Shown here piece by piece: positions 1 to 64,000 of a stretch of DNA of 64,000 nucleotides. Each line of letters begins with the position of its first letter. Position 1 is the stretch's first letter. The stretch lies in NCBI GenBank assembly GCA_963557785.1, contig CAUWBF010000003.1, positions 101,830 to 165,829 on the forward strand. The letters run 5' to 3'. The position numbers and the translations under genes were made by a program. This DNA is from an uncultured Clostridia bacterium (GTDB lineage: Bacteria > Bacillota > Clostridia > TANB77 > CAG-508). The notes beneath the pieces were generated by a model, which was given only the letters and a program-made list of their open reading frames with translations, did not search any database and was not told the origin of the DNA.

Positions 1-75
1 TACTTAAGTATATATTTAATTATGAATACAAATGTGAAATTTTATTTTTTATTTATATATACTTAGGAGGAATTT

Positions 76-942
76 ATGAAAAAGTTTTTAAGTTCAATTT
101 TAGTTTTTATGCTTGTTATAGCTAGTTTTACAGTATATTCTAATGCAGCTGATGCAGCTATTAAATTAGCTCCTTCATCTTCTACTGTAACTGTTGGAAA
201 AGAATTTAATGTTATTCTTTCTCTTACAAATTTAGGACCATTTGCTAATGGAATAAACTCTGCTAGTGGAACTTTAACATATGATTCTAATTACGTATCA
301 TATGTATCTATATCTGGACAAGGATCTTGGGGTGTCTCACAATTCAATCAATCTAACGGAAAATTCTTAGCTCTTACTTCTAACATGGATCTTGTCGGAA
401 CTGGACCTATATTATCAATAAAATTCAAATTAAATTCATTACCATCTGAAACAACTAAATTAGTAACTTTAAATAATGTTTCAATTACAGATGGAGAAAC
501 AGATGAAATTGAATTTTCAACAGTATCTGTAACTATAAAAGCTCAGGAACCAGCTCCCGTAAATAATACTGTTACTAATAATATTGTAAATAATACTGTT
601 AGTAATACTGTTAGTAATACTGTAAATAATACTGTTGTTAATAACACTGTAAATAATATTGTAAATAATACTATAAACAATACTGTTGAAAATAACACAA
701 TCAATAATATTGTAGAAAATAACGTTATAAATAACACAGTTAATAATACTGTTAATGATACAGTCATTAATATAGATGGTTCAAATACTTCTAAAAATCA
801 AACAACTGCAACTTTGGATGATTCAACTACAAGTAAAGTAATACCTTATACTGGTTTTAATACATTTATTATAATTGCTATTGTAGCTTCTATTGCCTCA
901 GGAATTTACGCATACTATAAGTATAAGAATTTAAATATATAA
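76..942 (+). CDS. Secreted cohesin-domain protein with Asn/Thr/Val-rich linker and LPXTG-like (IPYTG) cell-wall sorting signal
   Basis: AGGAGG RBS at 64-70; signal peptide (MKKFL...SNAADA); cohesin-like motifs (TVTVGKEFNVIL, SGTLTYDSNYV, GPILSIKFKL); NNTV repeats; C-terminal IPYTG + hydrophobic helix + basic tail (YYKYK). Confidence 0.8.
   Translation: MKKFLSSILVFMLVIASFTVYSNAADAAIKLAPSSSTVTVGKEFNVILSLTNLGPFANGINSASGTLTYDSNYVSYVSISGQGSWGVSQFNQSNGKFLALTSNMDLVGTGPILSIKFKLNSLPSETTKLVTLNNVSITDGETDEIEFSTVSVTIKAQEPAPVNNTVTNNIVNNTVSNTVSNTVNNTVVNNTVNNIVNNTINNTVENNTINNIVENNVINNTVNNTVNDTVINIDGSNTSKNQTTATLDDSTTSKVIPYTGFNTFIIIAIVASIASGIYAYYKYKNLNI
563..768 (+). repeat. Degenerate 12-nt tandem repeat (AATAATACTGTW-like) encoding (NNTV/NNIV)n linker
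   Basis: Directly visible periodic aataatactgtt/aataatattgta units inside the 288-aa ORF. Confidence 0.85.
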
Positions 943-965
943 TTAATAATTTAATAGTTTATATA

Positions 966-1001
966 AAAAACATCCTTGTGATTTCTCACAAGGATGTTTT
1001 T
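966..1001. terminator. Bidirectional rho-independent terminator between convergent genes
   Basis: Perfect 16-bp inverted repeat AAAAACATCCTTGTGA-tttc-TCACAAGGATGTTTTT with A/T tails, between stops at 942 (+) and 1005 (-). Confidence 0.92.
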
Positions 1002-1004
1002 ATT

Positions 1005-1440
1005 TTAGAATTTTATATAAAGTGTTGGGTCTACATCGTTACCATATCCGCTAGATGTTCTTACTTCAAAGTGTAAGTGATGTCCTGTAGAATTTCCTGG
1101 ATTTGAGTCTGAAGCATCTCCACCTTCTAATCCTATTGTTTGTCCTTTTGTTACTTTATCGCCTACGGCTACATCTATTCTAGATAAGTGGGCATAGAAT
1201 GTATATATTTCTACTCCGTTTACTATGTGTTTAATTTCTACACTGTTACCAAATGCTCCGTTGTTTCCTGCAAACACTACTTCACCGTCTGCTACTGCTA
1301 ATATATCTGTATGCCAACTTGCTCTAATATCTATACCTGTATGCTTACTTTCTACTCCTGTTGTAGGATGTATTCTCATTCCATATTTTGATGTTATTGT
1401 ATAGCTTTCATCTTGAGATAATGCTAATGGTAATGCAAAT
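1005..1440 (-). other. M23 family zinc metallo-endopeptidase domain (C-terminus of giant protein)
   Basis: ITSKYGMRIHP...KHTGIDI (HxxxD, ~1326-1343), YAHLSRIDVAVGDKVTKGQTIG, NSTGHHLHFEV (HxH, ~1063-1079), VDP: complete canonical catalytic motif set. Confidence 0.93.
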
Positions 1441-4400
1441 ACATTATTTTGTCTAATATATAATGATGTTTCATCTCCTACTCCTTCACTGCCTTCTTCA
1501 GTGTCTTCTTCTTTTCTTCTCATTCTTCTTCTTGATACTTCTTCTGGAATAGTCCATATTTGTTCTTCTATATATTTATTATAGTTTCCTCTTAATAATG
1601 TTCTATCAAGTTTATCTACTTTACCGTCTTCGTTTAAGTCATATACTTTTAGTCCATTATTATCTGTTACTTCTCCATAATTATATGTTAGAGCTGTCAA
1701 GTCACTTAATTCTATTTGTCCATCACTATTTACATCACCTGCGTAAATTTGTATATCATCCATTGGAACTTCTTCGTTGGTGTAAACAGTTATGTTTGTT
1801 AATCTATACTCTAAGTAAGATTGTTTTGTTACAACAAAGTCATATTCACCTTCTATTAATTGTAATTCATATGTTCCTTCTCCAGAAGTAGTAACTTGCG
1901 CTACAACTTCTCTTGGATCTATTTCATCATTTTCTGTTCTTTGGTCTGATGTTTTATATACTGTAATTGTTGAAATATGCTCGTTTCCACTAGCTGTTTG
2001 AGTAATAACTTTTCCTGTTACTTTTGCACGTTTTATAACATTTACTGTATATTCTTTAACATCATTATTTAATGCTGTAACTTTAACTTTGATAACTTTT
2101 GTATCTACATCAGCTAAATCTATAGTTTCTGTATTTGTTGCTCTAGTTTCTGCATTTTCATTTATAGAAATCTTAGCTAATTCCATATTAGACGTAGCTT
2201 GTAATTCTACACTACTACTATTTTGATCAACATATACTGTATATGTTCCATCTTCATTTGCTTCTATTACTTCGCTATTTGCTTTTATTTCTTTTAAACT
2301 GTTATCATCAGAAGTTTTTGTAATATTTAAAGTAACTATTCTTCTTGTTCCATCTGCACTTTCAAGTGTAATTGGAACTTGTGTATTTAATTCTTCTAAT
2401 GTAACCTCTTTAGAAGTTTTTCTTAAAGTAAAGTCTCCATCTATTATTTGAATTTTTGTTGTTTTAGATGTTGCTATTACTTCTACATTTGCTGTAGTTA
2501 CTGAGTTATCAACTTCTACTACATAGTTTCCTGTGCTATCTTGTATGATTTCATTTCCATCTACTGTAATAGTTAATCCTAAATCGCTTAGTTCATCTAC
2601 TGAACTTACTCTATTTATAATTAAACTATATTCTTTTGAAGCTAATTTATCATCTGCAAGTACTGTTACTGGAATTATTGTTTCGTCTTCATCTAATGTA
2701 TAATTTTTAAATGTAGCATCTGCTAAACTTGCTTCCATATCTGAAATTTGTACATATTCATCTTCGGCTACTGATGTTGCATTAATATTTATACTTTCTT
2801 TGTCTTGTAGAACATCAATTTTATATGTTGTATCATCTACTTTATTTACAAGTCTTCCATCTACATAAATTGAATTTAATCTCAAGTCATCTTGTTTTCT
2901 GTTTATAATTAACTTATATTCTTTTAATGTTCCATCTTCAGCAACTACTTGTATTGTTTTTCTAACATCTTTTGAACCTTCTGTATTAAGTTCTTCAGTA
3001 TATTCTGATTGTGTATACTCTGCATTTTCGTCAATTCTTACGTATGCATTACTATCAGCTAATTTAATTGCAAGATTTGTAGTATCAATACCAACTTTTA
3101 TAATTGTTTCATATACATCATTAGAACTTAAAATTATTTCTTCATCATTTAATGTTAGTTTTTCTATTGTTGTATTATTAGATAATCTTGTTAGGATGAT
3201 ATTATATGTTTTTACAACTATTCCATCTTGAGCTGTTATAACTACTGGTATCGTAATTACTTCTTCATCTGTACTTATTGGTAACATTATTTCTGTTGTA
3301 CCTATTTTTGCTGTTTCATCACCAATTTTGATAGATGCCTTTTCATTCTCAGGAATTATTTTAATTCTTACTGCATCTTGTAATGCTGTAATATTTTTTC
3401 TATAGATTAATCCTGTATCATCTGGTTCTGTTAATTCTCCTCCGATGTCTATTTCTTTAACATTTGCATTATCAGATTTCTTTAATATTCTTAAAGTATA
3501 TGTTGTTAATAATCCTGTTTCAGAAGTTACATCAATTTGAATTTCCTTATCTTCTCCAGCTGTACCTATTTCTCTAGTTATATTTCCTAAGTTTGATACA
3601 TCTCCAGAAGTAACTACTGCGTAATCATTTTTAGCTTTAATAGTAAATGTTTCAGATTCCTTAGTTCTTAATACATAAGCTGTATATGTTTTTGTTCTAG
3701 CATCATACTCAGTTACTAATTCATCTCCACTTAATATATATTCTATTTGATTATCATTAGAAACTCTATTTATTTCTAATTGTTTTGTTGTTACATTTTC
3801 TCCATCTTGTGCTGTTACTACAATGTTTAATGTTACTATCTTCTTATCGTTAAATACTATTTCTTCTGTAGATACATTTTCACAAATTGCACCACTCTCA
3901 ATTTGAACTGTTGCAAATTTGTTATTAGATGTAACTTCTACTGTTGCAGAATCGTTTGTATCTAATACATTGATATAATATTTACCATCTTGTTCAGTTA
4001 TTGTTCTTCCATTTACTTTTACAGATTTAATACTTGAATCCTCAGAAATTCTTAGTAAACGTACATTATATTCTTTTTCTGTTCCATCTTCTGCTGTTAT
4101 TGTTACTGGTACAATAGTTTCATTACTATTTACTATAGTAGCAAATGTTAATTCTTTTATACCTGTATTTTCACCAGAAGTAATTGTTGCGTATTCGTTT
4201 TCGCTTGTTACTTTAATTGTTGCTACTGATGCATCTTTTGCTATAAATTTAGTATAACTATCTGTTTCAGCATCGTAGAAGTCTATTGCATTTTCATCTA
4301 CTAATATATTTTCTAAGTTTGCATTTACTGAAATTCTTGTAATGTATAATGTATGAACTCCAACTGTACCATCTGTTGCTACAACTTTAATTGGCACTTC

Positions 4401-7400
4401 AACTGTTCTACCACTTAAGTTTGTTATTTGAATTTGTTTTTCTACTGTTTCTAATTCTCCTGAATTATTTATATCTATTTGTGCATATTCTTTAGCAGTT
4501 TTTGCATAAATAGTTGTTTTATCTAGTGTTTCTCTAATACTTGCGTAGTAGTTTCCATCTTCGCCTAATGTAGCTTCAACATTGTCTACAGTTACTTTTT
4601 CTAGATCTGTAACACTTGTTTCTTTTACTACATATAATGTTCTTGTTTCTTGTTCTCCACTTTCAGCTGTTGCTTTTATAGAAATTTCTGTAACTTCATT
4701 TGGTAAATATGCATCTCCTGATGCGCTACCAATTCCTATTACTTCATTATTTGCATTTATAGATGTATATTCATCCTCAGCAACAATTTCTAAGTTTTCA
4801 GTATCTAGTGGGTTTGTAACAATTGTCATATATGATTTTTGTGTTGCATTATAGCTTAATAATTTTCCACCTAATTTTAAGCTTGTAATATTTGTATTTG
4901 TAGATATTTTTGTAATTACTAATGTATGTATTTGCTCGTTTCCAGCTTGTGCTGTAACTTTTATTTTTATTTCTGTTGTTCTTGTTGTTAATTCTTTTTC
5001 ATGTGTTGCTTCAGCTGTTTCGTATGCTATGTCTTCTATAGTTAATTTTGCATATTCGCTTGAAGCTTTAACAACTATTGAACTTAATTCTTCTTTTGTT
5101 TTTACAATATAGTTGTCGTCCATTACTTTAGCTAATGTTCCATCAACTTTAATTGTTTCTAAGCTTGTATCTGTTGATTTCTTTAATACATTTACTGTAT
5201 ATGTTTTTGTATCTCCATTTTCAGCTGTAACTAATAATTCTGTGCTAGACATTCCGCTTTCTAGATTTAAAGTTATAGATGTGCTATGTAATTGTTCATC
5301 TGTACTATCGGCTTTAATCTTAGCATTTTCATCTTTAGTTACTGCTTCAATAGTTACTGAATCAACTGTAGTATCAACAAACATTGTGTAGTCATCTTTT
5401 CCATCAGCTTTAGTTTCTATACCATTTACTGTTATATAATCTAATTCTGTGTTATTAGAAACTTTTTTAATTGTTAATGTATAATTTTCTATATTTCCAC
5501 TTTCTGATCTAACTTTTACTGTTATATCTTTTGTTTTTACTCCTGTTAAATCAATTGTGTAAGAATTTTCTTTAAGTTTAAATTCAGAATCTTCTATTTG
5601 TACCCAAGCATTATTACTGTTGCTTCTTGCAACTATTGTATAGCTTTCATCCTTAATTAGAACTTCTGCCATATATCCATTTTCTTGTAATATTGCATCA
5701 TTATTATCTACTCTTAATGATTCTAATGTTGTATCTGAATCTAACTTAGTTATTACTACCACATATTCTTTATAACGTTCTGATTTTTCTGGATCTCTTA
5801 CTGTTACAATCACTTCAACTTCAGATTCATCCATTGGAATTTCGAAAGATGAAGATCCTGATTGCTCTCCAATTCCATCTACAGAAACAATCGCATCATT
5901 ATTTTTAGCATCTACTGCTAATATAGCTTTTGTAAGTTCATTATTTACTCCTACATGGTATTTTCCGTCTTCTTCAAGAACAGCTTCTTTTTCTTCTACA
6001 ATTATTGAGTTTAATCTAATATCGTTTTCAAGTTTTATAATAACTGTATATGCTTGTTCTAATCCGTTTTCAGCTTTAATTGTAAATGGTACTTCAGTCT
6101 CTTTCTCAGTTATAGTTATATTCTTTGTAGCTTTTACATCTGTGTAATCTGAGTTTTGTATTTTAACTTTAGCAAATTCATTATTTGCTGTAACTGTTAA
6201 GTTTACATCTGTCATAGTATTTGGTACTTCTATTGTATAAACAAGGTCTGATGTTCTTTCAACAAATTCATCTTCTATTCCTTCTGCTTCCACACTTAGT
6301 ACTGTGTTATCTGATGAGAATTGTTTTAATACAACTTCATGTTCTTCAGATGAACCATCTTCTGCTACTACTTTAACTTTAACAATTTTTTCTTCTTCAG
6401 CTATTTCTACTAAAGATGTTGTAGTTTGTACCGCTTCTTCTAATCCATCTATAGTTACTAATGTATTTTCATTTTCTGCTACAGCTTTTATAGTAACTTG
6501 TTCTTTATTTCCTATTTTTACAACATATTTTCCATCACTATCTTTTTCGATTAATTCATCATCTACATATAATTCTGAAAGGTTAGTATTATTAGACATT
6601 TTTCTAATTGTTAATTCATATTCATCTAATGTTCCATCTTCGGCCATAACTGTTATTTTTACTGGTGTTTCTGTTACTCTAGTTGGAACTGTAACAGTAT
6701 TTCCTTTAAGAACATATTCTGAACCATTTATAGAAACTTTCGCGTTTTCATCTGCAGCTTCTGCATAAACATCTATACTTTGTGTATTATATCCTATTGT
6801 TGCTATATATGTTCCTTTATTATCTTTAACAACATTATTTCCATCTACTTGAACACTATTTAAGTTTGTATTTGATGATTTATTCTTGATGATTAACTTA
6901 TATGTATTTATTGTCATTTGATCTTGAGCTGTTACTGTAAGATTTACTATCATTTCTTCTTCAGATTTAATAACTGATTTTGTTAATGTTCCTGTTACTG
7001 CATCTTCATTTTCGTATGCTACTTTAGCTTTTAAATCTTCAGGTACTATGCTCATATTAATGTCTGTTATAGATTTATTTACTTTAGCTACAAATGTATT
7101 TGTTTCTTCGTTGAAACTTGCTTCCTCTCCATTAACTACTATTTGTTTAATATCTGCAACATCTGGTATTCCATGAACATATACTTTGTATTGTTCTTCT
7201 GTAACACCATCTTGAGCTTTAACAGTAATTAATACAGTCATTTCACTTCTTGTAACATTTATATTTTGTGTACTTACACTTTCTTCGAATATGAAGTCAT
7301 TTATTTTTACTTCTGCAAATTCATCTTCTGATATAGCTATAACTTCAATTCCTTTAGTAATGTAATCTAACTTAATATCATATGCATTATCTTCTGTAGT

Positions 7401-10400
7401 ACTTGCAATTGGTTTTACACCATCTATTGTTACAGATTTTAATCCTACATTACTATTTAATTTTTCAACTGTTAATGTATATTCTTCTGTTGTAATTCCA
7501 TCTTGTGCTTTTATAATGATTGGAACTATTGTTGGGTCTTTGCTCATATCTACTGTTGCTGTATTTGTTTGAACCTCATATGTTCCGCCATTTATACTTA
7601 CTTTTGCTAATTTAAATCCTGATATTGCACTTACATCTAATTCTTCAAATATTCTTCCTACCTTAGCAATAAAGTTATTTGTTCCTTCTTCACGTTCTGC
7701 TGTAACTGTAAACTTATCGTTTCCAATTGTAATAGAATCGATACTTGTATCTTTAGATGGTTGATAAATTATAAGTGTATAATTAGCACGTTTTGTACTA
7801 TCTTCTGGATCTGTTACTGTAACTATATGTGTGTTTGCTTCTTCTTTAGTTGATACTTTTCTTGTTGAAGTTCCTTCTTGAGCTCCCATATCATTTATAT
7901 TTACATACTCAGATAAAATGCTTGCCATTGCTGTTACATTTGCTGTTGTTTGTTTTTTACTTAAGTATACTTCATATATATCTCCGTTTTTTTCTGCCTT
8001 TTGTCCTTCAACTGTAATATATGCTAATCCTAAGCTTTCTTTTTCTTTTTCTATTGTTAATGTGTATGTTTTGCTCATTTCCATAGCTGTTACAGTTATT
8101 TGAACAGTTGCAGTTTCTTTATCTTTGATATCTACTTTTTTACTTGAAACATTTATTTTAGCTTCACTATTATCTATTTTTACATTTGCTAATTTGTAAA
8201 CTGATGTTGCTGTAATATTTGCTATATCAGTATCTGTTGGAACAACTATTGCATATTCTGTGTCGCTTACTCTTAGTGCTTCTTCATTATTTATACTTAA
8301 ATCTTCTAAGTCTAGTACCTTATCTGCTTTATAAATTGTTAATGTATAAACTTTTGAATCTTCACTTTCTGATGTTACAACTATTTCTACTTCTTTAGAA
8401 TCTATATCTTTAGTTTCAACATTTCTTGTTGAAGTTGCAGTTTCTGGTTCTTGTCCATCTATAGCAACCTTAGATTTTTTATCTTTTGCTGTAGCTACTA
8501 CTTCAGCTAAATCTATCTCTTCAGAAACTACCATTGCATATTCTGTATCACTTACTTTTACAGCTTTCTCTTCATTTACTACTATATCCTCTAAATCTGT
8601 ATTATTTGAAAGTTTATTTACTATTAAATTGTATCTATAAACAACACCATCTATAGCTTTTACTAAAAATTCTATTGTTTGTGTATCATCATTTATGTTT
8701 ATTTCTTTTTCTATACTTCCATATTCCCAACTTGTTCCACCATCGATGCTAATTCTATCTGTATCGTATATAGATTTAATAAATAATTTTGCTGTATTTT
8801 CAGTTGTTGCTATTGTTGCTGTGTATTCAGATACATTTGTTATTACCGCTTCTTCTGAATTTACTGTTATATTTTCAATTCTTTGTTTTTCTGAAGGCAT
8901 TACTACTCTTATAGCTTCAGATTGTGCTTTTGTTGCCTTGTCTGTAGCTGTAATTGTTGTCATACCATAACCTTTAGTTGAAACTATTCCATCTTCTACA
9001 GTTGCTACACTTTCATCGCTAGATGTATATGTAAAGTCTGTAAGCTCTCTTGTATTATTATTTAATACATTGAATACATCATAATTTAATTTTAATGTTT
9101 CTTCTGCATTTATATCTAATACATAATTGTTTGGAGTAATTGATAATGTCTTCTTTCCAACATATGTAAATTCTTTTGAATCTTCATATGTTTCGTTTCC
9201 TAATTGTCCGTATGTATTATTTCCAGTTGCATAAGCAAATCCATCTTTTGTAATTAAGTAATTTGTATTATATCCGTTTCCTAATGTAAATACATTATTT
9301 ATGCTTTCAAGTTTTGTTGGAATTTCTACGTTTTCTGTAGTTCCTAATCCTAATTCACCGTTTGCATTTTCTCCCCAAGCGTATACATTTCCATCTTTAT
9401 CTAATGCTAATGCATTATTTCCTTTTGCTGATATATCTACTATATCTCCATTTGTATATAAATCTGTTGCTTCCCCATTTGTAACTTTTACAATATTACC
9501 ATCAGCTTTTAGTATGATAATACTTTCGTTCATACCTTGTGCTTTTACAGCTGTTGCTATTTCTGGCATTGCTATATCACCAAATGTATATACTTTACCA
9601 GTACTATCAATAGCTATTGTATATTTTGGTCCTGCTGCAATACTTACAATATGTTCTGCAATTTGATTTAATTTTGTAGGTCTTAATGAATTTTCTTTGC
9701 CTTCTGTTCCTAATTGTCCATTTTCATTTAATCCCCATGTATATACATTTCCATATGAATCTAATGCTACTACGTGATTGTCTCCTGTAGCTATTTGGAT
9801 AATGTTTTCTAATCCTTCAATTTGAGAAGGTTTCTTAACATTAAGTTTGTTTCCTTGTCCAAGTTGTCCATATGTGTTATCTCCCCAAGACCAAACTGTT
9901 CCATCATTTCTTAATGCCATTGCAAATTTGTTTCCAACAGAAATATCTTTGTATGTTGAAAGTATATTGATATTGTTTGGTATATTACTTGATTTAGCTA
10001 ATTCATTTCCTAATTGTCCTTCAGAGTTATTTCCGAATGTCCAAATACTTCCGTCAGCTTTTAATGCTACTGTAAATTCTTTTCCACCTTGAACTTTTGG
10101 AACATTATTATTATCGGCTTTAATAACTTTTACTATGACAACTAATTCTTTATTAGTTCCTTTTTCTGTTACTTTAACCCATGTTGTACCAACTTTATGT
10201 CCTGTTATATTTCCATTTTTATCAACTGTTGCAATTTCTGGATTTAATGTTTCATATGTAAATTCTGATTCTGACTTATTTTCACTATATAATATGTTAA
10301 ATTCAAAGCTTGCTATTACACCAGCATTTACAGTTTCATTAATTCCAACATTAATTTCTGATTCTTTTACATAAGATTCATCATTTCCTATTTTTACAGG

Positions 10401-13400
10401 AATTCTACTATTTGTTCTTGTAGCTACCTTAGATGTTCCATGATAGTAGTCTCCATAAGCCCAAACTGTTCCATCATATTTAGAAATCACACTATATGTA
10501 TTTCCTGCTGATATATTCATTACATCATCTAATGATTCTAGTTTGCTTACTGTTGTAGAATCTATTGTTGTTCCATTTCCTAATTGTCCAAAGTTATTTG
10601 ATCCTACATTTAATATTTCTCTATTATTATTTAGAAGCATTGTATATCCGTATCCAGCAGATACTTTCATTATATTATTCATTCCATTTACTTTAGTTGG
10701 TTCTTTTACTGTTTCTGTTGTTCCATTAGCTAACTGTCCATTGTTGTTGTAACCAAATGTATAAATTTCTCCATATGCTGTAAGTGCAATACTATGATTG
10801 TCTCCAGCTGAAATATATCCTACTGGTTCGTTTATATCTAATTCTGCAAATGAATCTGTTTTAAATTCTTTACTTCCTGTTTGTCCAAATACATTCAATC
10901 CTGAAGATAATACTTTACCATATTTATTTAATAATAATGTATGATTTTTTCCGATTGAAGCATCTATTATATCTGTTACATTATTTACTCTTGTTGGATA
11001 TTCTACATTGTTGTATGTTCCAGTTCCTAATTCACCATTAGAATTTTGACCCCATACATATACATATCCATCAGTTGTAATTGCTATACTTTGATAATTT
11101 CCTGCTGCAATTTTATCAATATTCTTTAATCCTAATTTTGTTGGTGTATTTGTACTTGTTCCTATTCCTAATGCATAATTATAGTTTCTTCCAAATACAT
11201 ATACTTCGCCACTAGTTGATAGAACTAAAGTATGTTCTTCTCCAACTGCTACTTGTTTTGCTTTAATTCCTGATGGTAAGTTAACTTGTACAGGTTCATC
11301 TTTGTCTGTATTTGTTCCATCTCCTAATTGTCCATATGTATTTTTTCCATATGCCCAAACTGTTCCATCAGCTTTTAGAATTACAGTATGAGATCCACTT
11401 GATACTACTGCTGGTACTTGTTTTGATAAGCTGCTTACTGTAACACAACCATCTCCACCTTTTCCTCCAGCAACACCTACAGTTGATTCTCCACCTTTTG
11501 CTTCAATTGTTCCATAGTTTACTGTATTGTTTGTGTAAATATTTACACTTCCTCCACCTGATGCTCCACCTGAACAAATTATTGAATATGAATAATCTGT
11601 ACTTATACTTGGTGAGTTAACACCATTAGCACTAATTGTATTGTTATTATCTAATGCATTAGCATAAATATTTAAAAGTCCACCTGTTCCGTTTTCTGAA
11701 ATATAGTTCTTTGGTGTTGCTCTATAGTAGCTATAAGAACCTGTTCCATTTCCTGCACCACCAAGAGATATTTGACCATATCCAGAACCATTGCTTGAGC
11801 ATACAACACCGTTACTTCCTGCTCCACCAACTGAAGATCCGTTAGCTGATACAGCATACCAGCCTCCACCACCATCAGAGTTGGCAGCTCCTGAACCTGC
11901 ACCTCCAGAGTAACTTGTACCTGTACCACCTGCTCCTATTTGTATAGCAGCAGTATAGTTTCTTCCAGAACCAGTTCCTCCACCACCTGTTCTTCTGTCG
12001 CTTCCGTTATATCCGGCATTACCGTAAAGTACTGTACCTGTTCCTGATGTATATTTAGAGTTTCCACCTTTTGCACCTACTGCTGGAACATAATCATATT
12101 TTCCATATGCGTCTTTCCATAAGTAAACATTTTCTCCCTCTGCTTTTGCTCCTCTTGCTGTCATTGAAATTGTTCCGTTATTTTCTAGTGTTCCAGTTAC
12201 ACATAAAGTAAATCCTTTTGGTCCACCATAAGTGTTACCATATGTAGTTACTTTAACACCATTTTCAACTGTTAAGTTACCATTTACTTTTACAACTACC
12301 ATTCTTTGAGCATATGAGTTTTCTGTTGCAACATCTGTTGCATCTCCGAAGATTTTATCTTCAGCCCATACTTGATCTTCTTGGAAGTTATAGAAGTGTA
12401 TTTTATAATCTACAGTTTCATCTATTCCGTTTACTCTTAAAGTATATTTTCCATCTGGTAAATCTAAACTTTTAACTCCTTGAATTATACTATCGCAGTT
12501 TATGTATCCTTCTCCATCTGCTAAATATCCACTTACTTTGCTTATGCTTTCGTTAGACTCTAATATCTCATCTTCTTTTGGTAAAATTGTAACTTGTACA
12601 ACATTTATATAATTTGTATTGTCCTTTTTAACTACAATAGTTGTATTTCCTTCTTTAGCACCTGTAACTGTTCCGTCTTCAGCAACTTTTGCAATAGTTG
12701 TGTCTCCAGATTCGTATGTTACATCTGCTATAGCTTTTACATTTTCAAACACATTAAATGTTTTATTATATGCTTCAATTTTGTATGTTTGATCTTTTTG
12801 TATAGTAACATTATTTACATTTAATCCTAATTCTTCTAATCCTACAATATTTAGGTTATAGCTATTTTCATATAGTTTATTTCCTAAGTTACCATATTTT
12901 CCAGATCCCCAAGAATATACATATCCTTCGTTATTTATAATTGCACCATTGTTATATCCTACTGATAAGTATAATACATTTTCGAATTTATCATTTTTAG
13001 CAGGTAAAACTTGAACTACTGATTGATCTGTTGCTAATTTGTATGAATTGTTTGATCCCCAAACATATACATCTCCGTTTTCTAAAACTGCCATACTAAA
13101 TCCGTTTCCGGCTTTTAGTTGTTTAATTCCTGATAATACTTGTCTTCCTGTAGAATCTTTAACTATTACTGGTACTGTTGCATTTGTTTTGTTTCCATTT
13201 CCAAGTTGTCCATATGTATTATTTCCAATACCAAATCCTAAACCATCTTGTGTACGTATTAATGTATGATCTGATCCAGTAGATACTTCTATTGCATTTG
13301 TTACATTTTGTAACTCTTGTCCATTTGATATTTTTGCTACTTTTCCATTAGCTTTTACTGCATATTCTGCAGATATATCTACGGCATTCTTAATGTTTGC

Positions 13401-16400
13401 TACTTTTGTAGCATATCTTGAATATCCATTTCCCCAAACCCATACATTACCTTCGCTATCTAAGGCTACAGATTTATTTCCTCTTGCTGCTACTTTTACA
13501 ATGTTTTCTATTTTATCACCATATATATCTACTACATATACTGGTGCCATTCTAAGTTCAGCTGTCATATCTCCTAATTGTCCATTGCTATTTAATCCTG
13601 TAGCTAAAACGTTTCCATTTACATTTACAAACAATGTATGGTTATCACCTGTTGCTATATCTACTATGTTAGACATATTTCCTACTCTTGTAGGAGCTGA
13701 TTTTGATTCTTTGTTTCCTATTCCAAGTTGTCCGTATCCATTGTATCCCCATGCCCAAACTTCTCCGTTTGATTTTAAAGATACCATGAATTCATTTCCT
13801 ATTTCAACTTTTGGTACTGCTATACTTCCAGTTTCAGTTACATTTATAAATGCTGATGTAGCATCTCCTGATATTGTGTGTATAACTTTAATTTGTGTTC
13901 TTCCTAATTTTTTACCTGTTACAATTCCTTTTTCTGAAACTGTTGCTATTTCTGTATTTACAGATTCATATGTAATATTTTCTGAATCAATAACATCTTC
14001 TATTAAGTTAAAGCTATTATTTAATGATCCAAATAATTCTACATCTTCATCTACACTTATCGTTGCGCTATGAGGTTCAACATTCATTACTTCTTTGTTA
14101 ATAGATGTTGGTTTATATATAGCATCATATGTTCCATTACCAAGTTGTCCATATCCATTATATCCCCATGTATAAACTTCTCCATTTATATCTGAAGATA
14201 CTGTGTTATATCTTGTTGCTGATATTGTTTTTGCATTTTGGTAATCTGTTGCTTCTACTAATGTATTTCTTTTTGTTTCTGCTTTGTTATTTCCTAAGTT
14301 GCCATATCCATTGTATCCACATCCATATACTTTTCCGTCTTTTGTGATTACTAAAGCACTATATCTACCAGCAGTTATTTCTATTACATCTGTCATTTCA
14401 CCATTGTTGCTTGAATTTTTCATTTTTACTGGTGTATTAACATAGTTATAGTTTCCTATTCCTAATTCTCCATATCCATTATATCCCCATACCCAAACTT
14501 TTGAATCTGCGTCTAGAGCATAGTAACTATCTACTTCTGAAGCTATTTCTACTATATTAGATAATCCTTCTACCTTGGTTAAGTTACTTGTTCCTAAGTT
14601 CCAAACTGTTCCGTTTTCTGCAAGAACTAATCTTTCTGTAGCTTCTACTACTTTTAAGTGGAAATCAACTTTTACAGGAGTTTTTCCATATCCTACACCC
14701 CATACATAAAGTTCACCATCTTTTGTAATAGCTGTGCTTACATTTTCGTCTGCATATATTTTAGCTATATTAGATAATCCCTCTACTTTTGTTGGTATAG
14801 CTTTTGAATTATTATCTCCTAATCCTAATTGTCCATTTCCATTATAACCCCAAGCGTATACTTCTCCATCTTTTGTTAGAGCTAAACTATGGTTATATCC
14901 TGCTGCAACATCAACAATTGTTTTGTCTCCAATTTCTAATGTTACTTGTTCTGGTTCAGTTGTTCTTATTCCTGTAAATTTACTATTTCCTAATTGACCA
15001 TTATCGTTGCATCCCCATGTCCAAACTGTTCCATTTTGTTTTAATGCTATTGTATGGTTATGTCCTGCAACAATTTTTTCTCTTGTTACTTTTGTTTCTC
15101 CAATTACATCTACTGTAATTCTTGTTTTACTTGATATTTCAGGTATAGTTACTGTTATATAAGCTCTTCCTGCTTTTATAGCTGTAACTTTACCATTTTC
15201 ATCTACTGTTGCTACTTCTTCGTTTGAAGATTCATAAGTTGTTTCTACATTTTCTTCTGTATTATATAGGATATTAAATCCATATTGTAATTTGCTTTCT
15301 ATTTGATATTCAGGGTTAGACATATTTATTGTAACTTCTGAATCTGATACTGATATATAAGGTTCGGTTGCGCATACTAGACTATTTCTGTTTACTACTG
15401 TTCCATCACCTAATTGTCCATATCCGTTATATCCTATAGACCAAACTGTTCCATCATTTTTAGCAAGTACAGAGAATGCATTTCCACCTGTTATTATCAT
15501 GCTATCATCTACTTGTGTACCGTCTTTTTCTTTCATATAACTTGGTGTTGATACAGTTCTTGTATTTCCTTGTGCTAATTGTGCATAGTTATTTTGACCC
15601 CATGCTAATATCTTTTCATCATTTGTAATTGCATAACTTGTGTAAGTTCCTGTACTTATAGCATTTACATTTGATAATCTACCGCCATCTATTCCTTTTA
15701 TTGCTTGTGGTACTGGTCCACCGACATCTGTTAATGATTTATATGAGTTATTTCCCATACCCCAAACTGTTCCATCTTCTCTTAATGCTAATACATGATT
15801 TGTTATAGATGCTGATATATCTACTATATTATTTAAGCCAGATACTTTTACTGGTACATATCTTGTAGTATATGTTCCATCTCCTAATTGTCCATATCCG
15901 TTATATCCCCAAGAATATACTTCTCCAGATACTCTTATTGCATAACTGCTGTTTGCTGCAGCTTCTATCTTAGCTATTCCTTTTAGTTTTTCTATTTTTA
16001 CAGGTAATACTGAATTTGTACTTGTTCCATTTCCTAGTTGTCCATATCCATTATAACCCCAAGCATATACATTTCCTTCAATGTCTAATGCCATAGCAAA
16101 GTTATTTCCAGCTGCTACTTGTACTATATCTTTAAGAACATCCTGTCCATCTACAGATTTTACTTGTACTGGTAAATATGCATCTTGAGTATTTTTGTTA
16201 CCTAATGCTCCATATGCACCACGACCCCAAGTCCAAACTGTTCCGTCTTCTTTTAATGCAACTACATTATTTTCTCCTACTGCAATATCTATTATTCCTG
16301 ATACTGTTGTCTTTGTAGGAACTCTTCTATCTTTTGTATCTCCTGTAGCTAACATTCCATATATATTATTTCCCCAAGTCCAAACTGTTCCATCAGATTT

Positions 16401-19400
16401 TAAAGCAATTACTGTATTGTTTATTACTTCAATTTTTGGTATAGCAATATCACCTTCTGCTAATACATAAACATTTACACTGCTTTCTACTCCAGTAACT
16501 TGTTCTTTTGCAGATATTTGTGTTTTACCTTTAGCTACTGATGTAATTTTTCCATCTTCTGTTACTTTTACAATATCTTCGTTTTTACTTGTGAATTTAA
16601 AGTTAGCTCCTTCAACCTCATCATATAATAGGTTAAATCCTACCATTAATTCAGCTGTAACTACATCTTCTTTTCCTTCACCACTTATTCTAATTGGTGT
16701 TTTATTAAATTTAACTCCAAAGTCGCTTATACATACTAGTTCTGTTTTTTGTACTTGTGTTGAATCTCCTAATTGTCCTAATTCGTTTCTACCAACGCTC
16801 CATACTGTTCCATCTTTCTTAACTACAGTTGATGATCCTTGTGATGCAGATACTTCTAATACATCTGTTATCGCTTCACCATTTACTTTCATTACTACTG
16901 GAATTGTATTGTTTGATGTATTTCCATTTGAAGCTTGACCATAAGCATTGTATCCCCATGTAACTGCTGTGTTATCTTCTTTAATTGCTACTACATGCCA
17001 TAATCCAGTTTCTATTTGTTTTACATTGCTTAGAGCACCTGTTTTTGTTTCATCTTTAACTTGTACAAATGTATAACTATTTGCTGTATTTCCTTGTCCT
17101 AATATACCATGTCCATTGTATCCAGCTGCATACACATTTCCTTCGTTATTTAAAACAACTACTGAACGTTCACCAATTTGTACATCTTCTAAGTTAGTTA
17201 GTCCTTCAACTTGTACAGGGTATAATTGGTTACTTGTATTATTTAATCCAAGTTGTCCATATCCGTTATATCCCCAAGTATATAAGTTTCCATTACCATC
17301 TATAGCTGCTGCTGATTCGTTATTTGCTGCTATTTTATAGATGTTACTAATCTTTCTTACCTTTACAGGAGTTTGGCTTTGAGCTGTTGAACCATTTCCT
17401 AGTTCTCCATATCCATTATATCCAAATGCATATACTTCTCCTTGTATAGTAAGTGCTAATGTAAATCTATTTCCTGCTGCTACTTGAACTACATTTAATA
17501 ATCCTTCAACTTTTTGTGGAGTTACTGTACTTCCTGTTCTTCCTAATTGTCCGTTTGAGTTATTTCCTGTTGTCCAAACTGTTCCATCTTCTTTTAGGAA
17601 TACTGTATAGTTGTATCCGGCTGCTACATCTATAACGCCTTCTATATCAATTTTTGCAGGTTCTACTCTATTTGTTGTATCTCCTAATCCTAGTTGTCCA
17701 TAAGCGTTATATCCCCATCCATATACTGTACCGTTAGATTTTAATGCTATTGTATGGTTTGCACCGTTTACTACTTTAGGGTTTGTTATATCTCCCTCTC
17801 TTAATACTCTTACTGTTACTAATGCTTTTGTTTCTGATTTATTACTACTAATTTCTATTGTTGTTGTACCATATTCTACTGCTGTTATAGTTCCATCTTC
17901 AGAAACTGTTGCTACTTCTTCGTTTCTACTTCTATAAGATAAAATTTCATCTGTATAGCTTGAATATAATAAGTTAAATCCTACTATTGTATTTACATTA
18001 ACTTTAGCTGTTCCTCCAATTTCATTTATAACAACTAATACTTTATCTACATCTAATACATCGTTAGAAATACATACAGGTTTACTTGCATTATTTGTAG
18101 TATCATCACCTAATTGTCCATATCCATTGTATCCTACAGTGTATACTTTACCTTCTTTTGTAGCTATACTTGATGCATTTCCTGTAGATGCCATAGCCAT
18201 TATTTTTTTATCTTCTTGAACTTTAGTTAATAATTTTGCATTTACTTTATTTTCTGTAAATAAGTTTGCATATCCATTATATCCTGCTACATATAGATTG
18301 TTTTCTGCATCTTCTGCAAATACTACATTTTTATGAGCATATATATGTTTAATGTTATTTGCTACTCCTTCAGAAGTTTTCATTTCTGCTAAAGTTGTTC
18401 CATATGTATATGTTCCTCCTGTAGCTAGTTGTCCATATCCGTTATATCCATATGTATATGCTTTATTATTTTCATCTAACAATACTGTATAGCAATTTCC
18501 AGCAGCTACTTCTATTATTCCTTGTATTGGATTATTATCTGAACCTAATACTTTCATAGGAACTACATAATTGTATGTTGTGTTATGTTGTCCTAATTGT
18601 CCATGGTGATTATATCCTGTTGCATATACAATTCCTGTTGAATCTAAGAATACTGCGTGGTCTGTTCCTGCTGCTATTTGCATTACATTAGATACTTTTC
18701 TTACTTTTATAGGTGTGTAGTTTGAACCAGTTGTATTATTTCCAAGTTGTCCATATCCATTATATCCCCATCCATATACTGTTCCATCTGCTTTTAATGC
18801 TAGAGTATATAAGTTACCAGAAGATATAGCTGTAATATCATCTAATACTCCTACTCCATTTACACCTTTAACTTGTACAAATTCTGTACTTCTTGTTGTA
18901 TTTCCTTGTCCTAATTGTCCATGACTATTATATCCTGCCATCCATACAGTTCCGTCTTTTCTTAAAACTACTGTGAAGTTATCTCCTGCTGCAACATCTA
19001 TTGCGTCTTCAATATTAGTTTTCATTGGTACTGCACTAGATGAAGTGTTACCTATTCCAAGTTGTCCATATCCATTATATCCCCATGTCCACACTGTTCC
19101 GTCATTCTTTAATGCTACAAAGTGGTTTGCTCCTGCTTCAATCTTTGGATAAACACTACCTTGTTCACCATTAACATTTACTTTAACAGCTCCGTATATA
19201 CCATTTTCTTCATCAGAAATTCTTATGTATGTTGTTCCTTCTTTTACAGAAGTAATAACTCCATTTTCATCTACTGTTGCTATGTTTTCATCTAATGATT
19301 TAAATGTATATTTTTCTGTTTCTATTACATCTAATAATAGGTTAAATCCTGTTACAGTTGTACATTGAATAGTATCTTGTTCTCCACCTTGGTTAAAGTC

Positions 19401-22400
19401 GAATATTTTCTTATTTGTATCTATTCTTGGATCACTTATGCAATATGGTACAGTTGAAGTCATTGTTGTATCGTTTCCAATTTCTCCATTACCATTATAT
19501 CCTGACATGTAAACTGTTCCGTCATATTTAACTAATGCTGTTGTTCTCCAACCTGTAGCTGCAAGCATAACATTATTAATATTTCCGTCTAAGTTTTCAT
19601 TTAGTGCTTTTCTTGGTAAAGATACTCTAGTTGCTGTTGTATTATTTCCAATTGCTCCATATCCATTGTATCCCCAGCTGTATACTTCTCCTGTTTTATT
19701 TACTGCAACCATTGTATGGTATTTTAAGTCTATGTCTACGATATCACTTAATACATCTGTATTTCCTTCATTTCTTACTGCTACTGGTAAAGTTTTATTA
19801 CCATTGTTGTTTATACCTAAAGTTCCATAATATCCATATCCCCAAGTATATACATTACCATCTGCAGAAAGAGCTCCTGATACATGGTATCCAGCTGATA
19901 TAGAAATTATTGCATTTAAGTATCCTGTTCCAGCTGTATCTTTTACTTGTCTTGGTATATACATATTGCTTGTATTACCTTGTCCTAATTCTCCATTAGC
20001 ATTGTATCCTGTTGCCCAAACTGTTCCATCTGCTTTTAATATTACTGTATGATGTTTTCCAGTTTTTACATCTATAACATTATTTATAGGGTCTACTGCA
20101 TTATATCCTAACATTCTAGTTGCATAGTATCTATTTGATGTATTGTTTATACCTAGTTCTCCATATCCATTGTATCCCCATCCATAAACATATCCATCTT
20201 CTGTTACTGCAAATGCTGAATATTGTCCTGCATCTATTTTTTCTATGTTTGTAAGTGGTGTGTTGCTATCAATTTTAACTTGAACGAATTGTAATGATCT
20301 TGATGTTGTTCCATTTCCAAGTTCACCATGTCCATTATATCCTACTGCCCATACTGTTCCGTCTTTCTTTAATACTAATGTGAAGTTTTCACCAGCTTTA
20401 ACATCTACAACATCTTCTACATCTATTTTTGTAGGTGTGTATTTGTTTTGTGTTGTACCATCTCCTAATTGTCCATATCCATTATATCCCCATGTCCATA
20501 CTGTTCCATCTGCTTTTAATGCTACTATATGGTGATTTCCTATAGATATTTTTGGTGAAACTATACCTTTTTCTGTAACTACTGTTACTTGAACTGTAGC
20601 TATTTTATCTGTTGCTGGATCTCTTACTATAACTCTTGTTACACCATAATCCTTAGCTGTAATTAATCCATTTTCATCTACTGAAGCTATTTTTTCATTT
20701 AAACTCTTATATGTTAATCCTTCTACTTTAACTTCTTCTGCATTAAATAAGTTAAATGATGTCATTATAGAGTCTACTTGTATGCTTTCATCTAATTGTA
20801 ATGTAGCTTTCTTTGGAGTTGCTGTTAATATTGAAGAAATATACATTGGTTTGTATGATTTTTCTATTCCTGGGTCAGCTAATTGTTTACCTGTATTTAA
20901 TCCCCATACTACTACTTTTCCATCTGCTGCTACTGCTAATGTATGATATGCTGTTGAAGATGAACCTTGGATTGAAATAATATTTTCTAATTTTCCTGTT
21001 CCATTTAGGTTAGTTACTACTGTTGGTAATAACTTATATGAAGTTGTGTTACTTATTCCTAATTGTCCATTTCCATTATGTCCCCATGTATACACTGTTC
21101 CGTCTTTTGCTAAAGCAACTGCATTGTAGCTACCTGCAGATATTTGAGAAATATTTTCTAATATTCCTTCTCCATCTGTAGATTTAACTTGTACTGCCAT
21201 TTGGCTATTAGCTGTAGAATTATTTCCATTTCTTCCATGAGTTCCGTATCCTGCTGAATATACAGTACCATCAGCTTTTAATAAGTATGAATTAACTTCT
21301 CCTGCTGCTACTTTAACTATATCTTCTAGTTCGAATCCTGTAGAACTATCTAATACTTTTACTGGTATTGTTCTGTTTGCTGTAGAATTATCTGCTAATT
21401 GTCCATATTTATTATATCCCCATGCCCATACTGTTCCATCTGAAAGTACAGCTAAAGCGTGGTTCCATCCTGCTGCTATATCTATAGCACCATTTATGTT
21501 AGCTTTAACTCTTACTGGTAAAGTTCTATTAGATGTTGAATCATCTCCTAACTCACCATTTCCATTATATCCAAATGTATATACTCTACCATCTTCTGTT
21601 AATAATACTGTAAAGTATCTACCTGCTACTACTTTTCTAATATTTTTAATAGCTTCTGTTCCTTGACTATTTTTAACTTTAACTGGTTCATAGCTTGTAG
21701 TAGTATTTCCTTGTCCTAATTGTCCATAGTTGTTTAATCCCCAAGCCCATACTTCTCCATCTTCAGTTAAAGCAAGTGCATGACTTTCTCCTGCTGCTAT
21801 TTGTTTAATATTTTCTAAGCCTTCTACTTGTGTTGGTACTGCAGTTGTTGTTTTAGTTCCATGTCCTAATTGTCCATTTCCATTTGTACCCCAAGACCAA
21901 ACTGTTCCATCTGCTTTTAATGCTACAGAGAAGTTTGATCCACCTACAACCATAGGCTCATATTTTAATTCTTCTGTACTATCTATTACTTTTACAGTTA
22001 CATATGTATGTAATGAATTTTCTGTATCTGTAATTTTTACTAAAGCAGTACCTGCTTTATTTCCTGTTATTTTTCCTGTTTCATCTACTGAAACTACCTC
22101 TGTATCTAAACTTTCAAAAGATAATTTTCCTGTTTCTAATTCTCTATCGAATACATTATATTCTTCAACTATGCTTGCAGAAAGCATATCTTCTGCTTCT
22201 AAGTTTAGAGTATATGTTAATTTTTCAGATTTTAGATATAAAGTTCCTACTCTCTTTAAGTATGTAGATGTGTATCTTGTTTCATCTCCTAATTGCATTT
22301 GTCCATTTGCACCTGCACCCCATACACTTCCATCTTCTTTAATTACAAATCTTGTTCCTGACCATCCTGTTCCTGAAATTGTAAGTACATTTTCTATATT

Positions 22401-25400
22401 TTGTTTTGATGTATCTTTCATTTGAACAAATTCGTATGTATTTGATGTATTTCCTATACCTAATCTTCCATCTGAATTGTGTCCTGCTGCATATGCTTTT
22501 CCATCATCTGTTACATAGTATAATGCTCCTGCTAATGCTCCTATTTCTTTTACATTTTCTAATGTTTCTCTTGTAGTTTCTGTTGTTACAGTTCCATCTT
22601 CAGCTACTACTTCTCTTGTAACTTTAGTAGTTATGTATTGTGGATATGTTCTTGCTGTTGTATTTCCTTGTCCAAATTCTCCACTTCCGTTTTGTCCCCA
22701 AGCATATATATTTCTATTTTCTGTATAAGCAAAGCTTGCATTGTCTTCTGCTAGTACTTTAGTTATTCCTGTTAAGTCGAATGTATTATCTGAATTGTGA
22801 ACTTTATGGAATATATATGATGTTCCACTATATCCTAATTGTCCTTGATCTCCATATCCTGCTGAATATACTGTTCCATCTGTAGCTAGTACTAATGTAT
22901 GCCAATATCCTTCTGTTACTGCTACTGCATCATCAATATTAAATGCTTTTTGTGGTGTAGAACTTCCTGAATGTGTTGTATTTATTCCAAATTGGCCATA
23001 ATCATTTCTTCCTGCTGACCATACTGTTCCATCTTGTTTTATAAATACTGTAGATTCTCTATATGCTGCTACGTCTCTTACATTTGTCATAGATTCTACT
23101 TTTGTAGCATATTTTTGATTTGTTGTATTTCCTAGTCCTAATTGTCCTACATTATTTTGTCCCCAAGTATATACATCTCCATCTTTTGTTAGGGCTACTG
23201 TATGGTTTATACCAGCTGCTACTTTTATAACATTACTTAATGGTGATCCATTTGAAAGTATAACTTGTGTTAATGTACCCATAGGATTTACAGTTGTACC
23301 ATCTCCTGATTGTCCATAATTATTTAATCCTGCTGTCCAAACTGTTCCATCTTGTTTTAGAATTACAGAGTGCTGATTTCCAGACACAGCCATTGGGAAT
23401 GTTACTGCGCCTTCTTTATTTTCAGTTACAGATACTGTAGCTACTGCTTTTTTACCTGAAACTTTATCTTCTGCAATTATTTGTGTTTGGCCTACTTTTA
23501 GACCTGTAATAACTCCTTCTTCATTAACTTTTGCTATATTTTCATTTACAACTTTGTATGTAATATTTCCTACTACATAGTTCTCATTGTATAAATTGAA
23601 TCCGTTTTGAACTCTTAAATTTAATTTAATTGTATCATCTTGTTTTACTATTACATCATCAGCAAATAAATTGTCTGTATCTAGTAATTCTGCATAATTT
23701 TTATTTGAACTTTCTTGATTTAATAGTTTATATTGTGTACCTTCTCCTAGTCCATATATTTCCCCATTTGTTGTTGTTAAATAAATTGTTGCTACAGTGG
23801 CTGATTGAGAAATACTTGCAATATTTCTTGGTAATTCTTTACCATATCTTCCTTTTAATTCTACTGGTAGATTAGAGTTTGTATTATTTCCTTGTCCTAA
23901 TTCTCCCCAATAGTTATCTCCTATACCATATACTATTCCTTCTTTATTTAATGCAAAAGTTGCAGCATGTGAAGAACCTATTTGTACTATATTTTCTAAA
24001 TATCCTTCTCCATTTACACCTTTTACTTGTACTGGCATACTTACATTTGTAGTTGTGCTATTTCCTAATTGTCCATATCCATTATATCCTGTTGTCCAAA
24101 CTGTTCCGTCTGCTTTTAGCATTATTGAATGATATTGTCCTGCTGCTATGGCTATAACATCAGACATTTCCATTTTATATGCTATTGCTTCTGCATTAGA
24201 TGTTCTACCATTACCTAGTTGTCCATATCCGTTATATCCTCCTGCATATACATCACCATCTTTTGTTAATGCTAAATAATGATCTGTACCAGTTGCTATA
24301 TCTACTACATTTTCTAGTATTACATTTTTAACAGCATAGTTGTATTGTGTAGTATTATTTGTTCCAAGTTCTCCATTATCATTTCTACCTGCTCCTATTA
24401 CTGTTCCGTCAGATAATATTATTGTGCAGTTTTGTAACATTCCATAAACTTTTGTAGCATTTTCTACTGGTACTATTGCTCCTTCTGTATTTTTTGTTAC
24501 AACTCTTGTAGGTAATTTTCTATTTGTTGTATCTCCTACACCTAATCTTCCATAATTGTTTAGTCCCCAAGCATACACTGCACCATCTGCTGTTACTGCA
24601 TATGCTGAGTTTGGAGCTGCACCTATATGAATTACATTTCTTAAGAATCCTGTTCCTTCACTGTCTTTTACTTGAACTGGCACATATGAAGCTGTAGTAT
24701 TTCCTTGTCCTAACTCACCATATGTATTTAATCCCCAAGTCCAAACTGTTCCGTCATTCTTTAATGCTATTGTAAATTCATCTTCTATAAGAATCATTGC
24801 ATAATCATTTTCTCTATCTTGTGGTATTACTTTAATTATAGCTTCTGCTGTTTTTCCAGTTCTTGTTTCTGTTGCTACTAATTTTGTATAACCTTCAGAT
24901 AAACCTGTAATGTCTCCATTATCATCAATTCTTGCAATTGTACTATCTTCAACTGTATATGTATATCCTTCTACTTCCCATGCGTCTCCAAATACATTTA
25001 TTTTGTCTGTTTTGTTTATTTCTCCTTGTTTTGTTTCGTTTACATTTACAGTTATTGTTTTTTCTGCAAATTGTAGAGTATCTGTTCCAACTTCTGTTAA
25101 TACTGTTTTATTTAATAATGAGCCATCACCAATTTGTCCATAATTATCTCTACCTGATGCTATTACTTCACCTGTTTCTCTTACCATTAATTGATGTCTA
25201 GAATTACTTGTTCCTGCTATTGTTAGAACTTCTTCTACTTGTGCATTTGTTTTGCCATCTTGCATTTCAACAAATTCTGCTGAATTTGTAGTTGTTCCAT
25301 TTGCTAATTGTCCATTGCTATTTAATCCTGATGCCCATACTTTTCCATTTGCGTCTTTATAATAGAAAGTACCTTCTGTTGCTGAAATTTCTTTAGCACC

Positions 25401-28400
25401 AGAAATTTCTTCTCTTATTATATTTTCGCCTTCTACTCCTTCTTCTGTAACTGTATGTTCTACTTCTTTTGTTCTTAATGTTAGAGGTTTTAAACTATTT
25501 GTTGTTGTTCCATTTCCAAATTGTCCATATCCATTATATCCCCATCCATATATATTTCCTTCTGTTGTTAATGCATAGCTATTCCATACAGAGGCTGATA
25601 TTGAAGCTATATTATCTAATTCTTTAGTTGCATCTTGATTATATACTTTTTCATAAATGCTCTTTTGAGCTGTTGTATTTATACCTAATTGTCCATAATC
25701 ATTATATCCAGATGCCCAAACTGTTCCATCTCCATTTAGTATTAAGTTATACCAATATCCACAAGCTGCTTCTGTAGCATTATTTATATACCAAGCTTGT
25801 ACTGGAGTAGAGTTTGTTGTAGCTCCTGTATTATTTCCAAATTTTCCATAATCGTTTCTACCTACGCTCCAAACTGTTCCATCTTTTTTGATGAATACAG
25901 AATCATCTGCGTTTGCTCCGATATCTCTAACATCTGAAATAGTAGTTAGTTTTGTAGCATAAACTTGATTTGTTGTATTTCCATTTCCTAATTGTCCATA
26001 TCCGTTATATCCCCAGCTATATATTTCTCCATCTTGTGTTAGAGCTATAGCATGATTATTTCCTACTGCTATTTTTGTTATTCCGCTTAAGTTTTCTGTT
26101 TCAGAAATTTTAACTTGTACGAATTCTTGTCTATCTATTGTTGTACCATTTCCTAATTGTCCTACATTATTTCTTCCTGAAGTCCATACTGTTCCATCTT
26201 GTTTTAAAATTACAGAATGTGTATTTCCTTGTAGTGCCATAGGGAATGCTATTGCGTTTTCTTTATCTTGTAATACAGATACTTTAGCTATTGCTTTTTT
26301 ACCTGTAGCTTCATCTTTTGCAATTATATGTGTTTGTCCTACTTTATTTCCTGTAACAACCCCACTTTCATCAACTGTTGCTATTTCTTCATCCATACTT
26401 GTGTATGTGATTTTTCCATCTAAAGTTAATTGGTTGTTATATATATTGAAAGCTTCTCTTGTAGATAATTCTACATTTGTAGTGTTTCCTTGTTTTACAG
26501 TCATTTCTTCCATACGCATTTCATCGTCGCCTAAACTAATTACGTATGGTACATTTACGCTTTCTAATGTTAATAAATTATAGTAGTGTCCTTCACCTGC
26601 TCCTAATACTTCACCTGTACTTCTTACTAAATAAAGTGTTCCTTCTGATGCAGATGATGAAATAAATTCGATATCTTTTGGTAAACTTTGTCTATATTTA
26701 TCTTTAAGCTCTACTGGATAGTAATATGCACCGCCTACTCCTCCTTGAGCTAGTTGTCCTTCTGTATTTGTACCAAATCCATATATAGTTCCATTTTTTG
26801 TCATTGCATATGTACTACGCCATGTACTTCCTATTTCAACTATATCTTCTAAATATCCTTCTCCATTTACTCCTTTTACTTGTACTGGGTAAACTTGACT
26901 TGTTGTGTTTCCTATTCCTAATTGTCCATAGTCGTTTAGACCTGTTGTCCAAACTGTGCCATCGGCTTTTAACATTATAGAGTGATAGTCACCAGTTGTT
27001 ATTTTAGCTACATTAGATATTTCCATTTTGTATGCTATTGTTTCTGCATTAGATGTTCTACCAATACCTAATTCTCCGTGTCCATTATATCCTCCACCAT
27101 AAACATCTCCGTCTCTAGTTAACGCTATATAATGATCTATTCCTGTAGCCATTTCTACTATATCTTCTAGTAATATATTTTTAACTGCATAGTATGTTGT
27201 TGTAGTATTGTTTGTTCCTAATTCTCCATGGTTGTTATATCCTGCTCCCAAAACTGTTCCGTCTGCTAATAATATATGCATATCATATTGTCCTGCATAT
27301 ACTTTTACAGCATTTTCTACAGGTACAACATCTCCTGCTGCATTTTTAGTTAATACTTTAACTGGTAAAGTTCTATTAGTTGTTGTTCCATCTGATAATC
27401 TACCATATTGGTTATTACCCCAAGCATATACTTCACCTGTTTTAGTTACTGCATAAGATGTTTGTTGTGCTGCACCAATATAAATTATATCTTCTAGATA
27501 TCCTTTTCCTGTACTATCCTTTACTTGAAGAGGTCTAGATGCATTTGTAGTATTTCCTTGTCCTAATTGTCCATTTTCATTAGATCCCCAAGCCCATACT
27601 GTTCCATCTTCTTTTAGTGCTAATGTGAAGTAATCTTCTTGTACAATCATTGCTATACTTGTTTCTTTTTCTTCTGGTACTACTTCTACTAAAACATAAT
27701 CTTTAGTATTTAGTCCATCTTCTGAAACTTCTACTCTTGTATATCCTTCTTTTAATGCTGTTAAGTTTCCGTTTTCATCTATATTTGCAATATCTTCATC
27801 TAATACTTTGTATGTTACATTTCCTGGTGTCCAAGTATTTCCATAAACATTCATTGCATTTTTAATTCTTGTTTCTATTTTCTTTGTTCCTGAAACTTTT
27901 ACTTTTATAGATGTTTCTATAGCATCTATTTTATCTTCTCCAACTTGTACTAATTCTTTTGTAGAAGTTACAGTTTCATTTCCTAATTGTCCATAGCTAT
28001 TATTTCCAACTGTCCATACTGTTCCATCTTCTCTTATAACTGCGCTATTTAATAAGTTCCATTCTCTTGCAATATATATAGCATCTTCTATAACTTCTCC
28101 ATTTGCTTTGTATGCTACTGGTAGGTTTCTGTTTGTTGTATCATTTTGTGCTAATGAACCATTTGTGTTATATCCCATTCCATAAGCTTTTCCATCTTTT
28201 GTTATAAAGTGTAAACTTTGGTCTCCACCATTTACATATTTAACATTTTCTATTGGAGCTGTTCCATCGCTATTTAATACTTGTACAGGTTTATCTGAAT
28301 CTTTATTTGCACCATTTCCTAATGCTCCTGTTGTTCCCCATCCCCAAGTATAAGCTTTTCCTTCTTCTGTTACAACAATTGCTCCATGATATCCATATTC

Positions 28401-31400
28401 AAAGTCTGTAACCATATTTAATACATCTGTATAATCTGTATTTCCAACTCTTTTATATCTTGATTCAGCTAAAGAGTTATTTCCTAATTTTCCATATGGG
28501 TCATATCCTACAGTTATAATTGTGCCATCGCTTAATAGAACTCCAGAACAACGATATCCTGTAGATACTTTTATACCATTTTCAATTATTGTAGATGATC
28601 TTGCATATGTAGTATTAGCATTATTATTTACATTAAAGAATAAGTAATTGCTGTAGTTATAACCCCATCCATATACTTTTCCTTCTTTTGTTAATGCTAA
28701 AGATCCTTCTACTCCTGCTGCTATATCCATTATGTTTGTTAAATCTTCTGTACTAGATACTTTTACTTTTGTAGCATAAACTTGGTTTGTAGTAGTTCCA
28801 TTTCCTAATTGTCCGTTTGAGTTTAATCCCCAACCATACACTTCGCCATCTTTTGTTAATGCTAAAGTATAGTGATATCCTACAGATATTTTTGTTACGT
28901 TACTTAAAAATTCATTTTCTGATATTTTAACTTGTACAAATTCTTGTCTATTTACATTTGTACCATTTCCTAATTGTCCATTTGTGTTTAAACCTGATGT
29001 CCAAACTGTTCCGTCTTCTTTTAATGTAACTGTAAAGTTATATCCTACTTCTACTTGTGGTCTTGCTATTGCTGTTTCTTTGTTAGATATAACTGTTACT
29101 ATTGTTTCTGCAACATGTCCTGTTACTAAGTTTTTAGCTATAATTGTTGTTTGTCCATTAGATATAGCTGTAACTTTGCCATCTTCATCAACTGTTGCAA
29201 TATCTTCATTACTTGAAGAATATTCAATATTAGTCATATCCCATTCTTTATTTATTAAGTTGATTCCTTCTGTCATACTTACAACTAGTTGTTTAGTTTC
29301 AGTTTGTTTTAATGTTATGTTTAGTTCATCAAATGTCATATATTCAGGATCTAATCTACTTGCATATTCTACTGCATCTATTTCTGTTCTTAATAGTGCA
29401 TTGTTATTATTTGATCCCATTGCCCAAACTTGACCATCTTCGTTCATTATATATGTTGTTTGATTTTGGTTATCACTACCACAGAATACTTTATATACTC
29501 CTGTAAGTGTTCCATATTCTTTTTGTACTTTTTGAGCTCTTGTAATATTAGTTCTTGTGTTATTTCCTAATTGTCCATATCCATTATATCCTGTTGCCCA
29601 TAATTCATTATCTTTTGTAATAGCATATGTAGTATATCTTGTTGCTTCTATATCTCTAATATTGTTAATTATATTGCCATTTGAGTTTGTTAAGTTAAAG
29701 AATACTGCTCCACTTCTATCTGCTGTTGTTCCATTTCCTAGTTCTCCATATGGATTATGACCTGCTGTCATTACTGTTCCATCTGCTTTTAGGAATGCTG
29801 TATGCGCTGCTTTTGTTGATATCTTAACTACATCTTTTATAAGTAATTGTGTAATTCCATTTGAATTTGAAACAGGTATATATGCTCCAAATGAACCATA
29901 GTAATTATTTCCTGTTGCCCATACTGTATTGTCTGATTTTATTACATATAAAGTTTCCCATCCCGCTTCTATAGATTCTACATTGTCGAAGTAATTTACT
30001 TCTTTTAAGTATAAGCTTGTTCCTGAATATCCTAATTGTCCATATCCATTTGCTCCTGTTGTATAAACTTGACCATTATTATCTAATACTGCTGTAAAAT
30101 CTATTCCTGTTGTTATTGCTCTTATGTTTTGGATTGGATTTCCATTTATATCTTGCATATATACTGGTCTTGTTTGATTTGTACTATTTCCATTTCCAAG
30201 TTGTCCACTAGTGTTTAGTCCCCAGGCTACTACTGTTCCATCACGTTTTAGAGCTATTACAGAATGATATTCTACTGCTATATCTATAACATCTGTTAAG
30301 TATTCTCCTTCTTCACCTGCAACATTAAGTACTTGCATAGGTTCTGTTGTTGAAGTTGTATTTCCATTTCCTAATTCTCCGTTTGCATTATATCCCCAAG
30401 TCCATACTGTTCCATCTTCTTTTAACATTACAGTAAAGTTTTGGTTTGAAGTATTATATGAGCCTGCATTTAAGATTTTAGCTCCTAGGCTTTCTACTTT
30501 AACATAAACTTCACCTGTTATATTGTTTGTAGTATCTTCCATTGTTATTGTAGCAATTCCTTCTTTTATTGCTGTAATTGTTCCATCTTCTGCTACTTCT
30601 ACAACATTTTCATCTGAAGAAGTATATGTTACTTCTCCTAATTCAAGATTTGTTATATATCCATTTATTTCATATATATATGGGTCTATATCAAAAGTTT
30701 CACCAATTCTTAAAACTGTAACATCTTTATTTGCTCTTAATTCTATTGTTCCAATTTTTACTAATTTATCTTTTGTTACTACTGTTTGGTCTGCTAATTG
30801 TCCATATCTATTATCTCCTGCTGCATATATAGTTCCATCGTTCTTTATAATGTTTACACTTTCTCCTGTTGTTCTTCCTATATATAGGGCGTCACTAATA
30901 ATCTCACCATTTTCTTCTAACATCTTAACTGGTAAGTTTATATCTGTTGTATTTCCTTGTGCTAATTGTCCATAGTTATTTCTTCCTATGCTGTATGCAT
31001 ATCCATCTTTATCTATTAAATATGTTGCTCTTTCTGAAGCACTTATATCTGTAATATTTTTAATTGAATCTGTTCCATCTGAATTTAATACTTTAATTGG
31101 TATATTTGTGTTTTTAGTAGTTGTGTTTCCTATACCTAATTGACCATATTGGTTATCTCCTACAGCATAAACTTCTCCATCTTTTGATAATAATAATACA
31201 TGATATTCTCCAGATTCTATATCTGTAATATCTTTTATTATTCCTTCTCCATCGCTGTCTTGCATATATGTTGGAGATGTTTGTGTTCCGTATATTCCTA
31301 GTGCGTTATTAGTATTTGTACTTCCTTGTGATAATACTGTACCGTCTGCTCTTAAATAGTATGCATAATAGTTTCCTGTAATTTTAATTATATTTTCTAC

Positions 31401-34400
31401 ATCTGGTACTTTTACAGGTAATTTGCTTGTTTTAAGTCCTGTTCCATAGTTATCTGTACCACAACTATAAACTGTACCATCTGCTTTTAAATACATTGTA
31501 GTTTCTTCATTGCTTATAAATACATCTATTATACCATCTAATTGCTCTGTTCCATCTTCGTTTAATACGGCTGTTGCATAGAAACTATTTGTTGTTGTGT
31601 TATTACCTAATTGTCCTTTTGCGTTATATCCCCATGCCCAAACTTTTCCATCTTTATCTACTGCTACAGCATGGTAAGCTCCTACTGATACTTTTACTAT
31701 ATTTTCTAGATAAGTATCTATTCCTGTTTTTACTCTTGTATATTCTTTTTGTGTAAATGTTGATGGTAATCCATTACCTAATTGTCCATAATTGTTTGCT
31801 CCTGCTGTGTATACTGTTCCATCTTCTTTTAGGAATACTGAGAATTCATTACCTGATGCTACCTCTGGAACTGTTAGAGCTTTTTCATCGTTTAATATAA
31901 CATTTACAATTACTTGTGCCTCATTTTGAGTATTATTGTCTACTACTCTTATTCTTGTTGTTCCTCTTGCGATTGCTGTTATATTTCCTTCCCCATCAAC
32001 TGTTGCTATTTCTTCATTATCTGAAGACCAAGTTATATTATCTAAGTTTAATTCTTTGCTTAATAATCTGAATTTTTCATTGTATTCAGCTGTTATTTTC
32101 TTTGTGTCATCTATTTTTAAAGTTACTTGTTTATCACTTAAGTTAATATATTCTTTTTGTGTTAATACTGGTGTTAGTATATTTCCTGTGTAATCTACAA
32201 GTGATGAACCAAAGTTGCTATATCCTACTACTGCTAATTCTTTATCTTCTGTTCTTATAAACCATTTATTAGATATAGTTTGAGCATATACTTCTATAGC
32301 TTTTCCATCAAAACGTTTGTATATAGCTGTTGGACGTGTTCTATTTGAAGTATCACCTACACCTAATTGTCCACAATTATTATATCCAGTTGTGTAAATT
32401 GTTCCGTCTTCAGACATTAATATAGATGAGAAATTATTTGTTTTAATATCAATAATTTTTTCTATATATCCATCATTGCTTTGGTTTTTCATTTGTGTAA
32501 ATGCTGATTGATTTGTAGAATTATTTAATCCTAATTGTCCTTCAGTATTTCTTCCTGTTCCCCAAACTGTTCCATCATTTCTTAATATTAATCCAAAATC
32601 ATTTCCTGCTGCAATTTTTATTGCACCTTCAAAATCTGATTTTACTGGAACTAATACATTAGCTGTTGTTCTATTTGAATTTCCTTGTTGTCCTGTTCCA
32701 TTTGCACCCCAAATCCATAATGAACCATCTGCTTTTAATGCCATTGCATGATCATATCCACTTGAAATTTGTGTTACATTATTTAATTCTTGAACTTTAT
32801 TTGCATAGCTTTGAGATGTTGTATTTCCTATACCTAATTGTCCATAGTTGTTATATCCCCATGAATATACATATCCATCTTCAGAAAGTGCTAATGTAAA
32901 TAATTCACCTACTGATATTGCTTTTATATTTGTAAGAGGTGTATCTTCTGCTACTAATACTTGTGTTCTTGTAGGTAAGTTTGTAGTTGTACCATTTCCA
33001 AGTTGTCCATTACTGTTATATCCCCAAGCTACTAAAGTACCATCATCTTTTAAAGCAACTGCAAAACTTGCTCCTACTCCAATATCTTTAACTCCTTCTA
33101 AAGGTGTTGTTCCGTCAATATCTAATACTTGTGTTGGAACTGTACTAGATGTTGTAGTAGTTGTACCATCTCCTAATTGTCCATAATTGTTTTGTCCTGT
33201 AGCCCAAACTGAGCCATCTTCTTTTAAGAATATTGTAAAATCGTTTCCTGCTGCTACTTTAGCAATTGTTGCTTCTTCTTCTGTTTGAACATAAATTGTA
33301 ATTTGTTTTGTTATGCCTGTTTCTTCTTGTGTCATTGTTACATATGCTGTTCCGTTTGCTAAACCTGTTACATTTCCTTGTTCATCTATTTCTACTATTC
33401 CTTCTTTGTCTACAGTATATGATATTGTTCCTAAATCTGTAGTATTTCCAAATATGTTAATTCCTTGTTTTATGTATGGTTTTAACTTTGTTGTGTCTCC
33501 TATTTTTACCCTTATATATGTTAAATTATTTTCTAATTTATCTGTAGAAACTCTAACTAATTTTGTTTGATTTTCTGCTGAATAGTTTCCAAATTTAGCA
33601 TAAGCTTCTGTTCCTGCTGCATAAACATTTCCGTTATCTTTTATTAATGTTATTGCGTTATCTTCTGTTTTTCCTAAAGATATAACATTTGTAACTGATG
33701 TCTCTCCATCTATATCTTTTATAGTTGTAAATTCTATTACATTTTCTGTTGTTCCTTGAGCTAACATTCCGCTTCCATTATAGCCTATTGCCCAAGCTGT
33801 TCCGTCTTTTGCAAGTATTACTGAGCTTGCATTGTATGCCATTATATCTTTTACTTCTATACCTTCTGGTAAGTTAACTTCTACTAATGCATTTTTATTT
33901 GCTGTGTCTCCTGTATTTAATTGTGCATAATCATTTCTTCCTGCACCATATACTTTTCCATCTTTTGTTAAATATAGGGCATGATTATTAGAAACAGAAA
34001 TTTTTACTACTCCTGCTAATAATTCATTTGTTTCATCATTTACTTGAATATATTTTGCATAGTTTGTGTAGGCTGTATTAGATATTGTTTGACTTTGAGC
34101 TATTTGTCCATAGTTGTTTTGTCCCCAAGAATATACTTGAAGATTAGAATCTAATACATTTATGAAGCTTGTTCCTACTTCTACTTTTATTGCATTATAT
34201 ATATCTGTTAATACATTTGGTATTTTTCTATTATTGCTATTAGGAAGTATTGGATAATATGAACTATAGTAGTCATAACCCCATACATATACTCTTCCGT
34301 TATTTCCTATAGCTGATACAAATTGATTGTTACCATCTATATCTATAATGTCTTTTAATACATCACTTCCTGTTTCATCTAGTACCTTTACTGCAGCATT

Positions 34401-37400
34401 TTTATTTGCTGTACTGTTTGTTCCTAATTGTCCATTTCCATTGTATCCCCATGAATATACATATCCATCTTTAGATAATGCATACATAGAGTTTCCTGCT
34501 ACTGTAACTTTTACTATATCTGTTAATTCTAAACCATCATCTTTTATAACTTGTACAAATTCATTTCTGTGGCTTACTGTTGTTCCATCTCCTAGTTGTC
34601 CGTATGTATTGTCACCAATTGTCCAAACTGTTCCATCTTCTTTTAATATTACTGTGTTATTTGTACTTTGTTCTGTTTCTCCTAAGCTTACTGCATTTTC
34701 ATTATTACGTAAAACATTTACTGTTGTTGCTGCCATTAATCCAGTTGTAGCTTCTTCTGCATAGATTATAGCTGTTCCATATCCTATTGCTGTAACTTCA
34801 CCATTTTCAGATACTGTTGCAACTGTTTCATCGCTTGAATGCCATGTTAATTCTATTGTATCTAAAGTTCTTCTTATTACATTTGCATTTGGATTATATG
34901 AAACTGTTAATGTTTCTTTTGAACCTTCTTTTAAGTATATAGATTTTTTATTTGTTTCTATATAACTTGGTCTTATTTCCATTGCGTTTGCTATATTAGC
35001 TGTTACACCTTGTAGTCTATATTGTGCATTAGATTTATTTAATCCAGAACCTACTAATTCCCCATTTTCTTTTATAGCTACAAATGTTGATACAAATGTT
35101 GAGTCTGCAAATTTCTTAATATCTGTTAATTCGTTTCCATATTCATCATACATTAATGTTAATGTATATTGCGTTCCTATGTTACCATTAGATGCTTGAC
35201 CATATTGGTCATCTCCTGTTGAATAAATTTTTCCATCTCTTGTTTTTACATATGTTGTATTTATTGCAGTTCCAATATCTACAAATGTTTTACCCTCTAG
35301 ATATGAAATTAATACCGGTTCTGTATTAGCATTTAAACCTATTCCAGATTGACCATATCCACTATAACCCCATGTATATAATTTTTGTTCTGTTGTTAAT
35401 GCTACAACATAGCAATTTCCCACAGCTATTTTTTCTACATTAGTTATGGCTGCTTGTCTTGGAATAGTAGAATTTGCTGTTGTTTTATTACCAAATTGTC
35501 CATTTGAATTGTTTCCAACGCTATATACATTTCCATCTTTTGTAAGCATTGCAAAGAAGTTTCCATGTCCCCCTTCTATTTGAATGACATTATTTAATTC
35601 TGTACTATCAACTTTTCCTAATTTTGTTGCTGGTTCACTTGTTGTAGCTGTTCTTCCTAATTGTCCATAATTATTTTGTCCTGCTGTCCAAACTGTTCCA
35701 TCTGATTTTAATATCATTAATGCTGCATCTGTAAATGCAATGTCCACAACATCTGTTATTTCTTCATCATTAACATCTATTGCTCTTGTAAACTCTGTTA
35801 CATTTGTTGTTGTTCCTAACGCTAATTCTCCATTTGTATTTAGACCGCAAGTATATAAAGTACCGTCCTTTAAAAGAACTGCTACTGAATTATTATTTGC
35901 TTCTATATCTATTACGTTTGTTATAACCTCTCCATCTAAAGAGTATCTTAATTCTTTAATTTCTGTGTTAACTACTTTGCTACTATCTCCATTTTGTCCG
36001 TTAGCATTTGTTCCCCAATATCTTACTATTCCATCTTGAGATAGTGTATATGTATTAAGATCTGTAACTACTACTTTTTCTATTTCTGTTTCTGCTTGTG
36101 TTCCAACTACATTTACAAATATAGTTTTGGAAATTTCAGCTGTTTCATCCTCTATTACTAGTCGTGCATTTCCTTTCTTTATACCTGTAATTGTTCCGTC
36201 CTCTGTAACTGTTGCAATATCTGTATCTAGTGATGTATATGTAATAGTTCCATTGTTTTTAACATTGTGGAATACATTAACAGCATTTGTAACTTCTACG
36301 TCTAATTTCTTAGTTTGTCCTTCTACAACTTTTACTGTTGTATAGTCTATACTAAATGTTTCTCTAGAAGTTAATTCTAAATATTTTATATCATCTCCAA
36401 TTACATAATTACTATTTTTTATGTCAATTTTTGTTATAACAGCATAACCATTTCCTGTATTACCAACCATAGTTGATGCTCCATCATATGTCGGCATACT
36501 TTGATTTCCAGCTATTGTATATGCATTATCTAAATAATATTCTGATGATACTGCATATCCACTTGGTACTGCAGAATTTATAGTATATACGAAACCTGAT
36601 CCGCCACCGCCACCACGGTCGTCATCTGCTGATCCATCTGGATTAGATCCGCCACCGCCGTACCAGCCGCCACCGCCGGCACCTGCATGACCTCCTGAAC
36701 CACTAGCTCCAGATCCACCTTGACCAAATGTTCCTCTATAACTTCCTGCTGCTGTTGTTGTAGCTCCTGTTCCACCACTACCATAAGATTCTGTAGCAGT
36801 TCCTCCAGAAGTTCCTCCACCGTAATATCCTGGTCTATTGCTAGCTCCATCTGAACCACCACCACCAGCTACTATAACTCTATTATAAAGTGATGTTCCT
36901 CCAATTCTTATATCTGTGGCACCACCACCACCAGCGTGGTAAGCTCTTGAACCACCACCGTTAAATCCTCCAGAAGTTCCTCCTGTATTACCAGATCCTC
37001 CTACATATACATAAACTGTTTCTCCTTTTCTTAATTCAACAACACCTGTTGAATATCCTCCTTTTCCACCATAACCTGAATTTGAACGATATCCACCTTG
37101 TGCTCCCCAAACTTCTAATTTATACATTCCATTTTCTTGGGCAGTAAATGTTTGAACTCCAGCAGAGTAAGCATATGCATATCTGTCTCCAGTTAGGTAT
37201 GAACCTGCTTGATTAAATACAATTCCAAATTGGCCATATGTATTATTTCCTGTTGCATAAAGATTACCATCATCTTTAATAACAGTAGAGAAATTATTAT
37301 AATATTCGCCTATGGCAAATACACCATCAAAATCGCTATCATCAGCGTTTTTCATAGCTACTGCTTTTGTAAAGTTTTGTATTGCTCTTTGTGATAAATT

Positions 37401-40400
37401 GTAGTTTGTATTTCCTCCTACTACATAAACTTTTCCTTCATTATCTAGCATATATGTTGCTATTCCTGAAGCGCTTATTTGCTTAATATTTGTTAATTCT
37501 GTATCTTCATCTGAATCAATTAGTACTTTAACTGGTAAACTTGAATTTGTAGTTGTACCATTTCCTAATTGTCCATTTGTATTTAATCCTGTTGTATAAA
37601 TTGTTTTGTCTTTAGATAGAACTACTGTATGGCTTACTCCAGATGCTACTGCTGTTGCATTTTTTAACATACCTGTTCCATCTTCATTTCTCATTTGTAT
37701 AAAATATCCGTATTGTGTTGTATCTGATGAACCATATTGTCCATAATTATTTTGTCCTGCTGACCAAACTGTTCCATCAGCTTTTAATACTGTTGTTGTA
37801 TTTCCTTTGCTAGATACTTCTATTACATTATTTATATCTAATGCTTTTACTGGAAGTGAAGTATTTGTTGTATTCCAACGTGCAAATTGTCCATTTCCGT
37901 TATATCCAACACTGTATACTTCTCCATTTTCTTTTAATAATACTGTATGATTTGCACCTGCTGATATATCTACTATTCCTGTCATCATATCTGTACCGTT
38001 TTCAGCTAACATTTGTACTGCATAATATGACATTGTAGTATTATTTTGTCCTAGTTGACCATAAGTATTAATACCCCAAGACCAAACTGTTCCATCAGCT
38101 CTTAGTGCTACAAAATAGTTTTGTCCTGCAGCTATTTTTATAACATTATCTAATTCTGTAAATTCTGCTGTTTTAACTTGAACATAAGTTGCAGATTTAT
38201 CTCTTTTTCCTCTACCTAGTTCTCCATTTGTATTATCTCCTGCTGTCCAAACTGTTCCGTCTTCTTTTAATACTGCTGTTGTATTTAGGCTTTCTGCAAC
38301 TGCAGCATAAGCTACAGCGTTTTCATCATTTAATAATACTGTTACTTTAACTTGTGCTTCATTTTGTGTATTGTTATCTATTATTCTAATTATTGTTTGT
38401 CCAAATGCTACTGCTGTAATATTTCCTTCTTGGTCTACTGTTGCAATACCTTCATCATCAGATTCCCAAGTAATATTATCTAGGTTATATGTAACATCTC
38501 CTAAATTTAAATTTTGTTTATATTCGGCATTTACTTTTATTTCGTTTCCAACTTTTAATGTTAATTGTTTCTTGTCTAATTCTATATATTCTTTATTTAT
38601 TATTGTTGATCTTAATAAATTTCCACCTGGTATGTTTGTTAATCCATTTCCACTATTTAAGTATCCACTTACTGCTATATGACCATCTTCTGTTCTTACA
38701 TATAGTAAAGGATTTGCATTTAATGTATCATTTGTATATATTTCAACTATTTTAGATTCTAAGTCTGAATTTAATTTTACTGGATATGCATTTATATTTG
38801 CTGTTGCTCCATTTCCGAATTGTCCATAACCATTATATCCAACACTATATACATCCCCATTATTATCTAATAATACTGTGTTGTTATAGGCATTTTTAAT
38901 ATCAATAATATTATTTATATATCCTGTATTATTAGCGTTCTTCATTTGAGTAAATGTTGATGTACCATAATTCTCGCCAGTATTTCCTCCAGAAGTTCCA
39001 TTTCCTAATGCTCCATAATATATTCTACCACAAGACCAAACTGTTCCATCTTCTTTTAAGATTACTAAATTATCATGCCCTGCTGATACTTTTATAATAT
39101 TATTTACATTATTATATACTCTTGTTGGAATTGTAACACTTGAATTATATGAACTGTGTCCTAAACGGTAGTAGGCACCATATCCCCAAGTCCAAAGTTC
39201 TCCGTCTTTTCCTAAAGCTGTTGCATAATCATCTCCTGCTGATATTTGTATAATATCATGTACTTCTAATGTTTGAGTTGCATACTTAATCGGTGTTGTT
39301 GTATTTCCAATTCCACATTCACCATTATTGTTGTATCCCCATGCATATATATATCCATCATTTGTTATGGCATATGCTGTACTATCGTCTGTCATTTGTT
39401 CTATTGCTTTTATATTAGTTAATGGTGTTTCGCTATCAACCATTACTTGTACTGGAACTAGACTGTCTGTAGTAGTACCATTGCCTAATTGTGCATAATT
39501 ATTTCTTCCATATGTCCAAACTGTTCCATCAGTTTTTAATACTGCTGTATTCCATGACCCTACAGCAATATCTATAATTCCTGTTAAAGGTGTTCCATCT
39601 ACGTCCAATGCTTGAACTGGTTCTGAGCTACTTATTTTTGTATTATTTCCTAATTGTCCATATGCATTATTTCCCCAGCTCCAAACTGTTCCATCTTCTT
39701 TTAATAATACTGTAAAATTATCTCCTACTGCTATTTTTTCTATTAAAGATTTTTTAACATTTACTAAAACTTGTTTTGTAAATCCATTTGTTTCATCTGT
39801 AATTGTTACTCTTGCTGATCCACATACTAAACCTGTTACTTTTCCATTTTCATCTACAGATATAACTCCATTATCTTCTGCTACAAATGTTAAATTTCCT
39901 AAAGTTATCTCATCATTGTATATATTTATACCTTCATCAATATATGAATCAAGAGTTAATTCTTCTCCAATTTTTATGTCATATATATTTTTATCTGTCC
40001 TTAATTTTGTTGGATCACATAATGTTAATGTTGTGTGATTAGCAGTATCTTGGTTTGCAAATGTACCATAAGGTTGGTAACCTGCCATATTTATTGTTCC
40101 ATCACGTTTTACATATGCTATTTGGCTTCCTCTTGTTTTTCCTACGAATAAGATATCTGATAAGTTAGTTGTTCCATCTGTATCTTTTATTGCTACAAAT
40201 GATGTAACTTGTGTTGCATTTCCTTGTGCTAAATCTCCATATTGATTGTATCCTAATCCGTATACATTATTGTTTGCATCTACTATTATTGATTCCCATA
40301 CAGATGCCATAATAGATTTTACTTGAATATCTCCTGTATTTAATTTTACTGGTAATGTTTTATTTCCTGTTGCTCCTTGTCCTAATTGATAATGTTCATT

Positions 40401-43400
40401 GTTGCCTACACCATATACTTCTTTATCTTTATTTAAGAATAAAGCAAATGTATTTGTTGCACTTATATCAATTATATTTTCTAAGCTTCCTGTTCCTTCT
40501 TTATTAAATACATATTCAAATCTAGTATCTTTTTCTGCAGTTGTTCCAACTCCTACTTGTCCTGCTGTGCTCCATCCTGCTGAATAAACTTTTTGTTCAC
40601 TTGTTAGAATATATGCATTTACATATGATGCTTGTACTTTTATAGCATTTTGTACATCACCAATTTTTATTGGTAATTTTTTATTTGCATTTCTTTCTAA
40701 TAGATAATCTGTATATCCCCATGTATATACATCACCTTTATTATCTAATGCTAAAACTATATATTGATTTGATGATGCACTTCCTACTGATGCATCTATA
40801 TCGATAATATTTTCTAAATATCCTGTACCTGCTGTATTCTTTACTTTTACTGCTACATTTCTATTTGTAGTATCGTTTTGTCCTAATTGTCCAATGTTAT
40901 TTAATCCCCAAGCATATACATATCCATCTTGAGTTAAAGCATATGCTGTATACCAGCTTTGTGCTATTTTAACAACATTTTCAAGATATCCACCTTCATC
41001 TTTTTTAACTCTTGTGTATTCTGCTTTATTTATGTTAGTTCCGTCTCCTAATTCACCATGTCCATTGTATCCAATAGTCCAAACTGTTCCATCTTCTTTT
41101 AATAAAACATTAAAGTTATCATTTGTTTTTATATCTCCTAAGGTTACAGCTTCTTCGTTATTTCTTATAACTGTAACTATTGAACTTGCCTTTAAACCTG
41201 TATTTTTATCTTCTACCCAAATAGTTGCTGTTCCTATTCCATTTGCTGTAATTTTTCCATCACTAATAGAAGCAACACTTTCGTCACTTGTGTGCCATTC
41301 TAAGTCTAAGTTATTTAATTCTCTATTAATTAAATTTAAGTTGCAATTGTATGTTACACTTAAATCTTTTTCTTGTGTTTCTTTTAATATTACTTGTCTA
41401 TCGCTTATTTCTAAGTAATCTTCAAATACTGCTGTAAAATTATTAACTGTGCTATTGGCACTTAATTGTTGATAGGCTTCATTATCACCTGTCATCATTA
41501 CTGTACCATCATTTAATATGATAGACATTGTTTGACCATAGTTTCCATCTTGCATATATTTTACATCAGTTATTGCGTTTCTATGTACATCTAAACATTT
41601 TGTAAGAGTAGTATGTTTTGATGTATCTGTTGTTCCAATTGATAGACTTCCTTGTCCGTTATATCCTGCTGCATATAGTCCATCTTCTTTTAAAACATAT
41701 AGTGTTGAAGATGTTGTTCCAAAGTTTAATACACCATCTACATTTATTGGTTTTATTTTTATATTATTTGTAGTTGTACCAGTTGCAAGTTGTCCATAAT
41801 CATTATATCCAACTGAATATAAACTTCCATCATTCTTTTGGAATATTGTAGAAGCCCATAAAGTTGCTATTTTTGTAACGTCTTCTATATTCGCTTTTGT
41901 TGGTACCCCATATTGTGTTGTGTTTTCTGTTCCTAATTGTCCATATGTGTTTAATCCTACTCCATATACTGTACCATCAGCTTTTAACATAACTAAATAG
42001 CTGTCTCCTACTGATATTTGAATTACATCTGTTATTCCTTCAACTTGTCCAAATTTTGTTGCAGGAGAATCATCTGTAACTGTTCTTCCTAATCTTCCAT
42101 TTGCTGTATTTCCTGCTGTCCAAACTGTTCCATCTTCTTTTAGTACTGCTATAAAGTCTGCTCCTGTTTGAACTTCTTTTACATCTGTTAAAGGTTCATC
42201 ATTTACTGTTATTGCTTGTGTGAATTGTGTTTTATTTTCTGTGTCTCCAACTCCTAATTGTCCATTTGTATTTAGTCCTGCTGTTTCTAATGTTCCATTT
42301 TGTAATACTATTGCACTAAAGTTATATCCACCACTTATATTAATTATGTCTTTTCTTACTTCTCCGTCTTCGTTTGTTAAAACATATCTATCTGTTGTAC
42401 TTGCTGTAGTTACTCCATTTCCAAATTGTCCATATGCATTTGTTCCCATAAATGTAACTGTTCCATCTTCTGCTAAAGCCATTGTATGAGTATCTTTTGA
42501 TATAACTTTATTTATATCTTGGAAACTTCCATTTTCTGTAACTCTTACTATTACATATGTTCTAATTCCTTGCTCTGCGTTTTCTATTGTGATTTTTGCA
42601 GTACCTTTAGATTTACCTGTAAGTAATCCTGTTTCTGATACTGTAACAATTTCTTCATTATCTGATGAGTATGTTAAAGTTCCTGCTGTATTTATTGTAT
42701 TAAATACGTTTAAGCTATTTTTATATTGTATCTCTAATTGTTTTGTTCCATTTACTTCTACTGTTTTTGTTAATTCATCTACTACTAATTTTTCATATGA
42801 AACTTTAGTTAAATATGTAGCATTTGAATTTATTTGTGTATCATCACCTAATTGTCCAAATTCATTATTTCCTGCTGACCATATGCTTCCATCTTGACGT
42901 ATTATTCCTAAGTTTCTTGCTGGCGCTGTTGTATTTGTTATATCAGAATATAGTCTTATACTTCCAGTTGCTAATAAAATAGCATCTTCTACATCTGTTC
43001 CATCGCTATTTTTTAGAGTAGTATATGTTGTTACATTTGTAGTGTTTCCTTGTGATAATTGTCCATATGCATTTCCTCCTGTAACATATACTTTTCCATC
43101 ATCTGCAAGTATCATACTGTGTGATATTCCTGTAGATAGTTGTTTTACTTTTATAGAAACTTCTTGAGTTTCTTCTTCTCCATCTGCATTTGCTACAGTA
43201 ACACTCTTAGTTGGTAATGTTACTTTTGTCCAAGATGTTCTATTTGTAGTATTTCCTAGTCCTAATTGAGCATAGTTATTTAATCCTGCTGTATATAGTT
43301 CTCCATCAGAAGTTAGTATATTTGCATGATATGTGTTATTTGATGCCATTATTACATCTTTGTTTATTATATTAAATAATGATTGATTTGTTGTACTTCC

Positions 43401-46400
43401 TAATCCTAGTTGTCCATATGCGTTTCCACCTACATTGTATGCTACACCATTTGAATGAATTAATATTGGTGAATAGCTTTGTCCATTTGCTATGTACGCT
43501 ATACCTTCCATATTTACTTTAACTGGTATATGTACTTCTGTAGTATTTCCTGTTCCTAATCTATAATCTGTTGCAGATCCCCAAGCATATACATCTCCAT
43601 ATTCTGTTAATGCCATGCTGGTACCATATCCTGCTCCAATATCTACTATATTTCTTAAACTTTCTGCTCCTGTTGCATCTAATACTTTTGTAGCATACAT
43701 TAAGTTAGTTATATTGTTTTGTCCTAATTGTCCATTGCTATTATATCCCCATGCATATATTTCTCCAGCTGTTGTTAGTGCTAAAACGTGTTCATATCCT
43801 ACAGATATTTTTCTTATACCTGTTAAATATGTATTTTCATCTATTTTTACTTGAGTAGGTCTTGATTGTGTTAGGTTGTTTCCTATACCTAGTTGTCCAT
43901 ATTGGTTTACACCCATAGACCATACAGTTCCATCTTCTTTTAAGATTACAGAGAATCCGTCACCTTGTTCGAATTGTGGAACTGTTATTGCTCCTTCATG
44001 ATTTGAATAAACATTTATGAATGCTTTTACTTGTAAGTTTAGTCTTTCGTTTGTTCCTATAATTGTTGTTTGTCCAATTCCTGTTGCTGTTATAACACCT
44101 GTGTTTGAGTCTACTGTTGCTACATCTTCGTTCCAAGATGTAAATGTCCAGTCTTCTGCTTTTTGAGCATCTTTAATAAACACATTAAATGTGCTTGCTT
44201 GTAAAACATCTAAATCAAATGTTTCTCCTATTTTTAAATATTTTGTTCTTTCATTTAATACTGTTTCTTTGTCATTATATTGATATAAATATTTGTAATT
44301 AGCTACATTAGCTGATACATCAGTTCCTAATTGATTGTAGCTACTGCTTCCACTTACTAATAGTCTACCATCTGTTGTTATTACACCATAGTTTGTTGTT
44401 GAGTCTGCTTGTACTAAATATCTTGCATTCGTAATTTCATTTCCTTGTGAGTCTTTCATTGTTGTAAAAGTAGATAAATTACTTGTATTTCCTTGTGCTA
44501 GTATGCCTGTTGAATTATTTCCTATTGTATAAACTGTATTATTTCCATTAATAAATGTTATATTATCATTATTAGCTGATATTTCATATATATCATTATA
44601 AATCATTGAATTATATATACTTGTATATGAATCATTAATATCATTAATAATTGTTCCTTTTTCATCTAAAAATATATATTTATTCTCACTTGCAGATATT
44701 TTTGATATTCCACATGTTATTGCCTGATTTACATTACTTAAATTATATACATATCCTTGTTTTGTTAATATAATATTTCCTTTAACACTTATTACATCTA
44801 ATTCTCCTATATCTACTGTCTCTGGTTTAGATGTGTAGCCTTTACCAAATTTATATACTTTTCCATCTGCAGTAAGTACTGTTGATGTTGCTCCTGTTGC
44901 ATCTATTTCTTTTATACTTTCTAGTAGTTCCATTTCAATTTCTTTAAATTCAGTTTCAGGTTCTGTTGTTTCTTCTGTTGTAGTATTATTTTCCACTGGT
45001 TCTTCTACTGTAACTTTAATAGTTGTTTTTATTTGTAATTCTGTTGGAGTATTAATATTTTCTGTATTTTCTGTTCCTAATTGTCCATTACTATTATATC
45101 CCCAAACATATATAGTTCCATTTTGAGATAATGCCATTGCATAATTTGTTCCAACTGAAATATCTTTTATATTTTCTAATATTTTTGTTGGTTCTGCTCT
45201 GTTTTCGTTATCTCCTGTTCCTAATTGTCCATAATTATTTTTACCCCAAGTCCATACTGTTCCATCAGATTTTAAAGAAACTGTAAAATTTTCTCCCATT
45301 TCTACTTGTGGTTTAATTCCATTTAAAACATCAACATAAATATATGTATCTGCATCATTTGTTGAATCATGAATTTTTATTTTTGTTCTACCTTCTGCTA
45401 TACCTTTTATAACTCCTTCAGATGTTACTGTAGCTATGTCAGTATTTAATGATTCAAAACTTAAATTTCCTATATCTTTATTTTCTCTATTATTTAATTT
45501 ATTAGTATCAATTGTATAATTCTCATCTACTTGTAATTCAATAGTTTTATCTTCATAATTTAGTGAGCATATATTAGTCTTAGTTATTCTTACATATCCA
45601 TTACCAGTGTGTCCTGTCTCATATCCTCCTGTTGGAGAAGGCATACTTTGCCATCCCCCTAAAGTTGTTCCTAAACTTGTATAATATGATCCTCCACCAG
45701 CTCCAGTATGATAAGAACTATTATGTCCAGTTCCAGCAGATCCTCCTGTGTATCCGCCGCCTCCGCCGCCGACATAATTTGTACCTCCGCCGCCTCCAAA
45801 GCCGCCGTGTACTCCTGAAGTATAACCTAAACCTGTACCTCCGCCGTTTACAAATGAATATCCTGCAGAACCTCCACCAGAATAACTATTATACATTCCA
45901 TTTCCATAGAATCCTCCACCGGCTCCTGCAGTTGATGGGTAACTCCAACCACTATATCCAGCAAATCCTCCTTGTCCTTCTGTTAATTGTCCAACAAAAC
46001 TTGTATTATATCTTGATGACATTCTTGATGCTTGTCCATGATAATATGTTCCACTATAATTATTACCATATGCACCACCGCCACCACCAGCAACTGCTAT
46101 AGGTGTATTATCTTCTGTTGCAATAAAAGTTCCTCCACCACCAGAGCCTGTTGATGCATTTAAACTTTTTCCTTTTTCTCCTACTAATATCTTATAAGTT
46201 GTTTGCTCTGTTATTGTTATTGTACTTCTTGCATATGCACCTTTACCTGATGTATATCCGCTTGTTCCTTGTCCTCCTTGTGCACCCCAAGCTTCAAATG
46301 TATAAGTTCCTGGTTGTAATGTAACTGTTTCAATTTTACCAGAATATTCATAATTATTAACCTCATAATTATTTTCTGTATAAATTAAACTTATTTTTAC

Positions 46401-47354: not shown

Positions 47355-47718
47355 ATGTTACTCCCTCTCTAGTTTTGGTTTTTTCGAGCTATTTTTACTT
47401 TCCGCTCGCGCAATATATATTTATTAATATAATTTTAACGAATTTTGTCATAAAAATAAATGGTATATATTGTATGTAAAACCTGTATTTACTAGGGATT
47501 TTGCTTTTGAGAGAAATGTCACATTTGCTTAGTATTTTTATTACTTTGTAACAATCAAATGTAAAATTTATTTTTTGTGTACAAAAAATGTACCAAAAAA
47601 ACGTGTATTAAATCTTTTAAAAGCGTTGATTTTTATATTGTTTTACCTGTTTTAAATCTTTTTGTGTATTTCATCTTAAAAATCTTGTAATAATCCACCT
47701 TTTTCAGTTATGCGTAAG

Positions 47719-47762
47719 AAAAGAGGCAATTTATTATAAATACTAAATAAATTACCTCTTTT
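47719..47762 (-). terminator. Probable intrinsic terminator of the adaptor/stalk operon
   Basis: 17-bp inverted repeat AAAAGAGG(C/T)AATTTATT; the single mismatch is a G-U pair on the minus strand; short T tail. Confidence 0.6.
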
Positions 47763-47789
47763 TTAAACTTTTCTCATTTTTTTACACGC

Positions 47790-47833
47790 AACTAATAGAG
47801 TTAAAAATTCTCATCTTTTTAGCTCTATTAGTT
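47790..47833. repeat. 18-bp inverted repeat (hairpin)
   Basis: AACTAATAGAGTTAAAAA...TTTTTAGCTCTATTAGTT, one mismatch. Confidence 0.75.
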
Positions 47834-47857
47834 TTAAAATATTCATCTTTTGTTTAC

Positions 47858-47892
47858 ATATAAATATTATGTAGAACACATAATATTTATAT
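47858..47892. repeat. Perfect 15-bp AT-rich inverted repeat
   Basis: ATATAAATATTATGT-agaac-ACATAATATTTATAT. Confidence 0.75.
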
Positions 47893-47997
47893 TTTGATAT
47901 AAAATCCAAGTTTTGATATAAATTCTTATTAATTTTTAGATATTAAATTTACTTTTTAGTTGCTTTTTATTTTTTATTTAATTTTATTATTGTTCTA

Positions 47998-50900
47998 TTA
48001 TTTTTCGATTCTTATTTCGAATTCTCCATCTTCATATTCTACTATTGTTTCTAATTCTTCGCTGTCTAATTTAATTTTTAATGTTTCTTTATCTAATTTC
48101 TTAGATATATTTTTATCTAATACTACAACTATGTTCTTATCTGGGGCATTTTGAACATATTTGCTTATATCGATAACTTTTTCATCTTCGTCTAATCTTT
48201 CTTTTCCAACTAAGATTAATTCATCTTCGTCTTCTTCATAAACTTTAACGTTATTTTTTCTTTTTAGAATGAATACTAATGCCACTAATGCTACAATTCC
48301 TAATCCAGAAATTGTTACTGTTTTTACAATTGTACTACTGTTAGCTTCATTGTTTCCATCTGCATTTTCAGCTTTTTCACCTAATGTAACGTCTTTGTTT
48401 ATGTCATTATTATTTTCTTTATCTTTATTTTCACTTGCATTTGAATTTGTATCTTCTTCTGAAATATTATCTTCAATTCCTCCGATTACATCTTCTACAA
48501 CTGTTTCTGTTGAATTTGAAACTGGTTTTGTTGGTTTCTTTGGTTTTGTAGGTTTTACTGGTTTTTCTTCTTCTGGTTCTTCTACTACAACTTCTTTTAC
48601 AACTACTGTTAATTGTGCTTCTAATCCTTGATATTTAACTGTTATAATTTGTGCTCCTACTTTATTTGGATCAAATCCAGATATCATATCGTTTGTAATA
48701 TCAAAATTATATACACCACTATCTTTTATAATTGTAATTTTTCCACCTGCAAGTTCAATTGATTCACCTTTAATATATTCAACTTTATTTGGTAGGCTAT
48801 TTATCGCCATAGATAATATATCATCTATTACTGATACTTGGAATTCTCCTGGAGTATCTCCATACATTGCTGTTAGAGTTTGTTTTCCAACAACTTTATT
48901 ATTAAATTTAGTTACCATTTCTGGTGTTACGTATACAACTTTGTTAACTTTTCCACTTGCTAACATCTCTGTGAATTTAGCTCCTGTTAAGTCTAACTCT
49001 TCGCCATATCTGTACTCTGTTTTTTCTGGTTTAGTAAATACTACTTCTTTTACATAATCTTCAACCATTACTGGGAAAGTTGTAGTTTTTGTTTCTTCAC
49101 CATCGTTGTATGTTACTGTAATTATTTGTTCTCCAAGTTTATTTGGATTGTATCCGCTTACCATACTTGATGTTACATCAATTATTTCATAAGCGTCGCT
49201 TTCATTTGTTACTCTTAATTTAGCTCCTGTTAGGTCTAAGCTTTCACCATATTTGTATTGTGTTTTTGGTAAGCTTTCCATTCTAACTTCTGCTAATTTA
49301 TCTACTACTTGTACTACAAAGTTTTTATTAAATCCTTCGTATGTTACTTTAACTGTTTGATTTCCTAATTTTGTCTTATCGTAACCACTAACCATTGAAC
49401 TTGTTAAAGCTTTTGTCTCTTGTGCTCCACTAGCCATTGTTACTTTTAATGAACCACCAGTTAAATCTAATTCTTCTTTTACTATGTATAATGCTTTATT
49501 TGGCGCTGTAAGCTCTATACCTGTTACATAATCTATTACATTTACTTCTATTTTCTTAGTAAATCCTTCTACGTTAACTGTAATTTCTTGTTTTCCTAAT
49601 TTTGTTGGGTTATATCCAGTAATCATAGAATTATTAATTTGTACTGTTTTTGTTTCACCACTTAAGTTTTCTACTAATGCTGTAGCATTGCTTAAGTCTA
49701 GGCTTGATCCATATTTATAGTCTTTTGCAGCTATTGAATCTATTGTAAATGTAACATCTTTAACTTTATCAACAACTACTACACCAAAGTCTGAACTAAA
49801 TCCTGCATATTCTGCTGTAACTGTTTGTGCTCCAAGTTGATTTTTATTATATCCTGTTATTGTTACTCTAGAATCTGTTAAATATACATCTTCTGCAGAA
49901 TTTCCACTCTTCATAGTAATTCTGAAATAACTATCTGTTAAGTCTAAGTTTGATCCATAGTTATATTCTACTTTACTTGGTGCTACTAATGTTGCTCCAA
50001 TAATATAGTCTTCAACTGTGTATTCAAATTTATCTGTTTTTGTTACTCCATCAAATGTGTATGATATTGTTGCATCTCTAGTAGTTCCTTCTGCTGTTAA
50101 TTGTGTTGTTATAAATCCAGTTATCATATCTTCTGTTATAGCTATTTCTTCATATCCAGATAATTTTGTAATTCCTAATTTAGCTCCTTTTAGGTCTAAA
50201 TTTTCACCAAATTTATATGCTGTTTTTGGTATTCCTACTAGGGCTACACTTTCTAATCTATCTTTTACTTCTACATCAAATGTATTATCAAAACCTTCAT
50301 ATGTTACAGTAATTGTTTGTGTTCCAAGTTGATTTTTATTATATCCTGTTACAGTTACTCTACTATCTGTTAAGTCTATATCTGCTACTGGTGTAGCACT
50401 TGCCATTGTTATACTTAGACTTGCATCTGATAAGTCTAATTCTTCTCCTAAGTAATATGTTTTATCACTTGGTTCATTTAATGTAACTGCTGATATGTAA
50501 TCTTCTACTGTATAGTTAAATGATGCTGTTTTTTCTACTCCATCATATGTGTATTTAATTGTTACAGTTCTTGGATTTCCTGCTGTTGTTAATTGTGTTG
50601 ATGTAAATCCGCTTATCATATCATCTGTTATTGATACAATTGTATCTCCAGATAATTTACTTACTTTTAACTTAGTTCCATTTAAATCTAAGTTTTCACC
50701 AAATTTGTAAGCTGTTTTTGGTGTTCCTACTAGGGCTACACTTTCTAGTCTATCTTTTACTTCAATATTGTATGAAGTTGTTAGTTTTTCACCTTTTTCA
50801 TTAGTTATTTCAATATTTATTGCTTTTGTTCCAGTAGATGATGCATCAAATCCTGTTACTGTTACTCTACTATCTGTTAAAGCTATATCAGATGCTGGTG

Positions 50901-53900
50901 TTCCACTGGCCATAGTTATAACTAAGTATCCATCAGATATATCAAATTCGCTTGCTGCATCATTTAAGTAATATGTTTGTTTTGTTGGTTTCTTTAATGA
51001 TGCTATTTCTTTAATATAGTCTGATACTGTATAGTTAAATGATGCTGTTTTTTCTACTCCATCTTCTATTTTTGTTACTGTTGCTGTTCTTGTTGTTCCT
51101 TCTGCTGTTAGACTTGTTGTTGAGAATCCATCAAAATCATTTGCTGTTAAAGTAATTTCTTCGTCATTTTTTAATCTATCTATAGATAGTTTTGCTCCAT
51201 TTAATTCTATTGGATCTCCCCATCTATATGCTGTTTTTGGTGTTCCTATTATTGCTATTCCTTCTAATCTATCTTTTACTTCTATTTCAAATGTTTTTGT
51301 AATTCCTGCATATTTTACAGTAATTGTTTGTGTTCCTAAGTTTGATGGTCTTGCTATATATCCTGTTACTTCTACTTCACTATTGCTTAGGTCTACTATT
51401 GGTTGAGTAATACCACTCTTCATTATTTTTTGAACAGTTCCACCTGCTAAGTCTAGGTTTTCTAATAATCCATAGTAGTATGTCTTTTTAATTGGTTCTG
51501 TTAATACTATATCTTCTACTTGATCTGCTACTGTATATGTAAATGTTGTTGTAGATGTTTTTATTGGGTCATCACCATCTGCATAAGAATATGATATTGT
51601 TGCTGTTCTTGGTGTTCCATTTGTTAATGCATTTGAACCACTTGTATAGAAATCATTTCCTACCATATCATTTGTTAGTGCGATAGTTTCTGATTTGCTT
51701 AAGTAATTTACTTTTACTTGAGCTCCATTTGCATCAAAATTATCTCCATAGATATAGTTTTGTTTTGGTGTTCCTATAAGTTCTATAGAAACTAATTCAT
51801 CTCTAACATCTACAGTAAATTGTTTTTCAAAATTTGCATAGCTTACAGTAATTATCTGTTTTCCTAATCTATTTGGTGTGTATTCTGTATATGTTACACC
51901 TGTAGCTGATAATCCAATTGCTAAAACATCTGCACCACTTGCCATTATTTTCTTAACTGATCCACCTGTTATATCTAACTTAGCATCAGTATTATTTGTA
52001 TATGAATATCTTGTTTTTGTTGGTGGTACAAGCTCTATTCCTGTAACATAGTCATTTACTGTATATTGATAGTTAAAGCTATAACCTTCAACTACATTAA
52101 TTGTTAATGTTCTACTTCCACTTGGTTCACTTTCTGTTAAAGTACTTGAATCAAATCCTTGTACCATGCTACTTGTAATTTGTTTTTCGCTTCCGTTAGG
52201 ATTTGCTTTACTCTTTATAACATAGTATGCTCCGTTTGCATCAAAGCTTTCTCCAAATTTATATTCTTTTTTAATATCATTTACTAATGTTACGCTTTCT
52301 ATTTCATCTGTTATAGTAATATTGAATGTTTCTGTTTTTCCAGCATATTCAACTGTTACTGGTACAGTTCCTATTTGTTTTGTTATTGTATCTTTATTTG
52401 GTATTGTTACTGCAGCGTCTGTTAAATCTACTGTAGTTTCTGCACCACTTGCCATTATTTTCTTAACTGATCCACCATCTAAAACTAAGGCATCTCCGTA
52501 TCCATAGTTTGTTTTTGTTGGTGCTGTTACTTCTATTCTATCTACATAGTCATTTACTTTTACTTGATATGTGCATCCTTTTGTTACACCATCTCTAGTA
52601 TATGTAACATTTATAGTTTGATTTCCTAGTATAGTTGCACTATATCCATCTATATTACAATCACTTAAATCTATAACTTCTGTAGCTCCACTTTCTTTTG
52701 TTAATGTTACTTTTCCACCTGTTGTAGTGAATATATCTCCATAGTTATATTCAGTTTTTGGCATTGTTGTTACAGATATTGCTGTTATTTTGTCTATTAT
52801 ATTAATGTCATAATGTGTCTCAGCTGTTTCAAAAGATTCACTATATGTTTCTTTATATGTTACAGTTAATCTTTGATTTTTTACTTCTGCTGATGAGTCA
52901 AATCCTGTAATTGTTACTCCTGAATCTCCTAAACTCTTAGATTCTGTTGCTCCACTTTGTCTTGTTATTAGGATTGTTCCATTTTTGTTTAATGATCCAT
53001 TTATTTTATATTCTTGTTGTGGATTTGTTTCCATTGCTATACTTACAAGTTTATCTACTACTGTTACATCTACTGTAACTGTAGCTGTTTTTCCTTGATA
53101 AGATACAACTAAATCTTGAGCTCCTGTTTGCTCTTTATTATAGTTAGTAATCATATCTCTTGTAATATCTATTGTTTGATTTCCACTACCATATGTTACT
53201 TTTAATTTAGCTCCTGTTAGGTCTAATTCTTCTCCCCAACCATATTCTTTTTTAGTTGGTTGGCTAGTTACTTCTATAGCTTTTACTTGGTCTGCAATGT
53301 TTACATTGTATGTTGTAGTTTTTGTTACATCATTTTCTGTATATGTTACTGTTAAAGTTTGGTTTCTTGCTTCTGCACTTGAGTTAAAACCACTTACCCA
53401 GCTACTTTCTATTGCTTTATCTTCTGTTCCAACTTGTCTTGTTATTGTAATTTCTCCATTTGAAACATCTAATGTATCATTTACATTATATTCTTGTTTT
53501 GGAGCTGTTTTTATTGAAATTCCTGTGATTTCGTTTACTATTGTTACATTGTATGTTGTTGTTTCTCCACCATAATGTATTGTTAATGGTTTTGTAACTG
53601 TTGTTTGTCCATCTGGGAATGTTACATTTGAGTTGAAATTGCTTCCATCTGATTCTTTTACCATGCTTGCTGTTATTGTTTCTTCTGTAGAAGCAGCTCC
53701 TGATGCCCAGTTTACTGTTATTACTCCGTTTGATACGTCTAAGCTATCTCCATAAGCATATCTTGTTTTTGGTGTTGTTTTTACAGTGATTGATGATACA
53801 ACATCTGCTACATTTACTGTAACTTTTGTTTGTACTCCATCGTATTCTACTGTTATGTCTTGATCTCCTATTACATTTGAATTAAATGTAGATACTATCA

Positions 53901-55791
53901 TACTTTGTGTTAATGTAACTGGTGTACCTTTTGCTCCACTATATAATATAGGTGTTACTGTTGCTCCTGATATATCTAGAGCATCTTTATATTTGTAACT
54001 TGTTTTCATTCCAGTTACTTCTAAACTTTTTACTGTATCTAATACTGTAACATCAAATGTTGTTGTTTTTCCTTTGTATGATACTGTTAATGTTTGTGTT
54101 CCTGTCTTTGTATTATCATATCCTGAAATCATACTTGTTGTTAAACTTGCTTTAGATACTCTGTTTGTGGATTTACGTACTTCATAAACATATGATCCTG
54201 TAAGATTTAATTCTTCTTCAGGGTTATATGTTGATTGTGGTAATGGGTCTACAACTATTGCTACAACTGGATCTGTTACTGTTACATTATATGCTGTTGT
54301 TTTTCCTAAATAACTAACTGTTAATGTTTGTGTTGTTGCATTTGTTTTATCATATCCTGTTATTGTTACACTTCCATTTGAGAATGGAACTGGACTTAAT
54401 GTTGAACCACTTGTTGTTTTTACTATAACTTGTCCTTGAGTTTTGTCTAATTCGTCTCCCCATTCATATGCTGTTTTTGCATTTTGTACAGTAATTTCTT
54501 TTACTGTATCATTTACCATTATATCAATATCTTTTGTTGCACCTTCATAAGTTAATGTTATTCTTTGTCTACCTTTATCTAATCCTTCTGTTGTTGTTCC
54601 TGTTTTTTCAAAGTTTGCTGAATTTACGTCAGCTATTGTTTCACTAACTGTTACATTTGTATTAGGTAATGAGATTGGACTTAATACTACACCACTTTTT
54701 GTTGTTGGTGTTATTTGAGCTCCTGCTAATTCTATTGTTTCTCCTTGGTTATATGTTTGTTTTGTTGGTTGTGCAGTTACTTCTATAGAAGCAACTGGAT
54801 CTGTTACTGTTATAGCGTATTCAATTGGATATGTTACTGAGTCTTTTGTAAATGTTCCTGTTACTTTTGTATCTCCTACAGATACTTCTGTTTTATCTAA
54901 TGTGATATCTGAAGATGTACTCATATCTACTGTATCAAATGATCCATCTGTATAAGTTATTGTAATTTCTCCACCTGATAATTCTATTGAATCTCCGTGT
55001 TCATATGCTACTTTAGTAGGTGTTGTTGTTACAGCTACAGATTGAACATTTTTAACATTTTCTGAAGTTACAAATCCGTCATATTTTACATAAGATAAAT
55101 CTGTAAGTTCTCCATCTGAACCGTCATTTGCTGTATATACTATATCCAAACCTGTTTCTGTTCTAGCATTTCCATTAAATGCTATTAAATCTTTTGTTAA
55201 TGTAGATTCAGTTATATTTTCATCTAACACTGCAAATCTAATATTATATAGTGGAATAAATCCATTATATCCTTCTGGTAAATCGTATCCATAATCTCCT
55301 AGTAATCCATCATTTACAAAATTTACTGGATTATATGCTTCCATTGTACTTGCATTTACTGTTATTCTTCCTGTTGATGGATCTATACTTGTTAATGTTT
55401 CTGATCCATAATTAGTTGTATAAATATCTGACATTTCTTCTGTCATATATTTTCTAATCCTAATTTTAGTAGCTATTTCTGAACCACTTAGTTTATTATA
55501 AGAAGAATCTACTAATGCTAATTTACTTGTGTTGTATTTTAATTCTAAGTCTATAACTGTTGGTAAATAGTCACCTGTGATACCTACTAATAAATAGAAA
55601 TATCTTACATCTTCTACAGTTTCTATATTACCAGTTCTTCTTAGGAATAAATAATCTTGATTTTTATCAAGTTCATTTTGTCCCGCTGCATAACTTTTAT
55701 TTAGTAATATGCTATATGGTGAAAACATATCTGCTAAAATAAAAATTATAAGTAAAATTGAAATAAGTTTTGTTTTTACTTGTCCTTTCAT
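47998..55791 (-). CDS. Membrane-anchored surface stalk protein: cohesin-like N-terminal domain, ~26 bacterial Ig-like (Big_3-type) repeats, TM helix, cytoplasmic domain
   Basis: RBS AAAGGGAG upstream; signal peptide; IDLELKYNTSKLALVD...IDPSTGRITV...LYNIRFAVL head; repeats PxKTxYxxG(E/D)xLDLxG...ITGYxxxxxGxQTITVxY; PK-rich/acidic linker; TM ISGLGIVALVALVFIL-KRK; ~85-aa C-terminal tail. Confidence 0.9.
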   Translation of the reverse strand: MKGQVKTKLISILLIIFILADMFSPYSILLNKSYAAGQNELDKNQDYLFLRRTGNIETVEDVRYFYLLVGITGDYLPTVIDLELKYNTSKLALVDSSYNKLSGSEIATKIRIRKYMTEEMSDIYTTNYGSETLTSIDPSTGRITVNASTMEAYNPVNFVNDGLLGDYGYDLPEGYNGFIPLYNIRFAVLDENITESTLTKDLIAFNGNARTETGLDIVYTANDGSDGELTDLSYVKYDGFVTSENVKNVQSVAVTTTPTKVAYEHGDSIELSGGEITITYTDGSFDTVDMSTSSDITLDKTEVSVGDTKVTGTFTKDSVTYPIEYAITVTDPVASIEVTAQPTKQTYNQGETIELAGAQITPTTKSGVVLSPISLPNTNVTVSETIADVNSANFEKTGTTTEGLDKGRQRITLTYEGATKDIDIMVNDTVKEITVQNAKTAYEWGDELDKTQGQVIVKTTSGSTLSPVPFSNGSVTITGYDKTNATTQTLTVSYLGKTTAYNVTVTDPVVAIVVDPLPQSTYNPEEELNLTGSYVYEVRKSTNRVSKASLTTSMISGYDNTKTGTQTLTVSYKGKTTTFDVTVLDTVKSLEVTGMKTSYKYKDALDISGATVTPILYSGAKGTPVTLTQSMIVSTFNSNVIGDQDITVEYDGVQTKVTVNVADVVSSITVKTTPKTRYAYGDSLDVSNGVITVNWASGAASTEETITASMVKESDGSNFNSNVTFPDGQTTVTKPLTIHYGGETTTYNVTIVNEITGISIKTAPKQEYNVNDTLDVSNGEITITRQVGTEDKAIESSWVSGFNSSAEARNQTLTVTYTENDVTKTTTYNVNIADQVKAIEVTSQPTKKEYGWGEELDLTGAKLKVTYGSGNQTIDITRDMITNYNKEQTGAQDLVVSYQGKTATVTVDVTVVDKLVSIAMETNPQQEYKINGSLNKNGTILITRQSGATESKSLGDSGVTITGFDSSAEVKNQRLTVTYKETYSESFETAETHYDINIIDKITAISVTTMPKTEYNYGDIFTTTGGKVTLTKESGATEVIDLSDCNIDGYSATILGNQTINVTYTRDGVTKGCTYQVKVNDYVDRIEVTAPTKTNYGYGDALVLDGGSVKKIMASGAETTVDLTDAAVTIPNKDTITKQIGTVPVTVEYAGKTETFNITITDEIESVTLVNDIKKEYKFGESFDANGAYYVIKSKANPNGSEKQITSSMVQGFDSSTLTESEPSGSRTLTINVVEGYSFNYQYTVNDYVTGIELVPPTKTRYSYTNNTDAKLDITGGSVKKIMASGADVLAIGLSATGVTYTEYTPNRLGKQIITVSYANFEKQFTVDVRDELVSIELIGTPKQNYIYGDNFDANGAQVKVNYLSKSETIALTNDMVGNDFYTSGSNALTNGTPRTATISYSYADGDDPIKTSTTTFTYTVADQVEDIVLTEPIKKTYYYGLLENLDLAGGTVQKIMKSGITQPIVDLSNSEVEVTGYIARPSNLGTQTITVKYAGITKTFEIEVKDRLEGIAIIGTPKTAYRWGDPIELNGAKLSIDRLKNDEEITLTANDFDGFSTTSLTAEGTTRTATVTKIEDGVEKTASFNYTVSDYIKEIASLKKPTKQTYYLNDAASEFDISDGYLVITMASGTPASDIALTDSRVTVTGFDASSTGTKAINIEITNEKGEKLTTSYNIEVKDRLESVALVGTPKTAYKFGENLDLNGTKLKVSKLSGDTIVSITDDMISGFTSTQLTTAGNPRTVTIKYTYDGVEKTASFNYTVEDYISAVTLNEPSDKTYYLGEELDLSDASLSITMASATPVADIDLTDSRVTVTGYNKNQLGTQTITVTYEGFDNTFDVEVKDRLESVALVGIPKTAYKFGENLDLKGAKLGITKLSGYEEIAITEDMITGFITTQLTAEGTTRDATISYTFDGVTKTDKFEYTVEDYIIGATLVAPSKVEYNYGSNLDLTDSYFRITMKSGNSAEDVYLTDSRVTITGYNKNQLGAQTVTAEYAGFSSDFGVVVVDKVKDVTFTIDSIAAKDYKYGSSLDLSNATALVENLSGETKTVQINNSMITGYNPTKLGKQEITVNVEGFTKKIEVNVIDYVTGIELTAPNKALYIVKEELDLTGGSLKVTMASGAQETKALTSSMVSGYDKTKLGNQTVKVTYEGFNKNFVVQVVDKLAEVRMESLPKTQYKYGESLDLTGAKLRVTNESDAYEIIDVTSSMVSGYNPNKLGEQIITVTYNDGEETKTTTFPVMVEDYVKEVVFTKPEKTEYRYGEELDLTGAKFTEMLASGKVNKVVYVTPEMVTKFNNKVVGKQTLTAMYGDTPGEFQVSVIDDILSMAINSLPNKVEYIKGESIELAGGKITIIKDSGVYNFDITNDMISGFDPNKVGAQIITVKYQGLEAQLTVVVKEVVVEEPEEEKPVKPTKPKKPTKPVSNSTETVVEDVIGGIEDNISEEDTNSNASENKDKENNNDINKDVTLGEKAENADGNNEANSSTIVKTVTISGLGIVALVALVFILKRKNNVKVYEEDEDELILVGKERLDEDEKVIDISKYVQNAPDKNIVVVLDKNISKKLDKETLKIKLDSEELETIVEYEDGEFEIRIEK
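48600..55050 (-). repeat. ~26 tandem Big_3-type Ig repeats (~80-85 aa)
   Basis: Counted manually; near-identical DNA segments at ~50200-50270 vs ~50692-50762 and 51932-51966 vs 52442-52476. Confidence 0.85.
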
Positions 55792-55811
55792 TTTTTTATC
55801 TCCCTTTCTTT

Positions 55812-64000: not shown

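Follow-up and report, generated by a model that had tools for sequence, protein, structure and literature searches.

An open reading frame of 15,449 codons in a gut bacterium raises two questions, namely whether it is a real gene and what its product would do for the cell. The frame is found in a window of 64,000 nt, by which we mean the whole stretch of DNA analysed here (assembly GCA_963557785.1, contig CAUWBF010000003.1, positions 101,830-165,829, forward strand). Its host is an uncultured Clostridia bacterium (TANB77; CAG-508) of the pig gut, whose genome of about 1.72 Mb and 27% GC is available as a 25-contig draft, and the giant gene alone makes up 2.7% of it. An initial annotation, made from the sequence, had described an array of RCC1 propellers on Ig spacers. 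Absent from it were the N-terminal helix, the two N-terminal glycine-rich domains, the 24 cadherin-like domains, the dockerin and the M23 peptidase of the same protein, as well as the cohesin encoded by the gene adjoining it.

Integrity of the giant gene

On the whole, the results show that the giant gene is real and under selection. The frame is unbroken as first annotated, the only stop being the terminal one, and no internal stop occurs across 46 kb of sequence with 30% GC. Exact DNA repeats are short, the longest measuring 36 nt within the gene and 35 nt when the gene is compared with the remaining genome. For the 20 kb between window positions 14001 and 34000, 30 of 30 bins are covered by contigs from four runs of four pig-gut studies. 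These independent contigs are colinear with the gene at 99%+ identity, and the six indels listed among them, which fall into three groups, all preserve the frame. Since the longest internal repeat has 36 nt and four independent runs tile the region, the ORF is not an assembly artefact. Among the 40 SNPs listed, 25 are synonymous and 15 non-synonymous, compared with a random expectation of 22% synonymous. The initial annotation had named a chimera, internal stops or a lack of purifying selection as possible faults of the gene, and none of them is borne out by these contigs and SNPs. One may still suspect an assembly chimera or a decaying pseudogene from the draft state of the genome and from a paralogue of the giant gene that is split over three contig ends. 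However, the short repeats, the colinear contigs of four runs, the frame-preserving indels, the mostly synonymous SNPs and the stop-free 46 kb all speak against such an origin, which we hold to be hardly credible.

The giant-gene stretch is present in 20 runs of 17 studies, labelled mostly as pig gut, and no RNA run is among the sequencing runs listed for it. Contig joints were considered as rearrangements and rejected: the joint sides are 20-57 letters long and match repeats or other organisms. Scans for promoters and terminators at both ends of the giant gene give counts not above those in shuffled sequence. By eye, a GAGGGAG is seen 7 nt 5' of the ATG of the giant gene, and a hairpin is seen 3' of the upstream Big_3 gene.

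Domain architecture

The domains of the giant protein, from the N- to the C-terminus, and the neighbouring genes are listed in Table 1.

Table 1. Features of the giant gene and its neighbours, with positions in the 64,000-nt window
Feature	Residues (aa)	Window positions	Strand	Remarks
Whole giant ORF		1005..47354	-	15,449 codons + stop; terminal stop only
N-terminus	1-35	47250..47354	-	K-rich stretch, then 18-residue hydrophobic helix (aa 18-35)
Glycine-rich domain 1 (ALK_LTK_GRD)	77-322	46389..47126	-	Pfam
Glycine-rich domain 2 (ALK_LTK_GRD)	~330-604	45543..46367	-	Pfam-type match of 54.8 bits, cut-off 24.5
Units U1-U6 (Big_2 + seven-bladed RCC1-like propeller)	605-3406	37137..45542	-	Pfam, HMMs
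Glycine-rich domain 3 (ALK_LTK_GRD), after U6	3407-3642	36429..37136	-	Pfam
Units U7-U23 + Big_2 number 24	3674-11580	12615..36335	-	Pfam, HMMs; U17 modelled
Fourth glycine-rich insert	~11600-11965	11460..12557	-	Without Pfam match
U24 propeller, U25, Big_2 number 26	11968-12808	8931..11453	-	HMMs
24 cadherin-like beta-sandwich domains	12844-15106	2037..8825	-	~95-aa period
CarboxypepD_reg-like Ig domain (X-module-like)	15107-15198	1761..2036	-	4u3s_B, E 1e-5 with dockerin
Dockerin type I	15199-15262	1569..1760	-	Two Ca-binding loops; Pfam
Peptidase M23	15337-15449	1008..1346	-	HxxxD + HxH motifs; after variable charged linker
Convergent cohesin gene, 288 aa		76..942	+	Signal peptide, cohesin, N/T-rich linker
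Big_3 gene, 2,597 aa, upstream		47998..55791	-	Signal peptide, 17 Big_3, C-terminal TM helix, tail
485-aa gene, upstream		55812..57269	-	Signal peptide, unknown domain, cadherin-like, Ig+dockerin; no M23

The N-terminus, a K-rich stretch followed by a hydrophobic helix, is also present in 10 family members. In the giant protein and these 10 relatives, the hydrophobic stretch has 18-21 residues, is directly followed by charged residues, and has no clear AxA site; it may be either a Sec signal sequence or an uncleaved signal anchor. The glycine-rich profile (PF12810) is matched by three stretches with 285 bits in total. The fourth glycine-rich insert has no BLASTP relation to the third domain, and in the Atlas it finds borderline phage 'hypothetical' clusters only (score 0.90). 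Our literature search on ALK-type glycine-rich domains in bacteria yielded nothing useful. The strict alternation of Big_2 and propeller proposed at first holds for the array overall, but is interrupted by the third glycine-rich domain and by the fourth insert.

RCC1 propellers and Big_2 spacers

HMMs built from the giant protein itself find 26 Big_2 domains between aa 605 and 12808, with a period of about 470 aa, and RCC1-like segments in every interval between them. The Pfam profiles WD40_RLD, RCC1, RCC1_2 and Big_2 are all far above their cut-offs (the RCC1-like profiles are PF25390, PF00415 and PF13540), with WD40_RLD reaching 519-2176 bits per 4,000-aa piece at a cut-off of 150. A blade HMM detects 166 blades compared with the 175 expected for 25 seven-bladed propellers, and the units have seven blades in 17 cases, six in seven cases and five in one. 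In the AF2 model of U17, the only unit modelled (pLDDT 89.8), a Big_2 is followed by seven blades of four strands each and by a second Big_2, the 28 strands forming 7 groups plus a closing strand. With 25 units, 26 Big_2 and this model, the early view of about 25 RCC1 propellers on Ig spacers is well confirmed. The 25 units share on average 31% amino-acid identity, from a minimum of 18% to a maximum of 55%. This divergence and the limit of 36 nt on exact repeats agree with the original statement that the array is no collapsed or expanded assembly repeat. The costly array of many different propellers noted there is found intact in four other samples, with mostly synonymous SNPs. On the other hand, RCC1 propellers can no longer be said, as in the initial annotation, to come mostly singly or in small numbers: 8-13 units are present in each of at least 113 proteins in the databases.

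The fold of U17 also bears on the function of the array. In the Foldseek search UVR8 is matched with E 1.5e-35 and TM 0.87-0.90, HERC2, RPGR and RCC1 have TM 0.76-0.79, and the BLIP-II structures (3qhy, 1jtd) come no higher than rank 46 with TM 0.76, many RLDs standing above them. One could thus think of a BLIP-II-like inhibitor array, in which each propeller neutralises a different hydrolase, as the fold is common to BLIP-II. Nevertheless, UVR8, HERC1/2, RPGR and RCC1 are the better matches (TM 0.77-0.90), the context gives no hint of inhibition, and the enzyme fused to the array is itself a hydrolase. We therefore regard an inhibitor array, one of the two functions suggested in the initial annotation, as very unlikely and without specific support. 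The other suggestion, a putative multi-target adhesin, is a plausible reading.

Dockerin, cohesin and peptidase

The dockerin of the giant protein is recognised by Pfam Dockerin_1 (PF00404) with 37.9 bits. No variation, or almost none, is seen at its Ca-loop residues D101, D133, N135, D137 and D144 across 38 aligned C-terminal modules. Together with the Ig domain, it matches the XDoc, the term for an X module plus a dockerin, of an Acetivibrio scaffoldin, and the same Ig+dockerin module is carried by the upstream 485-aa protein.

The neighbouring 288-aa cohesin protein ends in an IPYTG motif, a TM helix and a basic tail (KYK), which make up a sortase-type sorting signal, and all three are kept across a 43-sequence cohesin alignment. 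In the genome scan, its PF00963 score is 28 bits at a cut-off of 24.1. The cohesin-family profile matches PDB cohesins (1g1k, E 1.7e-8); the AF2 model has pLDDT >90 for residues 30-160, and its best 39 Foldseek matches in PDB are all cohesins with TM up to 0.81. Default hmmscan of the 288-aa ORF does not list Cohesin even with E up to 10, and single-sequence phmmer against PDB gives no match, so that the case for a cohesin is made by the fold, the family profile and the score in the genome scan. On visual inspection, the two upstream proteins, of 485 aa and with Big_3, also seemed to have cohesin-like N-terminal domains; these were rejected as candidates, as neither Pfam nor the cohesin-family profile is supportive.

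Overall, the genome has only two cohesin ORFs, both with sorting signals (LPATG in the second), and five dockerin proteins, three of them giants with lengths of 15,449, at least 7,834 and 5,328 aa. The cohesin gene of the window sits between two giant dockerin genes. The genome also has five sortase genes and one SecA, and it is true, as first noted, that the window is without dedicated secretion genes. The giant protein still carries its own N-terminal signal or anchor and its C-terminal dockerin, and its neighbour is a predicted wall-anchored cohesin. A search of the 3-kb flanks at 80 related loci gives no further cohesin of the family, showing that the adjacency is not conserved; in one relative genome (G027) the nearest cohesin is 17 kb from the homologue. 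A complex prediction for cohesin aa 25-165 and the 170-aa Ig+dockerin, using window sequences only, gives 0.02 (mark 0.34) and is evidence neither way.

The M23 domain has a Pfam score of about 90 bits and matches solved M23 enzymes (3slu, 9e-18; LytM; lysostaphin; zoocin A). HxxxD and HxH are the names of the M23 zinc and catalytic motifs; the giant protein has HTGID and HHLH, and all 38 sequences compared keep H232, D236, H283, H320 and H322. With its catalytic motifs intact, the domain is an active-looking predicted peptidoglycan peptidase. Lysostaphin, LytM, zoocin A and ShyA have in common with the giant protein the M23 fold, the Zn-binding and catalytic motifs, and the fusion of the catalytic domain to a targeting or binding part. 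The giant protein differs from these enzymes in that its targeting part has about 15,300 residues and is N-terminal to the enzyme.

A protein family of gut Clostridia

Homology and domain order place the giant gene in a family that is widespread in gut Clostridia and has no name. The family order is a signal anchor, 8-14 units of RCC1 propeller plus Big_2, 16-32 cadherin-like domains, an Ig-dockerin and an M23. The members carry only generic source labels, 'M23 family metallopeptidase' or 'cadherin-like beta sandwich domain-containing protein' [Clostridia bacterium], and no experimental study of the family was found in the literature. Its C-terminal Ig-dockerin-linker-M23 module is detected in 41 proteins with 40-57% identity and 99-100% coverage, in 246 matching genomic stretches, and in 82 representatives at E<=1e-30; homologues occur in records titled as Clostridia or Clostridium MAGs. 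Among the 120 large relatives listed, 113 combine 8-13 Big_2 and 16-32 cadherin-like domains with M23; the corresponding numbers in the giant protein are 26, 24 and 1. These database relatives, at least 113 in number, span 5,924-7,942 aa. The longest other member found has 7,942 aa, or 7,235 aa among the 50% representatives, and about 90 of the matches listed are to one form of 7,235 aa. The giant protein is therefore twice as long as the others and is the largest family member found in this analysis. Gut metagenomes from humans, pigs, rabbits, ruminants and mice commonly contain the family. Among relatives PF25390 is patchily distributed, with 14 positive genomes out of 61 and, within the same genus, 4 out of 25.

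The comparison with relatives also shows how the protein became so long. Units U17-U25 have their best matches (43-51% identity) in proteins of other species, partly in the same order, and most of U1-U16 match each other best, with up to 55% identity; about 16 extra N-terminal units have arisen from internal block duplications. The head domain varies as well: it is glycine-rich in the giant protein, starts beta-helix-like in the paralogue, and is missing in other homologues, and the glycine-rich domains, four in the giant protein, are found in none of 199 relatives examined.

Orientation and role of the proposed fibre

The reading that we favour, with modest confidence, is a Sec-exported, cohesin-docked giant surface fibre for multivalent adhesion. 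The protein would be exported by the general Sec pathway via its N-terminal signal or anchor helix. Its conserved C-terminal end, consisting of the stalk of 24 cadherin-like domains, the Ig-like X module, the dockerin and M23, may form the cell-proximal base, in which the dockerin would plug into the single-cohesin protein encoded next door and presumably fixed to peptidoglycan by sortase. Such an arrangement would mirror the holding of ScaB and CttA by ScaE in Ruminococcus flavefaciens. On its flexible linker, M23 could cut peptidoglycan cross-links near the anchor, and this cutting may open or remodel the wall around the bulky fibre. The 25 Big_2-spaced propellers and the glycine-rich head would then project outward as a multivalent adhesin of about 0.3 micrometres. 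Some observations count against this fibre model: the N-terminal helix resembles an uncleaved membrane anchor more than a cleaved signal peptide, the neighbouring cohesin escapes default hmmscan and the single-sequence search, and its adjacency is not conserved at related loci.

An uncleaved anchor would tether the N-terminus, so that the C-terminal M23 could be the distal end. This leads to a reversed polarity, with a type II membrane anchor at the N-terminus and M23 at a free tip as far as about 0.3 micrometres from the cell. Neighbouring bacteria would be gripped by the propellers and cadherin-like domains and their wall cut by M23, which could serve a cell with a reduced genome in competition, predation or nutrient scavenging. 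The dockerin-cohesin contact would park the tip on the producer or bridge sister cells. The hydrophobic N-terminus, for which no clear cleavage motif is seen either in the giant protein or in 10 relatives, is in accordance with such a polarity. So are the place of M23 as the very last domain, carried by a long and variable linker and with its catalytic residues invariant, the bacteriolytic lysostaphin, LytM and zoocin A among its solved relatives, the small genome of 1.72 Mb, and the link of giant proteins to attachment and cell-wall degradation drawn in a giant-gene preprint (10.1101/2023.11.21.568195). However, the C-terminal end is conserved and the N-terminal end variable and lineage-specific, and in fibrous adhesins these are usually the anchor and the tip, respectively. 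The dockerin beside the enzyme and the predicted wall-anchored cohesins of the genome also point to attachment on the producer. Nor was an immunity gene noticed in passing. We thus consider the reversed polarity rather unlikely.

A structural coat or matrix has also to be weighed, in which the fibres and the other giant dockerin proteins would surround the cell as a mesh or brush for spacing, for protection against phages or host factors, or for aggregation, and the propellers would be modules of self-association or decoys and not specific adhesins. Three giant dockerin proteins for only two cohesins with sorting signals would suit such a coat, as would the share of the genome taken by the giant dockerin and Big_3 genes, and the patchy occurrence among relatives fits an accessory surface trait. 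Nevertheless, the 25 propellers are kept distinct, U17-U25 have position-specific conservation, and selection is purifying at the amino-acid level, which argues for distinct specific functions and makes the coat distinctly improbable compared with the docked adhesive fibre.

Comparison with known systems

Giant fibrous adhesins of Gram-positive and Gram-negative bacteria, such as Ebh, SiiE and the LapA/MpIBP-type RTX proteins, are repeat-built stalks of megadalton size that depend on Ca and carry binding domains at a distance from the cell. Their repeats are of the Ig, FIVAR or BIg type, and a TM segment, a type I secretion system or LPXTG provides the anchor. The giant protein may be likened to these stalks in keeping its binding domains away from the cell; to our knowledge, none of them has 25 beta-propellers or a dockerin anchor.

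A parallel for the anchor is given by ScaE, which is sortase-anchored. In Ruminococcus flavefaciens, ScaB and CttA are held by it (PMC5429695). There as here, a large secreted protein has an Ig-like module and a dockerin at its end, and clustered with its gene is that of a small protein made up of a signal peptide, a single cohesin and a sorting signal for sortase. Unlike in Ruminococcus, no cellulases or carbohydrate-active modules are seen here and the cargo would be giant adhesin-like fibres; M23 follows the dockerin, the sorting motif is IPYTG instead of LPXTG, and the pairing is predicted.

As for the giant genes themselves, the RCC1 type has been reported briefly in gut Clostridia (Oscillospiraceae) by West-Roberts et al. 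2023 (bioRxiv 10.1101/2023.11.21.568195). As described there, these giants have a single repeating domain and no membrane anchor. They have in common with our protein the very long ORFs, the origin in mammalian gut Clostridia, the dominance of diverged RCC1 propellers, and the prediction as extracellular adhesion or cell-surface proteins. Compared with that single-domain, anchor-less class, the present protein adds Big_2, the glycine-rich domains, 24 cadherin-like domains, dockerin and M23, and has the hydrophobic helix; M23 and cadherin each have zero occurrences in the main text of the preprint. In our literature searches, no work combining at least three of RCC1 propellers, dockerin, M23, cadherin-like domains and Big_2 was found, and for RCC1 with dockerin or cohesin in Clostridia the preprint was the only relevant item. 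By sequence comparison, the length, the 25 propellers and the glycine-rich domains set this protein apart from the other family members found, the class of RCC1 giant genes having been reported already.

Biological significance

The giant dockerin genes and the 2,597-aa Big_3 gene make up about 5% of the genome, showing that the cell invests heavily in its surface apparatus. A bolder view is a non-cellulolytic cohesin-dockerin 'adhesome' of genome-reduced gut Clostridia, in which a tentacle of about 0.3 micrometres would capture other microbes or host structures with its 25 propellers and glycine-rich heads, and M23 would breach the wall of the partner. We consider it unlikely; if true, the tentacle would be an organ with which a Gram-positive gut bacterium feeds or preys on contact. 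In any case, the analysis ties RCC1 giants to a putative cohesin-dockerin anchor and an active-looking wall hydrolase, which are open to concrete and cheap experiments, and would extend the biology of cohesin and dockerin beyond fibre degradation. The 25 diverged propellers present a natural library of binding scaffolds, and the conserved base as opposed to the duplicated head shows the route by which such giants grow.

Domain organization of the giant protein

The unbroken frame of 46.35 kb claimed in the initial annotation is borne out by our own translation, which has the terminal stop only (see table). The giant gene has GAGGGAG 7 nt 5' of its ATG and an upstream intergenic region of 643 bp, and its product is rich in Thr (10.9%), Gly (10.8%) and Asn (9.0%), with Cys scarce (0.2%). 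With Pfam profiles run on the protein as four overlapping pieces, WD40_RLD, RCC1, RCC1_2, Big_2, ALK_LTK_GRD, Cadherin-like, Dockerin_1 and Peptidase_M23 are well over their cut-offs. HMMs built from the giant protein itself detect 26 Big_2 domains (period about 470 aa, aa 605-12808) and 24 cadherin-like domains (period about 95 aa, aa 12844-15106). The blade HMM finds 166 blades, seven in each of 17 units (U1-U25 from the N-terminus, each a Big_2 and an RCC1-like propeller), six in 7 units and five in one. The strict alternation of Big_2 and propeller that had been claimed holds insofar as every Big_2-Big_2 interval is occupied by RCC1-like segments, but it is broken twice, by GRD3 and by an insert of about 370 aa. 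This fourth glycine-rich insert matches no Pfam family, and its similarity to GRD3 or other ALK-type glycine-rich domains (GRDs) is not detectable; in the Atlas, the clusters closest to it consist of phage 'hypothetical proteins', with a borderline score.

Features of the giant gene, its product and its surroundings (positions in the window unless a contig, a locus or aa is named)
Feature	Position	Strand	Remarks
Cohesin gene, 288 aa	76..942	+	Convergent with the giant gene, 62 nt from its stop
Giant gene	1005..47354	-	One ORF of 15,449 aa in the ORF listing
Third ALK-type GRD (GRD3)	aa 3407-3642		After unit 6; Pfam and own HMMs
Fourth glycine-rich insert, ~370 aa	11460-12557 (aa ~11600-11965)	-	Between Big_2 number 24 and its propeller
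C-terminal module	aa 15107-15449		CarboxypepD_reg-like Ig, dockerin with two Ca loops, variable-length charged linker, M23
2,597-aa protein	47998-55791	-	17 Big_3, N-terminal domain without known family, C-terminal TM helix
485-aa secreted protein	Upstream of the giant gene	-	Cadherin-like domain and the giant protein's Ig+dockerin module type
Small ORFs, 66-147 aa	59457-59900, 62205-63998	-	Between and beyond tRNA-synthetase and ScpB genes
5,328-aa giant gene	G000:C3:85520-101505 (L083:1519-17505)	-	Just beyond the window's edge; the cohesin gene lies between it and the giant gene
Paralogue of the giant gene	C4:118864-end, C25 (whole), C2:1-17640		In the window's own genome (G000)

The structure of U17 was modelled from a 23-row alignment of the giant gene's own units. 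In the model (pLDDT 89.8, pTM 0.83), a closed seven-bladed propeller lies between its own Big_2 sandwich and the Big_2 that comes next. Among PDB structures the model is most similar to UVR8 (TM 0.87-0.90), then to the RCC1-like domains (RLDs) of HERC1/2, RPGR and RCC1, and against BLIP-II the TM is 0.76. The initial annotation also raised the idea that the propellers form an inhibitor array, for which specific support is absent. The extended protein would presumably measure about 0.3 micrometres, as estimated from typical domain sizes.

PDB searches with the C-terminal module relate its M23 part to many M23 enzymes (3slu, 9e-18, with ShyA, LytM, lysostaphin and zoocin A among the others) and its Ig+dockerin part to an X-dockerin from a scaffoldin of Acetivibrio (4u3s_B, E 1e-5). 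When 38 modules of this kind are aligned, the residues of HxxxD and HxH, one further His and the Ca-binding Asp/Asn of the dockerin are all invariant; the predicted M23 domain of the giant protein has its motifs intact. Overall, our analysis demonstrates that the gene encodes a putative Sec-type N-terminus, a long modular body predicted to be extracellular, a dockerin and M23.

Assembly and strain evidence

The 25 units share 18-55% amino acid identity (mean 31%), exact DNA repeats reach at most 36 nt within the gene and 35 nt between it and other parts of the genome, and the DNA repeat families are merely 60-80% alike, which confirms the earlier statement that these are highly diverged units rather than an assembly repeat. 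For window positions 20001-30000, at least 65% of sampled words are present in each of 20 runs; these belong to 17 studies, most carry a pig-gut label, and no RNA run is among those listed. For 14001-34000, all 30 bins are covered by contigs from four runs, each of a different study; the pieces are colinear, mostly with few differences, and at 0.5-4.9 kb are too short to prove the full 46-kb order. The six indels listed from these contigs form three frame-preserving groups (+1/-1/+3; -3; -1/+1). Among the 40 SNPs listed (273 further), 25 are synonymous and 15 nonsynonymous, against 22% synonymous expected under random mutation. The giant gene is thus real and under selection.

Family, distribution and growth of the giant

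With the C-terminal module as query, we found 41 full-coverage relatives (613-1,834 aa, 40-57% identity, many of them contig fragments) and 246 genomic stretches from human, goat, rabbit, deer and mouse guts, in genomes titled uncultured Clostridia or Clostridium, some with several copies. A protein search restricted to 5,500-17,500 aa gave 304 matches, the best 120 of which span 5,695-7,942 aa; 113 among these 120 have 8-13 Big_2, 16-32 cadherin-like domains and M23, and one 7,235-aa form is repeated about 90 times among the matches listed. Exhaustive phmmer of the C-terminal module against 1.84 billion representatives yielded 82 matches at E<=1e-30, the longest again 7,235 aa. Since the longest relatives found have 7,235-7,942 aa, the predicted giant protein is about twice as long as any of them, and longer relatives may be fragmented. 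A relative in G027, a genome of another genus, measures at least 8,096 aa, its gene being interrupted by a contig end. Three contig ends break up the paralogue in the same genome (1,341 + 613 + 5,880 aa, at least 7,834 aa), which ends in a dockerin-M23 module as in the giant protein (E 3e-123); at the N-terminal end, its signal anchor leads into a beta-helix-like start in place of the glycine-rich domains of the giant protein. The glycine-rich domain is found in none of the 199 relatives compared. PF25390 is present in 14 of 61 genomes (60 relatives' genomes and G000), including 4 of 25 within the same genus; Cohesin is present in 26 of the 61, and all six family-level genomes with RLD matches also have cohesin matches.

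The best matches of U17-U25 are proteins of other species (43-51% identity) with order partly kept, U18-19 corresponding to units 9-10 of the homologue P0082 and U20-21 to units 3-4 of the homologue P0190. Most of U1-U16 are closest to one another, as in U3-5 against U7-9 (36-43%), U13 against U15 (55%) and U14 against U16 (47%). From these two patterns of matching, the protein looks like a standard core of about nine units with its cadherin-like stalk plus an N-terminal extension, which seems to be built by old block duplications and gain of glycine-rich domains.

Cohesin neighbour and dockerins of the genome

Default hmmscan assigned no family to the 288-aa ORF; in a profile scan of the genome it scores 28 bits for PF00963 (cut-off 24.1). 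It has about 88 database relatives, mostly unannotated, with a precomputed Cohesin match in 10 of the 88, and a 43-sequence profile of the family matches solved cohesins (1g1k, E 1.7e-8). Residues 30-160 of its AF2 model have pLDDT >90, and cohesins are all 39 of the top-ranked Foldseek PDB matches listed, with TM up to 0.81. The protein opens with a signal peptide, after which comes a divergent cohesin; an N/T-rich linker of 'NNTV' repeats then leads to a sorting-type end, in which a conserved IPYTG motif precedes a TM helix and a basic tail. Five sortases are encoded in the genome, whose only other cohesin ORF ends in LPATG and a TM helix. Its five dockerin proteins are the giant, the paralogue, the 5,328-aa SpaA-repeat protein, the 485-aa neighbour and a 518-aa SH3_3 protein. 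A wall-anchor-type cohesin is encoded beside the giant gene, and the few dockerins of the genome sit mostly on giant proteins. No cohesin of the 288-aa family lies within 3 kb in the 80 related loci; two relatives' genomes (G008 and G027) likewise encode single-cohesin ScaE-like proteins with a sorting-type end, near RCC1 genes and not adjacent to them.

The 5,328-aa protein combines at least eight SpaA (prealbumin-like) domains with a cadherin-like domain, and its dockerin forms the extreme C-terminus. At locus L086 (G008:C9:15960-22746), a cluster of cohesin proteins includes two of 328 and 1,583 aa with dockerin-like EF-hand ends, which may be adaptor scaffoldins, and one of 252 aa with LPKAG and a TM helix. 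This cluster suggests that the bacterial family has a cohesin-dockerin system of several levels that is not cellulolytic.

Genome and other neighbours

The window corresponds to C3:101830-165829 of a genome of 1,721,246 bp in 25 contigs with about 27% GC. Contigs C9, C18, C19 and C20 have 36-41% GC, against about 27% elsewhere, and may be mobile elements or binning contamination. Upstream of the giant gene on the same strand are the genes of ScpB, ProRS, AspRS, the 485-aa protein and the 2,597-aa Big_3 protein; the last has an acidic tail of about 60 aa after its TM helix and is probably another surface fibre with the opposite anchoring orientation.

Function and novelty

In our best reading, by analogy, the conserved C-terminal end would be the base, with the dockerin docked on the sortase-anchored cohesin. 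In Ruminococcus flavefaciens, the cohesin anchor ScaE is attached to the wall via sortase. In that species the scaffoldin ScaB is tethered by ScaE (PMC5429695). For the giant protein, M23 would then act on the nearby wall, and multivalent binding would take place at the distal end, through the variable propellers and glycine-rich heads of the N-terminal part. The chief alternative reverses this polarity: full-length relatives begin with a K/R-rich segment and then an 18-21-residue hydrophobic stretch, and the N-terminal helix looks long enough for an uncleaved membrane anchor, so that M23 would sit at the far end of a lytic tether directed at other bacteria. A structural coat is also possible.

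RCC1-type giant genes of gut Clostridia have a brief account in a 2023 preprint (West-Roberts et al., bioRxiv 10.1101/2023.11.21.568195). As described there, these giants have a single domain type and no anchor, and the architecture of the giant protein departs from both; M23 and cadherin are not mentioned in the preprint's main text. Our literature search found no description of the dockerin-M23 family or of its link to a cohesin anchor. In view of this difference and of the search result, we rate the giant protein as the largest and most elaborate representative found of a common, unstudied family.

Follow-up and report, generated by a model that had tools for sequence, protein, structure and literature searches.

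Ruminococcus flavefaciens ScaE is a sortase-linked single cohesin that binds the X-dockerin modules of ScaB and CttA. Gram-positive conjugation systems use peptidoglycan hydrolases, an example being PrgK with its LytM domain. For dockerin-bearing cell-wall hydrolases, a review on the 'lyticome' cites Morais 2016 and Bensoussan 2017. In the relevant part of this review, such hydrolases from the rumen are placed under the lyticome idea and a lysozyme activity is named (PMC6403190). RCC1-type giants of gut Oscillospiraceae are described in the main text of a preprint as secreted and rich in RCC1 propellers, and dockerin repeats are noted there on giants of Clostridia (10.1101/2023.11.21.568195). 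The window analyzed here (the whole stretch of DNA, 64,000 nt; assembly GCA_963557785.1, CAUWBF010000003.1:101,830-165,829, forward strand) comes from an uncultured Clostridia bacterium (GTDB Bacteria; Bacillota; Clostridia; TANB77; CAG-508) and encodes a protein resembling those of the preprint, likewise a giant secreted RCC1-propeller protein of mammalian gut Clostridia.

The giant is a surface protein, and the uncultured bacterium that encodes it comes from the pig gut (Table 1). Behind a signal-like segment at the N-terminus lie three glycine-rich domains of ALK/LTK type; about 46 matches to RCC1-like propellers follow, together with Big_2 and cadherin-like Ig domains. The last ~330 residues form a C-terminal cassette that opens with a beta-sandwich and continues through a type I dockerin and a charged linker to an M23 domain in which all five catalytic residues are present. 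The N-terminus is probably a Sec signal peptide; cleavage presumably occurs between AVIA and IEKK, following the -3/-1 rule, and full-length homologues have N-termini of like kind (for example, VFA followed by T). A promoter scan 5' of the giant gene returned 7 sites against 5.5 expected.

Table 1. Position of the giant gene, its C-terminal modules and neighboring features in the window
Feature	Position	Strand	Details
288-aa wall-anchor protein	76..942	+	signal peptide, cohesin, stalk, IPYTG, hydrophobic helix, KYK tail
Cohesin domain of 288-aa protein	154-555	+	aa 27-160
Disordered N/T-rich NNTV stalk of 288-aa protein	586-840	+	
IPYTG of 288-aa protein	841-855	+	
Hydrophobic helix of 288-aa protein	862-930	+	predicted helix aa 263-285, then KYKNLNI tail
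16-bp hairpin between convergent genes	966..1001	.	T/A runs on flanks; folding -21.7 and -22.1 kcal/mol, z about -7, both strands
Giant gene	1005..47354	-	single open frame, 15,449 aa
M23 peptidoglycan endopeptidase domain	1026..1346	-	Pfam Peptidase_M23 (PF01551), E 1.7e-25, 89.5 bits, cut-off 28.7 (last 399 aa)
HxH (HLH)	1071-1079	-	aa 15426-15428
Middle His, in YAHLS	1188-1190	-	aa 15389
HxxxD (HTGID)	1329-1343	-	aa 15338-15342
Dockerin-M23 linker	1347..1592	-	opens with conserved W-x-x-P (1545-1556)
Acidic run EEDTEEGSEG	1482-1511	-	directly after RRRMRRK
RRRMRRK basic patch	1512..1532	-	aa 15275-15281
Type I dockerin	1593..1742	-	Pfam Dockerin_1 (PF00404), E 1.9e-9, 38 bits, cut-off 22.9 (last 399 aa)
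Dockerin calcium-loop repeat 2, DLNEDGKVDKLD	1605-1640	-	aa 15239-15250
Dockerin calcium-loop repeat 1, DVNSDGQIELSD	1701-1736	-	aa 15207-15218
Beta-sandwich, CarboxypepD_reg-like, X-module-similar	1761..1982	-	Pfam 21.6 bits, under cut-off 32.3
N-terminal 35 aa of giant	47250..47354	-	K-rich start, 17-18-residue hydrophobic stretch, then AVIA/IEKK
485-aa protein	55812..57269	-	cadherin-like domain, beta-sandwich, C-terminal dockerin, no M23 (Pfam and dockerin profile search)

The original prediction was that of an intact M23 peptidase placed behind an internal dockerin. It is borne out: both Pfam matches lie above their cut-offs, and the HxxxD and HxH motifs are present. The region to which it applied, positions 1005-1570, runs from the stop codon across the M23 domain and into the linker, reaching about aa 15262; the protein stops 6 aa past the M23 match. 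Searches of the whole genome score the giant's M23 at 93.5 bits and its dockerin at 40.7 bits. Assignment to the M23 family (PF01551) is based on the profile, the zinc/catalytic residues and the beta-sheet fold. The AlphaFold2 (AF2) model of the M23 core has a pLDDT of 80-95, and Foldseek relates it with probability 1.00 to DipM, NGO1686, EnpA, LytM and lysostaphin; phmmer, too, matches it to solved M23 enzymes. Residues H219, D223, H270, H307 and H309 are invariant in 17/17 aligned sequences and, among dockerin-linked homologues, the middle His is found in 44/44 and HxH in 43/44, the exception being a truncated fragment. Between the two giant paralogs of this genome, dN/dS amounts to 0.32 in the M23 domain, against 1.56 in the linker. 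The former value indicates that the M23 is under purifying selection and, together with the invariant residues, argues that it is an intact enzyme and likely active.

The dockerin is of type I by a profile score above cut-off and by its two D-x-N/D-x-D-G ... D repeats, and it lies about 200 aa before the C-terminus. In the AF2 model, dockerin and linker have a pLDDT below 50; the beta-sandwich in front of them reaches block means of 75-92, and its pairing with a dockerin recurs among homologues. A complex prediction for the giant's dockerin (73 aa, 17 alignment rows) and the cohesin encoded next to it (aa 25-160, 27 rows) gave no answer (score 0.02, mark 0.32) and was weighed neither for nor against binding.

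A dockerin followed by M23 at the extreme C-terminus was found in 38 proteins, that is, the query, its in-genome paralog and representatives of 36 database clusters. We counted proteins in which a terminal M23 is preceded, at a distance of at most 260 aa, by a dockerin repeat; 152 rows were examined, and HxGxD occurs in 143. An RCC1-like propeller body is present in 10 of the 12 long homologues checked, which were taken from 150 listed matches. The dockerin-then-M23 order is a conserved design on RCC1/Ig giants from gut Clostridia. In 201 genomes sampled from the order there are seven RCC1-bearing ORFs longer than 2000 aa; among the six examined, four end in M23 and two (G001, 6,085 aa; G193, 3,864 aa) end at the dockerin. 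Whether most homologous giants lack M23, an outcome that the original prediction had named as contrary to it, thus receives a mixed answer. Because G001 and G193 end without M23, this domain is dispensable for the export and docking of RCC1 giants. A second architecture (P0046) places ~530 aa between dockerin and M23, and tight coupling of M23 to the anchor is therefore not universal. Another member of the order, with a 100% complete genome (G165), has a dockerin-M23 giant of 8,284 aa. Searching genome contigs with a profile of the cassette alignment and with the two M23 motifs as patterns yielded 80 loci, mostly ordinary M23 genes from many phyla; the dockerin was also covered in one of them alone (L006, 31% identity), and none was informative for the giant family. 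When the 550 aa that precede the dockerin were used as a query, with a length bound of 2,750 aa, 3 matches were obtained, not enough for a tally of giants that have or lack M23. A full-text search of openly accessible papers returned no description of a dockerin-M23 fusion or of M23 on RCC1 giants.

We considered whether the junction of M23 and giant is an assembly artefact. This is ruled out: the junction recurs in the 38 proteins and in contigs of independent runs. One of these contigs, 33,037 nt long and from bovine gut, covers positions 900-2900 of the window with 8 differences and zero gaps. Among the runs listed for these positions none is of RNA, which was not taken to bear on expression.

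In a tree of M23 sequences, a supported clade (96) of 113 of the 148 rows holds 46 of the 50 rows from giant or long proteins, including all 43 dockerin-linked ones. The other M23 genes of this genome fall outside it, at 25-46% identity. That the domain arose by recent duplication of a housekeeping M23 is ruled out: beyond the two giants, the best paralog in the genome has only 41-46% identity and is not in the clade. Small members of the clade are membrane-anchored proteins of ~230 aa. The nearest stand-alone relatives, 47-59% identical to the giant's M23 and anchored N-terminally, directly follow a VirB4/TraG-like ATPase in 4/4 loci checked, a gene neighborhood which suggests that they occupy the position of wall-punching hydrolases of conjugation. 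By analogy, these relatives suggest a local, controlled opening of the wall.

The cohesin gene lies 62 bp downstream of the giant, in convergent orientation. The hairpin between the two is probably a bidirectional terminator; a terminator pattern scan of this interval found nothing, though folding gives a strong hairpin. In the genome search, the ORF at 76-942 matches Cohesin (PF00963) with 28 bits (cut-off 24.1); the match is not listed by hmmscan against the whole library at E <= 0.01. Its AF2 model has a pLDDT of 92-98, and the Foldseek list consists mostly of cohesins (best 2vo8, E 6.3e-9, TM 0.75), so that profile and nine-strand sandwich both identify a cohesin. An LPXTG-like motif, a hydrophobic segment, a basic tail and five sortase matches in the genome make up the evidence for a sorting signal, and at least 80 of 88 homologues have a signal of like kind. 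The protein is probably sortase-anchored; a second cohesin of the genome (C4 ORF) ends in LPATG. Five proteins of the genome carry a dockerin, three of them with a peptidoglycan hydrolase. These include a 518-aa Atl/SagB-like glucosaminidase with SH3 and dockerin, whose family is found in 152 of the 201 genomes sampled from the order, a distribution like that of a housekeeping-type autolysin. The 485-aa dockerin protein probably docks to these cohesins as well. Adjacency to a cohesin is not conserved: an unrelated gene follows the giant in G171 and G165, and no cohesin was found in G165 with PF00963 or the family alignment.

The reading that we prefer, at a probability of roughly 0.45 and hence a tentative one, is that the dockerin fixes the giant's C-terminus to a wall-bound cohesin and that the M23, tethered in this way, makes local cuts in the peptidoglycan of the producer itself. 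The giant would be exported by Sec and its signal peptide cleaved. It would then be held by its C-terminus, the dockerin plugging into proteins with a single cohesin, linked by sortase to the peptidoglycan of the producer, and the N-terminus would point outward as in LPXTG adhesins. Tethered 9-95 residues past the dockerin, the M23 would lie at the outer face of the producer's wall, where it may cut peptide cross-links locally to provide room at the fibre base, wall turnover or detachment of the anchor. The RRRMRRK/EED stretch would have arisen in this lineage from a purine-rich (AGA/GAA) tract and would not be a conserved processing site. Action on the own wall fits the context better because a sortase-type cohesin adjoins the giant, a housekeeping-type glucosaminidase bears a dockerin and the M23 relatives are of conjugation type. 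The prediction had offered, as one option, a local autolysin that opens the producer's wall for export: the own-wall part agrees with this context, and an obligatory opening for the giant's own export is argued against by the M23-less giants.

Several observations on the docking system count against action on the own wall, namely the non-conserved adjacency of the cohesin, the failure to find a cohesin in G165, the M23-less giants, the spacing in P0046 and the low pLDDT of dockerin and linker. The cohesin stalk, of ~90 residues, could also keep the complex off the wall. Killer secreted M23 enzymes exist, lysostaphin and zoocin A being among the PDB matches, and it is gene neighborhood that speaks for a conjugation role of the small relatives.

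The other option of the prediction was a lytic payload, released through a protease-cleavable linker and acting on captured cells; it pointed to a basic cluster, unique in an otherwise acidic protein. On this reading, a bacterial protease or gut trypsin would cut at the patch and free a soluble M23. The uniqueness holds. The quoted string EEVSRRRMRRKEEDTEEGSEG is present in the giant, whose net charge (K+R minus D+E) is -685; the only 7-residue windows with at least 5 K/R are three overlapping ones at aa 15274-15282, and the sole other 10-residue window with at least 5 K/R is in the N-terminal signal region. The patch exceeds chance, because only 3/300 composition shuffles contain at least 6 K/R in 7. 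It lies in a charged, fast-evolving stretch of low AF2 confidence, predicted to be disordered or weakly helical, and is stable in contigs of four independent runs (linker indels in 0/4). It fails as a conserved processing site at one position: at least 5 K/R in 7 residues are seen in 7/38 homologues, in these always just after W-x-x-P and with acidic residues next, and are missing from the other 31, including the nearest, 88% identical one. Linkers vary from 9 to 95 aa, the shortest having only 9-13 aa, the linker dN/dS exceeds 1, and no dedicated protease gene is seen nearby. The DNA (AGA AGA AGA ATG AGA AGA AAA GAA GAA GAC), a purine-rich tract of AGA/AAA and then GAA codons, suggests a simple-sequence origin. 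A conserved cleavable release site is thus not supported by the sequences, and we regard a releasable payload as highly improbable. We give hardly any weight to the idea that the M23 fold mainly binds peptidoglycan, like the LytM domains of EnvC, NlpD and SpoIIQ, and reinforces the dockerin as a non-lytic second anchor. LytM domains that are degenerate and serve in binding or regulation (EnvC, SpoIIQ, DipM) are among the matches and a site right after the anchor module would suit binding, but the giant's domain, unlike these, keeps all five metal-binding/catalytic residues.

A weapon is a more serious, though still unlikely, alternative: the giant would capture other bacteria and the displayed M23 would degrade their walls, so that a gut bacterium of reduced genome could antagonize them or feed on them, and the dockerin-borne glucosaminidase may assist from the same cohesins. 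The probable activity of the M23, the bacteriolysins among its structural relatives and the share of hydrolases among the dockerin proteins are consistent with this, as is a genome of only 1.72 Mb with 16 M23 matches and 9.8% of its length in ORFs of at least 1,500 aa. Cohesin-docked cell-wall hydrolases have been proposed as a lysis complex in the part of the review that concerns them (PMC6403190), and the preprint's main text ties giant proteins to predation (10.1101/2023.11.21.568195). On the other hand, the M23 sits beside the anchor end, away from the N-terminal tip, the family of the docked glucosaminidase is near-universal and of housekeeping type, and the closest small M23 relatives are conjugation-associated, not bacteriocin-like. 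Nor is the C-terminal variation of polymorphic toxins observed, M23 being present in all 38 dockerin-linked homologues, a set found with an M23 query. No immunity gene was found downstream, where the window giant has the cohesin and its paralog an unrelated 181-aa membrane protein, and no FemABX-like immunity gene adjoins the giants, the sole FemAB-family gene being on another contig (C6:95862-96839). This lack of bacteriocin-style immunity was counted in favor of action on the own wall. A bolder version, which we consider quite improbable, is a surface lysis organelle: reduced-genome gut Clostridia would reuse the cohesin-dockerin plug of the cellulosome, sortase-anchored cohesins carrying the glucosaminidase together with RCC1 fibres whose M23 breaches the wall of captured cells, in a Sec-dependent, contact-dependent killing or feeding by Gram-positives.

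If cutting of the producer's own wall is the correct reading, cohesin and dockerin would form a general non-covalent mount for megadalton fibres and wall hydrolases on sortase-anchored sockets in non-cellulolytic gut bacteria. One giant-protein family would come regularly equipped with a wall-cutting enzyme. This would offer a concrete handle on the cell-surface role of the enigmatic RCC1 giants of gut Clostridia and on the way in which a Gram-positive wall accommodates a 1.6-MDa protein. Should the weapon be true instead, it would represent a new mechanism of contact-dependent antagonism in abundant uncultured gut bacteria.

Among known systems, ScaE-type anchoring in R. flavefaciens resembles this locus in its single-cohesin protein with an LPXTG-like sorting signal, in the dyad of beta-sandwich and dockerin on the docked protein and in the attachment of extracellular proteins of very large size to a Gram-positive wall. 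Here, in contrast, cellulosome, scaffoldin and carbohydrate-active enzymes are all missing; the putative clients are giants of RCC1/Ig and SpaA-fold type, besides peptidoglycan hydrolases, a catalytic domain follows the dockerin, and binding of cohesin to dockerin is predicted. The M23 shares its fold, the HxxxD/H/HxH zinc site and ~30-37% core identity with lysostaphin, LytM, zoocin A, EnpA, ShyA/MepM and Neisseria NGO1686 (PDB matches). SH3b, LysM or coiled-coil parts direct these enzymes to their sites of action, whereas the giant's M23 has a dockerin. Its 'EGGDxxDxNPGxSTGHH' loop is longer than in the best PDB match and is common to the conjugation-associated subfamily. Likeness to conjugation hydrolases lies in the membrane-anchored nearest relatives behind their ATPase; the giant's M23, however, is held by a dockerin and a linker, with no membrane helix and no conjugation locus. 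Lyticome hydrolases, as presented in the relevant part of the review, are similar in fusing a peptidoglycan hydrolase to a dockerin, so as to be mountable on a cohesin, but are ordinary-sized components of rumen cellulosomes (PMC6403190); here the M23 is C-terminal to the dockerin in a protein of 15,449 aa, and the cohesins occur singly, on proteins that are probably wall-anchored. The Oscillospiraceae giants, finally, are described as all repeats, and the main text of the preprint mentions no M23, cohesin partner or sortase anchor (10.1101/2023.11.21.568195).

The giant is encoded in one open frame of a low-G+C genome of 1.72 Mb in 25 contigs, with 31% G+C in the window and 25-29% in the largest contigs (C1-C8). 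Its N-terminus is a K-rich, hydrophobic, signal-like segment. We scanned the protein with Pfam as four pieces, three of 5,000 residues and the last 399 residues. One of the ALK/LTK glycine-rich domains, unusual for a bacterial surface protein, starts directly after the signal peptide. The original prediction described an intact M23 peptidase placed after the dockerin, behind a polybasic linker. The linker EEVSRRRMRRKEEDTEEGSEG is indeed found in the giant, the zinc motifs are complete (HTGID, YAHLS and HLH), the RRRMRRK patch is the sole site with at least five K/R per seven residues, and the protein is otherwise acidic (K+R minus D+E = -685); the observation is therefore confirmed. Among 300 composition shuffles of the giant, three produced a patch with six K/R in seven residues. 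The DNA at window positions 900-2900 occurs in 20 sequencing runs from 15 studies, mostly of pig gut, and the window DNA may itself derive from one of these studies; 19 runs contain at least half of the sampled words. A bovine-gut contig of 33,037 nt spans the same region with 8 differences and no gap.

Features of the giant, its neighbours and the other dockerin proteins of the genome (window positions, unless a locus or contig is named)
Feature	Location	Strand	Details
Giant (dockerin protein 1)	1005..47354	-	15,449 aa; RCC1 giant with M23
ALK/LTK glycine-rich domains (PF12810)	first third of giant; one at aa 3407-3642, ~36400-37200	-	3; Pfam
RCC1-like propeller matches	giant	-	46 (17 + 20 + 9); Pfam
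Ig-like domains, including Big_2	giant body	-	Pfam
Cadherin-like sandwiches	giant	-	7; Pfam
CarboxypepD_reg-like sandwich	last 399 residues of giant	-	weak, 21.6 bits, under Pfam cut-off
Dockerin_1	last 399 residues of giant	-	Pfam, 38 bits (cut-off 22.9)
Peptidase_M23	last 399 residues of giant	-	Pfam, 89.5 bits (cut-off 28.7)
Cohesin gene	76..942	+	288 aa
Stalk of cohesin protein	586-840	+	N-N-T-V-like tetrapeptide repeats (NNTV, SNTV, NNIV)
Big_3 protein	47998-55791	-	2,597 aa; 14 Big_3 Ig-like domains; directly upstream of giant
ORF between aspartyl- and prolyl-tRNA synthetase genes	59457-59900	-	147 aa; no significant family match
Dockerin protein 2 (paralogous giant)	edge of contig C2		at least 5,880 aa; RCC1 giant with M23
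Gene convergent with paralogous giant	L114:17685-18230 (contig C2)	-	181 aa, membrane-anchored, not a cohesin; rpoB next
Dockerin protein 3	L113:119-16105 (contig C3, just upstream of window)		5,328 aa; SpaA/prealbumin-fold and cadherin-like domains
Dockerin protein 4	55812-57269		485 aa; cadherin-like
Dockerin protein 5	L115:584-2140 (C1:37583-39139)		518 aa; glucosaminidase-like domain, SH3_3, C-terminal dockerin

The C-terminal cassette is a family trait. When the last 249 aa of the giant were searched against 1.84 billion representative proteins, 87 matches below 1e-30 were returned. We took a census of 152 sequences, comprising the query, its paralog in the same genome and the best 150 representatives: 143 have the HxGxD motif, and 38 of these carry a dockerin repeat at most 260 aa upstream of the M23 domain. 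In the 38, the distance from the His of HxxxD to the protein end is 111-122 aa, with the exception of two truncated fragments (72 and 98 aa), and M23 is therefore always the final domain. It is also terminal in all 12 long homologues looked at (long entries among the 150, at most 5,000 aa), ten of which have an RCC1-propeller body, most also with cadherin-like and Big_2 domains. In one variant, the representative P0046, a beta-sandwich and GLUG region of about 530 aa lies between dockerin and M23. The paralogous giant has the same order of RCC1, dockerin and M23.

The basic patch does not follow the cassette. Linker length varies from 9 to 95 aa among the 38 proteins, and only seven (the query, its paralog and the representatives P0003, P0004, P0013, P0015 and P0026) have five or more K/R in seven residues, in each case right after a conserved W-x-x-P and before acidic residues. 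There is no patch in P0002, which at 88% identity across the cassette is the closest homologue. At the DNA level the patch reads AGA AGA AGA ATG AGA AGA AAA GAA GAA GAC; purines make up 85% of its core, 83% of the paralog linker and 63% of the whole giant gene. Since a purine tract in an A+T-rich genome encodes either R/K or E depending on its phase, simple-sequence drift is enough to account for the run of basic and then acidic residues. Contigs from four runs show no indel in the patch, which is thus stable within the species. Given the rarity of the patch among homologues and the drift that would suffice to create it, a conserved, dedicated protease-cleavable site finds no support. An exposed linker may possibly be cut non-specifically by gut proteases.

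The M23 domain itself is likely active as an enzyme. H219, D223, H270, H307 and H309, corresponding to the HxxxD, middle-His and HxH positions, are invariant in an alignment of the query and 16 homologues (short entries among the 150 that span the whole cassette). Of 44 rows in which a dockerin motif lies no more than 700 aa ahead of M23 (HxxxD being a selection criterion), all retain the middle His and 43 retain HxH; the remaining entry is truncated. In the AF2 model, pLDDT is 80-95 across the M23 core and less than 50 in dockerin and linker. Solved M23 enzymes are matched by both Foldseek and phmmer, with 30-37% identity. Nei-Gojobori estimates, a crude method applied here to the single pair of paralogous giants, give dN/dS values of 0.32 for M23 (127 codons, 80% identity), 0.54 for the dockerin, 0.61 for the beta-sandwich and 1.56 for the linker (53 codons), which looks free of constraint.

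The cohesin gene is convergent with the giant, 62 bp lie between its end and the stop codon of the giant, and a strong hairpin separates the two. Its product scores 28 bits against Cohesin (cut-off 24.1) in a profile search of the genome; no Cohesin match appeared in an hmmscan of all Pfam at E <= 0.01. The protein model reaches pLDDT 92-98 over aa 27-160, and the Foldseek list consists mostly of cohesins (best 2vo8, E 6.3e-9). The cohesin domain is followed by a stalk that is disordered and rich in N and T, and then by IPYTG, a helix of hydrophobic residues and a tail of basic ones. Homologue stalks are N/T-rich as well, and the stalk could be a glycosylated wall-spanning spacer. A terminal [LIM]P-x-[TA]-G signal is found in at least 80 of 88 homologues, IPYTG being the commonest form (23). 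The sole other cohesin of the genome ends in LPATG, and five sortase genes are present. Among related genomes, cohesins occur in G171, G172, G001 and G193; none was found in G165, and the gene after the giant in G171 and G165 is not a cohesin.

Five dockerin proteins are encoded in the genome. The 5,328-aa SpaA-fold giant ends exactly at its type I dockerin, without M23; its gene and those of the window make up an island of surface-protein genes surrounding the cohesin gene. Pfam detected no dockerin on the 2,597-aa Big_3 protein. The N-terminal domain of the 518-aa protein matches Atl and AtlE/SagB glucosaminidases (6fxo, E 3.9e-12; NF052642, E 4.6e-8), with no match to PF01832 in the search of this genome. 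Of the 201 genomes sampled from the order, 152 encode relatives of this glucosaminidase, including 76/77 and 74/77 genomes of the two main families; most matches end before the dockerin, and the C-terminus is mostly different. From this near-universal distribution and the dockerin-less relatives, the protein looks like a housekeeping-type autolysin, here targeted to the wall by a dockerin.

Is M23 required on RCC1 giants? Eighteen of the 201 genomes encode RCC1-like domains, and seven of the ORFs that carry them are longer than 2,000 aa. Whether most homologous giants lack M23 received a mixed answer: of the seven, all but G001:C31 examined, four end in M23 (two in the genome under study, 8,284 aa in G165 and 3,177 aa in G172) and two at a dockerin, namely a 6,085-aa protein of G001 ('...NYGKKE*') and a 3,864-aa protein of G193, whose dockerin is different. 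What these giants have in common is thus the dockerin, with M23 as an optional extra.

Cassette matches at E <= 1e-30 occur in 36 of the 201 genomes, and are borne by giants only in the genome under study (twice), G171, G172 and G165. The remaining matches are mostly proteins of about 220-290 aa, with 47-59% identity to the M23 part. Eight of ten such loci read (out of 30 returned) encode an N-terminal membrane helix followed by M23; L088 and L100 have no membrane helix in the stretch from the first Met. In all four loci with scanned flanks (L087, L090, L096 and L101), a VirB4/TraG-like ATPase gene lies directly upstream of the gene for a membrane-anchored M23 protein of about 230-250 aa; an MT-A70 methylase follows in three, and in L090 a reverse transcriptase is encoded close by. 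These four loci are probably conjugative-element modules. In a weakly resolved FastTree phylogeny of M23 (148 domains, 145 columns, after removal of rows that lacked HxGxD or had fewer than 120 aa), 113 rows fall into one supported clade (96*), which includes 46 of 50 rows from giant or long proteins, among them all 43 dockerin-linked ones, together with the small proteins described above. The clade leaves out all eight other M23 genes of the genome, which are 25-46% identical to the giant's M23. The giant's domain therefore belongs to a subfamily shared with small proteins that, by gene neighbourhood and analogy to PrgK-type enzymes, look like wall hydrolases of conjugation machines. The genome has 16 M23 matches, 13 over the cut-off, and 17 ORFs of at least 1,500 aa (9.8% of the genome). 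Contigs C9, C18, C19 and C20 have 36-41% G+C versus 25-29% for the large contigs, and may be a mobile element, phage or contamination (estimated at 3.11% for the genome); C9 encodes a 540-aa protein that combines glucosaminidase and M23, and carries further M23 genes.

We tentatively propose, with a probability of about 0.45, that the cassette is the wall end of the giant. The dockerin, paired with the sandwich before it in the manner of X-dockerin dyads, would plug into cohesins that sortase has anchored; the remainder of the giant would project outward like an LPXTG adhesin, and the tethered M23 would act on peptidoglycan around the cohesin socket. This model agrees with the sorting signals on the cohesins, with a housekeeping-type glucosaminidase that carries a dockerin, with the kinship of M23 to conjugation-type enzymes and with the lack of a FemABX-type immunity gene near the giants. 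The single FemAB gene of the genome, on contig C6, suggests a cross-bridged wall, a typical M23 substrate. In a further variant of action on the producer's own wall, as lysostaphin-type cuts free sortase-anchored proteins, M23 could cut the cohesin socket loose and so release the fibre. The model leaves the M23-less giants without explanation.

It is rather unlikely that M23 serves instead as a contact weapon against other bacteria. A likely active enzyme, wall hydrolases making up three of the five docked proteins and a small genome rich in M23 genes would all suit such a role, which also agrees with the 'lyticome' idea put forward in a review (PMC6403190) and with the idea of predation by giant proteins in a preprint (10.1101/2023.11.21.568195). 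Dedicated release of M23 by cleavage is improbable in view of the linker census, and a purely binding role, at odds with the intact active site, is the least probable of all.

Precedents exist for each part: M23 enzymes, type I dockerins and sortase-anchored cohesins (ScaE) are already known, dockerin-bearing wall hydrolases appear in PMC6403190, and RCC1 giants of gut Clostridia in preprint 10.1101/2023.11.21.568195. The literature searched holds no description of M23 after a dockerin as a conserved terminal module of RCC1 giants; supplements to the preprint may list more domains. Nor have we found a description of this order of modules in a non-cellulolytic, reduced-genome lineage with single, sorting-signal cohesins.
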